Source: Bugula neritina (Eukaryota > Animalia > Bryozoa). From it: a stretch of 64,000 bases of DNA. The stretch spans positions 12,762,722 through 12,826,721 of the forward strand of contig OZ037766.1 of assembly GCA_964035545.1 (NCBI GenBank), given 5' to 3'. Position numbers and translations under genes: made by a program. Numbering within the stretch: the first letter of the stretch is position 1; every line of letters begins with the position of its first letter. Below are positions 1 through 64,000 of the stretch, one piece after another. Under the pieces are notes generated by a model. It was given only the letters and a program-made list of their open reading frames with translations. It had not been told where the DNA came from and did no database searches.

Positions 1-691
1 AAATCAGTGAGTATAACTTATTATTTTGAACCTATACAATGACGTCTAAACAAGAAAATTCAAATTATAGCTTTATTAACTGTCTTATATTCTTTGAAAA
101 GAACAATCAACTTTACTATACGCATGCTTTTCTCACTATTGAAAAGTTAAGGACTATTAGGAACAGATTAAATCGCTGAGTGCAGAGCAATTCTTGAGCA
201 CTACTTGAATTGAATGTAGATTCTTCTTAGTCTCTGAACTTCAAAGATTATTACGGCAAATACTTTATAAGCTGCAAACGTAAGCTAACTAATAATGTTT
301 AGCAGAGCTTTATACCACCTAAGTCCCTCTGCAACAAACAGTTTCTTAAAGTTTTATTTAAATTGTAAACCTATAATAACAATATTAAGCTACCTAAAAA
401 TAAAATTACAAGCAGATAAATCGGCTGTGACATAAAGATTTCATCAGAATAACCTGCCCTATGAACTCTATAAGCTTTAAACAGTCTTTACGTACACTAG
501 CCTAAATCTGTTTTGCTGCAAGAAGGTAAGCAGGGTCTTTTCAGCCATCTTGGTATTGGGGTTTGTGATTTGTAGTATTTGAGTTTTTTGTGTTTAAAAT
601 TAGATTTGTAATTTGTAATTTGTTTATAGGCAATCATCAACTGCTCAGTTGCATTTGCTTGATTACTTTAATAGTATATTCAACAGAGAAA

Positions 692-2170
692 ATGAGCAAG
701 TTATACTCTCTAGTAATATTATGTCTGGCTGTTGGACTAGTAACTCCTCAGATACTGACTGATGAATGTCTCAGTTGCATAAGACAGGTACGGTGAATTT
801 ATTAGCCTTAGAACCTTATATATACTATACCATCTGTATACCTTTAAAAGTTTAAAGAAGAGGGAATTAAGCTGCAAAAATTAATGCTTATCGTAACAGT
901 TTGATTGTTGTTTGATCATCACATTAATATCGTAATTAAAGAAACTGTTTAACTGATACAACTAAGTTGATGACATCGTTTGACAGAATAAGAAAGGTAG
1001 CAATACTTGCTCTTCTTGGAGCCTGATGCACAGTCAAACTTGTGGAAAGTATCTTATCACACATTCATTTTGGAATGATTGCGGTAGAAGAGGAGTTGGT
1101 GAGAAATGTTTATACATTATTTTATCTAAGTTATGAGAAATGTAGTTACTATAGTTTTTAATATAAGCTAAGACTACATCTAATACATAATAAGTTTTTG
1201 AAAATTGGTTTTTTAAATGGTTGGTTTAATGTAGAGACCAACTAAAATACTGGTGGCAATTAATTTTACCTGAGGCACTCTTTTTAAACCTATTCATAGC
1301 ATGCTTTGCAGCAATTATAATAAAATCTATTATATATAATAATAATTGCATTTTTATAGTTGAACTGAAACATCGATGAAAGTTTTCTTTATGTTATTTT
1401 TTTCGTTCCTACTCCACAAAGTAAAGCATTATTTGGAAACTATAAAATCTAGCTATTTTGCTAGTTTACGATGACTAATGCCTCTAAAGCAATTGAAACT
1501 CCAATTTGGTCAACAAAGTGTGTCAGCCAACGTTTTCTAATGCTTAATGCCACATCTTATGATATCGCTTATAAGCAAGTATTTATACGTGACTTAATGA
1601 CAAAATAGGTGATCTAGAGTAGAAGCAAAATGCTAGTTTGGCAATTCAAATTTCCAATCCACGCCAGCTTTAAATTTTTGAATTATACTTTATCTAATCT
1701 CTCAAATAAATTACTATTTATTCTGTTACATAACTAATTAGCAATGAATGCATTTATCAAACTTTCATATATATATTTTGCCTTGCTGGTTATAAAAGAA
1801 TGCACTTTTTTACAGACTATGACAATGTATAACAAATGCCTGCTTTTCCATAAGCGTCAATGTTATGACTGTTAATTTATTGCATAAATATTGCGCTTTA
1901 TATAAATATTTTTGATGAGCAAATTATACTGAAATTTCTTTTATTTCCATTTCAGGTTTTTCAGAGTGCACTAATGACAATCACTGTGCAGGAGAATGTA
2001 TGAGAACATACTTCCGGAGGTATGGTGAAAGATGTGCTAAGCAACTTAAAAAAGAGCCACACGAGTTAACCTGCGCAGACTATATCAGACTGCATGATGG
2101 AGGGCCGGATGGTTGTTCTAAGAGAGATACTCTCCCTAATGCTTACTCTCTAGGATTTTGTATGGACTAA
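692..2170 (+). CDS. i-type lysozyme-like paralog L1 (HDGG subfamily, predicted muramidase-dead); exons 692-787, 987-1098, 1956-2170
   Basis: GT-AG introns of phase 0 and 1. Spliced product MSKLYSLVILCLAVGLVTPQILTDECLSCIRQ|NKKGSNTCSSWSLMHSQTCGKYLITHSFWNDCGRRGVG|FSECTNDNHCAGECMRTYFRRYGERC...TCADYIRLHDGGPDGC...FCMD*. Signal peptide, 12 Cys, i-type H(N/D)GGPxGC motif. Confidence 0.92.
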
Positions 2171-2973
2171 AAAAACTATAGCAAACATGAAGATCTTGGT
2201 TATAAGTAGTATAAACTCTTGGCAGCTTTATTTCTACTTTCTTTTCTTTTTGGTTCGATGTAGAATTATTTTCTATTTGCCTCATTTTACCAGCATGTAA
2301 TATTGTGTATATATTAATTGTTGCTTGCAGCATAGCCTATGCGTGTGTATGTGCCATCAAACTAGACAGTCGAAAATGTTGTAGTAATAACTTGTTCTTC
2401 AAACCAGTTATTCATCTAGTTCAATTATCAATCTATTTTAAAGAAAAAAATGTTTTTATTCTTTAATAAAAATTAAATTAATAAAAAGTTTGCACATGTA
2501 AGAAGTTCCTTATTGCATTTTATTAAGTTGCTCATAGCTTCTGCTTTTTAGTTTTTGTTGAAGTATAATATAACTGAGTAGTGCATTCACGTTAACTTGC
2601 ATAACGTATAACTAATTGTACTTTATGCAAGTAAAAACCCGCATCCAGCCAATCAGTTATTAAACTTGTAATCATCTGCAGCTTGCTAATAACAGCTGTA
2701 CATATTGTGGAAGAGAGGTTAGTAAATAGACAGTTCACAAAATGTATATTATTATTTTATGTGAAGTTGGAGTATTTTGTTGATAAACACAAGTGAAGCA
2801 AGTTCTTATAATGCATGGTATTGCATTAATTATATTAAATAAATTGCAGAATGTATTTTTAATTACTAGTAAGAAAAAGAAAAACTTTCATAGATTTCGA
2901 AAGAGAAAATGAAGCCAAGCAAAGAATGTTAATAATACCACTAGCAAGTAGCAGTTTATTGCTTTTATTGGTT

Positions 2974-4269
2974 CTAATGAGCCATACAATGATTTACTTT
3001 GCTCCTAGCCTCTTCTGTATTTCCATGTGCACATCCATCAGGTCCGCCATTGTGCATTCTTATATAATCTCCACATTTCAGCTGGTATTGCTCTATATTC
3101 AAGTGTTCAGCACATCGAGCAGCATATCTGGTGAAATATACTTGCATACACTTCTCAGCACACAGATCATCATTAGCACACCTCTCAAATCCTGTAAACC
3201 AAAACAAAGACCTTATTTAATGCTTTGAAATATTCAGTATTTGTGTTTGTATCATTGCTACAAGTTGTTTTACTGGAAGTGGTTCATATATTTTACAAAT
3301 ATATACAAAAGTTTTTTTTAGTGCATACTTTGTTAACAAATGTGTTGCTTCAACTTCCAATGCTCCTTCTTTAAACCAAGGTTGTAATAAAGTAAATTCA
3401 CTGTTTTTGAGTTTAAAACTTACTAATAGGTGTAAGCTAGCCATAAATGCAAACACCCATTTAATTTATTTAAAATAATCATAAAAGCTGTTTATATCAT
3501 AATTATAATCTATGAATTATAATTACTTTACTTCTGATGTTCGAATAAAATATATTACTCGTTTGTTATATATTATAGTTTATATGTACTATGATATCAC
3601 TAATACCTTCTGAATAAAATCAAAACAAGACTTAACCCAACATTGAACTAGTTAATGATTTACATTTATAACCACCTAAAAAGAATATACTTTGAAGTTT
3701 ATGCAACTTTTCAGGTTTAAAACATAATCTGCATGTATTTTTAAAATCATAAATTATAATGAGCATCAAAAGACTAAAGCTAAACTTAACAAGTGCTATA
3801 GTTCAAAAGCTGTTACAGCTACACTTAGCCATTATACAAATCTCTTCATTAGTAATAAGTAGAATCCTAAAACTTATGATTGAAATGATTTTTCAATTTA
3901 GTTTAAAAAAATGGTTAAACTCACCATATCCTGGTCTACCACAGGCATCCCAAAAGGCTTCTGTCATGACATATCTACCGCAGTAATTTGTCCGGTAGTT
4001 CCTCCTGCACTTATTCATTCCAGTTCTTTTATACTAAAAATAACACTTCAACATAATTTTTATATATGCATGCTAGATAATAACTTGCATAATTTATCAA
4101 CTCAGCTGCAGAAAGATGGATGAATATATTATAGCAATCTTATCTAATGAACTGTTCAAATACACAGTACCTGTCTAATGCAGCTGAAGCACTTGTCATT
4201 CAGTGTCTGGGGAGTTACCAGTTCAAGAATCACCATCAATACCAGACACACTGTGTATATTTTTGCCAT
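2974..4269 (-). CDS. i-type lysozyme-like paralog L2 (HNGG subfamily); exons 4269-4171, 4033-3925, 3191-2974
   Basis: MAKIYTVCLVLMVILELVTPQTLNDKCFSCIRQ|YKRTGMNKCRRNYRTNYCGRYVMTEAFWDACGRPGYG|FERCANDDLCAEKCMQVYFTRYAARC...YIRMHNGGPDGC...HCMAH*. Canonical splice sites, open frame. Confidence 0.93.
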
Positions 4270-4575
4270 AGTTTGCTGTCAAACATTTTAAAGAAACCTT
4301 TCTCGGCAATCATGTCAATCATATCAATATAAAATTACGCAACAATAACTTCAATTTCTTGCAAACAAATTACTTTTATTATAAACTATTTATTCTGTGT
4401 AAGCATTACAGATAAATTTTCTTTTAAACTCTATATTTTGAACAGCACAAGAAACTTACCTTTTAGCTAAATATTAACCTGATTCCTGATACAACACCTT
4501 ATGCTGTGTAGACATTGAAGAAATAATCTTTCAGATGTTAAATTTGCGGAGGACAATATATTATTATAATATAAA

Positions 4576-4664
4576 GCAAATGCATGTTGACAGTTTATCT
4601 AATACCTGTTATTGTAGTGCTGCATGCAGAGTCAACTTTGTATTAAATATCCAACCTTTCAATT
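4576..4664 (-). promoter_or_regulatory. Conserved upstream element of HNGG-subfamily genes (copies ~7818-7902, ~12318-12410, inverted ~17172-17258)
   Basis: Near-identical GTTGACAGTTTATCTAATACCTGTTATTGTAGTGCTGCATGCAGAGTCAAC block just upstream of the non-coding first exon in four genes. Contains a GATA motif (AGATAA on the gene-sense strand). Confidence 0.55.
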
Positions 4665-6082
4665 ACGGAGTTGCATGTTATTATTTTACGCAGTCTTGAA
4701 AAATTCATAATCAAATATAGCTAAACCTATATTTATAAAAGCATGTTATATTATATGATACACGCAGTATATAAATAGCACTCTGTATTATATCTAATCA
4801 TTTATAAAGCTATACCCATAATTACAAATTTGCAGTTGCATATAACTGGCATAATTATAGATGTTGTAATACTTGTTAAGATATACAACTTTATTTTCTG
4901 CTTTCAAGAAACCAACTGAACTCTAAACTAACTCAGGATACACAACCTCATTAAACAGATTATTATTGCATCATCAAAATATAGAATATCTGTCTGCTTT
5001 GTTCAATATTATGTTCTTTTTAGTGCTGAAAATTTATTGCATATGTACTCTTGAATTTCAAATTATAACATTCTTAATCCTTATATATTTATTTCATTGT
5101 GATAAACAGCTCACAGAAACTGCTATAACTAATTATTCTTATGGATTACCTTGAAAAATTTAACTGGCATTACTGCAAGCAAATTTATATTGTATAGATA
5201 TTATTTTCAACATTTCTCTATTGCATTTTTACTTCCTAATCTGATGATTGCAATAGTCAATACTGTAAAGTAAGCTTGCTAATATTTTCAAATAGAAGCA
5301 TTTGAAATTAGCTAAAAACTCCAGATGAAAAGGTCTTTCAAAGCAACTAAAATAATATGTTGATGTGGCACGTGAGCAACTATGACTATAAATGAGTTTC
5401 CTAACAGAACCACTAGTGTTTGGATTTAAACCGCTGACCTCATGTAGTGATTCAAGTACCGAACAGTACTTAAACCACTACACCACGCTTGCTCCCTTTA
5501 TTAAACAGTTGATGTCATATAAATATTTAACCAATTAATTAGTCATCAAGAGTTTTAAATATGTTGAAAGATATATCCTGATGAAGAATTCAAAACTCTT
5601 ATGGCTAATAGTCACCATCTCTGTGAAAAAAACCTCAGATGATAGAGTCTTTTAAAGCATACTTAAGAAAATTTTTATACGACACTGGAACTTAACCATG
5701 ACGTTTCTCCTAACATCACCACTGCTAGGGTTTGAGTTCAAACCACTGACCTCATGTTTATTATTTACGCCATGACCATGGGCATAATATAAATATTTAA
5801 CCAATTAATTAGTCATCAACAATTTCATAGAGGACTCTGTTAAACTAGCCTAACTGACTAAAAATATATTTGTTAATATTAAATTAGTTTGAACATTTGT
5901 TTTATTTATAAAGAGAAATCAATTACACATATTTTCAAACATGCAAAAACTTTAAGCATGTGATTAAGTATTACTGTCAAAAAAAATTTTTCATACATTT
6001 GCAAACTGGATTTATTAAAGCCAAGCAACAATGTTCATTAATATTTTTTACCAGCATGTTGTAAATTATTGTTTTATTGGTT

Positions 6083-7530
6083 CTAATTGGCCATACAATG
6101 ATCTACTTTTTTCGCAGCATCCATTGTACTTTCTTGCGCACAGCCATGCAATCCCCCATTGTGCATTCTTATATAATCTCCACATGTCAGCTGATATGTC
6201 TCCTTTTTCAAATCTTTAGCGCATTGGGTAGCAAATCTGCTGAAAAATACTTTCATGCACTTCTTGGCACACCAATCATCACTAGTGCACTCTCCAAATC
6301 CTGTAAACCAAAACAACAATTTTAGAATATTTTCTAGTATTATATAGTCTGTGTTGTGTGTGTTGTGTATGTGTTGGGTGTGTTGTGTGTGTTGTGTGTG
6401 TTGTGAGTGTTGTGTGTGTAGTGTGTGTCATGTGTGTTGTGTGTGCCGTGTGTGTCTCGTGTGTGTTTGTGTGCAGTGTGTGTTTGTATCAGTGTCATAA
6501 GTTGTATTAGAAGAAGCGGCTAATATATCTCATGTTTTACATCAGAGCATTTACCGAAACTTTTTATTCAAACTCTTTGGTAAAAATATGTGCTGCTTTA
6601 AATTCTGAAGCGCATTCCTCAAACCTAGTTTTTAGTTAAATAAATTTACCATTGTTGAGTCTAACACCTACTAGTAGTTGTAACCTTGCCATAATTGTAA
6701 GCAACATATTAATTCCTTTATAATACTTATAAAAGCCATTAGGTTACAATTATCACATCTTAAAGTTTTCTGCTGCAACCTCTGAAGTTAGACTAAAATA
6801 AATTTATGCTGTGTTATGTATAAAATACTATTATATGCAATATGATAGTTAAGCACTATGACTTTCAAAACAGAATCAAAACATGGCTGTATCGAACATA
6901 TTGGACTATAGTTTCTGGTAATTCATATCTATAACTAAACTAAAAACAACATACTTTGAGGCTTATAAATTTTACATATTTAAAGCAAAATATGAATTTT
7001 AGAAATTATTATATTATAATTAAATTTTAGAATGAACATCAAAAAAAACAAAAGCAAAGATGATGAAGTGCCACCAGTTTAAAACCACTATACAGTTATG
7101 TTTAGCCATTGTAAATTTCATCACTATAGTAATTAGTAAAACCATAAAACATACAATTGAAATTTAGCTAAAAAATGATTGCTCACCAGATCCTGGACTA
7201 CCACAGGCCTCCCAGAAACCTTGTGTAATGATATATCTGCTACAATAGGTCTCTCTGCCGCGAGTGTTGCATAGTGGTGATCCACCAGTTTTATACTAGA
7301 AACAACAATTCAATATTTTTTATATTCTGGTAATAATAACATTTTTAATGCCTAATTCAAGAATTCAGCTACAGAAATATAAATAAATATATAGCAATCT
7401 TATCTAATGAATGGTTTCAAATACACAGTACCTGTCTAATACAGCTGAAGCACTCTTCAGTCAGTGCCTGGGAAGTTACCAGTTCAAGAATCACCATCAA
7501 TACCAGACACACTATGTATATTTTCGCCAT
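6083..7530 (-). CDS. i-type lysozyme-like paralog L3 (HNGG subfamily); exons 7530-7432, 7295-7187, 6300-6083
   Basis: MAKIYIVCLVLMVILELVTSQALTEECFSCIRQ|YKTGGSPLCNTRGRETYCSRYIITQGFWEACGSPGSG|FGECTSDDWCAKKCMKVFFSRFATQC...HNGGLHGC...HCMAN*. Confidence 0.93.
6348..6485. repeat. Imperfect (TG)n / TGTGTGTTG microsatellite in intron 2 of L3
   Basis: Visible TG-rich tandem tract; a counterpart lies at the same intron position in L7. Confidence 0.9.
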
Positions 7531-8477
7531 CCTTTTCTGTCAAATATTTTGAATAACTTTTTTAGACAATTATATAAATATACAATTACATAACAGTATA
7601 AAATTCAATTGCTTGTAAAAGACTGCCTTTAATACTTGTTTGTGTCAAAACAATACAAATAAAGCATATTTTAAACAACACTAGTATCTTACCTTTTAGC
7701 TATAGAATAAGTGTGAATTACCTTAACTGCTGATACTAAAACTTATGCTGTGGACACTGAAGGAGTGGCCTTTCAGATGGTAAACTTGCAGAAGGAATTG
7801 CATTAATATAATATGATGCAAATGTTGACAGTTTATCTAATACCTGTTATTGTAGTGCTGCATGCAGAGTCAACCTTGTATTAAATATCCAACCTTCCAA
7901 TTATAGAGACGTTATTCTTTTACACAGTCTTGCGAAATTTATAATTCAACAGCTACTTTTTCATATATAAAACATTTAAAGAAATAATATTTTAGACCAC
8001 CACTGCTCTATAATTGGCATTTATTGATATATTATACGATACACATTCGTAGTAGGCAATACAAATAACAGTCTGTATTATATTTAATCATTTTGTAAAG
8101 CTACTTATAATTACAAATGCGGTTGTATATAACTGGCATAATTATAGATCTTGCAATGTTTGTTTTTCACATTACCCGCATTTTTCTGCAACTGTGCTAA
8201 ATGGCCTTCATTTTGAACAAACATTCGACTCAAAGAACGACATTAAGAGATTTATGGCTTAGAGATGTGCATGACACCAGCACTGAAGATGCTCTGCATT
8301 GTCAACCCCGACAGACTATTGCTTCTCTCAATACTTGTCTAGATATACATCTTTATTTTCTGCTTTCAAGAAACCAATTGAACTATAAACTAACTCAGGA
8401 TACACAAACTCATTAAACAGAGTAGTAACCAATCATTAGGCAACATTCCGCCTACTATATAAAATGTCTTGCAATTT

Positions 8478-8690
8478 TACAGTCACTATCCCTGTGAGAA
8501 CCCTTGATGGAAAAGATTTTTCCTTAAAGTAGGCTAATAATGAAGACTTATTCATATGTGACACAGGAGCAATTATGGCTAGATCATGCTCTTCCTAACA
8601 TCACCAATTGCCTTTACTGAGGTTGAAACACATAACTTTATGTTTATTTTAAACAAACGCTCTAAGATTTAGACAACGGCTTCTTCCAAT
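8478..8690 (-). mobile_element. SINE family A copy. Other decayed copies at ~5320-5495, 5610-5760, 10800-10975, 12833-13015, 19340-19495(+), 48355-48490, 58975-59160
   Basis: Shared GAGAACCC(C)TGATGG / ACAGGAGCAATTATG / CTTCCTAACATCACCA motifs. Confidence 0.7.
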
Positions 8691-9683
8691 ATTCCAGTCA
8701 ATAGAACTTTATTGAAAATTTCAATAAAATACAATATGCAGAAATGCTCACATGGTATTACAAGGAAGTGAACCAAGAATATTAAACCACATCACTTTTT
8801 GAATTTTAGAATAAATATGATGACTTTATAAAGTTGCTACAATTAATACTCATAAACTTTGCTATCACTTTCATTGTCAAAATTTATTTCCACAACCAAC
8901 GCTTCATCTTCTGAAAGTTGAGACAGTTACAATAGCCAAATTTAATTGTCCAATCCAAATTTGGTAATTTTATATCAACTTTATATGTTATATTATTGCA
9001 GTGAAATACTTAAATCCCATTACATATAGTGACATGCATCACAATCTATTATCGTTATAGCTATAGAACATTACACACATGTGTAACACCAGCGCCAATC
9101 TGCTCCAGGCTTTAATGTCAACAGCTGAATGCTCTGTTTCCTATACTTACCTGGTGCTGCATCAATCCGCTTCTAAATTTCACACTTCTGAGCAATTTTT
9201 TCAACAACCTGCATTTTAATATTACTTAAAAATCTTTTCTACTAAAATGTATACATCATTTGTTTAACTCCTAAATGGTTTTACATGTGTGTGCATCTCT
9301 AGTGCTGTTATAGAATAATGTGTCTCTGTTTTTGCCTTAACTTCTATGCATGATGGCATTAAAGGAATAGTAGCTTTGGCAATTGAAGCAATACTTTAAA
9401 CACTTTAGCCAGATTACATGTCTTGCTCTTGGCTGATTTTATGAACACTATGCTATAACAATATATAGACAGAGTTATAGTTTTAGAAAATTTCAGCGAT
9501 CATCCTTAGATGATTGTTAGTCTACATTTCTTACAGTTCACTCACCTAGATTGTGTGGCAGTCCAACATTTAAATTTATATAATGTTAAATACTTTAGCA
9601 ACAGCTATTATATATAATATATGCTTTTATGATTGTTACACTTAGGTTTGAGTGGATCTACAAGCTACATTATGCTGGATAGA

Positions 9684-10031
9684 ATGAGCAGAAAAATTTA
9701 TCTGGTAATATATTGTTTATAAGATATATGTTAAGAACTGGCTATCTCTCAGATACATGTTGATGGTTGTCTTAGCTGTTTAAGACAGGTATACTGTTAT
9801 TTCAATTTTATAACCAAAAAAAACAATTGAAACTAATTAAATTTTGATATAGCAATTCATCTATATATACATGTCTATTCAAAATTTGATGGTTTGCTTT
9901 TCTATTTTTGTTTTTCTGAAGGCATAAAAATGGTGTTAACAAATGTTACTAGAAATATAGTAGCTATAATTTTTGTGGAAAATACATAATAACACCACTT
10001 TTTAGCATGCTTCAGGTAGAAAATAATTTGG
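9684..10031 (+). pseudogene. Decayed lysozyme-like pseudogene L4 (exon 1 and exon 2 remnants; most similar to L6)
   Basis: ATGAGCAGAAAA...TGTCTTAGCTGTTTAAGACAG|GT (9684-9788) with two in-frame TAA. Exon-2 remnant ~9921-10031 (..KNGVNKCY*KYSSYNFCGKYIITPLF..) with stops and a frameshift. Upstream flank matches that of L6. No exon 3 found. Confidence 0.85.
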
Positions 10032-11276
10032 TGAGTTGTAGCGCTGCATGTTATATGTTCTAAGCAATTAACAGCTTTATTTTGCTAAAATGAAAATGTT
10101 GCAAGTTTATTTGGTTTAAAGTGTTTTGTTTAGTTGTAATATGTTTGCTCAAATTATAGGTAAATTGAATCTAAAAATACATAAATTAAGCTAACAAACT
10201 AAGTCTTTATTGGAGAATATATTAACTAAAGTATGCCATAAAACAATGACTCAATTTGTATCTTTAATTCAAATGTCAAACATGATTATTGGAATTTATC
10301 TGATATTTATATTATACTTTTTAAAGTTTAGTTTAAATAGATATTTTGATACTTTATAAAATAATTGAATGTAGAAAAAACTTTTTTATTATTTATATGC
10401 AGCACAAATTTTTTAACTATAAAAACTAGTTAAGTGTTAACTTCAAAAATGACTTAGTACGTTATTTTGACTTGTATGTACTTATAAATTTCAAATAATA
10501 TTCTTATATCTTATTTGTATGTGATGTATTGTATTGTTTAACAAAAAAACTGACAAAATTGCTGATATAATCTTAGAGATTAAATTAGAAGATGTAAATG
10601 GCATTATTTCAAGCAAATTTATATTGTAGATATAATATTTTTAACATTTCTCTATTGCAATTTTATTTCCTAATTAGACGATAGTAGTAGTCAACACTTT
10701 ACAGTGAATTTATTAATACTCTGAAACAGAAATATCTGGAATTAGCTAAAGCTGGTCCAATAAACAAATGTATTTAGTATATTCCAGCTGTTAGTTAAGC
10801 CCTTGATAGAAAATTTTTTTTTAAAGAGGACTAATGTTTTTTTGGTGTGGCCCATAAGTGACTATATGCGACTATAAATGCTGCACCTATAAGCATCACC
10901 ATTGGTGCTTAGATTTGAACCCCTCACCTCATGCTTATTAGGCCAGTACTTGAACCACTACACCACAACTGCTACTTTCACTGAATATTTCAGCCATACA
11001 AATTTAATCGAATAATTAGTCAAAAAAATTTATAGATAAATCTGCAGAACTAATCTAACTGACTAAAAATATATTTTTCCTTAATATTAAATTCACACCA
11101 TGCTTTTGAACATTTGTTTTATTTAAAAGAAGAAATCAATTACACATAACTTTAGATATGCAAGAACTTCAAGCTGTTGAGTGAGTATTACTATTAAGAA
11201 AAAGAAGAACTTTCATACATTGTAAATTAGAAATTGAAATCAAGCAATAAGCAGCAGTTTATTGCTTTTTTAGGTT

Positions 11277-12004
11277 CTAATTGGCCATACAACGATCTAC
11301 TTCTTTCGCAGCTGCTTCTGTACTTCCTTGTGCACAGCCACCAGGTCCTCCGTTGTGCATTCTTATATAATCTCCACATGTCAGCTGATATGTCTCCTTT
11401 TTCAACTCTTTAGCACATCGAGAAGCATAACTGTTGAAATATACTTTCATACACCTCCTAGCACACCAATCATCGCTAGTGCACTTCACAAACCCTGTAA
11501 ACCAAAACAACGATTTTTTAAATATTCTATGAAGTGCTTTATCAGTTTGAAAACCGTTACAACTATTATTAACCATAATAAATGCCATCACTATAGAAAT
11601 TTATAGTAAAACTTTAAAACATAAAATTAAAATTTAGCTTAAGAATGGTTGCTTACCAGATCCCAAACTACCACAGGCCTTCCAGAATTCTTCTGTAATG
11701 ATATATCTGCTACAATAAGTTTCTCCGTGGCGCCTGTTGCAAATGTCTGATCCACCAGTTTTATACTAAAACAACAATATAATATCTTTTTATGCTTTGG
11801 TTTTAATAACATTTTGATGCAGAATTTAGCAATTCAGCTGCAAAAATGTGGATCCATATATAAGTGATTTCATCTATAATGAGCAGTTCATATACACAGT
11901 ACCTGTCTGATACAGCTGAAACATTCTTCAGTCAGTGTCTGAGAAGTTACCAGTTCAAGAACCACCATCAGTACCAGACACACTATGTGTATTTTTGGCG
12001 TCAT
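11277..12004 (-). CDS. i-type lysozyme-like paralog L5 (HNGG subfamily); exons 12004-11903, 11765-11657, 11494-11277
   Basis: MTPKIHIVCLVLMVVLELVTSQTLTEECFSCIRQ|YKTGGSDICNRRHGETYCSRYIITEEFWKACGSLGSG|FVKCTSDDWCARRCMKVYFNSYASRC...HNGGPGGC...RCMAN*. Intron 2 is shortened to 162 nt. Confidence 0.93.
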
Positions 12005-14122
12005 TTTCTGTTGAACATTATGAATAATTTTTTTAGACACTTACTATATCAATATACAATCATAACACAACAATAACTTGAATTTCTAGCAAAAGTTGTC
12101 ATAACCTGCACTTAATTTACTTCATCTGTCAAAACAATACAATTGAAGCTTCTGTCAAGCTGCATATCTTAAACAGCACAAGAAACTTACCTTTTAGTTA
12201 AAGATTGAATGTAACTTTACCTGATTATACGGACACTAAAACTTATGCTGTGGACACTAAAGGAGTAGCCTTTCAGATGGTAAACTTGCAGAAGAAATCA
12301 CATTAATATAATATGAAGCAAATGCATGTTGACAGTTTATCTAATACCTGTTATTGTAGTGCTGCATGCTGAGTGAACTTTGTATATTAAACATCCACCC
12401 TTTCAATCATGGAGCTGTCATTATTTTACACAGCCTTATGAAATTTATAATCAAATAGCTAAATTTGTATTTATAAAAACATGAGTTGAAATAAAATCTC
12501 AGACCAACGCTGCTCTATATTTAGCATCTATAGTTATATTATATGTTACACACAGTATATAAATAGCACTCTGTATTATATCTAAACATTTATAAAGCTA
12601 CCCATAATTACAAATTTGCAGTTGCATATAACTGGCATAATTATAGATGTTGTAATACTTGTTTAGATATATAATTTTATTTTCTGCTTTCAAGGAACCA
12701 ACTAAACTATAAACTAACCCAGAATACACAAACTCATCAAACAGATTATTATTGCATCATCAAAATATAGAATGCCTGTTTAACTGCAGCAGAAGGCAAT
12801 ATTCCACCTACTGTAAGAGAACCTCATGATCTATGTGAGAACCCCTGATACAATGGTTTTTTTTAAAAGGACTGAAGATTTATTCAAATGTGACACAGGA
12901 GCAATTATGACTGAATGCTTCTGCTAACGTCACCAATGGCCTTTACTGGGGCTCAAACCCATGACTTTGTGTTTACTAAGCCAATGCTCTAGGCTTTAGA
13001 CAACGGCTTCTCCCTATATTCCAGTCACTATATGACTTTATTGAAAATTTCAATAAAATACAATATGCAGAAATGCTCACACAGTATCAAAAGTAAATGA
13101 ACCAAGAACATTTACAACCGCATCACTTCTTGATCTTTAGAATAAATACTACAGCGTTATAAAACTGCTACAATTAATACTCATAAGCTTTTTAAAATGC
13201 AGTGGTGGTCTTCTATCACCCATTACTCTGCAATACATAACCTATTTTCACCATTATTGCCATCAATTTAATTGTCAAAATCTGCTTCCACACCCAGCAC
13301 TCTATCTTCTGAAGATGTGAGACAGTTATATACAAGAATTAACTTTACCTGTTCAGCCAGAGTTCGACAATTTTATATCGTCAACTATATGTGTTACATT
13401 ATCTCAATGAATTACTATTTTGGTATCTGAAACAAACACTTTTGCTTTTCTTTCTGGTCATGTATGCAGCAGTGCATTTAAAGTCGAAAAGTTTCACAAC
13501 CATTATATTTTGTTACAATTACTTCTCTATGCATTTCAAAGCACCTGATGGCATGCTTGTAGACTTGTTGATTGAGTATAGCATTTTTTATATTAGATAT
13601 ATAATTGCCATAAAAAAATATTAATATTTCAGTGACAATTTTCAAAGTTCTAAATTTATAGATACCAAAATGTCTTATATATAAGAAATTTGATAGTTTA
13701 TGCACTGCATTACTTAGTTTAATTAAATTTTATTTATTTTTGATCAACTAGAATTCACTGTGCAATCTTGTGAACAGTAAAAAGATATAGAATGAACACA
13801 AAGTGCTGATGCTTGCCATATCAATTAAACTGATGTCTGTATGAAAATGCATAACTTGCATTATCTGTAACACATTTACTAAGATAACATTATTTTTTAT
13901 AACCAACAGAGCATATATGCGAAGTTTAAAAAAGTGTTTTTTGCACTAACAGCTTTATTTGTTGAATATATATATATATATTACACATGTCATTAAATTG
14001 GATAGTTCTTGCACACAAACATACTTTTCATATCTTAGTTAGTTAATATTAATAAGGTTAATAGATATTGAATTGATGGAAGTATACAAGAGAAACTGTT
14101 ATTTTAAGTAGATGAAAATTAT

Positions 14123-16005
14123 CTAAGGACGACGGCCATTAAGTAGTAAAACATTCATATCTGTCATACAAGCATTTATCCATCCTGCAGCTTCTTCAGT
14201 AGAAGACTTTGAACATCCATCAGGTCCTCCATCATGCAGTCTGATATAGTCTGCACAAGTCAGTTCTGTTAGTGGTTTATTCAACTGTTTAGCACATCGT
14301 TCACCATACCTGCTGAAATATGCTTTCATGCATTCCTCAGAGCACTGATCATCTCTTGCACACTCTGCAAACCCTGCAAATAGAAAAACTGGAATAACAC
14401 GAGTGTAACATCTATAGTTAATAGGTCACATATTATAAGTGTGAATAATGCTAGCAATTAGTACTGTAAAACGCAATATCTATGCATGTTATCAATTTAG
14501 ATATGTTTAGTAATTAGAAGAATATACAACTAGTTTATATATATTAAGTTTGTAAAATGGAAGAAAAACTGTATGCCCCAAGTTGCTTGTTTTTTTATGC
14601 ATTAAAATGTGTCAGATCATTTTATTATTAGCTAAAATATTGAAATATAAGAGTTTAGACTGCAGTTTTAAAGAGTTGCTACATTTTAACAAAAGTATTT
14701 TTATTAAAAACGTTAAATTGGCTTTACTAATTTTGTGGCATGCAGCATAATCTATACTTAAAATTGCCAAAATATTTTACTTTACCAATTATAAAGTATA
14801 TTGACTTTTAAATGTCTCCACAGAGCCTTGTACCATATTTTAAAGTTAAAACATCTAGCAAAATTTGTTTAAAATTGTCAAAGTCCTAAATGTGGAAAAA
14901 GTTGATCAAAGATTATAAGTATTTCTCTTGGTTAGCTATTCTTACAAATATCATGTTATATCAAAATACTTTTACAAAAGTTTATTAACACGTTTATTAG
15001 AATGAATTCAATATACATGATCATTTTTCCATCTGAATTGATTGAAGGAACCTCAAAAAATCAAACCATGAATTTATTAATAGTTTTATAACACTCTATC
15101 AGCTTAAATTGAGTTCTTTTAAATACACTAAATAAAAAATCACACAATTTTATAGTCGCCATCCTTGTGAGAAACCCCTGATGGAAACGAAAGGGTTTTT
15201 GTTTAAGCAGGTTAAGGACTTGCTTTAGATGAGACAGAGGAGCTGATGCTCTTCCTAACATCACAAATGGCCTTTGTCGGGTTCGAACCCATGACTTCGT
15301 GTTCACAAAGCAAACGCTTTAAACCCTAGACCACAGCTGCTCCCTCTTTAAATACATTAAATACTAAATACTACTTTAATATATTAAATCTAATCAACTG
15401 CACCTACTACAAATAAGGTATTTAAATTATAACTTAAAAAGTTTTTGAAAAATAAACCTTGGTGCTTAAAGCATATACCATGCTTGTTTGTATTTTCAAC
15501 TAATACTGTTAGTACGGTCAGCCATTGCTATTTTCGAGTTAGACAAATAGTCATACTTTTGAAAACTCCAAGTTGTATGCAACATGATAATTCTTCAAGT
15601 AGTATGAAGCAGCTTTACGATTAGTAAAGTTCAACTCACCCATTCCTTTTTGACCACAAGCATGCCAGAAAGGTTGTGTGATTATGTAATTTCCACAAAC
15701 ATAACTGCCATATTTCCAGCTGCATCTGTTATCACCATCTTTACGCTGCATGTCAGAAGCAACAAAATTAGGCAATCATCACGATGCTATATTGATTATA
15801 GATATATAGACATGGCTACATCAGTATTTAAATAGTTTATTACAATTTATAGCATTTTTGTTCAATAACAAATTGAAATAATCATCTTTAGGCATATTCC
15901 TTATCATACCTGTCTTAAACAGCTGAGACAATCATCAGGCAGTATCTGAGAAGTTACTAGTCCAACAGCCAGACATAATATTACCAGAGAATTTCTTTTT
16001 CTCAT
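14123..16005 (-). CDS. i-type lysozyme-like paralog L6 (HDGG subfamily); exons 16005-15910, 15745-15640, 14373-14123
   Basis: MRKRNSLVILCLAVGLVTSQILPDDCLSCLRQ|RKDGDNRCSWKYGSYVCGNYIITQPFWHACGQKGMG|FAECARDDQCSEECMKAYFSRYGERC...HDGGPDGC...ACMTDMNVLLLNGRRP*. Confidence 0.92.
15134..15345 (-). mobile_element. tRNA-derived SINE, family A
   Basis: Minus strand begins GGAGCAGCTGTGGTCTAGGG (box A)...GGTTCGAACCC (box B), then core GATGTTAGGAAGAGCATC and a T-rich tail. About 10 diverged copies in the window. Confidence 0.85.
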
Positions 16006-17567
16006 TTTATCCAGTATAGTGCAGCTTCCAGATCTACTCAAGTGTGAACATAACAATCAGAAAATTATATTATAGAACAGATCTGTTGATCATTTTAAAT
16101 AATTAGGCATTTGGATTTTATGTAAATATAATATTCATAATGTTTATAGCAGTTTCAATAGCTCATCATGTTTTTATTGTAAAAATAAGTTACAATGACA
16201 ATTCTATGTAAAACAATGAATGAGCTAAAAAGGTAAACTTAGATGTGTACAGTAAAACTTTGAATCAAATTAGTAATGACACATTTGCTTACCTGTAATG
16301 CAAAGGGGAGTCACAGCAGAAGAGGAATGATGTAAGTTAAGGAAACAACACACAGATGGTACATAATGATTGAGAGACAAATAACAATTAAGTACTGTGT
16401 TTACTGGTTATCTTGATGATACCTTGATGTGATATGCAAGATGATTATATGTTAAGTACATATCATTAGGTAACTGGTTGACTTGCTATAACCCAATCAG
16501 CTACAATCTATAGTTAGAGTATTTAAAGGATTTTCTGCAGATTCCAGGATAATTCTGGTGTGTCAAGTGGAATCTGCAGCTATTTTAGTTGGCAGAACTC
16601 AGGTTCCGTGCAAAAAACTCTGTTTATTTGTGGGGTCATTTTTTGAGTTACTATAAACAAGCATTCTATATACACTGGATTTCCATTACTTTACATCATT
16701 CGAATGAATGCCATAAATGCATTTGTGGTCCTGTTTAAGTAAGAACTTATGGTTGTGCATGGTTGTAGTAACTGTTTCCAAAAATTAAGTTGCATAATTC
16801 AATCTTGGAAACCAGTGCTAGGCTCTAATTGTCTAATATAAAACACATAATTTACTCCGAAGTTATATATTGCACCTCATTTGTAATTTATAAATGAACA
16901 GATACAAAACAGACTGCCAGATATATAATGATATAAGTGCATCATATAATATTTCTATAAATGCTAGTTGTAGTGCAACAAATCTGTAATTATGGGTGTT
17001 TCATAAATGATTAAATATAATACAGATTGCTATTTATATACTATGCGTATCATATAATATAACTATAAATGCCAATTATAGAGATTTTATTTCAACTCAT
17101 GTTTTTATAAATAAATATTTAGTTATCTGATTACAAATTTCATAAGACTGTGTAAAATAATAACAGCTCTATAATTGAAAGGTTGGATATTTAATACAAA
17201 GTTGGCTCTGCATGCAGCACTACAATAACAGGTATTAGATAAACTGCCAACATTTGCATCACATTATATTAATGCAATTCTTTCTGCAAGCTTACCATCT
17301 GAAAGGCCACTCCTTTAGTGTCCACAACATAAATTTTAGTGTCCGTAATCAGATAAAGTTACATTCAATCTTCAGCTAAAAGGTAAGTCTCTTGTGTTGT
17401 TCAAAACATATATAACAGCTTATATAATTAACAGAAAATTGATTTGTACTGTTTACAAAAATAGATAGTAAAAATAATTTGTGTGCAAGAAATTGAACAT
17501 ATTTTTGTGTAACTGTATAATGACATGACAGCCAAAATATGTTATTCAAAATATTTGACAGAAAAGG

Positions 17568-19013
17568 ATGGCGAAAATATACATAGTATGTTTGGTATTG
17601 ATGGTGATTCTTAAACTGGTAACTTCCCAGGTACTGACTGAACAGTGCTTCAGCTGCATTAGACAGGTACTGTGTATTTGAACAGTTCATTAGATAAGAT
17701 TGCTATAATATATTCATCCATATTTCTGCAGCTGAATTGTTAAGTTCAGCATCAAAAGCTGTATTATTACTAGAATATTAAAACTTTTTTTCAGTATAAA
17801 AGTACAGGTAGAAGCAACAGGTGCGGTGCGAACATCTTAAATTTAGGAAACGCCTCTTGTGGCAGATATGTCATCTCAGAAGCTTTCTGGGGTGCATGTG
17901 GTAGACCAGGATCTGGTAAGCAACTAAATTATTCTAACTAAATTTGGAATGTATTTCAATTACAAGTTTTAAAGTTTTACTTATTCCTAATTATGGCATT
18001 TAAAATGGTTAAATATATAGCAGTAGACGTTTTTAAATTGCTGGCACTTCATCAACTTTAGCTTTAGTTTTTGATGCTCATTATAGTTTAAAACTCTAAC
18101 ATTCATATTTCGCTTCACACATAAAACTATATAAACCTAAAAGTAAAATATTCTTATTTTAATAATGGCAAATCATCATGAGCTAGTTGATATAGTTTTC
18201 ATATCATAAGTTGGGTGCATACAGTCAGGGTTTGATTCTGCATGTTTTAGTAATATATTACATATTAGTAACATCTTATTACATATTAGCAGTACCGTAT
18301 TACATTTTATAAGCAGCATTATATTACATATTGCTGGCATCATATATTACGTATTACTATAGTAAACTTTATGAAGAAGTTATCAATCTATTTTAATCTG
18401 AGATCAGAGGCACTGTGAATGTTACCTAATAGTTTTTATATAAGTATTTTATGCAAACCAAAGAAGTGTTTACTGCAGCTAAGTGGCAAGCTTACAAATT
18501 TTAGTGAATTTTAGACTCAACAACATCTTGAAGTTAATTTATTACAAACCAACTTTAAAGAATGAGCATTGGAAATTAAAACAACACATTTCGTAACAAG
18601 TTACGCAAACAAAATACTTTTGTAAATGCTCTGGTGCAAAAATTATAAGATATGAGCTACTCTTTATTCAACAATACAACTTACATGCACACACGCACAC
18701 ACAACACACACGCACACACACAACACACACGCACACACACACACACGCACACTGAATACTATAAAGTATCATTGAATTGTTGTTTTGGTTTACAGGATTT
18801 GGGAGGTGCACTCGAGATGATTGGTGTGCTGAGAAGTGTATGCAAGTATATTTCACCAGATATGCTTCTCGATGTGCCAAAAAACTGAAAAAGGAGACAT
18901 ATCAGCTGACATGTGGAGATTATATAAGAATGCACAATGGTGGACCTGATGGCTGTGCTCAAGGAAGTACAAAGGATGCTGCGAAAGAAGTAGATCATTG
19001 TATGGCCAATTAG
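17568..19013 (+). CDS. i-type lysozyme-like paralog L7 (HNGG subfamily); exons 17568-17666, 17795-17915, 18796-19013
   Basis: MAKIYIVCLVLMVILKLVTSQVLTEQCFSCIRQ|YKSTGRSNRCGANILNLGNASCGRYVISEAFWGACGRPGSG|FGRCTRDDWCAEKCMQVYFTRYASRC...HNGGPDGC...HCMAN*. Probable non-coding first exon ends at AAAG|GTAAGT ~17382. Confidence 0.93.
18686..18752. repeat. Imperfect (CA)n microsatellite in intron 2 of L7
   Basis: Visible CA tandem tract. Confidence 0.9.
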
Positions 19014-20383
19014 AACCAATAAAACAATGGTTTGCAACTTGCTATAATAGCGGAAATGTTATTAAACACATTTGCTTGGCTTTAGTTTTAAGTTTGCAAT
19101 GTATGAAGGTTTTTCTTTTTCTTAACAGTAATACTTAATCACCTGCTTAAAGTTCTTGTATGCTTGAAAATATGTAGGATTGATTTATCCATTTAAATAA
19201 AACAAATGTTCAATTGGTGTGAATTTATTATTAAAAAATATATTTATCAGCTAGTTATCAGGCTAGTTTAGCAATTACATCTATATTAACTTCTTGTTGA
19301 CCAATTAAATGGTAGATTATTTATATAATGCCCATAGTCATGGCTTTAAAAACATGAGGTCAGTAGTTCGAATTCAAACACTAGCCGTGATGTTAAAAGA
19401 AGCATCCGGTCATGGTTGTTCCAGTGTGACACTAAACAATCTTTAGTTTGCTTTAAAAGACTCCTTCATCTGGGGTTTTTACAGAGATGGTGACTATTAT
19501 AGCCATGTGAGTTTTGAATTCTCCATCAAAATATATCTTTCAACATACAAAGTAGTTTGCAATTTATATACGGAATATAATTTCATACTTGTGTACCTTT
19601 AGGCACTGAGTTCAAATATTTCTATTTTAGAATATTAACAAGCTTACTTTGAACTCTTGACTATTTCAATCATTAGATTGAGAAGTAAACATGTTATATA
19701 ATTGAAAAAAATAATTGCAAGTAATACCTGCAAGATAAGTTTGCTTGCAATTTCAACCCCATTTCAATTTTCTTTCCTAAACTTGTCTAAGCTCCATAAC
19801 GAAGCCTGGCTAAAGTAAATTTTCATAGAAAGTATAATAATGTGAGTAGTATGAATCAGCATTGATACACTTCTTATACAGCTGCTAAGCATTAGTAATC
19901 TGCATAAGTTTGAATAGAAAAAGATCTTAAGAGTTGCACTGCTGGATATATCCAGATTAGGTTTTATATAAAACTAAGCAACAGGGGCTAAGCTCTTGCT
20001 ATCAATATGTATAAAGCACTGCAGTTTCATAAGTTTGTCTCTATATAGATTCAGCCAATACAGGTTGCATAAATTAGGCAAGTATTCTAATTACTTCATT
20101 CGTAGGCTTTTTACTTGACTTGATAAAGTTTTAATTGATTTGTTTCGGCAAAACACTTTACAATCAAAGTTGAAGTTTAAATGTTTTTGTAAATATATTA
20201 TTTTTTTAATTTGCATAATTTATCATACTAAATATTTATTATAACTAATGCAGTATGAGTATTGTATTATATTGTATTTTATGCATATGAACATAAACAC
20301 ACACAATCGTATCATTGGCAATCCGCAAAAAAATCAATTTTGTTTTTTTAATAATAAATAGGTTAATCAGCTGTCACAAGAAC

Positions 20384-21570
20384 ATGGGTAAAGCTCTCTT
20401 CCTTGTAATACTGTGTCTGACTGTTGCTCTGGTAACATCTCAGTTACTGACTGAGAAGTGTCTCAGTTGCATCAGACAAGTGAGTCATTCAAAATTCATT
20501 TATTTCTTATTTCCTATTTCTTACTAAATTGATTGTTTAAGATAAAGAATAAAGTTTTAACAGCTCTAGCATAATCTAAACTTATCTCATTCAAACAACT
20601 GTAGGCTATAGTTGTGCATGCCCGTCCAAAATATTTAGTTTTATACTATTTTCATGCAATTAGCTTATATATTAACAGAAAAAGAATGGCCCAACTGAAT
20701 GCCGCTGGGCATCTGGTCACCTGTCTTGTGGAAAGTATTTTGTCTCAGAAGAATTTTGGGTTGCTTGTGGCAGCATAGGATATGGTGAGTGCATTGTAAA
20801 TTATACTGTTTTATGTCATTAATACTCTAAAGAAATAAACATTTTCCCATCACCTCCATTAGGTACGCAGGTATATATCTGAAAAACAATAATCTTCACT
20901 TCTCAATTCTTATTCATCTCCTTTAAACACTGATGTTTTATAGCTTTGCCTACATTGCATTTACTTGGCATGTTTTTTTAAAATCTTTCTGCACATTTCG
21001 AGAACATTTAGTATAACCAGCCCAAGAGATCTAAGCTGAGCACCCAATTGGTCATGGTATATCTTGCTAAATGAAAAACACTACAAGCCTGTTCAATTCA
21101 GTGTCATTGATGGTTCATATTTATTTATTGGTAATTCAATTTATTTCAGTAGTTTTATGAATGCAACCAATACATTTTGGTAGCCTGAAGTTATATTTTC
21201 ATATCACTGCCACTATCACTTTTTGAATGGATGTAAAGGTTTTTGCACTCTATGTGATTAATTGTAAAAGTAATAGTAAATAGTGAATTGTAGAGTGTTA
21301 TGTCACGTTGACTTTCTGGCAGTGCTAGTTTCAGCATAGCAGTTCTACTTTGCAGGATTAAAAGAGTGTGCCAATGATGATCAGTGTGCTGGGCAGTGTA
21401 TGAGGGCATACTTCAGTCGATATGGTGAAAGATGTGCCAAACAACTGAATAAAGAGTCATACCAGCTAACTTGTGGAGACTACATAAGACTTCATGATGG
21501 AGGACCTGATGGTTGTTCTAGATCAGACACTTTAGCAGCTTCTGAATCAATAGAAAGATGCATGGCATAA
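20384..21570 (+). CDS. i-type lysozyme-like paralog L8 (HDGG subfamily); exons 20384-20479, 20679-20784, 21356-21570
   Basis: MGKALFLVILCLTVALVTSQLLTEKCLSCIRQ|KKNGPTECRWASGHLSCGKYFVSEEFWVACGSIGYG|LKECANDDQCAGQCMRAYFSRYGERC...HDGGPDGC...RCMA*. Confidence 0.92.
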
Positions 21571-22523
21571 GATCTTCACTGCATTTTCATTGCTTCAAAT
21601 GGACTTTATAGATGCTCATAAGAAAATGGATTTCGGGTTACAGTTTGCCTTAACTTATGGTTCGGGGTTCTTTAATTGACCTGTCCCTAAGCATATAAAA
21701 AATCCATTTGCAAAGCAATGGGAACTAGTGCATAATATATTCATCTCATTTTAACTAAAAATGAGAGCTTTTAATCATAAGGCTGTTCATTATTGAAATA
21801 CCCATGCACTAGTTATAAATGTATAAGTTAATCATAACAGTGTTATCAGTCAGTAGCCTACTGATTGCCAACACTAAACTGCCTGTTCCTTTTTCACTTG
21901 ATTAACTTTGTTAATAATTTTAACTACCGTGTTGCATTTCTTGTCAGTTCTGGAAAATGACTATTCTGTTTTGGTGTGTAATATTTAAGCAAGTTTTCAT
22001 TATAGCTATATATTAGAAAGCTGATACTTGGCACATCCACACAATAAGAAATTGTCATCTGGTGGAGATGCTCTATGTTTTTAGATATGAAATACATTTA
22101 TTCTTCCACTAACTTATAGTCTTCTAGTGATTTTCTAAAGCTTAAAAACTAAATAACCATCATGTTCAATTATAATATATGTAAAGTTAATAATGAAAAA
22201 AAAAACTATACAGGTTTTACTATAGTGTGATAAAAGTAATGTCACAAGTACCACTTAAGTGTTGCATGAACAACCAATAGGGCAACAGCACATAAACTGG
22301 CTGGTTAGTGCTGTCTTCTCCCAAGTAAGTCATTTATAGATTTATAGAAGAAAATGATAAATAAATTATTGAATAAATATCATTGATTGATGAAAAGAGT
22401 TTGCAGAAGTTTATGATAGAATTTTCTGCACTGCAATATTAAACCAGACCCTAATATTCTGCAGGCTGCATGCATACAATAATTATGATGTAATATAGAG
22501 GAATAGCCAATACTGTGAAAATA

Positions 22524-22598
22524 GCTGTCCCTACTAGGAGTCGGAATGCAGTCGTCTAACATGCAAGCTAGCGTACTACCCATTACTCAATGGGGGAG
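22524..22598 (-). mobile_element. tRNA(Ala-TGC)-like SINE head, family B
   Basis: Reverse complement CCCCATTGAGTAATGGGTAGTACGCTAGCTTGCATGTTAGACGACTGCATTCCGACTCCTAGTAGGGACAGC; homologous to 23955-24030. Confidence 0.55.
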
Positions 22599-22838
22599 GG
22601 GGGGTGGTGCTACTGGGAAATTTTAGCATATGGCAAATACATATACTGCTGTGTTTATTTAGTACTCTATATATAAATTAAATTTTCCTTCAACTAATAG
22701 CTGTCTTATTATCAACGACCTGCTACCAGGACAGTGAGAAAAGTCACATTGCAGATAACTGTGATCACCCATTAGCGGATAGGAATAAAGATACAGTGCA
22801 GATTATTTCATTCCTTTGTTAAACATCAGCTTGAAAAC

Positions 22839-23782
22839 ATGAATAAAATATTTATTTTTATGTTCCTGTGTGTGGCTCTTGAGGTGTCAACTACTCAAGC
22901 TGCAGTGTCATCCTCATGTCTTGATTGCATTGGAAAGGCAAGGAATCGTGTGATTTTTCTCTGTGGTTGGACAAATCAGATGCAAGCCTGCAGCTTTCTC
23001 AAATATAGCTTTGGCTCTAAAATACGTTAAGTTTCGTAATGGAAAATGTTTTAACTGTTCTACAAACTTAAATTTTATGCTAAAGATATATAATTAATCT
23101 AAAGCTAAAATTAATTTCTATTTGTAGCCAACAGTAAAATGTATACATATAACTATATAATGACTCTATTTAAATAGGAAAATCTATTAGCATAAGTAGC
23201 ACATTATTTCAATTTTATATCAAACATAAATTCTTTTTTTTTCTATTTTAATGTTATTAATTCGTTATCATGTCATATTTTTAGACTTTGTACTGCATTT
23301 TCGTAGATCGAAGGAGGCTCAAAAGGTTGCAACTGGGATGTTGGCTCATATTCCTGTGGCAAATACCAAATCAAAAAGCCATATTGGTTGGACTGCTACA
23401 GCCCAGGATCTAGTAAGTAAATAATATAAGGTAATACTGTTGTAGAACTTAAGACTGCTGACTATCAGATTGCAAAAATATCCTTTAATAAGGAAAAATA
23501 GATAACTGTCAAACATTTTATTACGAAGGCTCATTTTATAAACTTGAGAGTCTATGGATTTCAGGCTGGGAGTCGTGTGCTGCTAATGAAGAATGTTCAA
23601 GAAGATGTATGGTGGCATACCTCAACAGATATAAGTCTCTCTGTGCTAGAGATTTGGGTAAAAGTGCATCCAGCCTAACATGTGAAGATTATGGAAGATT
23701 ACATAATGGTGGTCCAGCTGGATGTAGAAAAAGTGCAACTCTATCTTATGCTACTAAGATGCGAAGAAGTTGCAATATTTAA
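22839..23782 (+). CDS. Canonical i-type (invertebrate/destabilase) lysozyme L9; exons 22839-22937, 23307-23412, 23565-23782; intron 1 is GC-AG
   Basis: MNKIFIFMFLCVALEVSTTQAAVSSSCLDCIGK|IEGGSKGCNWDVGSYSCGKYQIKKPYWLDCYSPGSS|WESCAANEECSRRCMVAYLNRYKSLC...TCEDYGRLHNGGPAGCRKSATLSYATKMRRSCNI*. Retains catalytic Glu (IE) and Asp (WD), SCGxYQIK, YWxDC and HNGGPxGC. Confidence 0.95.
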
Positions 23783-23954
23783 TATGCACTTTCAAAGAAT
23801 GTGATTTTTATCAACACTGCACATTGGTGAAATAACAGATGTGCTGATATTGTGAAAAAAATTTCAGCTTTGCTTACCATCACAATTAAATATATGATTT
23901 AATGAATTGAATCTATCATACAGGTTTTTAATTGTGGTCTAGTGATTTCCCTGT

Positions 23955-24030
23955 AGCCCCTTCATTATAGTGAGTAACACTCCAGCTTGCAAGTTAGAAG
24001 ACAGAGGTTTGATTCCTAGTAGGGACAGTT
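23955..24030 (+). mobile_element. tRNA(Ala-TGC)-like SINE head, family B
   Basis: GCCCCTTCATTATAGTGAGTAACACTCCAGCTTGCAAGTTAGAAGACAGAGGTTTGATTCCTAGTAGGGACAG with degenerate A/B boxes. Confidence 0.55.
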
Positions 24031-24483
24031 ATGTTGCAAACATATTATTATACTCTCATAAACATATGAAAATGGTTTAACAAAGTGTTAGCTGCTGTAT
24101 AATTTAAAATATTCTTGCTTAATGAATGTTTGGTGCGTGAAAACACAACAACTGATTTCAAAACTTTGTTTGTTTTTTTCAAAGCTGCGTTTATGTTTTA
24201 GACTCACAAAATTTAGTTAAACATAAATAAGTTAGCAAATACTTACATAGAACTGATGCCAAGGAGAGGACAACCATTATTTTCATGGCTAAAAATTTAA
24301 TTAAACATACATAAATAGAGATAGTCAAATGGTGTATTTTTATCAGAATAGAACTTCATGTATGTTAACGTATAACTTGCATTATATATAATAGCAGTGA
24401 ATAATTAGTATTATTTATGTTATGCAAAAATTCAACAGCCATTTATAAAATATTTAATACCAATTACTTATCATGACTCATAT

Positions 24484-24788
24484 CGTTATGATTTTCAGAT
24501 TTAGGGTCGATGTGCAACCAAGAGAGTCTATTTATTACTAGAGAAACTTCACCGAAATAAGTCGAGTAGATATCGTTATATTTGAATACAAGAATACATA
24601 ATAAAATCTAATATACAACAGTAATAATACGCACGTCTATTTAATTTACAGCACTATCCTCAACTGAGCTAGTAGCGCGAAGCTGCTACTATTACTCATA
24701 AGCAGCTTAGCTAATTGGCTAGTACATCGTTCCGGGTCAATACGCAACCTTGCGTATTGTGTTGCTGGTAGCTCTACGAGCCACCACA
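24484..24788 (-). repeat. 3' LTR (terminal CA reads CG)
   Basis: Direct repeat of 31637-31941. Confidence 0.97.
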
Positions 24789-24799
24789 CTGCCCCCTCC
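24789..24799 (-). promoter_or_regulatory. Polypurine tract
   Basis: GGAGGGGGCAG abutting the 3' LTR. Confidence 0.8.
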
Positions 24800-25066
24800 A
24801 GCAGAAAGCCCTCTTTCTGATAAAAATATAATTCACATAAAAAAAACTTATACATCAGTGGGCAGAGAGAGAATGATACAAAAGTATATACAAGAGCCAA
24901 TTGATTAGAGATACAGGTATATATAAAAAAAATATATGCACAATGAATGATGCAAGTATGTAAAAGAAAGTCCTATTTACATGTAGAGTACGTGCCACCG
25001 TAACGGGAGGGAATGCCACAGAGAGGTAGGGGGGAAGAGTAGTATGGAGTTGGAGATGGACTCATG

Positions 25067-26140
25067 TTAATCGTGGGCCGCCCGCCTCATGCGTTTAATA
25101 GACTCCTGCAGATACTTGAGCTCACTGGAGGCAGCATGCACGCGCGGGGCCAGTCTATACACTTCTTGCTCCAGGTCGCGGGCCCTAGCTTCTACTTCAC
25201 GTAAGTTGCGGGCCAGAGGGGATGAACGAGAGAAGGTCTGCTGTCTGTGCCGTTTTCGTTCTGAAGATGAAAATGGGGGAGGGAGTGTATACGCCTTCGT
25301 GTCTACCCTCTGTAGTACGACACGGGGAAGTGTATGCGGTTGACGTATAGGACTGAGAGGTGGGGAGTTAGTTGATTTTGTAAGCTTATCCGTGGTTTCA
25401 GAGATGATGGGTCGAGGGGAGGGAAAGCCTTGCTCCAGGCGAGACAGCTGAGCTGAGTCAGTGATGAGGGGTCTGATGGCGTTAAGGAATGCGGGATATG
25501 ATGCTTTGTCTACTTCATAGACGTGTCCTTGAAAGCACTGCATAGTGCGTTGGTGACGCAGTAGATAATCACGATTGTAACTATATTCTCCGCAGGGGCA
25601 GAACGTTGTGATGTAATGCTGCGGCAAGTGGACTCTCAGCCTACGATGGGTTGTAAACCGCTGCTGACATAGGCGGCATTCGCGGTTACTGTCATCTCCT
25701 CTATGAGTCTTAATCTCTTTCTCTGTGGCAGGGGTAGTCCAGTTAGAGGTTGCTTCCAACTGGGGTGGCAGTTGTCCGGTTGTGGGAATTGGTGGGGCCG
25801 GCTCTGGGTCCCATGCCATCTCTAGAGAAGGCATGCCCGGAGAGACGGGCGCGAGTGTGTCTACAAAAGTAGAATTATTGTTAGATCGCGGTGGATCTTT
25901 ACAACATAATTCTAGTGACGGTCGACTGTTACTAGCCTGAGAGTCACAACTTTTAGAATGCACTCGAGGAACCAGTGAATCATGTGTGGACTGACCAAGA
26001 ACAGTGTCTAGCTCCAGGTCTAACAGACCGTCGGCCATTACAGAGTCTTCATCGTCATTCACGTGAAACGTGGTTCCCAGTAATTCTGATTCAATCTGTT
26101 GAATTAGTTCAGAATTTACTGGCATCGAGCCCGTTTCCAT
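25067..26140 (-). CDS. Retrotransposon ORF3: 357-aa C2H2 zinc-finger and coiled-coil protein (not env-like)
   Basis: CRLCQQRFTTHRRLRVHLPQH and CPCGEYSYNRDYLLRHQRTMQC; acidic/Pro-rich N-terminus; heptad-rich C-terminus; lies inside the LTRs, 17 nt after the pol stop. Confidence 0.8.
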   Translation of the reverse strand: METGSMPVNSELIQQIESELLGTTFHVNDDEDSVMADGLLDLELDTVLGQSTHDSLVPRVHSKSCDSQASNSRPSLELCCKDPPRSNNNSTFVDTLAPVSPGMPSLEMAWDPEPAPPIPTTGQLPPQLEATSNWTTPATEKEIKTHRGDDSNRECRLCQQRFTTHRRLRVHLPQHYITTFCPCGEYSYNRDYLLRHQRTMQCFQGHVYEVDKASYPAFLNAIRPLITDSAQLSRLEQGFPSPRPIISETTDKLTKSTNSPPLSPIRQPHTLPRVVLQRVDTKAYTLPPPFSSSERKRHRQQTFSRSSPLARNLREVEARARDLEQEVYRLAPRVHAASSELKYLQESIKRMRRAAHD

Positions 26141-26157
26141 GGATAGGAATACAAGAC

Positions 26158-29100
26158 TTATACTGGCTTACCTGTGAACTCGGTATTAATGTCCATACTC
26201 AACGTTCTTGGTAAGATTGGAGCTGGTTGTGATATACGTCTGCCTCTGGCGATGTCAGCATAGGAAGAGGCTGAGCATCGTTTCTGAGGCACGAGGTCGG
26301 AACTATTTGCTTTACGCGCATTAATTCCTCCCACTATTCCGCCCTCGCAAAAGTTGATATTTGCGTGGGGTTCACAACTCCAACATTTTATCGTACGGTT
26401 TTCCCCTAGACTTTCATGTGTGCCGCTTCTAATGCAGTCACATACGAAGTCTTTTAAATATGGTGGGGGTTTCCTCGTACGCTGTCCCCGTTCTAGGGGG
26501 GGTGACACGCTCGCCGGTTCGTTAGTAGGGGCCTCTAATGGCGTCTCTACTTCACCGTTAGCGGTCACCTCTTCTTGTTCTCCGGATGGAGCCCCTCCCT
26601 CCGTGGGGGTTTGCACTTCCGGAACCGGCTCGGTTTCTGGAAGTGATGGAATTAGACTTGGCGGTGGCGGACACGCTTCCGTTGGCAAAAGCTGTCGCTC
26701 CTCTCTCACCAAGTTTTCTTCCCGCGGTATGACCACTTCGTATTCAGGTCCATGCCGCCGTCGCCCGCGTGTTGTTGTCTGCCTCCTGGGCTCCAACAAC
26801 GGGGGGGCTTCTCCCACCGCGTCGGGGCTAGCCCAATACGGTTTCAAGCGAGACTCATTCTGGATAGACACCTGTCCTGAGCGCTCAATCTTGTACGTAT
26901 GATTGGGCATAGCCTCGACGATCACGTAGGGTCCTACGAACTTAGGCTTTAGCTTGTCAGCCTGTCCGCGACGCCTACGGTAATTGACCATCCACACCTT
27001 ATCTCCCGTTTGGTAGAGAGGTGGTTCTTCGGAATCTTCGTGCCGCACCTTCCACTGCTGTTCGCGCAGTATATCGTGTGCGGCCTTCATCCGTTCCACT
27101 AGTTCACTGGCATACTCGTGAACCGAGTTGTCTTGCTCTGGAACGTGGTAGGTAAGATGGTCAGGGACACGAGTCTCTCTCCCGAGCATCAAGAGGTTTG
27201 GGGTCTCACCAGTACTGGTGTGTGGGGTGCTACGGTATGCACGCATGACTTGCGGCAACACCGTATCCCATTCCTCTTGGCCTCGTCCAAGGAGGAGACT
27301 CCGGAGCGCATCACCTAGCATCCGGTTGTTGCGCTCCACCACCCCGTTACCTTGAGGGTGGTAGGGGGTGGTCCGGCTCTGGTTTACTCCCCAGAGATGG
27401 CAAAGGTCGCTCATCAGTTGGGACTGGAACTGAGCGCCTTGATCAGAGTGTATCTGTTCGGGGAGACCAAAATAACAGAATACATGTTGGTCTAGTGCCC
27501 TGGCCACTGTTGGGGCTGATGCATCTGGGATAGCCAGAGCATCCGCCCACCTAGTAAAGTGGTCGGTCAGTACTAAGATCCAACTATTGCCTCTGGGGGT
27601 CAGGGGCATGGGTCCGACCAGGTCTACAGCGACTACTTGCCAGGGCCTTCCAGCATATAGCCTCCGCCGTCCCGCTTCACCAGGGGGGCGGCTATGCTTA
27701 CTGGCCTGGCAGATCTCACACTGTTTGACTCTGAGTCGGACGTCACGCTCCATTTGTGGCCAATACCACCGGAGCCGTAATTTGGAGATCACTCTCTTGA
27801 CCCCTGCGTGGGCCTGTTTGTGAGTGTCCCAAATCAGCTCACGGCGGATGGCAGTGGGACAGACCACCCTCTTCCTTTCCGGGTGTCTGCTGCTGGCAGC
27901 TAGAGAAATGGTCAGTAGACCATCCTGCCCGATCCGCAGCGAGTCCCAACGCTGACAGTATAGCCGGAACTCGGCGCATCCCTGTCTTATGCGTTCCTCG
28001 CTGGGTCGTCGCCCTTCCTTTTTGGCCCGATATATGTCTGCCACTACTCCAGGTAGCTCTTCCTGGAGCTTCTTCAGCTCTCGGACATTATCGGCCAGTA
28101 CAGGGTTGGCGCGGAGGTTTTGTACAACCTCCGGGGACTCGTCAACCTCTTGTCTGAGTTGACCCTGGTCCCAGTCAAACGGTGCTCCATGGCGAGCCAG
28201 CATCTCTAACTCACATCGCGGGGGACCTCCGTCCCTCCTCTCGATGTTGAGACACTGTTTGCAACCTCCATCAGGTCGGCGGCTCAACCCATCCGCATTG
28301 CTGTGCCTCCTGCCCGGTCGATGTTCGATCCGGTAGGAGAATTCAGCTAAGATTTCGAGCCACCGGGCGACCTGACTGGAGGGCTCTGCTCTCTTGCACA
28401 ACCAGATCAGCGAGGCATGATCCGTACGCAGCCGGAACTTCCTGCCGTATAAGTATGGTCTGAAGTGCTTCACTGACTTGATTACTGCCAGCAGCTCCTT
28501 GCGGGTAGTGCAGTAATTTCGTTCAGCGGGTGAGAGAGACTTGCTGTAGTATGCTACTACTACCTCTCGGCCTTCCTGCACTTGAGACAACACAGCGCCA
28601 ACATTTTGGTCACTGGCGTCCGTGTCGAGGATGTACTCTAGAGTGGGGTCTGGGTAGGCCAAGATGGGCGCCGTTAGCAGGCAGCCCTTGAGGCGGTCGA
28701 ACGCTCCTTGTTCGACTGGGGTCCACTGCCACGTCACTCCCTTTGCGGTGAGCCGGTTTAACGGCTGGGCTATGCCCGCAAAGTCCGATATGTATTGCCT
28801 GTAATACCCTACCAGCCCCAAGAAAGCCCGGAGTCCGGTCAAGTCTTGGGGGGTGACCCAGTCTTCTATCGCCCGTACCTTTTCGGGATCCGTTGCCACG
28901 CCGTTTCGACCGACAACGTGCCCCAGGTACTTGACCTCTGGCTGCAATAGAGCGCACTTGGAAGGTTTGAGCTTAAGACCGGCACCTCGGAGTCTCTCGA
29001 AAACCTCCTGCAGACGACTGACATGTGTCTCGAAGTCTGGGGAGATCACGATGACATCATCGAGGTAGACCAGCAGTGTCTTCCAATGGAGCCCGCTAAG

Positions 29101-30783
29101 GACTTGCTCCATCAGCCTCTGGAAGGTGGCTGGGGCGGAGGTTAACCCGAAGGGCAGCACCTTCCACTTCCACAACCCGTCCCGTGTGATAAACGCCGCT
29201 TTCTCCTGGGCGTCGGGACTCAGAGGGACTTGCCAATAGCCACTCAGCAAGTCTAACGTACTGAAGTACTTGCTGCCGGCTAGGGCGTCCAATGACTCGT
29301 CAATACGAGGTAGAGGGTAGGCGTCCTGTATGGTTACGCTATTGAGTTTGCGGTAATCCACACAGAACCGCCAACTGCCGTCTTTCTTCCGGACCAGTAC
29401 GACCGGTGAGCTCCACGCACTATGGGCGGGCTCTATGAGGCCGCGGTCCAGAAGATCCCGTACTTGTCGGCTAACCTCCTTCTCTTTTTCCGGCCCCAGC
29501 CTGCGTGTGGGTTGCCGGACGGGGACTGTCCCTGCAGTCAGCGGTATTTCGTGTCTGACCACTCCCGTCAGCCCCACGTCATGATCTCCGCTGCTGAACA
29601 CATCACCGTAGTCGCGTAGCAACTTCGCCATCGCTTGGCGTTCCTTGTTGCTCGCGCAGCCGCCACAGGCTGTTTCATATAACTCCCGGAGATGTGTTGG
29701 GACTGCCCCTCGCCCCTGAGTAGGGTGTCGAGGGGGTGTCTCCGTCGCGTCACCCAGCGACGGGCCCACGTCCTCTTCCTGGACGGAGTGGAACCGGCCC
29801 AGCATTGACCCAGCTGGGAGCTCAATGGGCTCGGTAAAGGGGTTGACACACTGCACTAAGACCTCCCCTCGCTCAGTTAGTCGGTTTAAACTACTAGCGA
29901 GTTGGATCCTTTCGTGCGCGCCTTCAACGACCCCGAGCCTGGCTATCCGGTTGCTGTTCACTCGGCAGTGGATAGTAGCTCTGGAGCGTCTGGGCACGGT
30001 GCAGTTTTGGACTACCTGAACACCGCCCACCAGAGGACGCCCAAACTTATCCACACAGGCGAGTTCTCGCCCGCCCATCAGCACCACCGACTTGCTGAAG
30101 TCTATTCGGCACTGGTGTTGCTTCAAGAAGGGCATTCCGAGGATAGCATCTTCCTCCAGTTGGCTTATGACAAAAGTCTCCTGTACAGCCTGGTCTCAGA
30201 CACGCCCAGGGAGCTCGATAATACCGTAGAAGGGAATACATGACCCGTCTGCCAGGGTGCCATGTTCCCCCGTATACGGTCGTACTCTATCCCTGTCCCG
30301 GCGGGGCAGTGCCTCAAAGACTCTACGACTGAGAAGGTTGGTAGTACAACCGGAGTCGAGCAGGAAAGTGACGGCGTTGCCGGCCACCTTTCCGGGTAGG
30401 AAATAGCTCTCTCCATGTGGTTGTACTTTCACCCCCCCCCCCGCATGTGATGTCCTAAATTGGTAGGACGGCGGGGGTTTCACCCGTGGTTTACGGGGTT
30501 TCCGGCGGCGAGGTTGGTGCCGGCGGGGTTTGGGGCTCTCCACTGGGCCTTCTGGCTCCATCTCAGTGGTGGGCTCCTCTTCCCGAGGTAACCGGTGGAA
30601 CCGGTTGGCGAGTGGCAGGGAGAAGGTACTTGGCCGTTGTGCGGGCCTGCTAGTCCTGCGTGGTACCTGCCACTCGGGGGGGGGGTGTTCCGTCGTGTCC
30701 GTGCGGACAGACGACGGCGTGTCCCACCAGACTCCTTCAGTTGCGGCCCACGGGGAGGGAGAGTGTCCGCGGGCCGTGACAGT
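26158..30783 (-). CDS. pol: Gypsy pol (protease, RT, RNase H, integrase), interrupted by one in-frame TGA at 30198-30196
   Basis: FLLDSG protease in ORF 30196-30561, in frame with ORF 26158-30135. The latter has RFCVDYRKLN, LPFGL, YLDD (RT), TDASD (RNase H), HKQAH..CEIC, VAVD..HSDQG..VER and GPY (integrase). The frame is open back to a TAA at 30786-30784. Confidence 0.95.
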
Positions 30784-31603
30784 TTAACGCCCCCTGGTAT
30801 TGGGGTCGTCCTTTCTGTCCGTGGTCCTGACCAGCACTACTCCAGCCCTGCCCCACAGGTGTTGGTGGCACCCGCAGGGCCTGACCGGGGCCAGCGCCGG
30901 CCAGAATTGTTACCAGTTGTCCCAGCATCTCTACCATACGGTCCACTTCGGCTTCCAGCGGGGGAGCTTCGGGGCCTGTTGTAGCCCTGGCAGCACTGAC
31001 TCCAACTACTGGTGGGTTCCGTTGTGCTCGATGCATTTGGGTAGCCAACAGGTAAGCTTCTCCAGCCTTCAGGGCATCCTCTATTCTGGTTATCCCTTTA
31101 GCTCGAAGTTGATGGTGTAGGCCCAGGTCGTTTAGTGACTGGACAAAGGCGTCGTATGTGTAACGCTCTTGGTGTTGCGCTGGTAGGTCACTATACGCAA
31201 TCTGTGCCAGCTTCTTCACCGTCGCGGCATGTTCTTGCAGCGAGGTCCGCGGGGTGCGGCACAATCTCTGTAGCTTGGTCCTAGCGTCTATTTCGGAGAT
31301 GCCAAAACGGGCCCGCAGCGCAGCCAGTATCCCGTTTACGTCCGTTCCCACTCCGTACGGCTTGGCTTGCTCCGTCAACGCTCTCCGCAATTGGATAAGG
31401 GCCACTCTATGCGGCCATTGAGCAATCTCCATTACCTCTCTAAATTCTTGTATAAACTGTTCGACATCTTCTGACCCAGTAAAGGTGGGAGCTTTCAAGC
31501 AATATCTATAAGCTTCTTCTCCCTCACGATTCACAGGGTTAACATCATTTCTACGCTCACCTTCTACTGGGGGTGGTTGCATTCTAGCATTTTCAGTCTC
31601 CAT
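30737..31603 (-). CDS. gag: Gypsy gag (288 aa; no intact CCHC knuckle)
   Basis: First ORF after the PBS; PTFTGSEDVEQFIQEF...W...LRARFG capsid-like motifs. Confidence 0.85.
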   Translation of the reverse strand: METENARMQPPPVEGERRNDVNPVNREGEEAYRYCLKAPTFTGSEDVEQFIQEFREVMEIAQWPHRVALIQLRRALTEQAKPYGVGTDVNGILAALRARFGISEIDARTKLQRLCRTPRTSLQEHAATVKKLAQIAYSDLPAQHQERYTYDAFVQSLNDLGLHHQLRAKGITRIEDALKAGEAYLLATQMHRAQRNPPVVGVSAARATTGPEAPPLEAEVDRMVEMLGQLVTILAGAGPGQALRVPPTPVGQGWSSAGQDHGQKGRPQYQGALNCHGPRTLSLPVGRN

Positions 31604-31617
31604 CTTTGATGTACACT

Positions 31618-31635
31618 ATCCCACTGCTGCCACCA
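31618..31635 (-). promoter_or_regulatory. Primer-binding site, tRNA-Leu type
   Basis: TGGTGGCAGCAGTGGGAT, 1 nt inside the 5' LTR; complementary to the ...ATCCCACyGCTGCCA-CCA 3' end of metazoan tRNA-Leu. Confidence 0.85.
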
Positions 31636-31636
31636 C

Positions 31637-31941
31637 TGTTATGATTTTCAGATTTAGGGTCGATGTGCAACCAAGAGAGTCTATTTATTACTAGAGAAAC
31701 TTCACCGATATAAGTCGAGTAGATATCGTTATATTTGAATACAAGAATACATAATAAAATCTAATATACAACAGTAATAATACGCACGTCTATTTAATTT
31801 ACAGCACTATCCTCAACTGAGCTAGTAGCGCGAAGCTGCTACTATTACTCATAAGCAGCTTAGCTAATTGGCTAGTACATCGTTCCGGGTCAATACGCAA
31901 CCTTGCGTATTGTGTTGCTGGTAGCTCTACGAGCCACCACA
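31637..31941 (-). repeat. 5' LTR (TG...CA)
   Basis: Direct repeat of 24484-24788 with 2 mismatches by eye. Confidence 0.97.
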
Positions 31942-34259
31942 ATATAAACAAATACTATAGGGAAGTGTAAAACAAGTGCGGAATAAAACTAAAATATTAA
32001 TTACAAATAAGGAACGACAACTTTTTTTATTTATTTTTATTTATTATAGCAACACCAAGCATAATATTTATAGACAATATAACTATGTAAAAATATAGCT
32101 GACAAATATCTCACCCATGGTGCGTTACGTGTTCCCTGCTTCACTAATCAAGTAGATATGCTGCTGAGTATAGGAGGTGAATGTGATGAAACACAGTTTG
32201 ATTATTTACTTTTATACACTTTGAGAGAATCAATTAAAAAACTGACAGTCATCTAAAAAGATTGTATAAATTGTCTGTTGCATTGCAAAATGAGTTATTT
32301 GAAAGTAATATACTTGTCAACATTTTGAATGATTTATTTATAAAATTTTAGGTTTCAAATTGATACACATAGTTTGTTTTTATGCTAATTTTTTAAGATT
32401 CAGAGCCAGATGCGAACTCAAAAACTTTCATTTTTGTTCAAGTGCAAACAATTGCAAAGTCTTGACCACTACATTACAATACTTGATTGAAAAATTTAAT
32501 CTTAGCTAGTATTTATAAACAAATGTATTGTTCATTAAGTCTCCATTCCTAAAACAAAAAAATAAATCATTGAGAAAATAGCATAGCTAATGTCTAAAAT
32601 TTAATACAGCTCTGAAATTTTTATAAGTTTCTCAAGGTTCTATACTTTATAAATTTGAACAAATAGCATAGTTTTAACCTGATTGCTACATCTGAACACT
32701 CGATATACAAAGTGAAACCAAGGCTTATATATAAGTTGTTCATGCGCAGCACCAGACTAAATGAGCAACTATAGTCAGGTTATATTAGAAGCATTCTAAT
32801 TAATACCACCAGAAAATAGTAATACTCAAGTCAACAGTGCCCTTTGGTGTAGTGGTAGTTGAAGCTCAACCCTATGGTACTATGGCATTGAGCAGCCACG
32901 GGACAGGACTTTCCTATTATCTAATCACCGTGTATAGTGATACTCGCTAGGATACTATGATCATCAACATCAGTTTCACTAACTAAAACTATGTGATACT
33001 AAGACATATATGATTTACAATTTGTAGAATACACAAGCTAACAGAGACATAACCTTCATTTTTCTATAGTTATAAGTCACGAAAAATAATTATCAACACT
33101 AAGCTTTTGCTTTACTCTGTGTATAACTGCAAAAATAGATGTTTACTTATATCTGTGCCATCTAACACATCATATGCATTATATAAAATAGATAACTTAT
33201 GGTTTCTCAGTGTCAATGTGATATAAGAATAATATAAGTTTCTATGCCATTTCAACAACTTGCATTGCTGCAGAAGCTGATCGAGGCAAGCAGAGCTATT
33301 GTATTTTCACCAAAAACTGAGCTGTATGTTATCAGATTCAGGGTATAAACTGCAGTACGTGTAAATAAACTTATCGCAAAAAAAACCTACAACATATAAA
33401 GAATTTTCAAAATCAATATTCATTAATAATAGGATTGTTTTGCTTGAACTAAAAACAGTAAATTTTACTTTAGCATGGTTTACCCGTCCAGAAAATATTT
33501 AAAATTAGATGTATCAGGCTTGAAAATGAGTGAATTTCTACTGTCTCTAATGTATGATCAAGACTATTTGAGTTAAACATTGAGCATTTCACCAAATTTG
33601 TGTTAGAGTCATATACATAAAGTACAACAGAAACGCTACAAATTATAATCTAACTTACCATCGAAGCATGAATAATCTACTTTTTTGTTTTGTTTTCATA
33701 TTTGTAAGTATTTTTCACCATACAAAATAGCCACAATTTTTCAAAGTTATAGCGTGTCAAACTGTTTTCAGTGTCACCAACTCTTGTTTTGTAATATGAA
33801 ATTAATGTTTAACACACTACTGCTGCATCTATGTATGCAGCTTTTGTTGTCCAGATGCAAGGTTTATTTAGGTCTATAACCAGTGTTAACATCAGAGAGC
33901 AAGGCCTGACCATGCGCTTGCATATGCATTTAAAATAATATGTTGTTCACGTCATTTTACTTTATATACTGTATAAACGCTATAATAACATATTCATATT
34001 TCATTTTACACGTACAGATCATAAAAAGATTACGCGTTGGTTCAACACTTATTATAGAGTTACCTTTTCTTAAAATTGTGTCACTGATTTGTAAACATCT
34101 GACGAAATTATGTTATACTGACAAGCATCTCTGCAGAAACATCGAGTAGTGATTAATATCAAACGATCGGGTAATTGTCAGGGCAATAAAAACCGCGCAG
34201 TGCAGTTTAAATGAGTGGCACGAAATGGTCTAATCCGTTGTCCTACTCGTTGAGGAATA

Positions 34260-35200
34260 CTTATAATAATTAGTAATTAATAAATAAATTATTAAAAATT
34301 TCATACCTACTATTGCACAGTAAACACGAATTATAATTATTATGTAATTGTTTTGTTTGCCTTCGCTGCTCATTAATATTGTTAATATATAATATTAATT
34401 ATATTTACAAAATTATAATCAACATAAAACTAAAAGTAAAACTAAAAGTGAAACTAAAACCAAGTGAGAATCGAAATGAAATTCAAATTGAAATAATTTA
34501 TATTAAAAATATTAATTATTTAAATTTTCATTATCATAAATACAATTACAAATTTATTATAGTATCATCATTTACTTTCACTTTTAGTTTTAGGCTATTG
34601 TTAATGTTATATTTATAGTAATTATATTTAATTTTATATTAATTTGAATTACAACTTTTAGTTTTACTTGAGGTTGAACTTGAACGTTTAAAATTTAAAA
34701 AAAAATCTAAATAATTATTTAAATTACATTACTATAACTATATTGAGTATAATTATAAGTATAAAACTCTAAATCTCAGTATGACTATGAGTATGAGTAT
34801 CACACAATCATTGTGACAATGAGTATGACAAGGGACAGGGTTAAACTCCGACACATTGTCAATCATAATGAGTGAATGACAGTCACTCAGTGTGACAGTC
34901 ACACTCCAGTTATACTAATACTATAGTAACTGACTGTCAGACGCCAATGTAACAATAAGTTAAATATTAAGGTGGAGATCATACTGATTTGTCAACTACT
35001 AGTAGTAGTAGTAGTACTAGTACTACTACTACTAATAGTACTAGGACTACCACCACCACCACTACTATTAATATTAATAGTGGTAATTGATTTTAATTCA
35101 TATTGATGTTTATTGGTATTGAAAGGCATATTCATATTAATTATTATAAATTATGATGGTAACTCAAACTGGCTTGCCTTCCTTGCAATGTAACCTCTTC
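34260..35200. repeat. Low-complexity AT-rich tract with degenerate 3/6-bp periodicity and palindromes upstream of KIF20
   Basis: e.g. ACTAAAAGTAAAACTAAAAGTGAAACTAAAAC, AGTATGACTATGAGTATGAGTAT, (TAG)n-(TAC)n. Confidence 0.7.
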
Positions 35201-35391
35201 TAGTTATAAGATTAAAATTACTTTTTAGGCTTGAGTTTTACTTAAATTCAATACTTCGCTATGGTTTACGCCTATGGGCTGCTACTACTTCTCATCTGGT
35301 ATTGAGTCAAAATGAATTCAAATTATTGCAAATGATAATTTGACTATAAAGTTCTAAGAAAATAATATTTATTTTTTAGGTGAATTAAAAA

Positions 35392-38300
35392 ATGAACTCC
35401 TCGATGGATGGTAGCAGTATGGATTTGTTTATGGAAGATTACTCTGCGGAAAATGAGTGTGAAGATATTAGGAAGGAGCTAGCACCTGAGTTCATGCTAG
35501 ATGAACCGTCACAGACTACAATGCCGCCACCTCCTTTACCTGATGCTTCTGAAAAAATGCGCGTTTTTCTTCGAATTCGTCCTTTATCAAAGGAAGAAGA
35601 ATCAAAGAGTGAAAATCAGGTAGAATTTTATTGTATACCTTTTCACTAGATCTGTTGAAGCAGTACTAATTGTGTGATTTGAAGGTTGTGTGTGCAGTTT
35701 AAAGTAGAATAAAATCAATGCGATTTCTTATAATTTATGTAATCATGAATTAGAAATTAATAAAATAAGTATTGGAAAGTTTTTGCTATTATCTGGCTCA
35801 AAAGAGTAAAGTTGTAATAAACTAAAAATGATCATTAGTAGGTGCATCACTATGGTTTTTTCTTGAAAATGCTTACATACTACCTGTCAAAGATTGTGCT
35901 CACTAAAGGCCTGTAACTTTTTCTATGCATGTGTTTATTTCACGCAAGCTGTATTTAAATAAGTTGTATGACACTGCATTGTATGGGTTTTTCAAATGCC
36001 TGTTTGTTTGGTTATGTGTTATCTCTTCTTATGATGCATCCTGTCAACAGCTAATTCAATGGTGTCTTAACTTGCTGATGATGTTTTCATTGGTGTCATA
36101 ATTGCTATGTTGTAGGGCTGTGTTTCAGTCCAAAGTTCAACAAAAGTCAACATGATTGCGCCGAAGGATTCGAGGGCATTTGAGAATACTGCACTGGGTT
36201 GTAAAACTGTTGACTCCTTTACTTTCACTCACATATATGATGAGATGACATCACAAAAAATTCTCTTTGAAGACTGCATGCTGAATACAGTTAAAGACTT
36301 TGTTGATGGCCAGAACTGTTTATGTTTTGCATATGGCGTCACTAATTCTGGGAAAACCTATACTATGCTTGGTAATAAGTTTTCCATTCATTTTGGTGTT
36401 TGAAAATATTGTTAAATCAATGATGTTGAAGTTATTTTTATTCTTAATTTGCTTTGAACCTTTAAAGGAGCACCTAAAGAAGAAGGAATTGTGCCCAGGT
36501 CTTTAGAGGTGATATTCAATACCATCGGAGACAAACAGTATGCAGCTGCAAATATCAAACCAAAGTTTTATTCAGAGGCTAAAAAGCTGTCCACAGAAGA
36601 GCTGGCTGAAGCTAATAAATTTAAAGCCATGATTTTCAGTGCTGCAACGGTGTGTAAAGATTTAATTGATTGCAAGAATATTGCAACTACTGTATTTAAT
36701 GACTAACCTGCAGTATCGAATTAATAAATTCTTATAGCATAGTTCCTTCATATTTTTCAATCTAGTGAAAGATGATTCTCCAAACTTGAAAAAGTTTTGT
36801 GTATGTATTTTCATTGCTTAACTACGTATGTTTATCATGTCCTAAAATAATCAAGTATGGTTTGCATCACTAAGTGGCAGCTATAGCATTATTTCACAGT
36901 TTCTTTCTACTCTAATGTATGTTATATATGGTGCAGTATGTTAGTTAGGTGATAGACTCATTTGTTTTTGTGGTATGATAGAAAAATAGGCCGAGAGAGA
37001 AGCAGTGTTCTCATTAGTACAACAAGCAAAGCAGTTGTAATAATGATTGTAGCACACAGCAGTGCTCTTAACCCCAGCGATATGTTCTGACCACAAACAC
37101 TCAGACACCTCTATCACTCATCAACAAAACATGCTTACTGTTGTAGTCCGTATGGATGTAATTTACTTGTAGAAAATGACAGGAGACTCCTCTTATATGT
37201 ATACCTCGTGTGACTCCCTGGCCTCCCAGTCTTCAGTTGGGGAAAGTTTGCTAGACTGTAAGTATACAGGAGTTGCTGTGCAATGTCTCAGTGTTGGCTT
37301 TTTTAACTTTGAATATCTAATGAAAAGACCATAGTTGTAATCTAACTGTTGATATATAGTTTGGGAAAACATTTATTTTGTTTCATCTGGTCCAATAATA
37401 AAAAAATTGAATCTTAATGAAGTCTGTGCCATTTGCAGCATAAAACTCATGCAAAACTCCTGAAATGCAAATTTTATTCTCGATTGCATACTAGATTTTA
37501 CAGCTCCTAATATTTTGTTCACTTACTCGCTCTTGCTCATGAAGCACTAGATAATACAACTTGCCAAGTGTAGTTCATATGTCCCGTGTGTCTGTACACT
37601 GTCTATCCAGACTATCTGTGATACCAGGTGATGAAAACACGTTCAACCAGGCAAGTGCCAACGTTCAAGAGCAGGAAAACCTACGATATTCTGTGTGGGT
37701 GTCTTTTGCGGAGATATATAATGAGCAGATACATGATTTACTCGAGCCTTTAGCTAAGACTCTAAACATTGAGAAGAAAAGGAAAGTGCTAAACTTGAGA
37801 GAAGATCGAAACGGAAATCCATATATCAAAGGTTGGGGAGTTACAACAAAATTGCTGAAGTATAGATGCCATATTAAGATATTGAATTTTCATTCATGCA
37901 AAGCTCTTTGTAAAATACCCTAAGAAATGGGCAATTCAAAGAGTGCAATTTGTAAGCAGTTAAAAGCAAAAGTATGGTTTTCATGTTAAAGCAGCAATTT
38001 CTTACAATTGGCCAATGAAACTCTCTCATCTGGATGACTGTAGTCTTGTAGGAGTAAAAACTATACGTTGTTTTTATTTTGGTACTTATATTGTTTATGA
38101 GCTTGCCAGTAGTTAACTTGCTGTAGTTTGCCATTTTATCAGATACTTTTTGTAAACATTTCAGGTAAACAAAATGTTTTAAGTCGTGAATAGGTGGGAA
38201 ATTTTTTTTCTTGGATAATACTGACTTGGATATCTTTGCTCACTTGACTTAAATTAATATTTAATAATATAAATTAATTCTAGTAGCTCTTATCGGTGTA

Positions 38301-41300
38301 AATGTATCCCTTTCTGTTTATAGCTTGCACATTTCCTTCTCTATTTTGATGTAGATTTGAAGCAAGTTCAAGTCAGCTCAGCGGATGAAGCCCTCAAAGT
38401 GCTGGCGTTTGGCAAGAGGAGCCTTAATTATGCATGCACTCCTTTGAATGAAAAGTCTAGCCGCAGCCACTGTATCTTCACCATTAAAATGATACGTATA
38501 GTAGATGAGCTCAACCCACACACTGCTCATGTCAACCAGTAAGCACTTGTTACTAATATTTTATTACACTACATTTTTAAGTTATGCAATTCTGTCTATG
38601 ATGGGGGATTTTTGTAGTTCCTAACGTTACATGTAAAACAAATTTGGTTTATCTCATCAGTCTTATTTCCTGATTCTTTTACATTAATGTTATTACACCT
38701 ACCAATTTTTTTAAGACCTAGCTTTTAGGTATTTTAATAACTCACAATAAGAAGTAATGTTCTAATTTTCTCCCAATGATTTATGCAACTCTCATTTTAC
38801 AGCTTGAGCTTCTGCGATTTGGCTGGCAGTGAACGGTGCAATCGCACTGGGAATACTGGAGACAGGTTTAAAGAGGCTAATAGCATAAACAATTCACTTT
38901 TGACTTTGAGAAGATGTATGCATCTATTGAGACAAAATCAACTTGGAAAGTATGTTTTGTGATAACTGAACTAAATTTTTATGTTAATTCTACCAGTTTG
39001 GAATAATTTATCCAGATTTTATCGAATTTTGTAAGCTGAAAATAAAAAATAAAGTTCCCCTGATTTAAAGTGAGCCTGACAACCCAGCCATATGGTAAGC
39101 TTGAGTGGAGTTGCTACAAGCTCACTAATCAAATAGAGTTCTTTTTGAACTCATATAATGAAGTAAAGATGTATTCCTATAACTGTGTATTCTTTGGCAG
39201 ACTTCACCTATTCTATGTCATGTGTTTTTATAACCCGTGTTTTGTTGAGTGAGTTATCACTCACTCTTTTCTTTTTACAGTTCAGTAGAGGGTTTTTTTT
39301 ACATTTGTGGCAACAATTAGTAGCATAGCTAAAATTTATGGATGAAACGTAGCCAATAAAGTGAAGTCCAGAACAGTTTGATAATGTAGTGAATAGGTTC
39401 TCACTATACTTCCTACTTGTAGAATAAGTAATGTTAAATATTAAACTTTATTGCACACAGTACGATTTATCATTCACATTTCTGCCATACCTACAAAAGC
39501 ATTATCTTCTTGTCTAATTGAATTCTTTGTTACAGAAACTGATAATGCTCTTTGCATTTAATATTATTGTATGAAACCAAGTTACTATTGCAATGCTGTT
39601 CTACCTCCACGCTTAACTGTAAAACAGCTGCCTATGTCCAGTTTTTTCTTTCAGGACATCAAAGGAAAAGATAGTGCCATTCAGAGAAAGCAAATTAACC
39701 CGGCTCTTTCAGACCTACTTCTCTGGTAAAGGTAAAGCAAGTATGCTTGTGAACATCAGCCCCGCAGCAAGCTCCTATGATGAAAATATTCAAACGCTCA
39801 AGTTTTCAGCTATTGGTGAGATTTTTGAACACACAATACTTTTCGCTTTACTGATTCGTCTGTTCTTGTGCATTTAATGTTTGTGTCCAGAAAAACCTCA
39901 CAACATTTTAGCACCATGTTGACTATAGTTTTATCAGCATTTGAGAGTTTGAATTAATTTTTACCATGTTTAAGAAAATATAAATTGGGTTTAAGTTCAT
40001 TAACTGCATTTATTTTGTTTTCTGTTTACACAACTTATATAGCATTATTTTGTATACTTCCTTTATGTGCGGAAGCAAAACATATGATGTATTGAACTTT
40101 AACTTGTAGCTCAACATGTACAGTCTGTGGCTGAGAAAGCAGACCCAATTCCAAAAAAGAAAGCTGGAGTCTCTTTACTCACGGAGAACTTTGATGGCAG
40201 AGGAACTATTCAGTGGGCCACAAAAGGTACAATGTCTTGTTTATTTGTGTACAGGCAGTTATGCCCAGTTCACACTGCAGCTTGCTTTGAGCAATGTAAT
40301 CATCGAGTTTTAGGTCATATCTCATTTTTATCTCTTCACACTAAAAGCTATCTGGGTCATCTTACTTTGTTTAGTACACATCAGCAAATTATAACCAAAA
40401 ATTAAAATTTGCGAAGAATTCATGAAAAACCCATCATGCCGCACATCTCAAAGCAAAAAAATAAGGAAAAAAAAATAGAAAGCCAAGCAAAATTAAAAAA
40501 TCATTGATTTTTTAGTTGTATTTGTTAATGTTTTGTTAGTTAAAGAGAAAAACCATATGAATTAGCAGCTAAATTGTGAAAAATAGCCAAAAACTAGAGA
40601 TACCGAGTGTGTACTAAATTAAGTAAACTGGCCCATCCATGATTTATTGACAATAGTTTTTAAAGTGCTGTTTGAAATTAACATATTTCCAATGTATCGA
40701 ATAATAGCATTGGCTAATATGAAGCTGCAACGCTTAGCCAATCAACCCTTGGAAAGAACGAACAATGAAATGAGCTCATCATTGAACATTTTATGCATTG
40801 GACGCCAAATAATGTGGTTTAGAATTAAACAGCTGTGTCATCTTTCAATTCTCCAGCACAAATTCATAATTTATCCTTGAATAAGTTTGAATTTGTTCGC
40901 TGTTCATATGGAGAAGGTAAAATAAGGCTAAGTTAGTAGTTGAGGGTGGCTAAGAGAATAGCGCAGTAAATGGCAACTAGTACCCTGTATTCAGGGAAAA
41001 AGTTTAAATTGGTTTTAAAGGCGTTTGTGTTGCAAGCTATTCAGCTGGAGCAAGTTATTCTGTTTTAATGTATGGTAGTGGTGATGCAGCTGTGGTGTAT
41101 TTCAGATGAGATTCAGCAGGATGCTGAGATGTCCATCATCGAGGAGGAAGAGCCTGGTAAGTGTGAGAGTAGACAATAACATACGTCATTTATTAGCTCT
41201 GAATTAAAATGCTATGGATAAATACCAGACTTATGTTTGTTCAAGTAGATGGGATTATGGATTTGACACATAACGAGTTCTTCGTGGCTGACAAAAACTT

Positions 41301-44300
41301 TCACTTGTGTCAACTGCTGAGGCACACACTGGCAGGTTGCAGCTATTGTGTTAACATCAGATCTTAAAGACTGGGTAGTAAAATAATGTTTTTATTTTGG
41401 TTATTTTTGATACTATATTTCATGTATACTATTAAATGACTTTTCTAGCAGTTAGAATAATAAGCATATTGTTCTCAGTAATCATTTAGCTTTTCGACTA
41501 GTGAAGTTTTCTGTTGTTAGTTTTAATGGATTACTTATTTATTTCACTGCTCGCAAGTGTTTTTATGTGATCTATTGTTTGAAACCAATACATATTATGT
41601 AGTTAGGTATTACTATGAGTACAGCCCGAGTGTACACCCGTTCTTGCAGCTTCATTTGTTGTTTTGGTCTACAAAGAACCTATGGTAGTTACCCAAAAAG
41701 CTGGAAAATATAAGTTTTGATGATAATGTTCGCGATTTGTATTTTTGAACTGTAAAGTAGACTTGAATAAAAGTCATCAACAATTTGTGATATTTTTAGA
41801 CAGTCCACGGTACATTAAGCACATGGAAGTTATAGACAAGTTACAGAAAGCTCTGATAGAAGCCGATCAATTGATAAAAAATGAAAGGCGTGAAAAAAAG
41901 CAACTGGAGTCTGATTTGCATAAAGAGTTTCGTAAGAAGATGGCTGCACATACTGCCAAGATTGAAGCCGACCACGAGTAAGTTTCTAGTGTGTGTAGAA
42001 TTCTTTTATGATCCAATGGGCTGGCTGTACATCGTTTTAAAATATATGTAAAAACTAGCTTACATTTCGGTATCCCTCCAGTTTGGTGGACATTTTTCCG
42101 TGATCCTCAATTTCCATGATTTTTTGTTAAGTTGATGCAAGCTTAGAAAAAGCAATATGGTCGAAATTAGTTTGACTGATAACGCAAGATTCTATTTGTT
42201 AGGTATCAAATGGCTGAAGAAAAACAAAGGCATGAAGACTATGTGGAAGAAAAAGTGAATTTGATCTCTTCTGCGATAAATAAAGCTGCCAAACGAAAGC
42301 TGGACAAAGCTGAAGAGGAGATACTCAAGAATGAGGTGTGGTATTAGGCTGTGAAGTAGCACAGTTTTTTGCCTTTACAGGTCTTCTATAATCGTGCCAG
42401 AGCCTTTTCACTGTGTGTTTTTGGAATCATGTTGTTTTCACTTTAATTTTGTTTGTATTTTACCATTGTAGGCTAAACTGAAAGAATATGAAGCTGACAT
42501 TCTAAAATTAAAAGAACAGCTTGAACAGTTTCAAGGTAAGTTGTTGAGCTTTTCTATTAGCTTTTCCTTTTTATTTTTATTTATACATTCGGCAATTTTT
42601 GCTGCCATAAATGCAATAAAGTGTTGGCTGTCGCTTTGCATGGTTTGTGGCAACTTTGTGATGGACTCAGCTTATATGATTGAGTTTTTTGCAAGCCCTC
42701 ACCAGGTGTATGCATCAATTTTAACACACTGGCCTAATTTTAACTGTAAGTAAATATAGGAAAAAAGAAATTGTGTGCACTTTTTCATATTTTAAAAGGC
42801 TGCAAATGTAGATTATATGAGCTAGTGGGCAAAAATTAGTCGCTGTAAATGCTTTGACCACCAGTTACCGTACTAATACACCAAACCAGACTGGTGCAGA
42901 GCCACCAGGAGTGAACTTTGACCTGTTTCCATGTCTCAAACATTTGAATTGAGATCCATACATTAGAAATTGGTGATTGATTCTGTATTTAGTGTTATAC
43001 ATCATTAATATCTACAATTGGCTTCTATTTATTTGCCTAATGCTTGCTGTATGTACATGGAATAGTTGGTCAAATAAGCTAGTATGAAGCAGGCAAACTG
43101 CAGTATCAGTGTTAGTAGGGGAGTTTTATAAGCAAAAGATACACTCTACACTTTGTATTTTGCAGGTAATTCAGATTCTTGCTCGGACAGCAAGAATTTG
43201 GAAGACACCCAAGAGGAGGTAACTTTTCTCAGAGAGCAACTTGAAGATGCACAGAAAGCATTGATTGAAAAGGTAGTTGCAAGTGCTACCCTGAATAGAT
43301 AAGAGTTACTTGAATACTCAATACTGGTGAGACATTCATGTTCGTCATAAGTGGTACAGTTTCTTAATTTTTAGGACAAGAAACTCGCTGAAGTTATGGA
43401 AAGTAAACAAACTGTGATGGCTGATTTAGAGACAATAAAATCAGGTAATAATTTCTTTAGTTTTTTTGCAGTTTCCTGACCAAATCTAACAGTTTTTCAA
43501 TAAAGAAAAAATGTTTTTGACATCTGAACGATTACATTTTAACAATTTGTGTGGCAGGTAACAGGAGTGGGTGCAGTATACCCTCAAAATTGAAGAAATT
43601 ATTGACCCCGGTAAAATTCTCTTCAAAATCCTCATCTTTTGATAACAAGGATTCTTCCATGCCCCCTGTTTCTAGCACTTGCTCCACTCCTTACACTGCC
43701 ATGCATACAAAATCTAGCCTCATGCGACTGCAAGCTGCCCAAGAGTCTTCTGCTTCAAAGGCTAGCAAATGCCTTGACCAAAGTTGCTTTGCCAATTCAA
43801 ACACAAATAAAAATCTAAAAAGAAAGACTGGTGATTTAATGTTGGACACGAGAGCAACTAAAAAACGGAAAGCGGCCACAAAGAAGCGTCCAAGTCTGGT
43901 TATTAAGCGCAGTTATGAAACAAGATCAAGATTGAGAAAAAAATAAACCTTGTATACTGTAATTTAGTTTCAAGTTTTTAATAATGATTAGTAAAAGGAA
44001 GATCAATATTCAAAGCTTGTGTTTAGTTTCACTTTTTATTTTGAGATTCTCAACTGTATAAAACAAATGGTCTTTTATTTGCTCTTTTAAATGATATTTT
44101 CAATTTTTTGGAAATTTATCATTGGCAGCATTTTGTGGTCATAGAGCATAAAGGCAGTCGCAGAGGCTAGATCATGTATTTTCACTTACAATACTCCTGC
44201 TGAGCTTCATTTCGCTATATGATGGAAACTGTGGCTTGTCAATTTGCTCTATGACACCATGCCATTATTCTAGCTTAATGAATTTTTGAATTGACTACAG

Positions 44301-47300
44301 TTTCATTATTTATAAGCCATAGTTTATGTAATAAAGTATTATTCTTATACACATCACTGCAGTTATTATTGAAAATCAGTGCCCGTACTTGAAACTTATT
44401 AGCCTATGATTAATGCAAATCAAATTTTTTAAGTTTATTATTTAAAAGCTTCACCTATTTCTGCTGAGTTGGTTTCATCTGCGTGAACATTCACACAATT
44501 TATATGGTTATGTTTTTAAAAATGATGTCTTTTGAGTTTCAACTGATAAAACAAATTTGACAAGGCTAGGTTTTACCAAAGGTATACTTTTTCGAATTTA
44601 TGCTCAAATTTTACTGGACATAGAGCTGTTAGCCTGAATGCAGAAGTTTGCAACTTAAATAAATTTTTTTGGTGTAGTCAGATAGATGTACTAAGTATAA
44701 TATCAAGGTACAAATAGACATCCATGAAACATGTTCAATATGCATTTTCTATTGAGTTTTAATTACCATTACATCCTACAAAGCAGTAAAGTTTGAAATT
44801 CACATATAATGGGATTTTAGACTTCCGCTCTCAGATATCCAAACTTAATGAAAAGGATAATAAACACACATCCACAATAAAGGAATTGGAGTTGGAGGTA
44901 AGTCAATAAATCTTATCTATACCTGGCATGCATTTTCTTTTGCCATGCTGTGATGAACGTATTCAGCTGGATCAAATGAAGCTTTAGTTAGGTTCGTCAT
45001 GTGCTGCACAAAATGTTGAGATTGGCCCACAACCTGTAAGTTTAACGCAAGCTTCTTAACCATGAAGTACAACCGTAAGGGAAGGGCAGATTGGAACTTT
45101 CTTCTAGCAGCAGCATAGCTTGAACAGCTTTCCCTAAAATTTGTGCGCAAACGGAATTAAATATGTTCCTGAATCGTAAGCCAGTTATGGTCTACATATC
45201 TGTATTGAGTTGTATATCAAAATGATAACAAATTCATGAGATTTTTGTGCTGAGTGTGCTTTACATTAATCTGTAAAATCTAGAAGTTGCCCTACAAATT
45301 AGAATTATAGTCCAGTGCACTGTGAAACTGTATCCTCCCCTATCAAATATAAATGTATTTCTCTGAACTAGTATGTATACTTTCATTCCTTAATTGCTAT
45401 TGCTGCTTTACATAACGAAATTTGATTTAATGCTCATAATACTTTTACTTTGGAAATTCCTCAAGTATTGTATATTCGCTAAAAAATAAGCAGAGTGTCA
45501 AGCAAAGCTTATTTTCTCGTTCAAAGTTTAGAGCCTTTAAAAAGCTCGCACGTGGAGTGACTTATCAAAACTATGTTAATGGAAATTAGTTTTAAATTTT
45601 ATTGCTACCTACAATCGAGAGATTTTTATTTTTCAAGATTAAACATCAGTCGAGCCGAATCTATACCCATCATTGCGTTATGTGCATTCAGCTATTTAGT
45701 TAACACGAAAAGTTGTTGGATATATAAAGTAGTTTTTTTTCGTCAGGTGCGTGCAGTAAGTAGGGGGTTACAAGAATCTGATAGGAGTAAAGAGGAAGCA
45801 GAAAAAGGTCTGGCGGAGATGAGAAAGAAGAAGGAGTTAGCTGAGTTTGAGTTGCTGGAGAAGACATGTCAGCTGGAGACGGCTCAGTCTGAGTCGGAGC
45901 AGCTCAGTCAGCAGATAGCTCATAGGTAGATCTATATTTTGTTGTGGCAGAATTGGGTTTTAGGAGGTTTTGGTTTTTAAATTCCATGAAATACTTTCAA
46001 ATAACATATCTTGTCAAAAGGAATATTATGGCTAAGCTTCTATTTTGATTTAACAAGACTATAAAATTCTGAGTCTAACTGATTAGTCATCATGGTCTGA
46101 TAAACTGAAGTTGTTTAAATTATCAGCAAGATATTTTGTCAAATGCAACTGCAGATGCCCTGATTTGCAGTTTATCCTTGCTATTTGTAGCACCATTTTA
46201 TTTGCTGCTGGGGTTTTCTCTGTATAACTTGTATAATGTATTCCGTTGGCTGACCTTTTGTGTTACTCTTATCAGTTTGTTGTAAGAATACTATTGTTGT
46301 TGCTTGTTTCTAGAACAGAGGAGTACGACGCTCTGGTCCTCGAGATGGACCAGCTGAAGGAGACCTTGCATAGCTTACAGAATAGCAATAGCACACAGGA
46401 ATTAGAAACTAAATGTGATTCCTTGACTGATAAAATGAAGAAACTACAAGTAGGTCTCTTCTCCATGTGGCACTTCACTGCATTCAGAAATCACCTCTAG
46501 TTTCAACTCCCTTTGGTTTATTGGCAACATTTGAAATTCGCTTTTTCTATAAGATGTTACATTTCTAATTTTTCATACAGCATGATATACTAGAGCTATG
46601 CAGTTTTATGCTTATCCGTCGAGCTTGAAAATGAATCTCTTACCATTGCTATTGCTATTCCTCTGTATGTGGATGATACTTGCTAGAAAAGCAGCAAATA
46701 TTTTATTTTAAAACAGGATCAGTTGAGACGTAGAAGCGTGGAGTGGAAAGGAGATCTTGGAACTGTTCAGACTCAGTTGATGACCTTGAAGAGAGAGCTG
46801 GAGAGAGTGAAAAGAGATAAAGATAAGCTGAACAAAGACAATGCGGACCACCAAGTTGAACTTGTAGAACTTAGAAAGAAGCACGCCGCTAAATCAGATG
46901 AACTTGAGAGCATAAAAGAGCAATTGTCTCAACTTGAAACTAATTATCAGGTAATAAGTGTTCTAATCATGGTACATTCAGACTCAGTTTTTTGAACTTG
47001 ACCTTAAATATTCATGCTGGGCATTTATATCACTGCTGAAAGTACAGCTTACCTTCTCACTTACTGCTACTAATCAGCTTACATCAACAAATTACGTCGT
47101 TTTTGTTATCAGAAATACCTCTTATACAATTTGAGACATACACCTTGTCTTTTACTCACTTGACAGTTGAAATAATACTAGCCAGTTTCTGGTATTACAT
47201 ACGCAAGTAGCTTAGTTGGACAATGTGATGGGAACTTGAATATTATATAGCAAGTTGCTAGTTGATAATTTACAAAATATACTTAGTAAACCACAAGTTT

Positions 47301-50300
47301 AGCACAATGTGTGTAATGCTAGACTATCACCTCTACCCACTAGACTACAGATCCCCCATTGAACATCCTTGAATATTATTTTCTCACAAACAATACCTAC
47401 AATGATTGTTCTCATATCTATTAAACGCTGCAACTTGCTTTTTAACATGTCAATAACAGCTGATATATAACCTACTGTGTTGTCAGTGAATAGCAGTTAG
47501 TAGTTTAAACGACCTCTTTGCTTCAAGTCTGCAAGCTGTTTGTTTTTCGTGTAGGAAAAAGAGAAAAATTTAAGTACAGTCACTTCAAAAGCAGTTCAAC
47601 TTGAATCGGAATTGGCTGAGGAAAAGTCACTCAAACTGGAACTTGAGTTGGAGAAGCAAAACCTAAGAGATCTGTTGAGAACGTCGGAAAACCAGGCCTC
47701 CTCTTTGGAGTCCACTGTTTATCGTCTCAGGAAGGAAGTTAGTGAAAACATTAAACTTGTTTTAGTATTATGTATGCATTTTGTAGTATTAGGCTTGAGT
47801 TAATATGAATAAGTGATGGTTTTTATCTAATTTTGGGTTTGTATCACAGAAAGTGGGGCGAAATTCTAATTTATTGTCTGGGCTTCTCAAATGATTGTAA
47901 TTTGTTTTACAACTGTCTTTATTTCTCAGAAATTTAAATAGCTTTGCTATATTTGAAATTAAAATAAGTTTCCTATAGTCATGATAATTCAATGTCAAGA
48001 TGTTGAAGCACAAATTGATAAGCTTTAGATACTTTTGCAGTTGTCTGCTCCTGAAAATAGTAATGCTCTGTTCAATTGCGCTCTAGTTCTTCATTTGACT
48101 GATAACTTATACTTCATTAATTAGTTTTATCTTTTTCTAGATTTCCAAGTTAGAAAAATCAGACCTCCACTCTAAAGAAAACCAGGAGCTGAAAGGTAAT
48201 GCAATACCTCTCAAGAGGCCCTACATGGTAGGGAGTGCTGGCACTGTGAGCAACGTTTTCACACTGACATATAAAGCTATATAATAGCATTACACCTCTG
48301 CTATAACTTAGTGGCACTGTATCAGCACATTTAATAAAAAAGCTCTCACAGGTTTATAGTCACCATTCTTGTGAGAACCCCTGATGGTGAAAGTTTTTAA
48401 AAGCGAGCGAATGACTTATGCACATGTGGCACAGGAGCAATTACATCTGGATGCCCTTCCTAACATCACCAATGACCTTTACTGGGCAACGTAGCATCAC
48501 ATTTACTACTCTTTAAGTTATACTTTTTATTCTTACTGTTGATTTTTCAACAGATGAGTTGGCGAGTTTGCAAGTTAGTTTAAAAGAAAGTGAAACGAGA
48601 TGCCAGAAGTTTTCTGCCCTTGAATCAAAGCTGAAAGAGACTAATGAAAAGATGGGGAACCAAACACTGTTACACCAGTCAGCTACTTCAACGTACGGCT
48701 TGTTTACTAACTTTCTTCTTACACTCAGTTGGTGTTTTAATCTGCCAACCTTGATTCTCTTTGCTCATTTAGCCTACTGCTATTTTTAATAATTCCTTTG
48801 ATAGGCCTGACTCTTAATTATATCTAAGTGCTAATATGAAGGCCTAGTTGACACTAACTGTTGGTAAACTACTAGGAATCTCCTTTCCAGGCCCCGGTAT
48901 TTGGTCTAAAGCAGTTAATAATGTTTAAACAATTGTGGTAATCTAGCTGCTTTTAATTCTCATATAATAGGCCAACTAAGTATCCAGGTCAAGTGTTTGG
49001 GTCAGTCTTTCGCAAAAACAAATGCTTGCAACTTGCTAGAGCAAAGACATTGATTTATTTTCTTTTCACTTCTGGTCAACAAAATGATATTCTGTTGCTT
49101 GGATTATTTCATAGTTTTGTCTAATCAGTAAAATTAATTGTGGCAGTGCACAATGTAGTGAGGTTGGGTAAGATTTTTTGATTGTATTTGTTTATAAGTT
49201 AATTGAGTTATTTTAAAGAATGTGGGTGTAGATATAGTTCACTATAAATACAACATATTGCTCAATAGAAATGTATCCTGAACAATTTTATCACTTGCGT
49301 TTCGTTTTAACCACAAATTACAATTAGTTTATTCTTCTCATGGAAATTTACTTTGCAACATTTCGCTCAACTTTCAAATTATTTTAACTTTATAAAGCAA
49401 GATAAAAAGTTTCTTATCATTTAAAATAGCCACCTTTTAATTTCTTAGGACATTTTGCTAGTCAAATATAAATTATTGTATTGTGGTGTAATTTGTAATT
49501 TGCTTTAGGCAAAAGTACTGTTGATAAAACACACATACTGCGAGCGATTGCACACACACACGCGCGCGCACACACACACACTTTGCAATATATATTGTTG
49601 ATTTAAACACGTTTGTTATATATAGTATAATGTTAATATTTTTTTCAATAGGATTCAGAAGCTCACCGAGGAAAATGAAAAGTTAAGAATTAAGGTGGAC
49701 TATTCAAAGCTGGTAACTACCACTGTATTTATCATCATATGTTATATAAATGAATATTAGGTTGTAAATGTTTTTTATGTATCAATGGAAAGTTCATGTA
49801 AATGCTTTTGGACCAGTTTTGATGTAACTAAAACTATTATACTGTATTTCACCAGGTTGATACGAAGATTGGCCCATTTTACGACTTCCCACCAAATTTC
49901 AAAGGTGTAGGCTTTTTTCTCAAACTGTCCAACTTGTATATTGTTGTAACATGTTTCCTTTAGGTTGATACTTTGAAGAAAGAAGTTTCTGAGTTGAAAG
50001 AGAATGTGTCTATTAAAGAAAACAAAGCTGCCAGTTTACAGGTGATACTCGATGCCAGGCAGTCCGAGTGGGAAAGGAAAGATGGTTCTTTAGAAATTTT
50101 GAAGCAGAAGGTAAAGTATTAAATAACTAGTACAGATTTACACTTGTATATATTATTTTATATTCTATATATTTGCTACAGTATTGCAGCTCATACTTTA
50201 CTGACGTGATAAATTTTCTCTATAAATGTCTAGTTTTAGTATGCCATAGCGTCTTTTACGAATTCATGAATCTTCACTTCAAGGCATATCTGTAGTCGAT

Positions 50301-53300
50301 ACTAGTTACCGTTATACAATATCATATATCAAATTGAAAACACATTATCATCTCTAGATTCAAGAAGCAGATGAAAAGAACGTTAAGTTGCAAGAACACC
50401 TGGATGATGCTAGAACAGAATTACAGGTAAGCCTGTTACTCTTTTTATTTCACAATTGTTCACAATTCTCACGGTTTCTGTCAGCTGAAACGAACACAAC
50501 TTGGTTTGCAAATCTGTATTTAAAGCTTTCAGTATGGCAACAAATTAAAAATTATGGCATCGATGAATTTAAAAGGTACTTTCACTCTTTCTCACATGCG
50601 AACGCCTACGCGTGCGCACATTTCTATTGTATCCGTTCTCTGCATACCTTTTCTTATGTTTCTATTATATTGTCTCGTGTTTCATATAGTTCATGTCATT
50701 CTATGAAAATTATAGAGAGTCAATGAAAAGCTTGCCAGTTTATCTCAAGAGACTACCAGCGTGTCACAGAAAGAGGAAGTTATCCAGCAGTTGAAAGACG
50801 CCATTTGCGAACAAGAGTCAACTGCTAAAATACAAGACGAGGTTGCGTACTATTTAATTGCTTTCTTAAGGCTGTTGAAAAAATGTAAGCAAGTTCCAAG
50901 CAGTATATTTATAATATTTGCAGTTAAATTTTCTTCTAGAACTCATAACTTGCTGTGTTTAGGTTGTGAGGTCCAAGGAGGAGGAAATCGTTAAGTTGAA
51001 TACCGATATTTGTGAATGGCAAGAAAAGTGGCAGAGTTTGGATACTTTAGAACAAAAGAAACAGTCTCTAGAGTTGAAGTTGAGTTCTGTTGTCGAGGAA
51101 AAAGATGGCCTCTTGGTAAGTAGCTTCACTAGCAACCTAAATTTTATTATTATTTTCAATTCTTTTTACTAAAAAAACTCACAAGTTTATAGTTGCCATC
51201 CCTGTGTGAAACCCCTGATGGAGGGGGTTTTTTGTTAAATCGGGCTAAGGAGTTATTCAAATGAGGCACAGGAGCAATTATGACCGGATGCTCTTCCTAA
51301 CATCACCAATGGCCTTTGTCCTGGGCTTGAACCCACGACTTCATGCTTATGAAGCAAACACTCTACCCCCTAGACTATGGCTGCTCTCTTAATTCTTTTC
51401 ACTAGCAAATTGCTAATTCTCATTTTTGAGACATTTTTCACAACAAATATGTTTTAGATCAGAAGTAATATAAGTAATATATATGCCATGCAGATGGTAT
51501 ATTTTTAACTATTGACTATTTCCTGTTAGATCCTTTGCTATTCATCATCAACAAAGATTGGTATTTCACCTGTTGTGCCTATAATGTAACCACTTTTGTT
51601 GGGTTTTACCAAATTTCTTTCTTGCAAGTGTTGTTATAATGTCACTGGTTGATACAGAAACTGTTCAAAGCTCTTTCCATTGTTATATAATTATAGAAAT
51701 CCAGCTCTCAAATGATGGAGGACATAGAAAGTCTTAACCAAAAATCGTCAAACTTTGAAGCACAAATAGCCAAGTTAGAACAGGTGTGTTTATTAATACC
51801 TAATGTAATGGCAGTGAGTGCTAATACTTGCCTAATTTAATATAATATGCCACCAATATTTATAAATGCCTTGGATTTTTTCCCCATGTTTTGTGAAGTA
51901 GTTTTTTTCTTGAGCAGCTATTCACAGTGCTTTATTTAACATTCTTTTCTTGCTCCTTAGCCATTGGCTTGCCAGGCTTTTCTAAGATAGCTAAACATCG
52001 AAAGCTGTTATGTATAACTTGAATTTGAAGATTCAATAATTTCGTTTGGTTTCCTAAATAAAGGTACTTGGTTGTTTTACATGCATAAGCATTGTATCAA
52101 AGCCATGCAGTATTTGTGTGCCTATGGCATATCTCTATGTATGAAATATGAACTGATAATAGGCTTTGTAAAACATTTTATTCTGTTTACGTAAGTGAGG
52201 TGCAATGCAAATTCTTTGATGCATCTTCATGATTAGTATAACTTTGTGTTTAGTACTTCATTGAGTAGAGACTTTAAATATATACGATCTCACAACACAT
52301 ACGTATATAGTTAACAGTCTTTGCTTTTTCCTTTCAATTTATCTCTGTTGGTGCGTTTTGAGGTAATTTGGTGTGTTTTGGAAACTAGATAAAAAGCAAG
52401 TAATAATATAAGAGCTCCAACTGCAGAGACCAGAGTTAACTGAGCTTATTTGCCGCTTATGTGTTGTTAATTTCTGAAATTCTAATTTTAAATAATATTT
52501 TAGAGACGTTTTCCTAATATTTTGCATATATTGTATTTAAAAACTTGCTGTTGCCTTTCTGTGTATACTTGTAGGCAACATATGTATACTTGTAGGTAAC
52601 ATGTATGGTAGCCTAACCATTGTGTTATACTATGTATCTAAGATTACACATGTGTAATCTTACAATGTATTGTAACTGGTAACTGCAAACTGTGGTTTAT
52701 GTTGTTACAGAAAATATCTAAATTGGACGAAATAATTACTAGAAAGGACAAAATCATTTTGCAATTAGAGCAAAAGTTGCGTCAAAATGAATCCATAATG
52801 CAAGATATGATGATGGAGCCATATGGTGGTCGTCAGACTCGAACACAAATGGCAGCCACCAAGAAAGTTGAGGTGAGTGTCCACCAACAGTTGCAGCAGA
52901 GTCGAATTTTCAGTCATTGTTTGTGTACCGTGTCATTGAAAATCGCTTTCAGGTTGCTCATTATAACTGGGGTTGTACTAGCTTCTCATTTTATTTACTG
53001 AACACATATATGTTTTCCTGGCAAACAGCTACTCGAGAAAAAACTGAAGGAGGTGGAAGATGCATATGAGCAAGTTCTGAAAGAGAAGGAAGAACAGGTG
53101 AAGGAATCGACTCTGAGTTCTCAAAAGAAACTCAAACGCTCAGCTAACAAATCACCAATTCGAGTTAGTGATCGATTTAAGGTTCGTAATGACAGTCTAG
53201 ACTCTAGACACATGATACATTAAAATATTAGGTACAGAATGACAAAACTTATGACTAATAATTTGATACTCGTCATCTAAACTGTTTGGCAACCATGCAT

Positions 53301-55680
53301 GATAACCAAAGAATAAGGAAATGTTTTCAATTATCTTAATCGAAATACAAGTGTTCTTGTTTTGTAAATGCAAATGGTAAACTTGAATTTGCATAATAGT
53401 TTAATCTAATTACGATTATTTTTTGTTATCAACTAATTAAATACAATAAGATCTTTCCTAACACAAACTTTGAATAATAATGAAGAAGTATATTTTGTTA
53501 GGAACCAAAGTTCTGCAATGACAAAGAGCTGTCTGCCTCTACTCTAGAGCTCGACGTCACACCAATGTCATCTAGTAAAAAGAACCAACAAGCTGTTGTA
53601 AGTACTCAATCTGCATAGCTGAGTACCACAAGTGATTTTGACTTTAGCGTTAATCAATCAATTATTGTCATTACTTGATCTCAATAATATCTGTTATTAG
53701 TTGAATAGCTCTTGCTAGAGGCCCAGGGAATTTGAATTTGTCCAATAGGGATAGATCATGTTTTTGTGGAAAAAGTATATTAGAACACGCTTTTCAAGGT
53801 TTGAAAATTTGATAATATGTCAATGTGCAACTATAGATTAGCGTTTAGCTTAGAATTTTGAGTTTGAAAACTTTAAAAACTACAACTTAGCTTTGATTTA
53901 TAGTCTCCGTCAAATTTTTTAATTATATTGGTTATTCTGCAAAATGACAAAGAATAATAATTGTTGACTGAGATCGGTGCTCTAAAGAATAAATGTGTAT
54001 CTGTATGAGTGAGTCATAGCTACCACCTGACCATTTGTAAACGTGAGCTAGTTGGTAATTTTGTTGGAGTTACACTCTCAACCTATGTCTGCCTAAAAGC
54101 TCATACAATCAGTGGTCCCACCATAAATTTATCTCTAAATAAACATTAATCTATCTACAATTTAATTAATTTTCCTGGATACTGTAGAGGTCAAGCTCCA
54201 GGCTGAAAGCCTCCAGTCAGAAAGGAAGCACTCTGAAGCGTCTGAGAGAAATTGTTGGAAATTCAACATCTCCTTTGTCATCACCAGGTAAAAATATTTC
54301 CTACGGTTATACTTTTAAGCATAATATAGTGTAGATGAAATGCTTGCTGTTTGTTTGCTATCCACCTATACATTTTTCTGGCATGGACTATTTGCATCTG
54401 TTTGAGATAAGCAGGTGGCTATTCTCAATGATACTGACCATTCATTAAGGTAGTTGCAGGTGTTTTTCTCATTAGAAAAAAAGTTGTAAATGGTCAAAAT
54501 AAACCAGCTGGCTCTCAACTCTTTTTGATTCATTTCTTAAGTATTATATTGTTTTATTTATCACCTTAACCCCCTACCGTCTTTCATACATTGCAAATCC
54601 AATTATATGTTTTCGCATAATGTATAATTTGCTTGGCATATACTCATTTATACCAGTTTTGCTACTTATAATTGGCCTATAATTACAGCAACACATAATA
54701 GGATATATAGTTAAGCTCTTGCAAGTCATTATGAAAGAGAAAGACGTTTTGCTTAAATTTTCTCACTCATTAGTTAAAGACAACTGCTTTATAAATTATT
54801 TTAAGTGTCTTGTTTAAATTCAGGAATTTTGTAATTGTCAAAGCTCAACTTTTTAATTTTGCAGTTTTCTCTGAGTCTTCACCAGAGAACGATGGTATAT
54901 ATAGTATTTATTATTTTTTCTCTTTTAATCTAATTATGATTGTTTCTATTTCACTCACTGGTTCCTTCCTAACATTCAGTCTTGGTGATTCCTTTTAATG
55001 TTTCAATTATAATATTTTGTATTTACTTTGACTTTGCATTTATGTGATGTTGATAGTTTTTACCATTCACATTTCAAATTGATATTGAAATCACTGCAAG
55101 TTATTTATCTGCTTGCAGCTAAAAAGATTCTGCAGGTAAAGATCACACCTTTACAGAAGTCATCTGATTCAGAAGAGAAAGTCCGCTCGAAGAGGCGGAG
55201 GAAGTTATACAAACCAGATGAGAACACACTGACTGCTGACTCCACACCTAAAGATGCAAGTTTTATACTGTCAGCAATTTGTGTGTTTTCATACAACTAT
55301 AAGTTAGCATAGATACTAATGATAAGGAAGAGTGTGACTTATTTCTTTGTTTTCATAACTTACAATTTAAAACATGCATAGAAGTTGTGTGCCCTTAAAC
55401 TTTCTGCTTCTTAGTTACAGTCGTGTGTCTTTGCGTTCAAACTCTAAGCACTCTTGTATACATATCATTGACTATTTTGATACCATCAGTTAGTATGATG
55501 TTTAAGGTCAAAATTTAATAATCAAATTGTTGCTAACTGAATTTCTTTTGATTGCCCACTCTTGTTTCTTTCAACATATTTAATTTCACTGTTTTGCAGG
55601 TGGCCAAGAAAAAATCACAGACTTCTGCAACAAATGTGCATGACATTGTATGCCGCAATATGAAAAGCCGACGATTTTAA
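35392..55680 (+). CDS. KIF20: Kinesin-6 family KIF20 gene, long (KIF20B-like) isoform, ~34-35 exons, roughly 1500-1550 aa
   Basis: VFLRIRP, P-loop YGVTNSGKTYT, long loop-6 insert, VWVSFAEIYNEQIHDLL, NEKSSRSH, DLAGSER, PFRESKLTRLFQ. Then many in-phase coiled-coil exons (44821-44897, 45747-45925, 46314-46449, 46717-46950, 47555-47737 ... 55119-55255, 55600-55680). A few internal boundaries are uncertain. Confidence 0.9.
43558..43946 (+). CDS. KIF20: Alternative terminal exon of KIF20 (short isoform, ~880 aa)
   Basis: Acceptor GGCAG|GT is phase 1, matching the donor at 43444. 129 open codons, Ser/Lys/Arg-rich, ending RSYETRSRLRKK*. AATAAA at 43942 and 44330. Confidence 0.72.
49550..49581. repeat. 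(CA)n(CG)n(CA)n alternating purine-pyrimidine microsatellite
   Basis: GCACACACACACGCGCGCGCACACACACACAC. Confidence 0.85.
51171..51389 (-). mobile_element. tRNA-derived SINE, family A (intronic in KIF20)
   Basis: Collinear with 15134-15345: CCATCCTGTGTGAAACCCCTGATGG...GGAGCAATTATGACCGGATGCTCTTCCTAACATCACC...TTGAACCC...CTAGACTATGGCTGCTC. Confidence 0.85.
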
Positions 55681-56049
55681 TTATTTTTTTACTGTTACAG
55701 TACTTTATAGTTTTGTCGTTTAAACTTTATAACTATATTTTACCTTTGTGATATTTATCTTTCTAATTATTTTAATTTCATTTTCATCTAAACCATACAT
55801 ATATTTTGCTGTGGAAACATTGCTTTTATAATCATATTTACAGTCAACTACAATACGTTAATTAGAAATATATTCTGGCATAATTGATTGCATTTACCTG
55901 GTCGAATTATTTTCATTTGCTAACCAACTAAAGCTGCTGTTGATAGTTGCAGGAAGCATCAGAACTTATATTGGTATTTGGAATTTCTCTCAGGTTTTGT
56001 GCTGATGGAACCAAAAGGTGATAGATTTGGTAGCATGAAAGAAATAATT

Positions 56050-56900
56050 CACTTCAGCAAAACAAACAACAAAAGCCATAAAACTTTCTTGCTCTTGGAT
56101 TATTATTCTTTTGAATATTGGTATTAACGCAGCCGTTGAGAGATACCAGATATCTTCTCCAAAACTCAACTGAAATTTTATTGTGCACGTTGCAGGACAT
56201 GGACATAATCGTGAGTAATCTAAACAAATCCGTACTGGCTAATTTGTCAGACAAACCCAGCATATGCACAATAGAAATAAAAAACTGCAAAACATTGAGG
56301 TAAAAAATTTTGGGGAAATTGCTTTACCCTCGACACCAACTAGCCTTTCTGCTTTTGAGAAAATTCCCAACATGATTAGAAACTTTGCAGGTCTGGAGAG
56401 CTGTGTGTATAGTTGAAGATTTTCTGTAAGTGGCGAAATGCTGAAAACACCTTTAATGGCCTCATAATAGGTTCTTGGTTGCAGCCATACCAATAGTACC
56501 TTTAATTAGTACAAAGGTTATATACATTAAATCCATCACTCTGGACTTCATAAAACTCAAGCAATTAATTTTGGGAGAATACAACTCTGAATTTGAACTA
56601 TGGGCCATTTAAGTATGTGGCCATACCAATCCAACTTGTTATAACATGTTATTGGATAGGTAGTGCAAAGGAATTATTATTCAATAGATATAATAAGTTT
56701 TCTGAGATGCTGCATCTAGAAGCCAGCTTACAAACAAATGAATACTGAATAGATGAAGTGAATAATATTTAGTTCAGTTGAGAATCAGTATAGATTGAAG
56801 CAATTTTCACCTTAGCTAGCCATTACAGAAACCTTTCATCATCCACCTTTCTCCAGTATAGATTTAGAAAACACATTCAAGAGTTCAATCTAAAAACAAC
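56050..56900 (-). pseudogene. Inverted, decayed partial duplicate of ASTE1 (exons ~3-5 with introns)
   Basis: Reverse complement aligns by eye with ~60950-61830, e.g. TTTCTGTAATGGCTAGCTAAGGTGA, TACACAGCTCTCCAGACCTGCAAAGTTTC, TAGCCAGTACGGATTTGTTTAGATTACTCACGATTATGTCC, GTTGAGTTTTGGAGAAGATATC. Contains indels and frameshifts. Confidence 0.85.
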
Positions 56901-57689
56901 TTTTTATGATGGTATTTATTACAGTTTTGACAACTCCAAATAGCTAATAAAACAGGCTCCAGCAATGCGGCATGAAACGAATAACGTTAGATGCAACACA
57001 AATCTAAGGATCATTAGGTTCAGTGTCTATAGATATTAGTATTATTGTTGGACAAACTCTGAAACAGGCTTGAAAGTTCTAACCACTGCACTCAGTGACC
57101 ACCAAGCTTGCGCTGTTTCAAACGATTTGCAAGTAACGCTGCCTACCACCACACTCCACAGTATCATGATCAGTATGAGTATCGCGGTGGTAATATTGCT
57201 AAAGATAGCAATAGTAATACAAGTTATAAACAAATTGAACATATGTAATATAACCATATTTTGATCTAACGACAAAAATCAATATAGATATTACTATTAG
57301 TATTAGTCTTCTACTTCTAGACATTACATTTACTGTAACAATCTGAATTTCAGTTTCAGTTTGAGTTTGTCACGTTGCATCCTCAGGCTCATCCTTATCT
57401 TCATATTCAAAGTGATATTCAAATATGATATTCATATTGATGTTGACCCTCAAGCTCAGACTTATTGCAGTAAAATAAATTTACTCACTATAACTATTAC
57501 ACTTACAGTGCTGTTACTCAAACTCATACTGGTACTCACAGTAATATAAATAATAAGATATCAGTCATACTCATTGTCATAGTCATAGTGATGATCATTA
57601 TAATTATTCATTAGACTTAGTGATACTGATTAGACTCATCAGACTAGTCATTACAGTTACACTTACAGTTAGTCATCAAGTGATCATGA

Positions 57690-58300
57690 TAGAACGTGCA
57701 CTCTACTGGGCCCCCAGGAGAGCAAAGCTTATTGCCTACAAAGCCCTCTGTCTCCCACACTTGGAATATGCCAGTGCAGCCTGGGACCCATCTAGCAAAA
57801 ATCATATAAGTATAATGGAGAATGTTCAAACAGATGCTGTGCATTTTATCTCTAACAGCAAAGGAAGAACTGATATTGGGGAGGAGATGAAAAAGCTGTG
57901 TTTGGAGCCGCTTGATCTAAGGAGGAAAAGCCGACGCATCAGCCTTCTCCTAAAAATATTGTCTAAAGAAGAACAACATCCAACTCTGAGTGCTGCCTAT
58001 GATGATTTTCTAGATCAGCAGACCACAAGCACTGTACAGACTCGGTCTCAGGTTTCAGGATTTCCCATATCAGTGAGAGCAAACAGGAATGGGTATCTTT
58101 ATAGTTTTCTCCCAAGAACAATAAGAGATATGAGAATCAGCACTGATCACACACAGACAGGCTAGTTAGCCTGTTAAGTTAATATGCACAAGAATGTTAA
58201 CACTTTTTAGACTACTGTCCAAGTACTGACAACTTAGTTTTTTATATGAGGCACACCCCTTCTTCCCTCTAGGGGGGTCCAGTGTGGAAATAACATCGAC
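57690..58300 (+). mobile_element. 5'-truncated non-LTR retrotransposon (CR1/L2-group-like ORF2 C-terminus plus 3' UTR)
   Basis: AKLIAYKALCLPHLEYASAAWDP...LEPLDLRRK...YSFLPRTIRD matches the post-RT region of such LINEs. Boundaries approximate. Confidence 0.85.
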
Positions 58301-59168
58301 AGGTATCAAGCATCATTATACTTGATCATTTAACTGAATTAGTCAATGATATTGAATCACAGTATGATGATGTTAACTATTAGTTTTAGTATTAGAATTA
58401 ATTTAGATGGCTATTTTATCATATTACTAGTACAATAAGTATTAGTATAAGTATAAGTATTACATATTGATATGCATATGCCCTATTCATATTGTCATGG
58501 TTGTGATATTGGTTATCAGTATACTATGGGCTAGGCATGGTTATTTTAGTTGACTATTAAAAGTAATACTAATCAATGAATTGACATAGTTAATCTTAAA
58601 TTAAAAGTAAATAAATATTAAACAAAGAAAAGCTATACTGTTAGAGTAACTTATAATGATATTATAATTGTATTATTTCCAACACAGGCTGAGCTATGTT
58701 AATAAGTAAAGTTATAGTAATATCTATTGATTAGTTATAGTTCTATAATACATTGCTTTAGCTATTTTCTGTGTTGTAGCATACTTGCAAGTCAGACTAC
58801 CTTTTTCTTCTTCCTGCACAAAGTTTCAATATATTTCAGCTTAACAATGGTTCAATATATTATTCAGCTCATGTAATAAGGCATATTCTCCTGCAGGATT
58901 TAGATTTAAAAACTGAATAATATGTAAGTAAACATTCCTAGTAATCATTAACTCGCTCACATAGGACTAGGTTTATTGTCACTATTCCTCTGAAAAAACG
59001 CTAATGGAAGGGGTTTTTCAAAGTGGTCTAATATAAAGACTTGTTTTCTATTGTGGTAGAGGAGCAATTATGACTGAATGCTCTTCCCAACACCAATTGC
59101 CTTTACTGGAATTTAAACCACTGGTCCTGTGTTTATTAAGCCAGTGCTTTAACCACTACTGACTAGAC

Positions 59169-59403
59169 CAGGGGTGGGCAACTAGGGGCTCCAGGGCCAC
59201 TTGTTGCCCTTTGACCATTTTTCAGTTGCCCTTTCAATGCTTAAGATAAGTAAAAGATGTCATTGTTATTCTGAATTAGCACTGCATAGGTTTGGTGACA
59301 AATTTCTTTCATATAATAAAGTTTAATGTGTACAATCATGTGGCATTTCGTTTTGACTGACTTCTGAACTTGGCCCTCGAGCAAAAGAAGTTGCCCACCC
59401 TTG
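59169..59403. mobile_element. hAT (Charlie-like) MITE, 235 bp
   Basis: TIRs CAGGGGTGGGCAACT / AGTTGCCCACCCTTG (1 mismatch). Perfect 8-bp TSD GACTAGAC at 59161-59168 and 59404-59411. Confidence 0.93.
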
Positions 59404-59612
59404 GACTAGACCATGCCAAGGAATCTCTAACTTTCTTGTTTTAAAGTTAGCACTGCTATAAAATTTGTCATAATTGGTTTTATTGATCGAAATAGACATA
59501 ATCATAGTATAAATTTTAATTGCATGTTTTAGCAATGGCTAATAACTCTTGAGGTAGTATATGGAGAACTTTTTGAACCGATTTTACCATACTTCACCGT
59601 TGATGCCAAGAA

Positions 59613-62600
59613 ATGGGGATAAAAGGACTTGCTCGCTTCATCAATGAGAATGCTGATAACTTCCTGTTGCCGGAGGTATTAGACTGTGGTGTGCTGGTTT
59701 TAGACGGTTACAATGTACTCCATGATTTGTACTATACATCTCCTGCCGAGACAGCTTATGGTGGAGACTATGATGTGTTTGCTGATGCTGTCGCACAATT
59801 TTGTGAGAAGCTGAAAGACAATGGAATTAAACCATATTTTGTGTTTGATGGCTCATCAGACTTGCTTGATGCAAAGTTCGGCACCCGAAAAGAGCGGGCT
59901 AAGAAACGAATTCATTTAGCTAGTATGTCAAGTCACCGAAAAAGAGCAAAAATTTTACCAGCTCTTGCCTTCAAAGTAAGTACTATTGAAAATAGGTTGT
60001 GTTGTTGGCAGTAGATTAAGTGTTTTGGTGCACTTTATAGATATCCAAATAATGTTCATATCTAATAGTAGCAGACTATGAAATAAAGTGCGAACTATCT
60101 TAAGTATTGTTTTTTTTAGCCTATTACATGTCTAGTTTGTCTTAAAAGTGGTAGACTCCTCTTTAATATAATTCTAAATTTGTTGATTTTTTGAATTTGA
60201 TGAAAATAAGTTATAATATTTATATATCTGTTATCATTGAATTTTACCCTTTTTGTCAAAAAAATATCTTGCTGTTATTTCTTTAATCTAAGCTGTAAAC
60301 TAGCATTCCTATTTACATAAGTCAAGTGTGCAATTTTGAATTTTTAAACTTCTTGTTGCTTTCAGCGATTGATATTATATTGGAAATTTATTTCTAAGTT
60401 GTTATATCTTCACCAGCTAAGTCTACTCAGTTGATTGTAATTATTTGATATTACCGGTGTAGGTTTGTGTAGAAAAGCTGAAGGAGTTGGATATAAAGTT
60501 GTGTGTGTGTGACCACGAGGCAGACGACCAACTGGCTAGTGTAGCCTACCAGTGGAACTGCCCCCTGGTGAGCAGTGATGGAGATTTCTTTCTCTTTGAT
60601 TTGCCGGCAGGAGTCATTTTTGTAAAGGACCTGATGGAAGCAACAACAACAACTCATAATGGGTAAATAAGCTGCTCTTTAAGATTGATATGTTTTCACT
60701 GGTTTTTAAAAGGTAAATGTTTCTATTTATGTTACTAGCATTTAAACAAAATGCCTGCGTTTAACCTTTTTTTAATTATGGTGTGTATTTCTGTTGCCTT
60801 TTAGTGGTGATGTGCTGAAGGCTCCGGTGTACAAAATTTCCAGGTTCTGTGATTTTTATAAAATTAAAGATTCCTCATTGGTCTCCTTACTCTCTGTCAT
60901 TTGTGGTAATGACTGCTTTGCTGAAGCTATTTTCAGTCCATTTAGAAGATCTCTGCAGGGGAATACTAGTGTCTTCGATTATAAAAAGTTTCTGCAATGG
61001 CTAGCTAAGGTGAGCATTTTCGCTCCTGTAATCAACTAAGTTTTTACAAGATTTATCTCCTCATATGTAAGCTAGCTTCTAGGTGCAGTATTTCATAAAT
61101 ATTGAATAACAGTTTATCTGCACTATCCAATAACATTATACAATAATAAGGTAGATTTACATAACCACGCATCTATATGCCTTAGTATAAATTCAGAGTT
61201 GTGTTCTTTCAGTATCAATTGCTTGAGTTTTCTCAAGTACAAAGTAGTTGATGTACATAAACTTTGTATCAATTATTATTAATGGCTACAGCTTAGAACC
61301 TATTCGTGTTGACAGCAGTTCTATTTTATCGCAGTACAACAGTATAGATGAGGCCCTTAAAGGTATTTTCAGTATTCAGTCACGTTCAGAAAAGCTCAAA
61401 CAAAAGATACACACAGTTCTCCAGACCTACAAAGTTTCGGCTAATCATGTTGGGGATTTTCTTGAGGGCAGTAAGGTTGGTTGATGCCAAGAGTCAATCT
61501 TTCACCTCCCATCGCATCATTGATGCAAATTTTCATTTCACCAACTTCTTTCAAATGTTCAACAGATGTTTTAAATTCTCTATTGTGCGTATGTTCTCAC
61601 CTATCTCCGCTTTGACCTGTTCGGGTAGCGGTATTGTGCATTTGTTGAGTTGTGTTTAATAACGAGTTAGCCCGTACTGATTTGTTTAGGTTACTCACGA
61701 CTATGTTCATGTGCTGCACAGCAAGCTTCCAGCTGAGTTTTGGAGAAAATATCGTTGTGCTAATATCTCTAAACGTTTGCTTGAAATACTGATATTCAAA
61801 AGAAGAATAATCTCTGTACAGGTAGGTTTTATGGCTCGTAAATTCGGTCATTTTGTCCTTATACACACATACATAAGCCACAAAATTAGGGTCCAAGCCG
61901 TTCTCGTGACCTATAGAATTTTGTGAGAAGTGGAACTGTGAGATATGGAGGAAGCACTCTATTTATTTTAGTGGTATAGCTTGTATAAACATCTCCCCTC
62001 TGTTAAAGGGTGGAAACTTGGTGTTCGTAAAAGTTCTGCTGCTTCATAGTTTAATGTTATCATTATGTAGATGGAGAAAATGAGTAACTCTAGCGCGTGG
62101 GTCACCTCTCAGTCAATTCGGAAAAAGACCTATCAGATTTTGTCTGCGTCTACTGATGATGGTATAGCATCAGTTAGAGAGTATGACAGGGTATGCAAAA
62201 ACTTGGTGCCTTCCGATGTTACTGTTGATATGGCCAGCACTGATCTCTCTCTACTTGAGCTCTATTCAAACTCAGAAATGGAAAGACTTGAACTGTTTTA
62301 TTCAACTCTTGGAATAAGCGATTCTGACATCATTGATATCACATCGTATGAAAAGCGAGATATCAACATCTTGACTTCTGTCATAGTTTACTGGATTAGA
62401 AATTCTCAGCCACAAGTTCATAAGATGTAAGTTGCTTAGTACTTCATATCAAAAATTATTTTATTTATATTTCGATTTTGTGGTGGTTTTTTTCCTTTAC
62501 TATTTTATTATTATAATGCATTTATGTTTATTCAACAAGAATTATTTTTACATTTTATTTCACATTAGTTTGTGCCTTTTTTAGTTTTTTCATTATCAGT

Positions 62601-63902
62601 CCAAATTTGATTGTTAACGAATTTCAATTCAAAGTCTGACATCGAGTTTGTTTCTTAGCAAGCGTTCTTACAAATTTGTTTGGTTCTGTTTCTAATTGAA
62701 TATATTGCACATCTACAATTTAATACCTGTAGCCATAGTAACTTTTACTGTACTGTATAATAGTTATGATACTTTGCTTTTGTTGACAGCCATGTGATGG
62801 CTCTGTTAGTATGCATCATCAGACTTTCACTAATTGAGCCGCTCCTTTCTCAAGAAGATAGGGTGAGCTTACAAACCGCCCGTTATTCACACCGTCCAAC
62901 TCAAGATCAGAAGCATGAACTTGGTCTAGATTTGAATATTATTCATGCTTTATCCCAGTTTCAATGTGTGTTGAGGTTTGTAGTTTTTTTAAATATAATT
63001 ATATGTTTTTTTTCTCATTTGACATTTAGTAATAATATAATTGCATGAGTTTCTAATTTGTATCGAAATATCGATTAGTGTTTGAGTTGAGTTTTAAACA
63101 TGCATTGACTGCATTACAAGAGCTAAATTTAGTGAAAAAACTAATGCCATTAAGCAATAATGTGGTTTTTCTTTACTCGGGCATCACTATTCTAGTATCA
63201 TTGTATGACAATAATAATATATTATACCAAACTTTGTTCTAATTCTTATAATATTTTTACTATTGTTTTGAAGTGCAGATGTTCAATCTTTGATGGTAAA
63301 ATCCGAATGTATTTATGAATGAAGTTCTCTTTATTTCAGTGACTCTCTGGACATGCTGGGTCTGTTGGCAATAGATGTAAATATCAAAATATACGAGGTA
63401 TTTAGTGGGCGTTATATCTACAATCTCTGTATTGAGTTGTATGAGAGAATACAGCCTCTGTGCTATTGCACAGAGCTTCTGGTACGTGGCCAAGATCACA
63501 GCCATTTCTTTCAACAGTGAGTTTCTATCTTGCATACATTGACATATTTTTCTCCTACTTTGTTGTTGGAAGTGATAACTTTGTTTAGGATCAATATTTT
63601 TTGTGTTTAAAAATAATATTTAAGTCATTCACTCAATTTGATTAGTCAACTGTATGAATAAATTTGGGTTGATTAACTAAGCTTATTGTTTGAATTACTT
63701 AATAGCATGAAACTGACATTAGTTTAGAGTTTAGACTGTAGAATACATAGTACAAACTCATTTAGATATACAGTAATAGGTTATGCTCTGTATTTTTATG
63801 GCCAGGTGGTATAAAACGATAGAAGATTCCTGCAAAAGCTCATTACAAACTGTTGGGAATAGTAAAGTAGCCGCTGCTACTATTGCCAAAGCAGAAAAAC
63901 GG
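59613..63902 (+). CDS. ASTE1: Asteroid homolog (XPG/FEN-like PIN nuclease family); 3' end probably beyond the window
   Basis: Exon 59613-59975 MGIKGL..VLDGYN..YGGDY..FVFDG; exon 60463-60662 CDHEADD..WNCPLVSSDGDFFLFDL. Further exons at ~60805-61009, 61334-61475, 61690-61821, 62071-62426 and from 62790; exons after 63 kb are tentative. Confidence 0.88.
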
Positions 63903-64000
63903 GTAGGTCACGTGTCTTACGGTGTAATGTATTCGTAAAGTCTATTTAATTAATACCCTAGTCATTCTTATATTAGTCAGATAAAGTTATCGCAGGTAAC

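Follow-up and report, generated by a model that had tools for sequence, protein, structure and literature searches.

A row of genes in a bryozoan (Bugula neritina complex) raises the question of why a lysozyme should carry, in copy after copy, a lysine in place of its catalytic glutamate. The window (the whole stretch analysed, 64,000 nucleotides of contig OZ037766.1) contains, between positions 692 and 23782, eight intact three-exon genes of the destabilase/i-type lysozyme family (PF05497) and one decayed fragment. In seven of the eight intact genes lysine occupies the position of the catalytic Glu, the catalytic Asp is absent and the YQIK motif has become Y-x-x-T/S. The genes are listed below, with the two residues that open exon 2 given for each Lys gene.

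692..2170, plus strand: G1, Lys-clade gene (N-K), 140 aa; exons 692-787, 987-1098 and 1956-2170; GT-AG model, exon 3 scoring 46 bits on PF05497.
2974..4269, minus strand: G2, Lys-clade gene (Y-K), 141 aa; exons 4171-4269, 3925-4033 and 2974-3191; gene model.
6083..7530, minus strand: G3, Lys-clade gene (Y-K), 141 aa; exons 7432-7530, 7187-7295 and 6083-6300; gene model.
About 9735..10000, plus strand: decayed family member, from a six-frame scan and exon HMMs.
11277..12004, minus strand: G5, Lys-clade gene (Y-K), 142 aa; exons 11903-12004, 11657-11765 and 11277-11494; gene model.
14123..16005, minus strand: G6, Lys-clade gene (R-K), 150 aa; exons 15910-16005, 15640-15745 and 14123-14373; gene model, exon 3 scoring 42 bits on PF05497.
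17568..19013, plus strand: G7, Lys-clade gene (Y-K), 145 aa; exons 17568-17666, 17795-17915 and 18796-19013; gene model.
20384..21570, plus strand: G8, Lys-clade gene (K-K), 138 aa; exons 20384-20479, 20679-20784 and 21356-21570; gene model.
22839..23782, plus strand: L9, canonical i-type lysozyme/destabilase-like gene, 140 aa; exons 22839-22937 (GC donor), 23307-23412 and 23565-23782; gene model, exon 3 scoring 47.8 bits on PF05497.

A common exon structure and 12 shared cysteines had been read from the letters before any search was made, and the eight rebuilt three-exon models agree: each combines a phase-0 with a following phase-1 junction, an N-terminal hydrophobic leader and 12 aligned cysteines counted from the CxxC motif on. 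Splice sites are GT-AG throughout, the sole exception being intron 1 of L9, for which the model requires a GC donor (GCAAGG); we infer a GC-AG intron at this place, as predicted from the conserved CxxC-to-Glu spacing. Exon 3 of each window gene scores 42-48 bits against PF05497 (Pfam Destabilase; cut-off 26.2), the exon 2 pieces match more weakly (14-21 bits, at profile positions 20-44), and a whole-genome scan recovered the same loci. Sequence matches in the PDB were confined to i-type lysozymes. The spliced models of the window genes were used for alignment, trees and dN/dS, and database and fold searches were run with single exons or with database proteins (P0002, P0156). A short query around exon 3 of G5 retrieved the relatives P0003 and P0157, which are 57-aa ORF fragments, and no relative was confirmed among the metagenome contigs searched for related loci, a set that may lack records close to this genome. 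The decayed copy retains an exon 1 remnant devoid of start codon and leader, plus a truncated exon 2; neither the six-frame scan nor the exon HMMs found an exon 3, and this copy displays the fate of unconstrained members of the array.

Beyond the window's start the array continues for about 40 kb and comprises at least 17 genes. The array of seven Lys genes described in the sequence-only reading stands within the window but is part of a larger 12-gene Lys clade, five genes upstream of the window also carrying Lys at the Glu site. Orthologs from a second B. neritina lineage could be located on JGI contigs: L049 carries exon 3 of the G1 ortholog together with an intact G2 ortholog that has kept Y-K, L048 an intact G5 ortholog whose Lys codon is AAG where G5 has AAA, and L050 exon 3 of the G6 ortholog. 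Differences in length between the paralogs include a longer C-terminal tail in G6 and a loop extended by 4 residues in G7.

L9 had been taken for an intact lysozyme, and its residues bear this out. Its exon 2 begins with I-E, the Glu, Asp, Ser49, Ser51, Lys58/59 and His112 are all kept, and among PDB entries it matches leech destabilase best (8BBU, 2.4e-14). The seven other genes match, residue pair by residue pair and motif by motif, what had been reported of them: exon 2 starts with N-K, Y-K, Y-K, Y-K, R-K, Y-K and K-K, S, N, R, R, K, N or A stands where the catalytic Asp would be, and YQIK is replaced by YLIT, YVMT, YIIT, YVIS or YFVS. The muramidase dyad (Glu34, equivalent to Glu18 of Tapes lysozyme, and Asp46, equivalent to Asp30) is absent from all seven. 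That the lysine would superpose on the catalytic Glu is upheld by a HMMER alignment of a Lys-clade ortholog to PDB entries 8BBU, 3AB6 and 2DQA, which sets Lys on this Glu and Asn in the Asp column. The clade retains the framework of 12 Cys and also some residues that line the cleft (F/Y-W and D-Y-x-R-x-H-x-G-G). An AlphaFold model of P0156 (pLDDT 96), which is the ortholog of the upstream clade member U5 and lacks one disulfide, and not a window gene, superposes on 8BBU with a TM of 0.86 and an rmsd of 1.7 A and on 3AB6 and 2DQA with a TM of 0.80-0.82, so that the lysozyme fold, as had been supposed, is predicted to be kept. By sequence and fold alignment the lysine side chain would lie in the cleft. 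Three further residues are fixed only in the Lys clade: the Met after the eighth Cys, the Lys in R-C-A-K and the Ile in D-Y-I-R. The mature proteins comprise roughly 115-125 residues, with a pI of 5.7-8.9 and a net charge of -2 to +7, and do not exceed the canonical L9 in basicity; the notion of a uniformly cationic protein set was rejected on this pI range.

The other activity of the family does not appear to survive either in its described form. In destabilase, the functional residues proposed are a Ser49/Ser51 nucleophile acting with His112 (and Glu34) or with Lys58 (PMC10126035). In the Lys clade Ser49/51 are not conserved, Lys58 has become Thr/Ser and Glu34 has become Lys, while His112 is invariant. 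One alternative is that these proteins are enzymes with a different chemistry, either isopeptidase- or protease-like through His112 and the new Lys, or glycosidases through another acidic residue. A residual enzymatic role is conceivable, given the invariance of His112 and the isopeptidase activity reported for certain arthropod i-type lysozymes devoid of Ser49/Ser51, in a paper that stresses how uncertain the catalytic residues are (PMC10126035). Moreover, the Asp of C-x-x-D-x-x-C and that of D-Y-I-R are, like His112, invariant in 12/12 genes, and single-acid catalysis may persist in the related genes that have kept the Glu. However, both the Ser and the Glu of the proposed Ser-His-Glu triad are gone and the loop holds no conserved Ser; as for the invariant acidic residues, canonical lysozymes or the genes that have kept the Glu possess them too, so that they are not compensatory novelties. 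We know of no glycoside hydrolase mechanism with Lys as acid/base, and we regard a new chemistry as unlikely.

The history of the substitution could be reconstructed from the tree of the array. The 12 intact Lys genes group together in a single clade (support 94/95), nested among five Glu-keeping, Asp-less genes (U1-U4 and B1) and included within an Asp-less clade (98/93); G3 and G5 are a sister pair (100/98). Because the Lys genes are monophyletic and nested among genes that have kept the Glu, the Glu-to-Lys change is best read as one ancestral event, later retained, and the lysine seen in many genes is, on this topology, one inherited change and not seven independent ones. In the scenario that we propose, an ancestral array member would first have lost the Asp and the lysine of YQIK, a state that would survive in the five Glu-keeping sisters; a single G-to-A change would then have turned Glu into Lys, and fixation of the three clade-only residues would have preceded tandem duplication.

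An inherited residue might simply persist, and the seven genes could be unexpressed duplicates in slow decay, of which the array does contain one decayed copy. However, none of the 12 Lys genes is disrupted and all have canonical splice sites, although dS between intact copies ranges from 0.3 to >1. Between the two B. neritina lineages, ortholog dN/dS is 0.19 overall and 0.13 for the mature protein minus the exon 2 loop, while pairs of paralogs give 0.2-0.6. The stretch C-x-x-C...x-K has accumulated 0 non-synonymous against 8 synonymous changes between orthologs. Seven of the 12 genes encode the Lys by AAA and five by AAG, the codon having changed synonymously only, and Lys was retained throughout a clade whose tree length is about 5 amino-acid substitutions per site. 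Furthermore, Logan contig L043 is colinear with exons 1-3 of the upstream gene U7, with both introns removed and a spliced 5' non-coding exon added, and at least one Lys-clade member (the U7 ortholog in the sister lineage) is therefore transcribed as a correctly spliced mRNA. The single sequencing run found for the window DNA itself covers introns and intergenic DNA evenly and has no joints, and hence consists of DNA, not RNA. Ongoing decay is scarcely credible. We conclude from these sequence comparisons that the Lys genes are conserved, predicted non-enzymes under purifying selection, not decaying copies, as had been proposed from their intact frames and splice sites.

The lysine itself is among the most constrained sites of the clade, being one of 35 invariant columns out of 114 in the mature proteins of the 12 genes. 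It had been described as fixed amid freely varying neighbors. The first part holds, but the preceding C-x-S-C-x-R-Q is equally invariant, and free variation is limited to the residue directly before Lys and to the following loop. The same constraint bears on a further possibility, that of membrane-active non-enzymatic antimicrobials in which the Lys would be mere added charge, or a tolerated inherited swap, with no specific ligand recognition. Non-enzymatic antibacterial action has been described for lysozymes, i-type included (PMC13736114), and with a single ancestral Glu-to-Lys event the presence of Lys in many genes is partly inheritance. In contrast, the wide range of charge, no more basic than L9, does not fit bulk membrane activity, and the retention of Lys through a divergent clade with synonymous codon turnover indicates a site-specific constraint rather than one on bulk charge. 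We consider this possibility improbable.

The loop that follows behaves differently from the rest of the protein. Among paralogs its pN/pS is 0.75 versus 0.41 elsewhere, whereas between orthologs it is conserved (dN/dS 0.17). Since pN/pS stays below 1, diversifying selection is not demonstrated, and positive selection on the exon 2 loop was dropped as unsupported by either value. Taken as a whole, these observations are best explained, with a little better than an even chance in our estimation, by secreted non-enzymatic binding proteins with a remodelled cleft and a paralog-specific ligand loop. The Lys-clade proteins would no longer hydrolyse peptidoglycan, the old substrate cleft being reused for binding; the Lys and the co-fixed residues would give the cleft a remodelled floor of positive charge, and the loop that formerly bore the Asp would set the ligand preference of each paralog, for microbial glycans or for other anionic polymers on surfaces. 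The conservation of Lys could also be structural, for instance through a salt bridge, instead of reflecting a ligand contact. A bolder form of the binding hypothesis, which we hold to be rather doubtful, is a diversified pattern-recognition family built on the dead lysozyme cleft, in which Lys with Met/Lys/Ile would provide an anion-binding floor and the loop would direct each copy to a different microbial ligand, the bryozoan thereby sorting microbes at its surfaces, possibly including the vertically transmitted bryostatin-producing symbiont.

Preservation of the fold and of the cleft shape in the model could also suit decoys for bacterial proteinaceous lysozyme inhibitors of the PliI type, which would leave L9 and the C1 cluster, the canonical lysozymes, active. 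PliI binds the i-type active site (the PDB matches include 4PJ2) and the genes adjoin a canonical lysozyme, but the active-centre contact residues are exactly those that were changed, and an adjoining loop that varies by paralog is unexpected for a mimic. A decoy role seems very unlikely.

A single array here offers a natural series from enzyme to conserved, predicted non-enzyme, through L9, the Asp-less copies and 12 charge-reversed copies, all under purifying selection. With this series, the question of what dyad-less i-type lysozymes do (binding, agglutination or another chemistry), posed mostly for insects, becomes testable on a handful of closely related proteins. The destabilase family is also described here for the first time from Bryozoa. 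This phylum has, to our knowledge, almost no described immune effectors and is home to a bacterial symbiosis of pharmacological importance; nothing relevant was found in the searchable literature on Bugula or bryozoan lysozymes. That a dead lysozyme may be retained is already known as a principle, which limits the surprise. The Lys clade, which had been presented as a lineage-specific family, is indeed unmentioned in the searchable literature, but the novelty of the principle had been overstated: Glu is missing from 42 of the 81 destabilase domains sampled, its loss is the rule in insects (PMC13736114), and Lys recurs in Seison nebaliae.

Compared with leech destabilase and bivalve i-type lysozymes (8BBU/8BBW, 2DQA, 3AB6), the Bugula proteins share the predicted fold (TM 0.80-0.87 for the modelled ortholog), the framework of Cys residues, a secreted single-domain organization and the motif H-N/D-G-G-P, which contains His112. 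L9 has every functional residue of these enzymes, whereas in the Lys clade Glu34, Asp46, Ser49/51 and Lys58 (numbered as in destabilase) are gone. L9 and every other Bugula copy have 12 Cys versus 14 in the leech and bivalve enzymes, the C-I-C...G-C pair being missing. Reuse of a lysozyme scaffold for binding or regulation after loss of catalysis is familiar from alpha-lactalbumin, sperm SLLP1/SPACA3 and the silkmoth lysozyme-like proteins; these are c-type (GH22) folds of vertebrates or Lepidoptera, encoded by single genes or small families, and we know of no fixed Glu-to-Lys reversal among them. The hypothetical protein KAI3387822 (P0045) of Seison nebaliae likewise carries, in its destabilase domain, a Lys where the Glu would be and a Ser for Lys58, but belongs to an unrelated lineage and differs by a longer N-terminal extension and a Leu for His112; its Lys implies that Glu-to-Lys arose more than once. 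P0135, considered as a further Lys case, was rejected, since its Lys was an artefact of aligning translated intron. A close functional parallel is found in insects, where dyad-less i-type lysozymes are the rule (surveyed in PMC13736114, which cites Beckert et al. 2016) and have been proposed to act non-enzymatically or by binding. The likeness, a functional one only, lies in the Pfam Destabilase domain, the lost Glu/Asp dyad and long-term retention under constraint; in arthropod domains a Ser/Thr at the Lys58 position likewise accompanies loss of the Glu. In contrast, Glu replacements in other taxa are mostly Ser, Val, Thr or Ala, whereas the Bugula set replaces Glu uniformly with Lys and consists of 12 paralogs with a paralog-specific loop, in tandem array beside a canonical copy. 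The within-genome tree, which derives the Lys clade from an array with Glu-keeping genes, points to a dyad loss independent of that in insects; the Lys clade would be an independent bryozoan variant of the dyad-less i-type lysozymes.

Gene models were obtained by a six-frame scan of window positions 1-24500 followed by codon-by-codon inspection, which yielded eight complete models, each of three exons, and one fragment. The hydrophobic leader lies in exon 1, whose 3' end, in phase 0, immediately follows C-x-x-C-x-x-x; exon 2 starts one codon before the catalytic Glu position and ends in phase 1, and exon 3 carries the remainder of the domain. Every junction is GT-AG with the sole exception of intron 1 of L9, the canonical gene of the window, whose GC donor (GCAAGG) restores the fixed CxxC-to-Glu spacing of the family and was therefore accepted as part of a putative GC-AG intron. 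Exon 3 passed the Pfam Destabilase cut-off in all eight genes, the exon 2 pieces giving a weaker match at the same Destabilase profile positions, and the nearest solved structure to L9 exon 3 was leech destabilase (8BBU, 2.4e-14). The rebuilt models bore out the sequence-only reading of the array: at the position of the L9 Glu all seven other genes (G1-G3 and G5-G8) carry Lys, none has Asp at the aligned Asp position, YQIK has become Y-x-x-T/S and each protein has 12 Cys. Intron 2 of G3 and of G7 has a CA-rich microsatellite immediately before exon 3 (window 6300-6500 and 18650-18760), a repeat common to these two paralogs that reads in frame as His/Thr or Cys/Val runs.

The window corresponds to positions 12762722-12826721 of contig C2 in a 216 Mb assembly (G000). 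Scanning this genome revealed 28 family loci, with the array reaching ~40 kb upstream of the window start, and we modelled nine further upstream array genes (U1-U9) and one gene 230 kb away (B1, C2:12.53 Mb). The features used below are the following.

Window ~9735-10000: decayed family copy, exon remnants.
Window 24485-31937, ORF on the minus strand: LTR retrotransposon directly after L9.
G000:C2:12728600-12760600 (~2-34 kb before the window start): U1-U9, nine more intact array genes, from gene models.
G000:C1:640000-680000: second lysozyme cluster with canonical Glu/Asp copies, from the genome scan and models.
G000:C1:10369449-10369640, and protein P0093 (B. neritina EB796_000493): divergent destabilase-like domain with Gln at the Glu site.

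Genes U5-U9 carry Lys (as K-K or H-K) and with the seven window genes form a Lys clade of 12, while U1-U4 and B1 keep Glu, have no Asp and show T/S/N in place of Lys58 (leech destabilase numbering). The same Cys pair, one after F-W-x-x and one before M/I-x-x-Y-F, is missing in each of U5, U7 and B1, so that one disulfide appears to have been lost repeatedly. The idea that the mature proteins are uniformly basic was rejected, their pI ranging from 5.7 to 8.9. In the C1 cluster, three canonical or near-canonical copies with a separate leader exon were modelled; one copy has Glu without Asp and at least two are broken or frameshifted. Elsewhere in the genome copies are few, divergent and dispersed. 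The GenBank protein P0093 has a C-terminal hydrophobic helix after its destabilase-like domain and may be a membrane-anchored dead lysozyme. The retrotransposon beside L9 has two direct repeats of 300 nt, 100% identical, a 1325-aa minus-strand ORF (26158-30135) with reverse transcriptase, RNase H and integrase, two more ORFs, and a GC content of 54-58% against ~30% in its surroundings; it looks like a young insertion.

A profile built from the seven exon 3 peptides and searched against 1.84 billion representative proteins returned only 166 matches, the top ones being either Bugula neritina proteins (GCA_010799875.2) or fragments, unnamed, of JGI metagenomes and of one Logan assembly. Since one GenBank protein is near-identical to a gene just upstream of the window and others are 88-98% identical, the window genome belongs to the B. 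neritina species complex, with a divergence of pS ~0.2 from the GenBank lineage.

For seven genes an intact ortholog could be taken from the other lineage of B. neritina: G5 and G2 (JGI contigs), U3-U6 (GenBank contigs) and U7 (mRNA contig). Over these seven pairs dN/dS was 0.19, and 0.13 when only mature codons outside the loop are counted (the loop extends from the Lys up to the following C-G), both well below 1; pairwise values between the eight window genes were 0.2-0.6. Within the nine codons from CxxC to Lys the ortholog pairs show 8 synonymous and 0 non-synonymous changes, and all Lys-clade orthologs recovered keep the Lys, whose column is among the 35 of 114 mature columns invariant between the 12 paralogs. 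Both Lys codons occur (AAA in 7/12, AAG in 5/12, with G5 and its ortholog differing), thus the site has mutated repeatedly and the residue was never altered. The decayed copy at ~9735-10000 exemplifies the look of unconstrained copies. Purifying selection on a family of non-muramidases, as proposed from the sequence, is supported by these data.

Transcription and splicing as modelled were observed for one Lys-clade gene, because a 963-nt Logan contig (L043, run SRR4020085) carries the U7 ortholog in a single open frame, with exons 1, 2 and 3 colinear with the genome and both introns absent at the modelled junctions. Positions 24-75 of L043 are a spliced 5' non-coding exon aligning to G000:C2:12751437-12751488, ~430 bp ahead of the exon with the ATG, and comparable first exons may have escaped annotation in the window genes. 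In the only public run with window DNA, coverage is even across introns and spacers and there are no joints; the run is thus genomic. In DNA run X1 the summed contig depth rises to ~3x the local level at window 18790-18989 and 21390-21589 (the conserved exon 3 of G7 and G8), probably reflecting words common to paralogs; heterozygous variant contigs were seen for G7 exon 3 and the G8 exon 2/intron 2 region.

In a maximum-likelihood tree of 25 mature domains, the 12 Lys genes lie on one side of a branch (support 94/95) and nest in a 17-gene Asp-less group (98/93) whose other members keep Glu. This nesting suggests that the Asp and the YQIK lysine were lost first and that Glu-to-Lys came afterwards, once, through one transition (GAA/GAG to AAA/AAG); tandem duplication after that change would have produced the 12 genes. 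The Lys described as invariant in the sequence-only reading is indeed present throughout the clade, over a tree length of ~5 amino-acid substitutions per site, but this amounts to retention of one change and not to recurrence.

To place the Lys in the fold, we used P0156, the B. neritina ortholog of U5. In HMMER alignments to 8BBU, 3AB6 and 2DQA, its Lys falls on the catalytic Glu, as had been anticipated, and the Asp column holds Asn. The mature part of P0156 was modelled with AlphaFold (alignment of 33 sequences, pLDDT 96); the model had significant PDB matches to i-type lysozymes only (TM 0.80-0.87), and the Lys is predicted to sit where the first helix ends, the location of the family's Glu. 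In destabilase, Glu34 and Asp46 serve the muramidase activity, and Ser49/Ser51, Lys58 and His112 have been proposed for the isopeptidase activity (PMC10126035). L9 has the full set, and the Lys clade keeps His112 only. The Lys clade has four fixed positions at which the Glu-keeping sisters and the canonical copies alike differ from it: the Lys itself, the Met after the eighth Cys, the Lys in R-C-A-K and the Ile in D-Y-I-R, which adjoins His112. These four clade-specific positions suggest that the centre was remodelled jointly. One main rival explanation, residual non-canonical enzyme activity, would place a chemistry of its own in these proteins.

The loop is the most variable region between paralogs (pN 0.54, with varying length), its paralog pN/pS being 0.75 versus 0.41 elsewhere. 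Between orthologs its dN/dS is 0.17, as conserved as the rest of the protein. This pattern fits paralog divergence followed by constraint; positive selection on the loop is not demonstrated by these values. We consider the Lys-clade proteins most likely to be non-enzymatic secreted binding proteins, which could bind through the old cleft and through the paralog-specific loop. The other main rival would assign them a generic antimicrobial role.

Loss of the Glu is common: only 39 of 81 destabilase domains from the 150 nearest representatives have kept it. In mites, a centipede, a pseudoscorpion and a gastropod, among others, the residue found instead is Ser, Val, Thr, Ala or another, and the loss is accompanied by Ser/Thr at the Lys58 position. 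A Seison nebaliae protein (KAI3387822, P0045) also has Lys at the Glu site, Lys58 being replaced by Ser and His112 by Leu, and is an independent case. A 2026 survey reported that the dyad is missing from insect i-type lysozymes, which are nevertheless conserved across Insecta, and proposed binding or non-enzymatic roles for them (PMC13736114). Given these precedents the kind is already known. In the searchable literature we found no mention of bryozoan or Bugula lysozymes. The Bugula Lys clade is a new, probably independent variant, characterised by its uniform charge reversal, its radiation into 12 genes and its living intermediates side by side.
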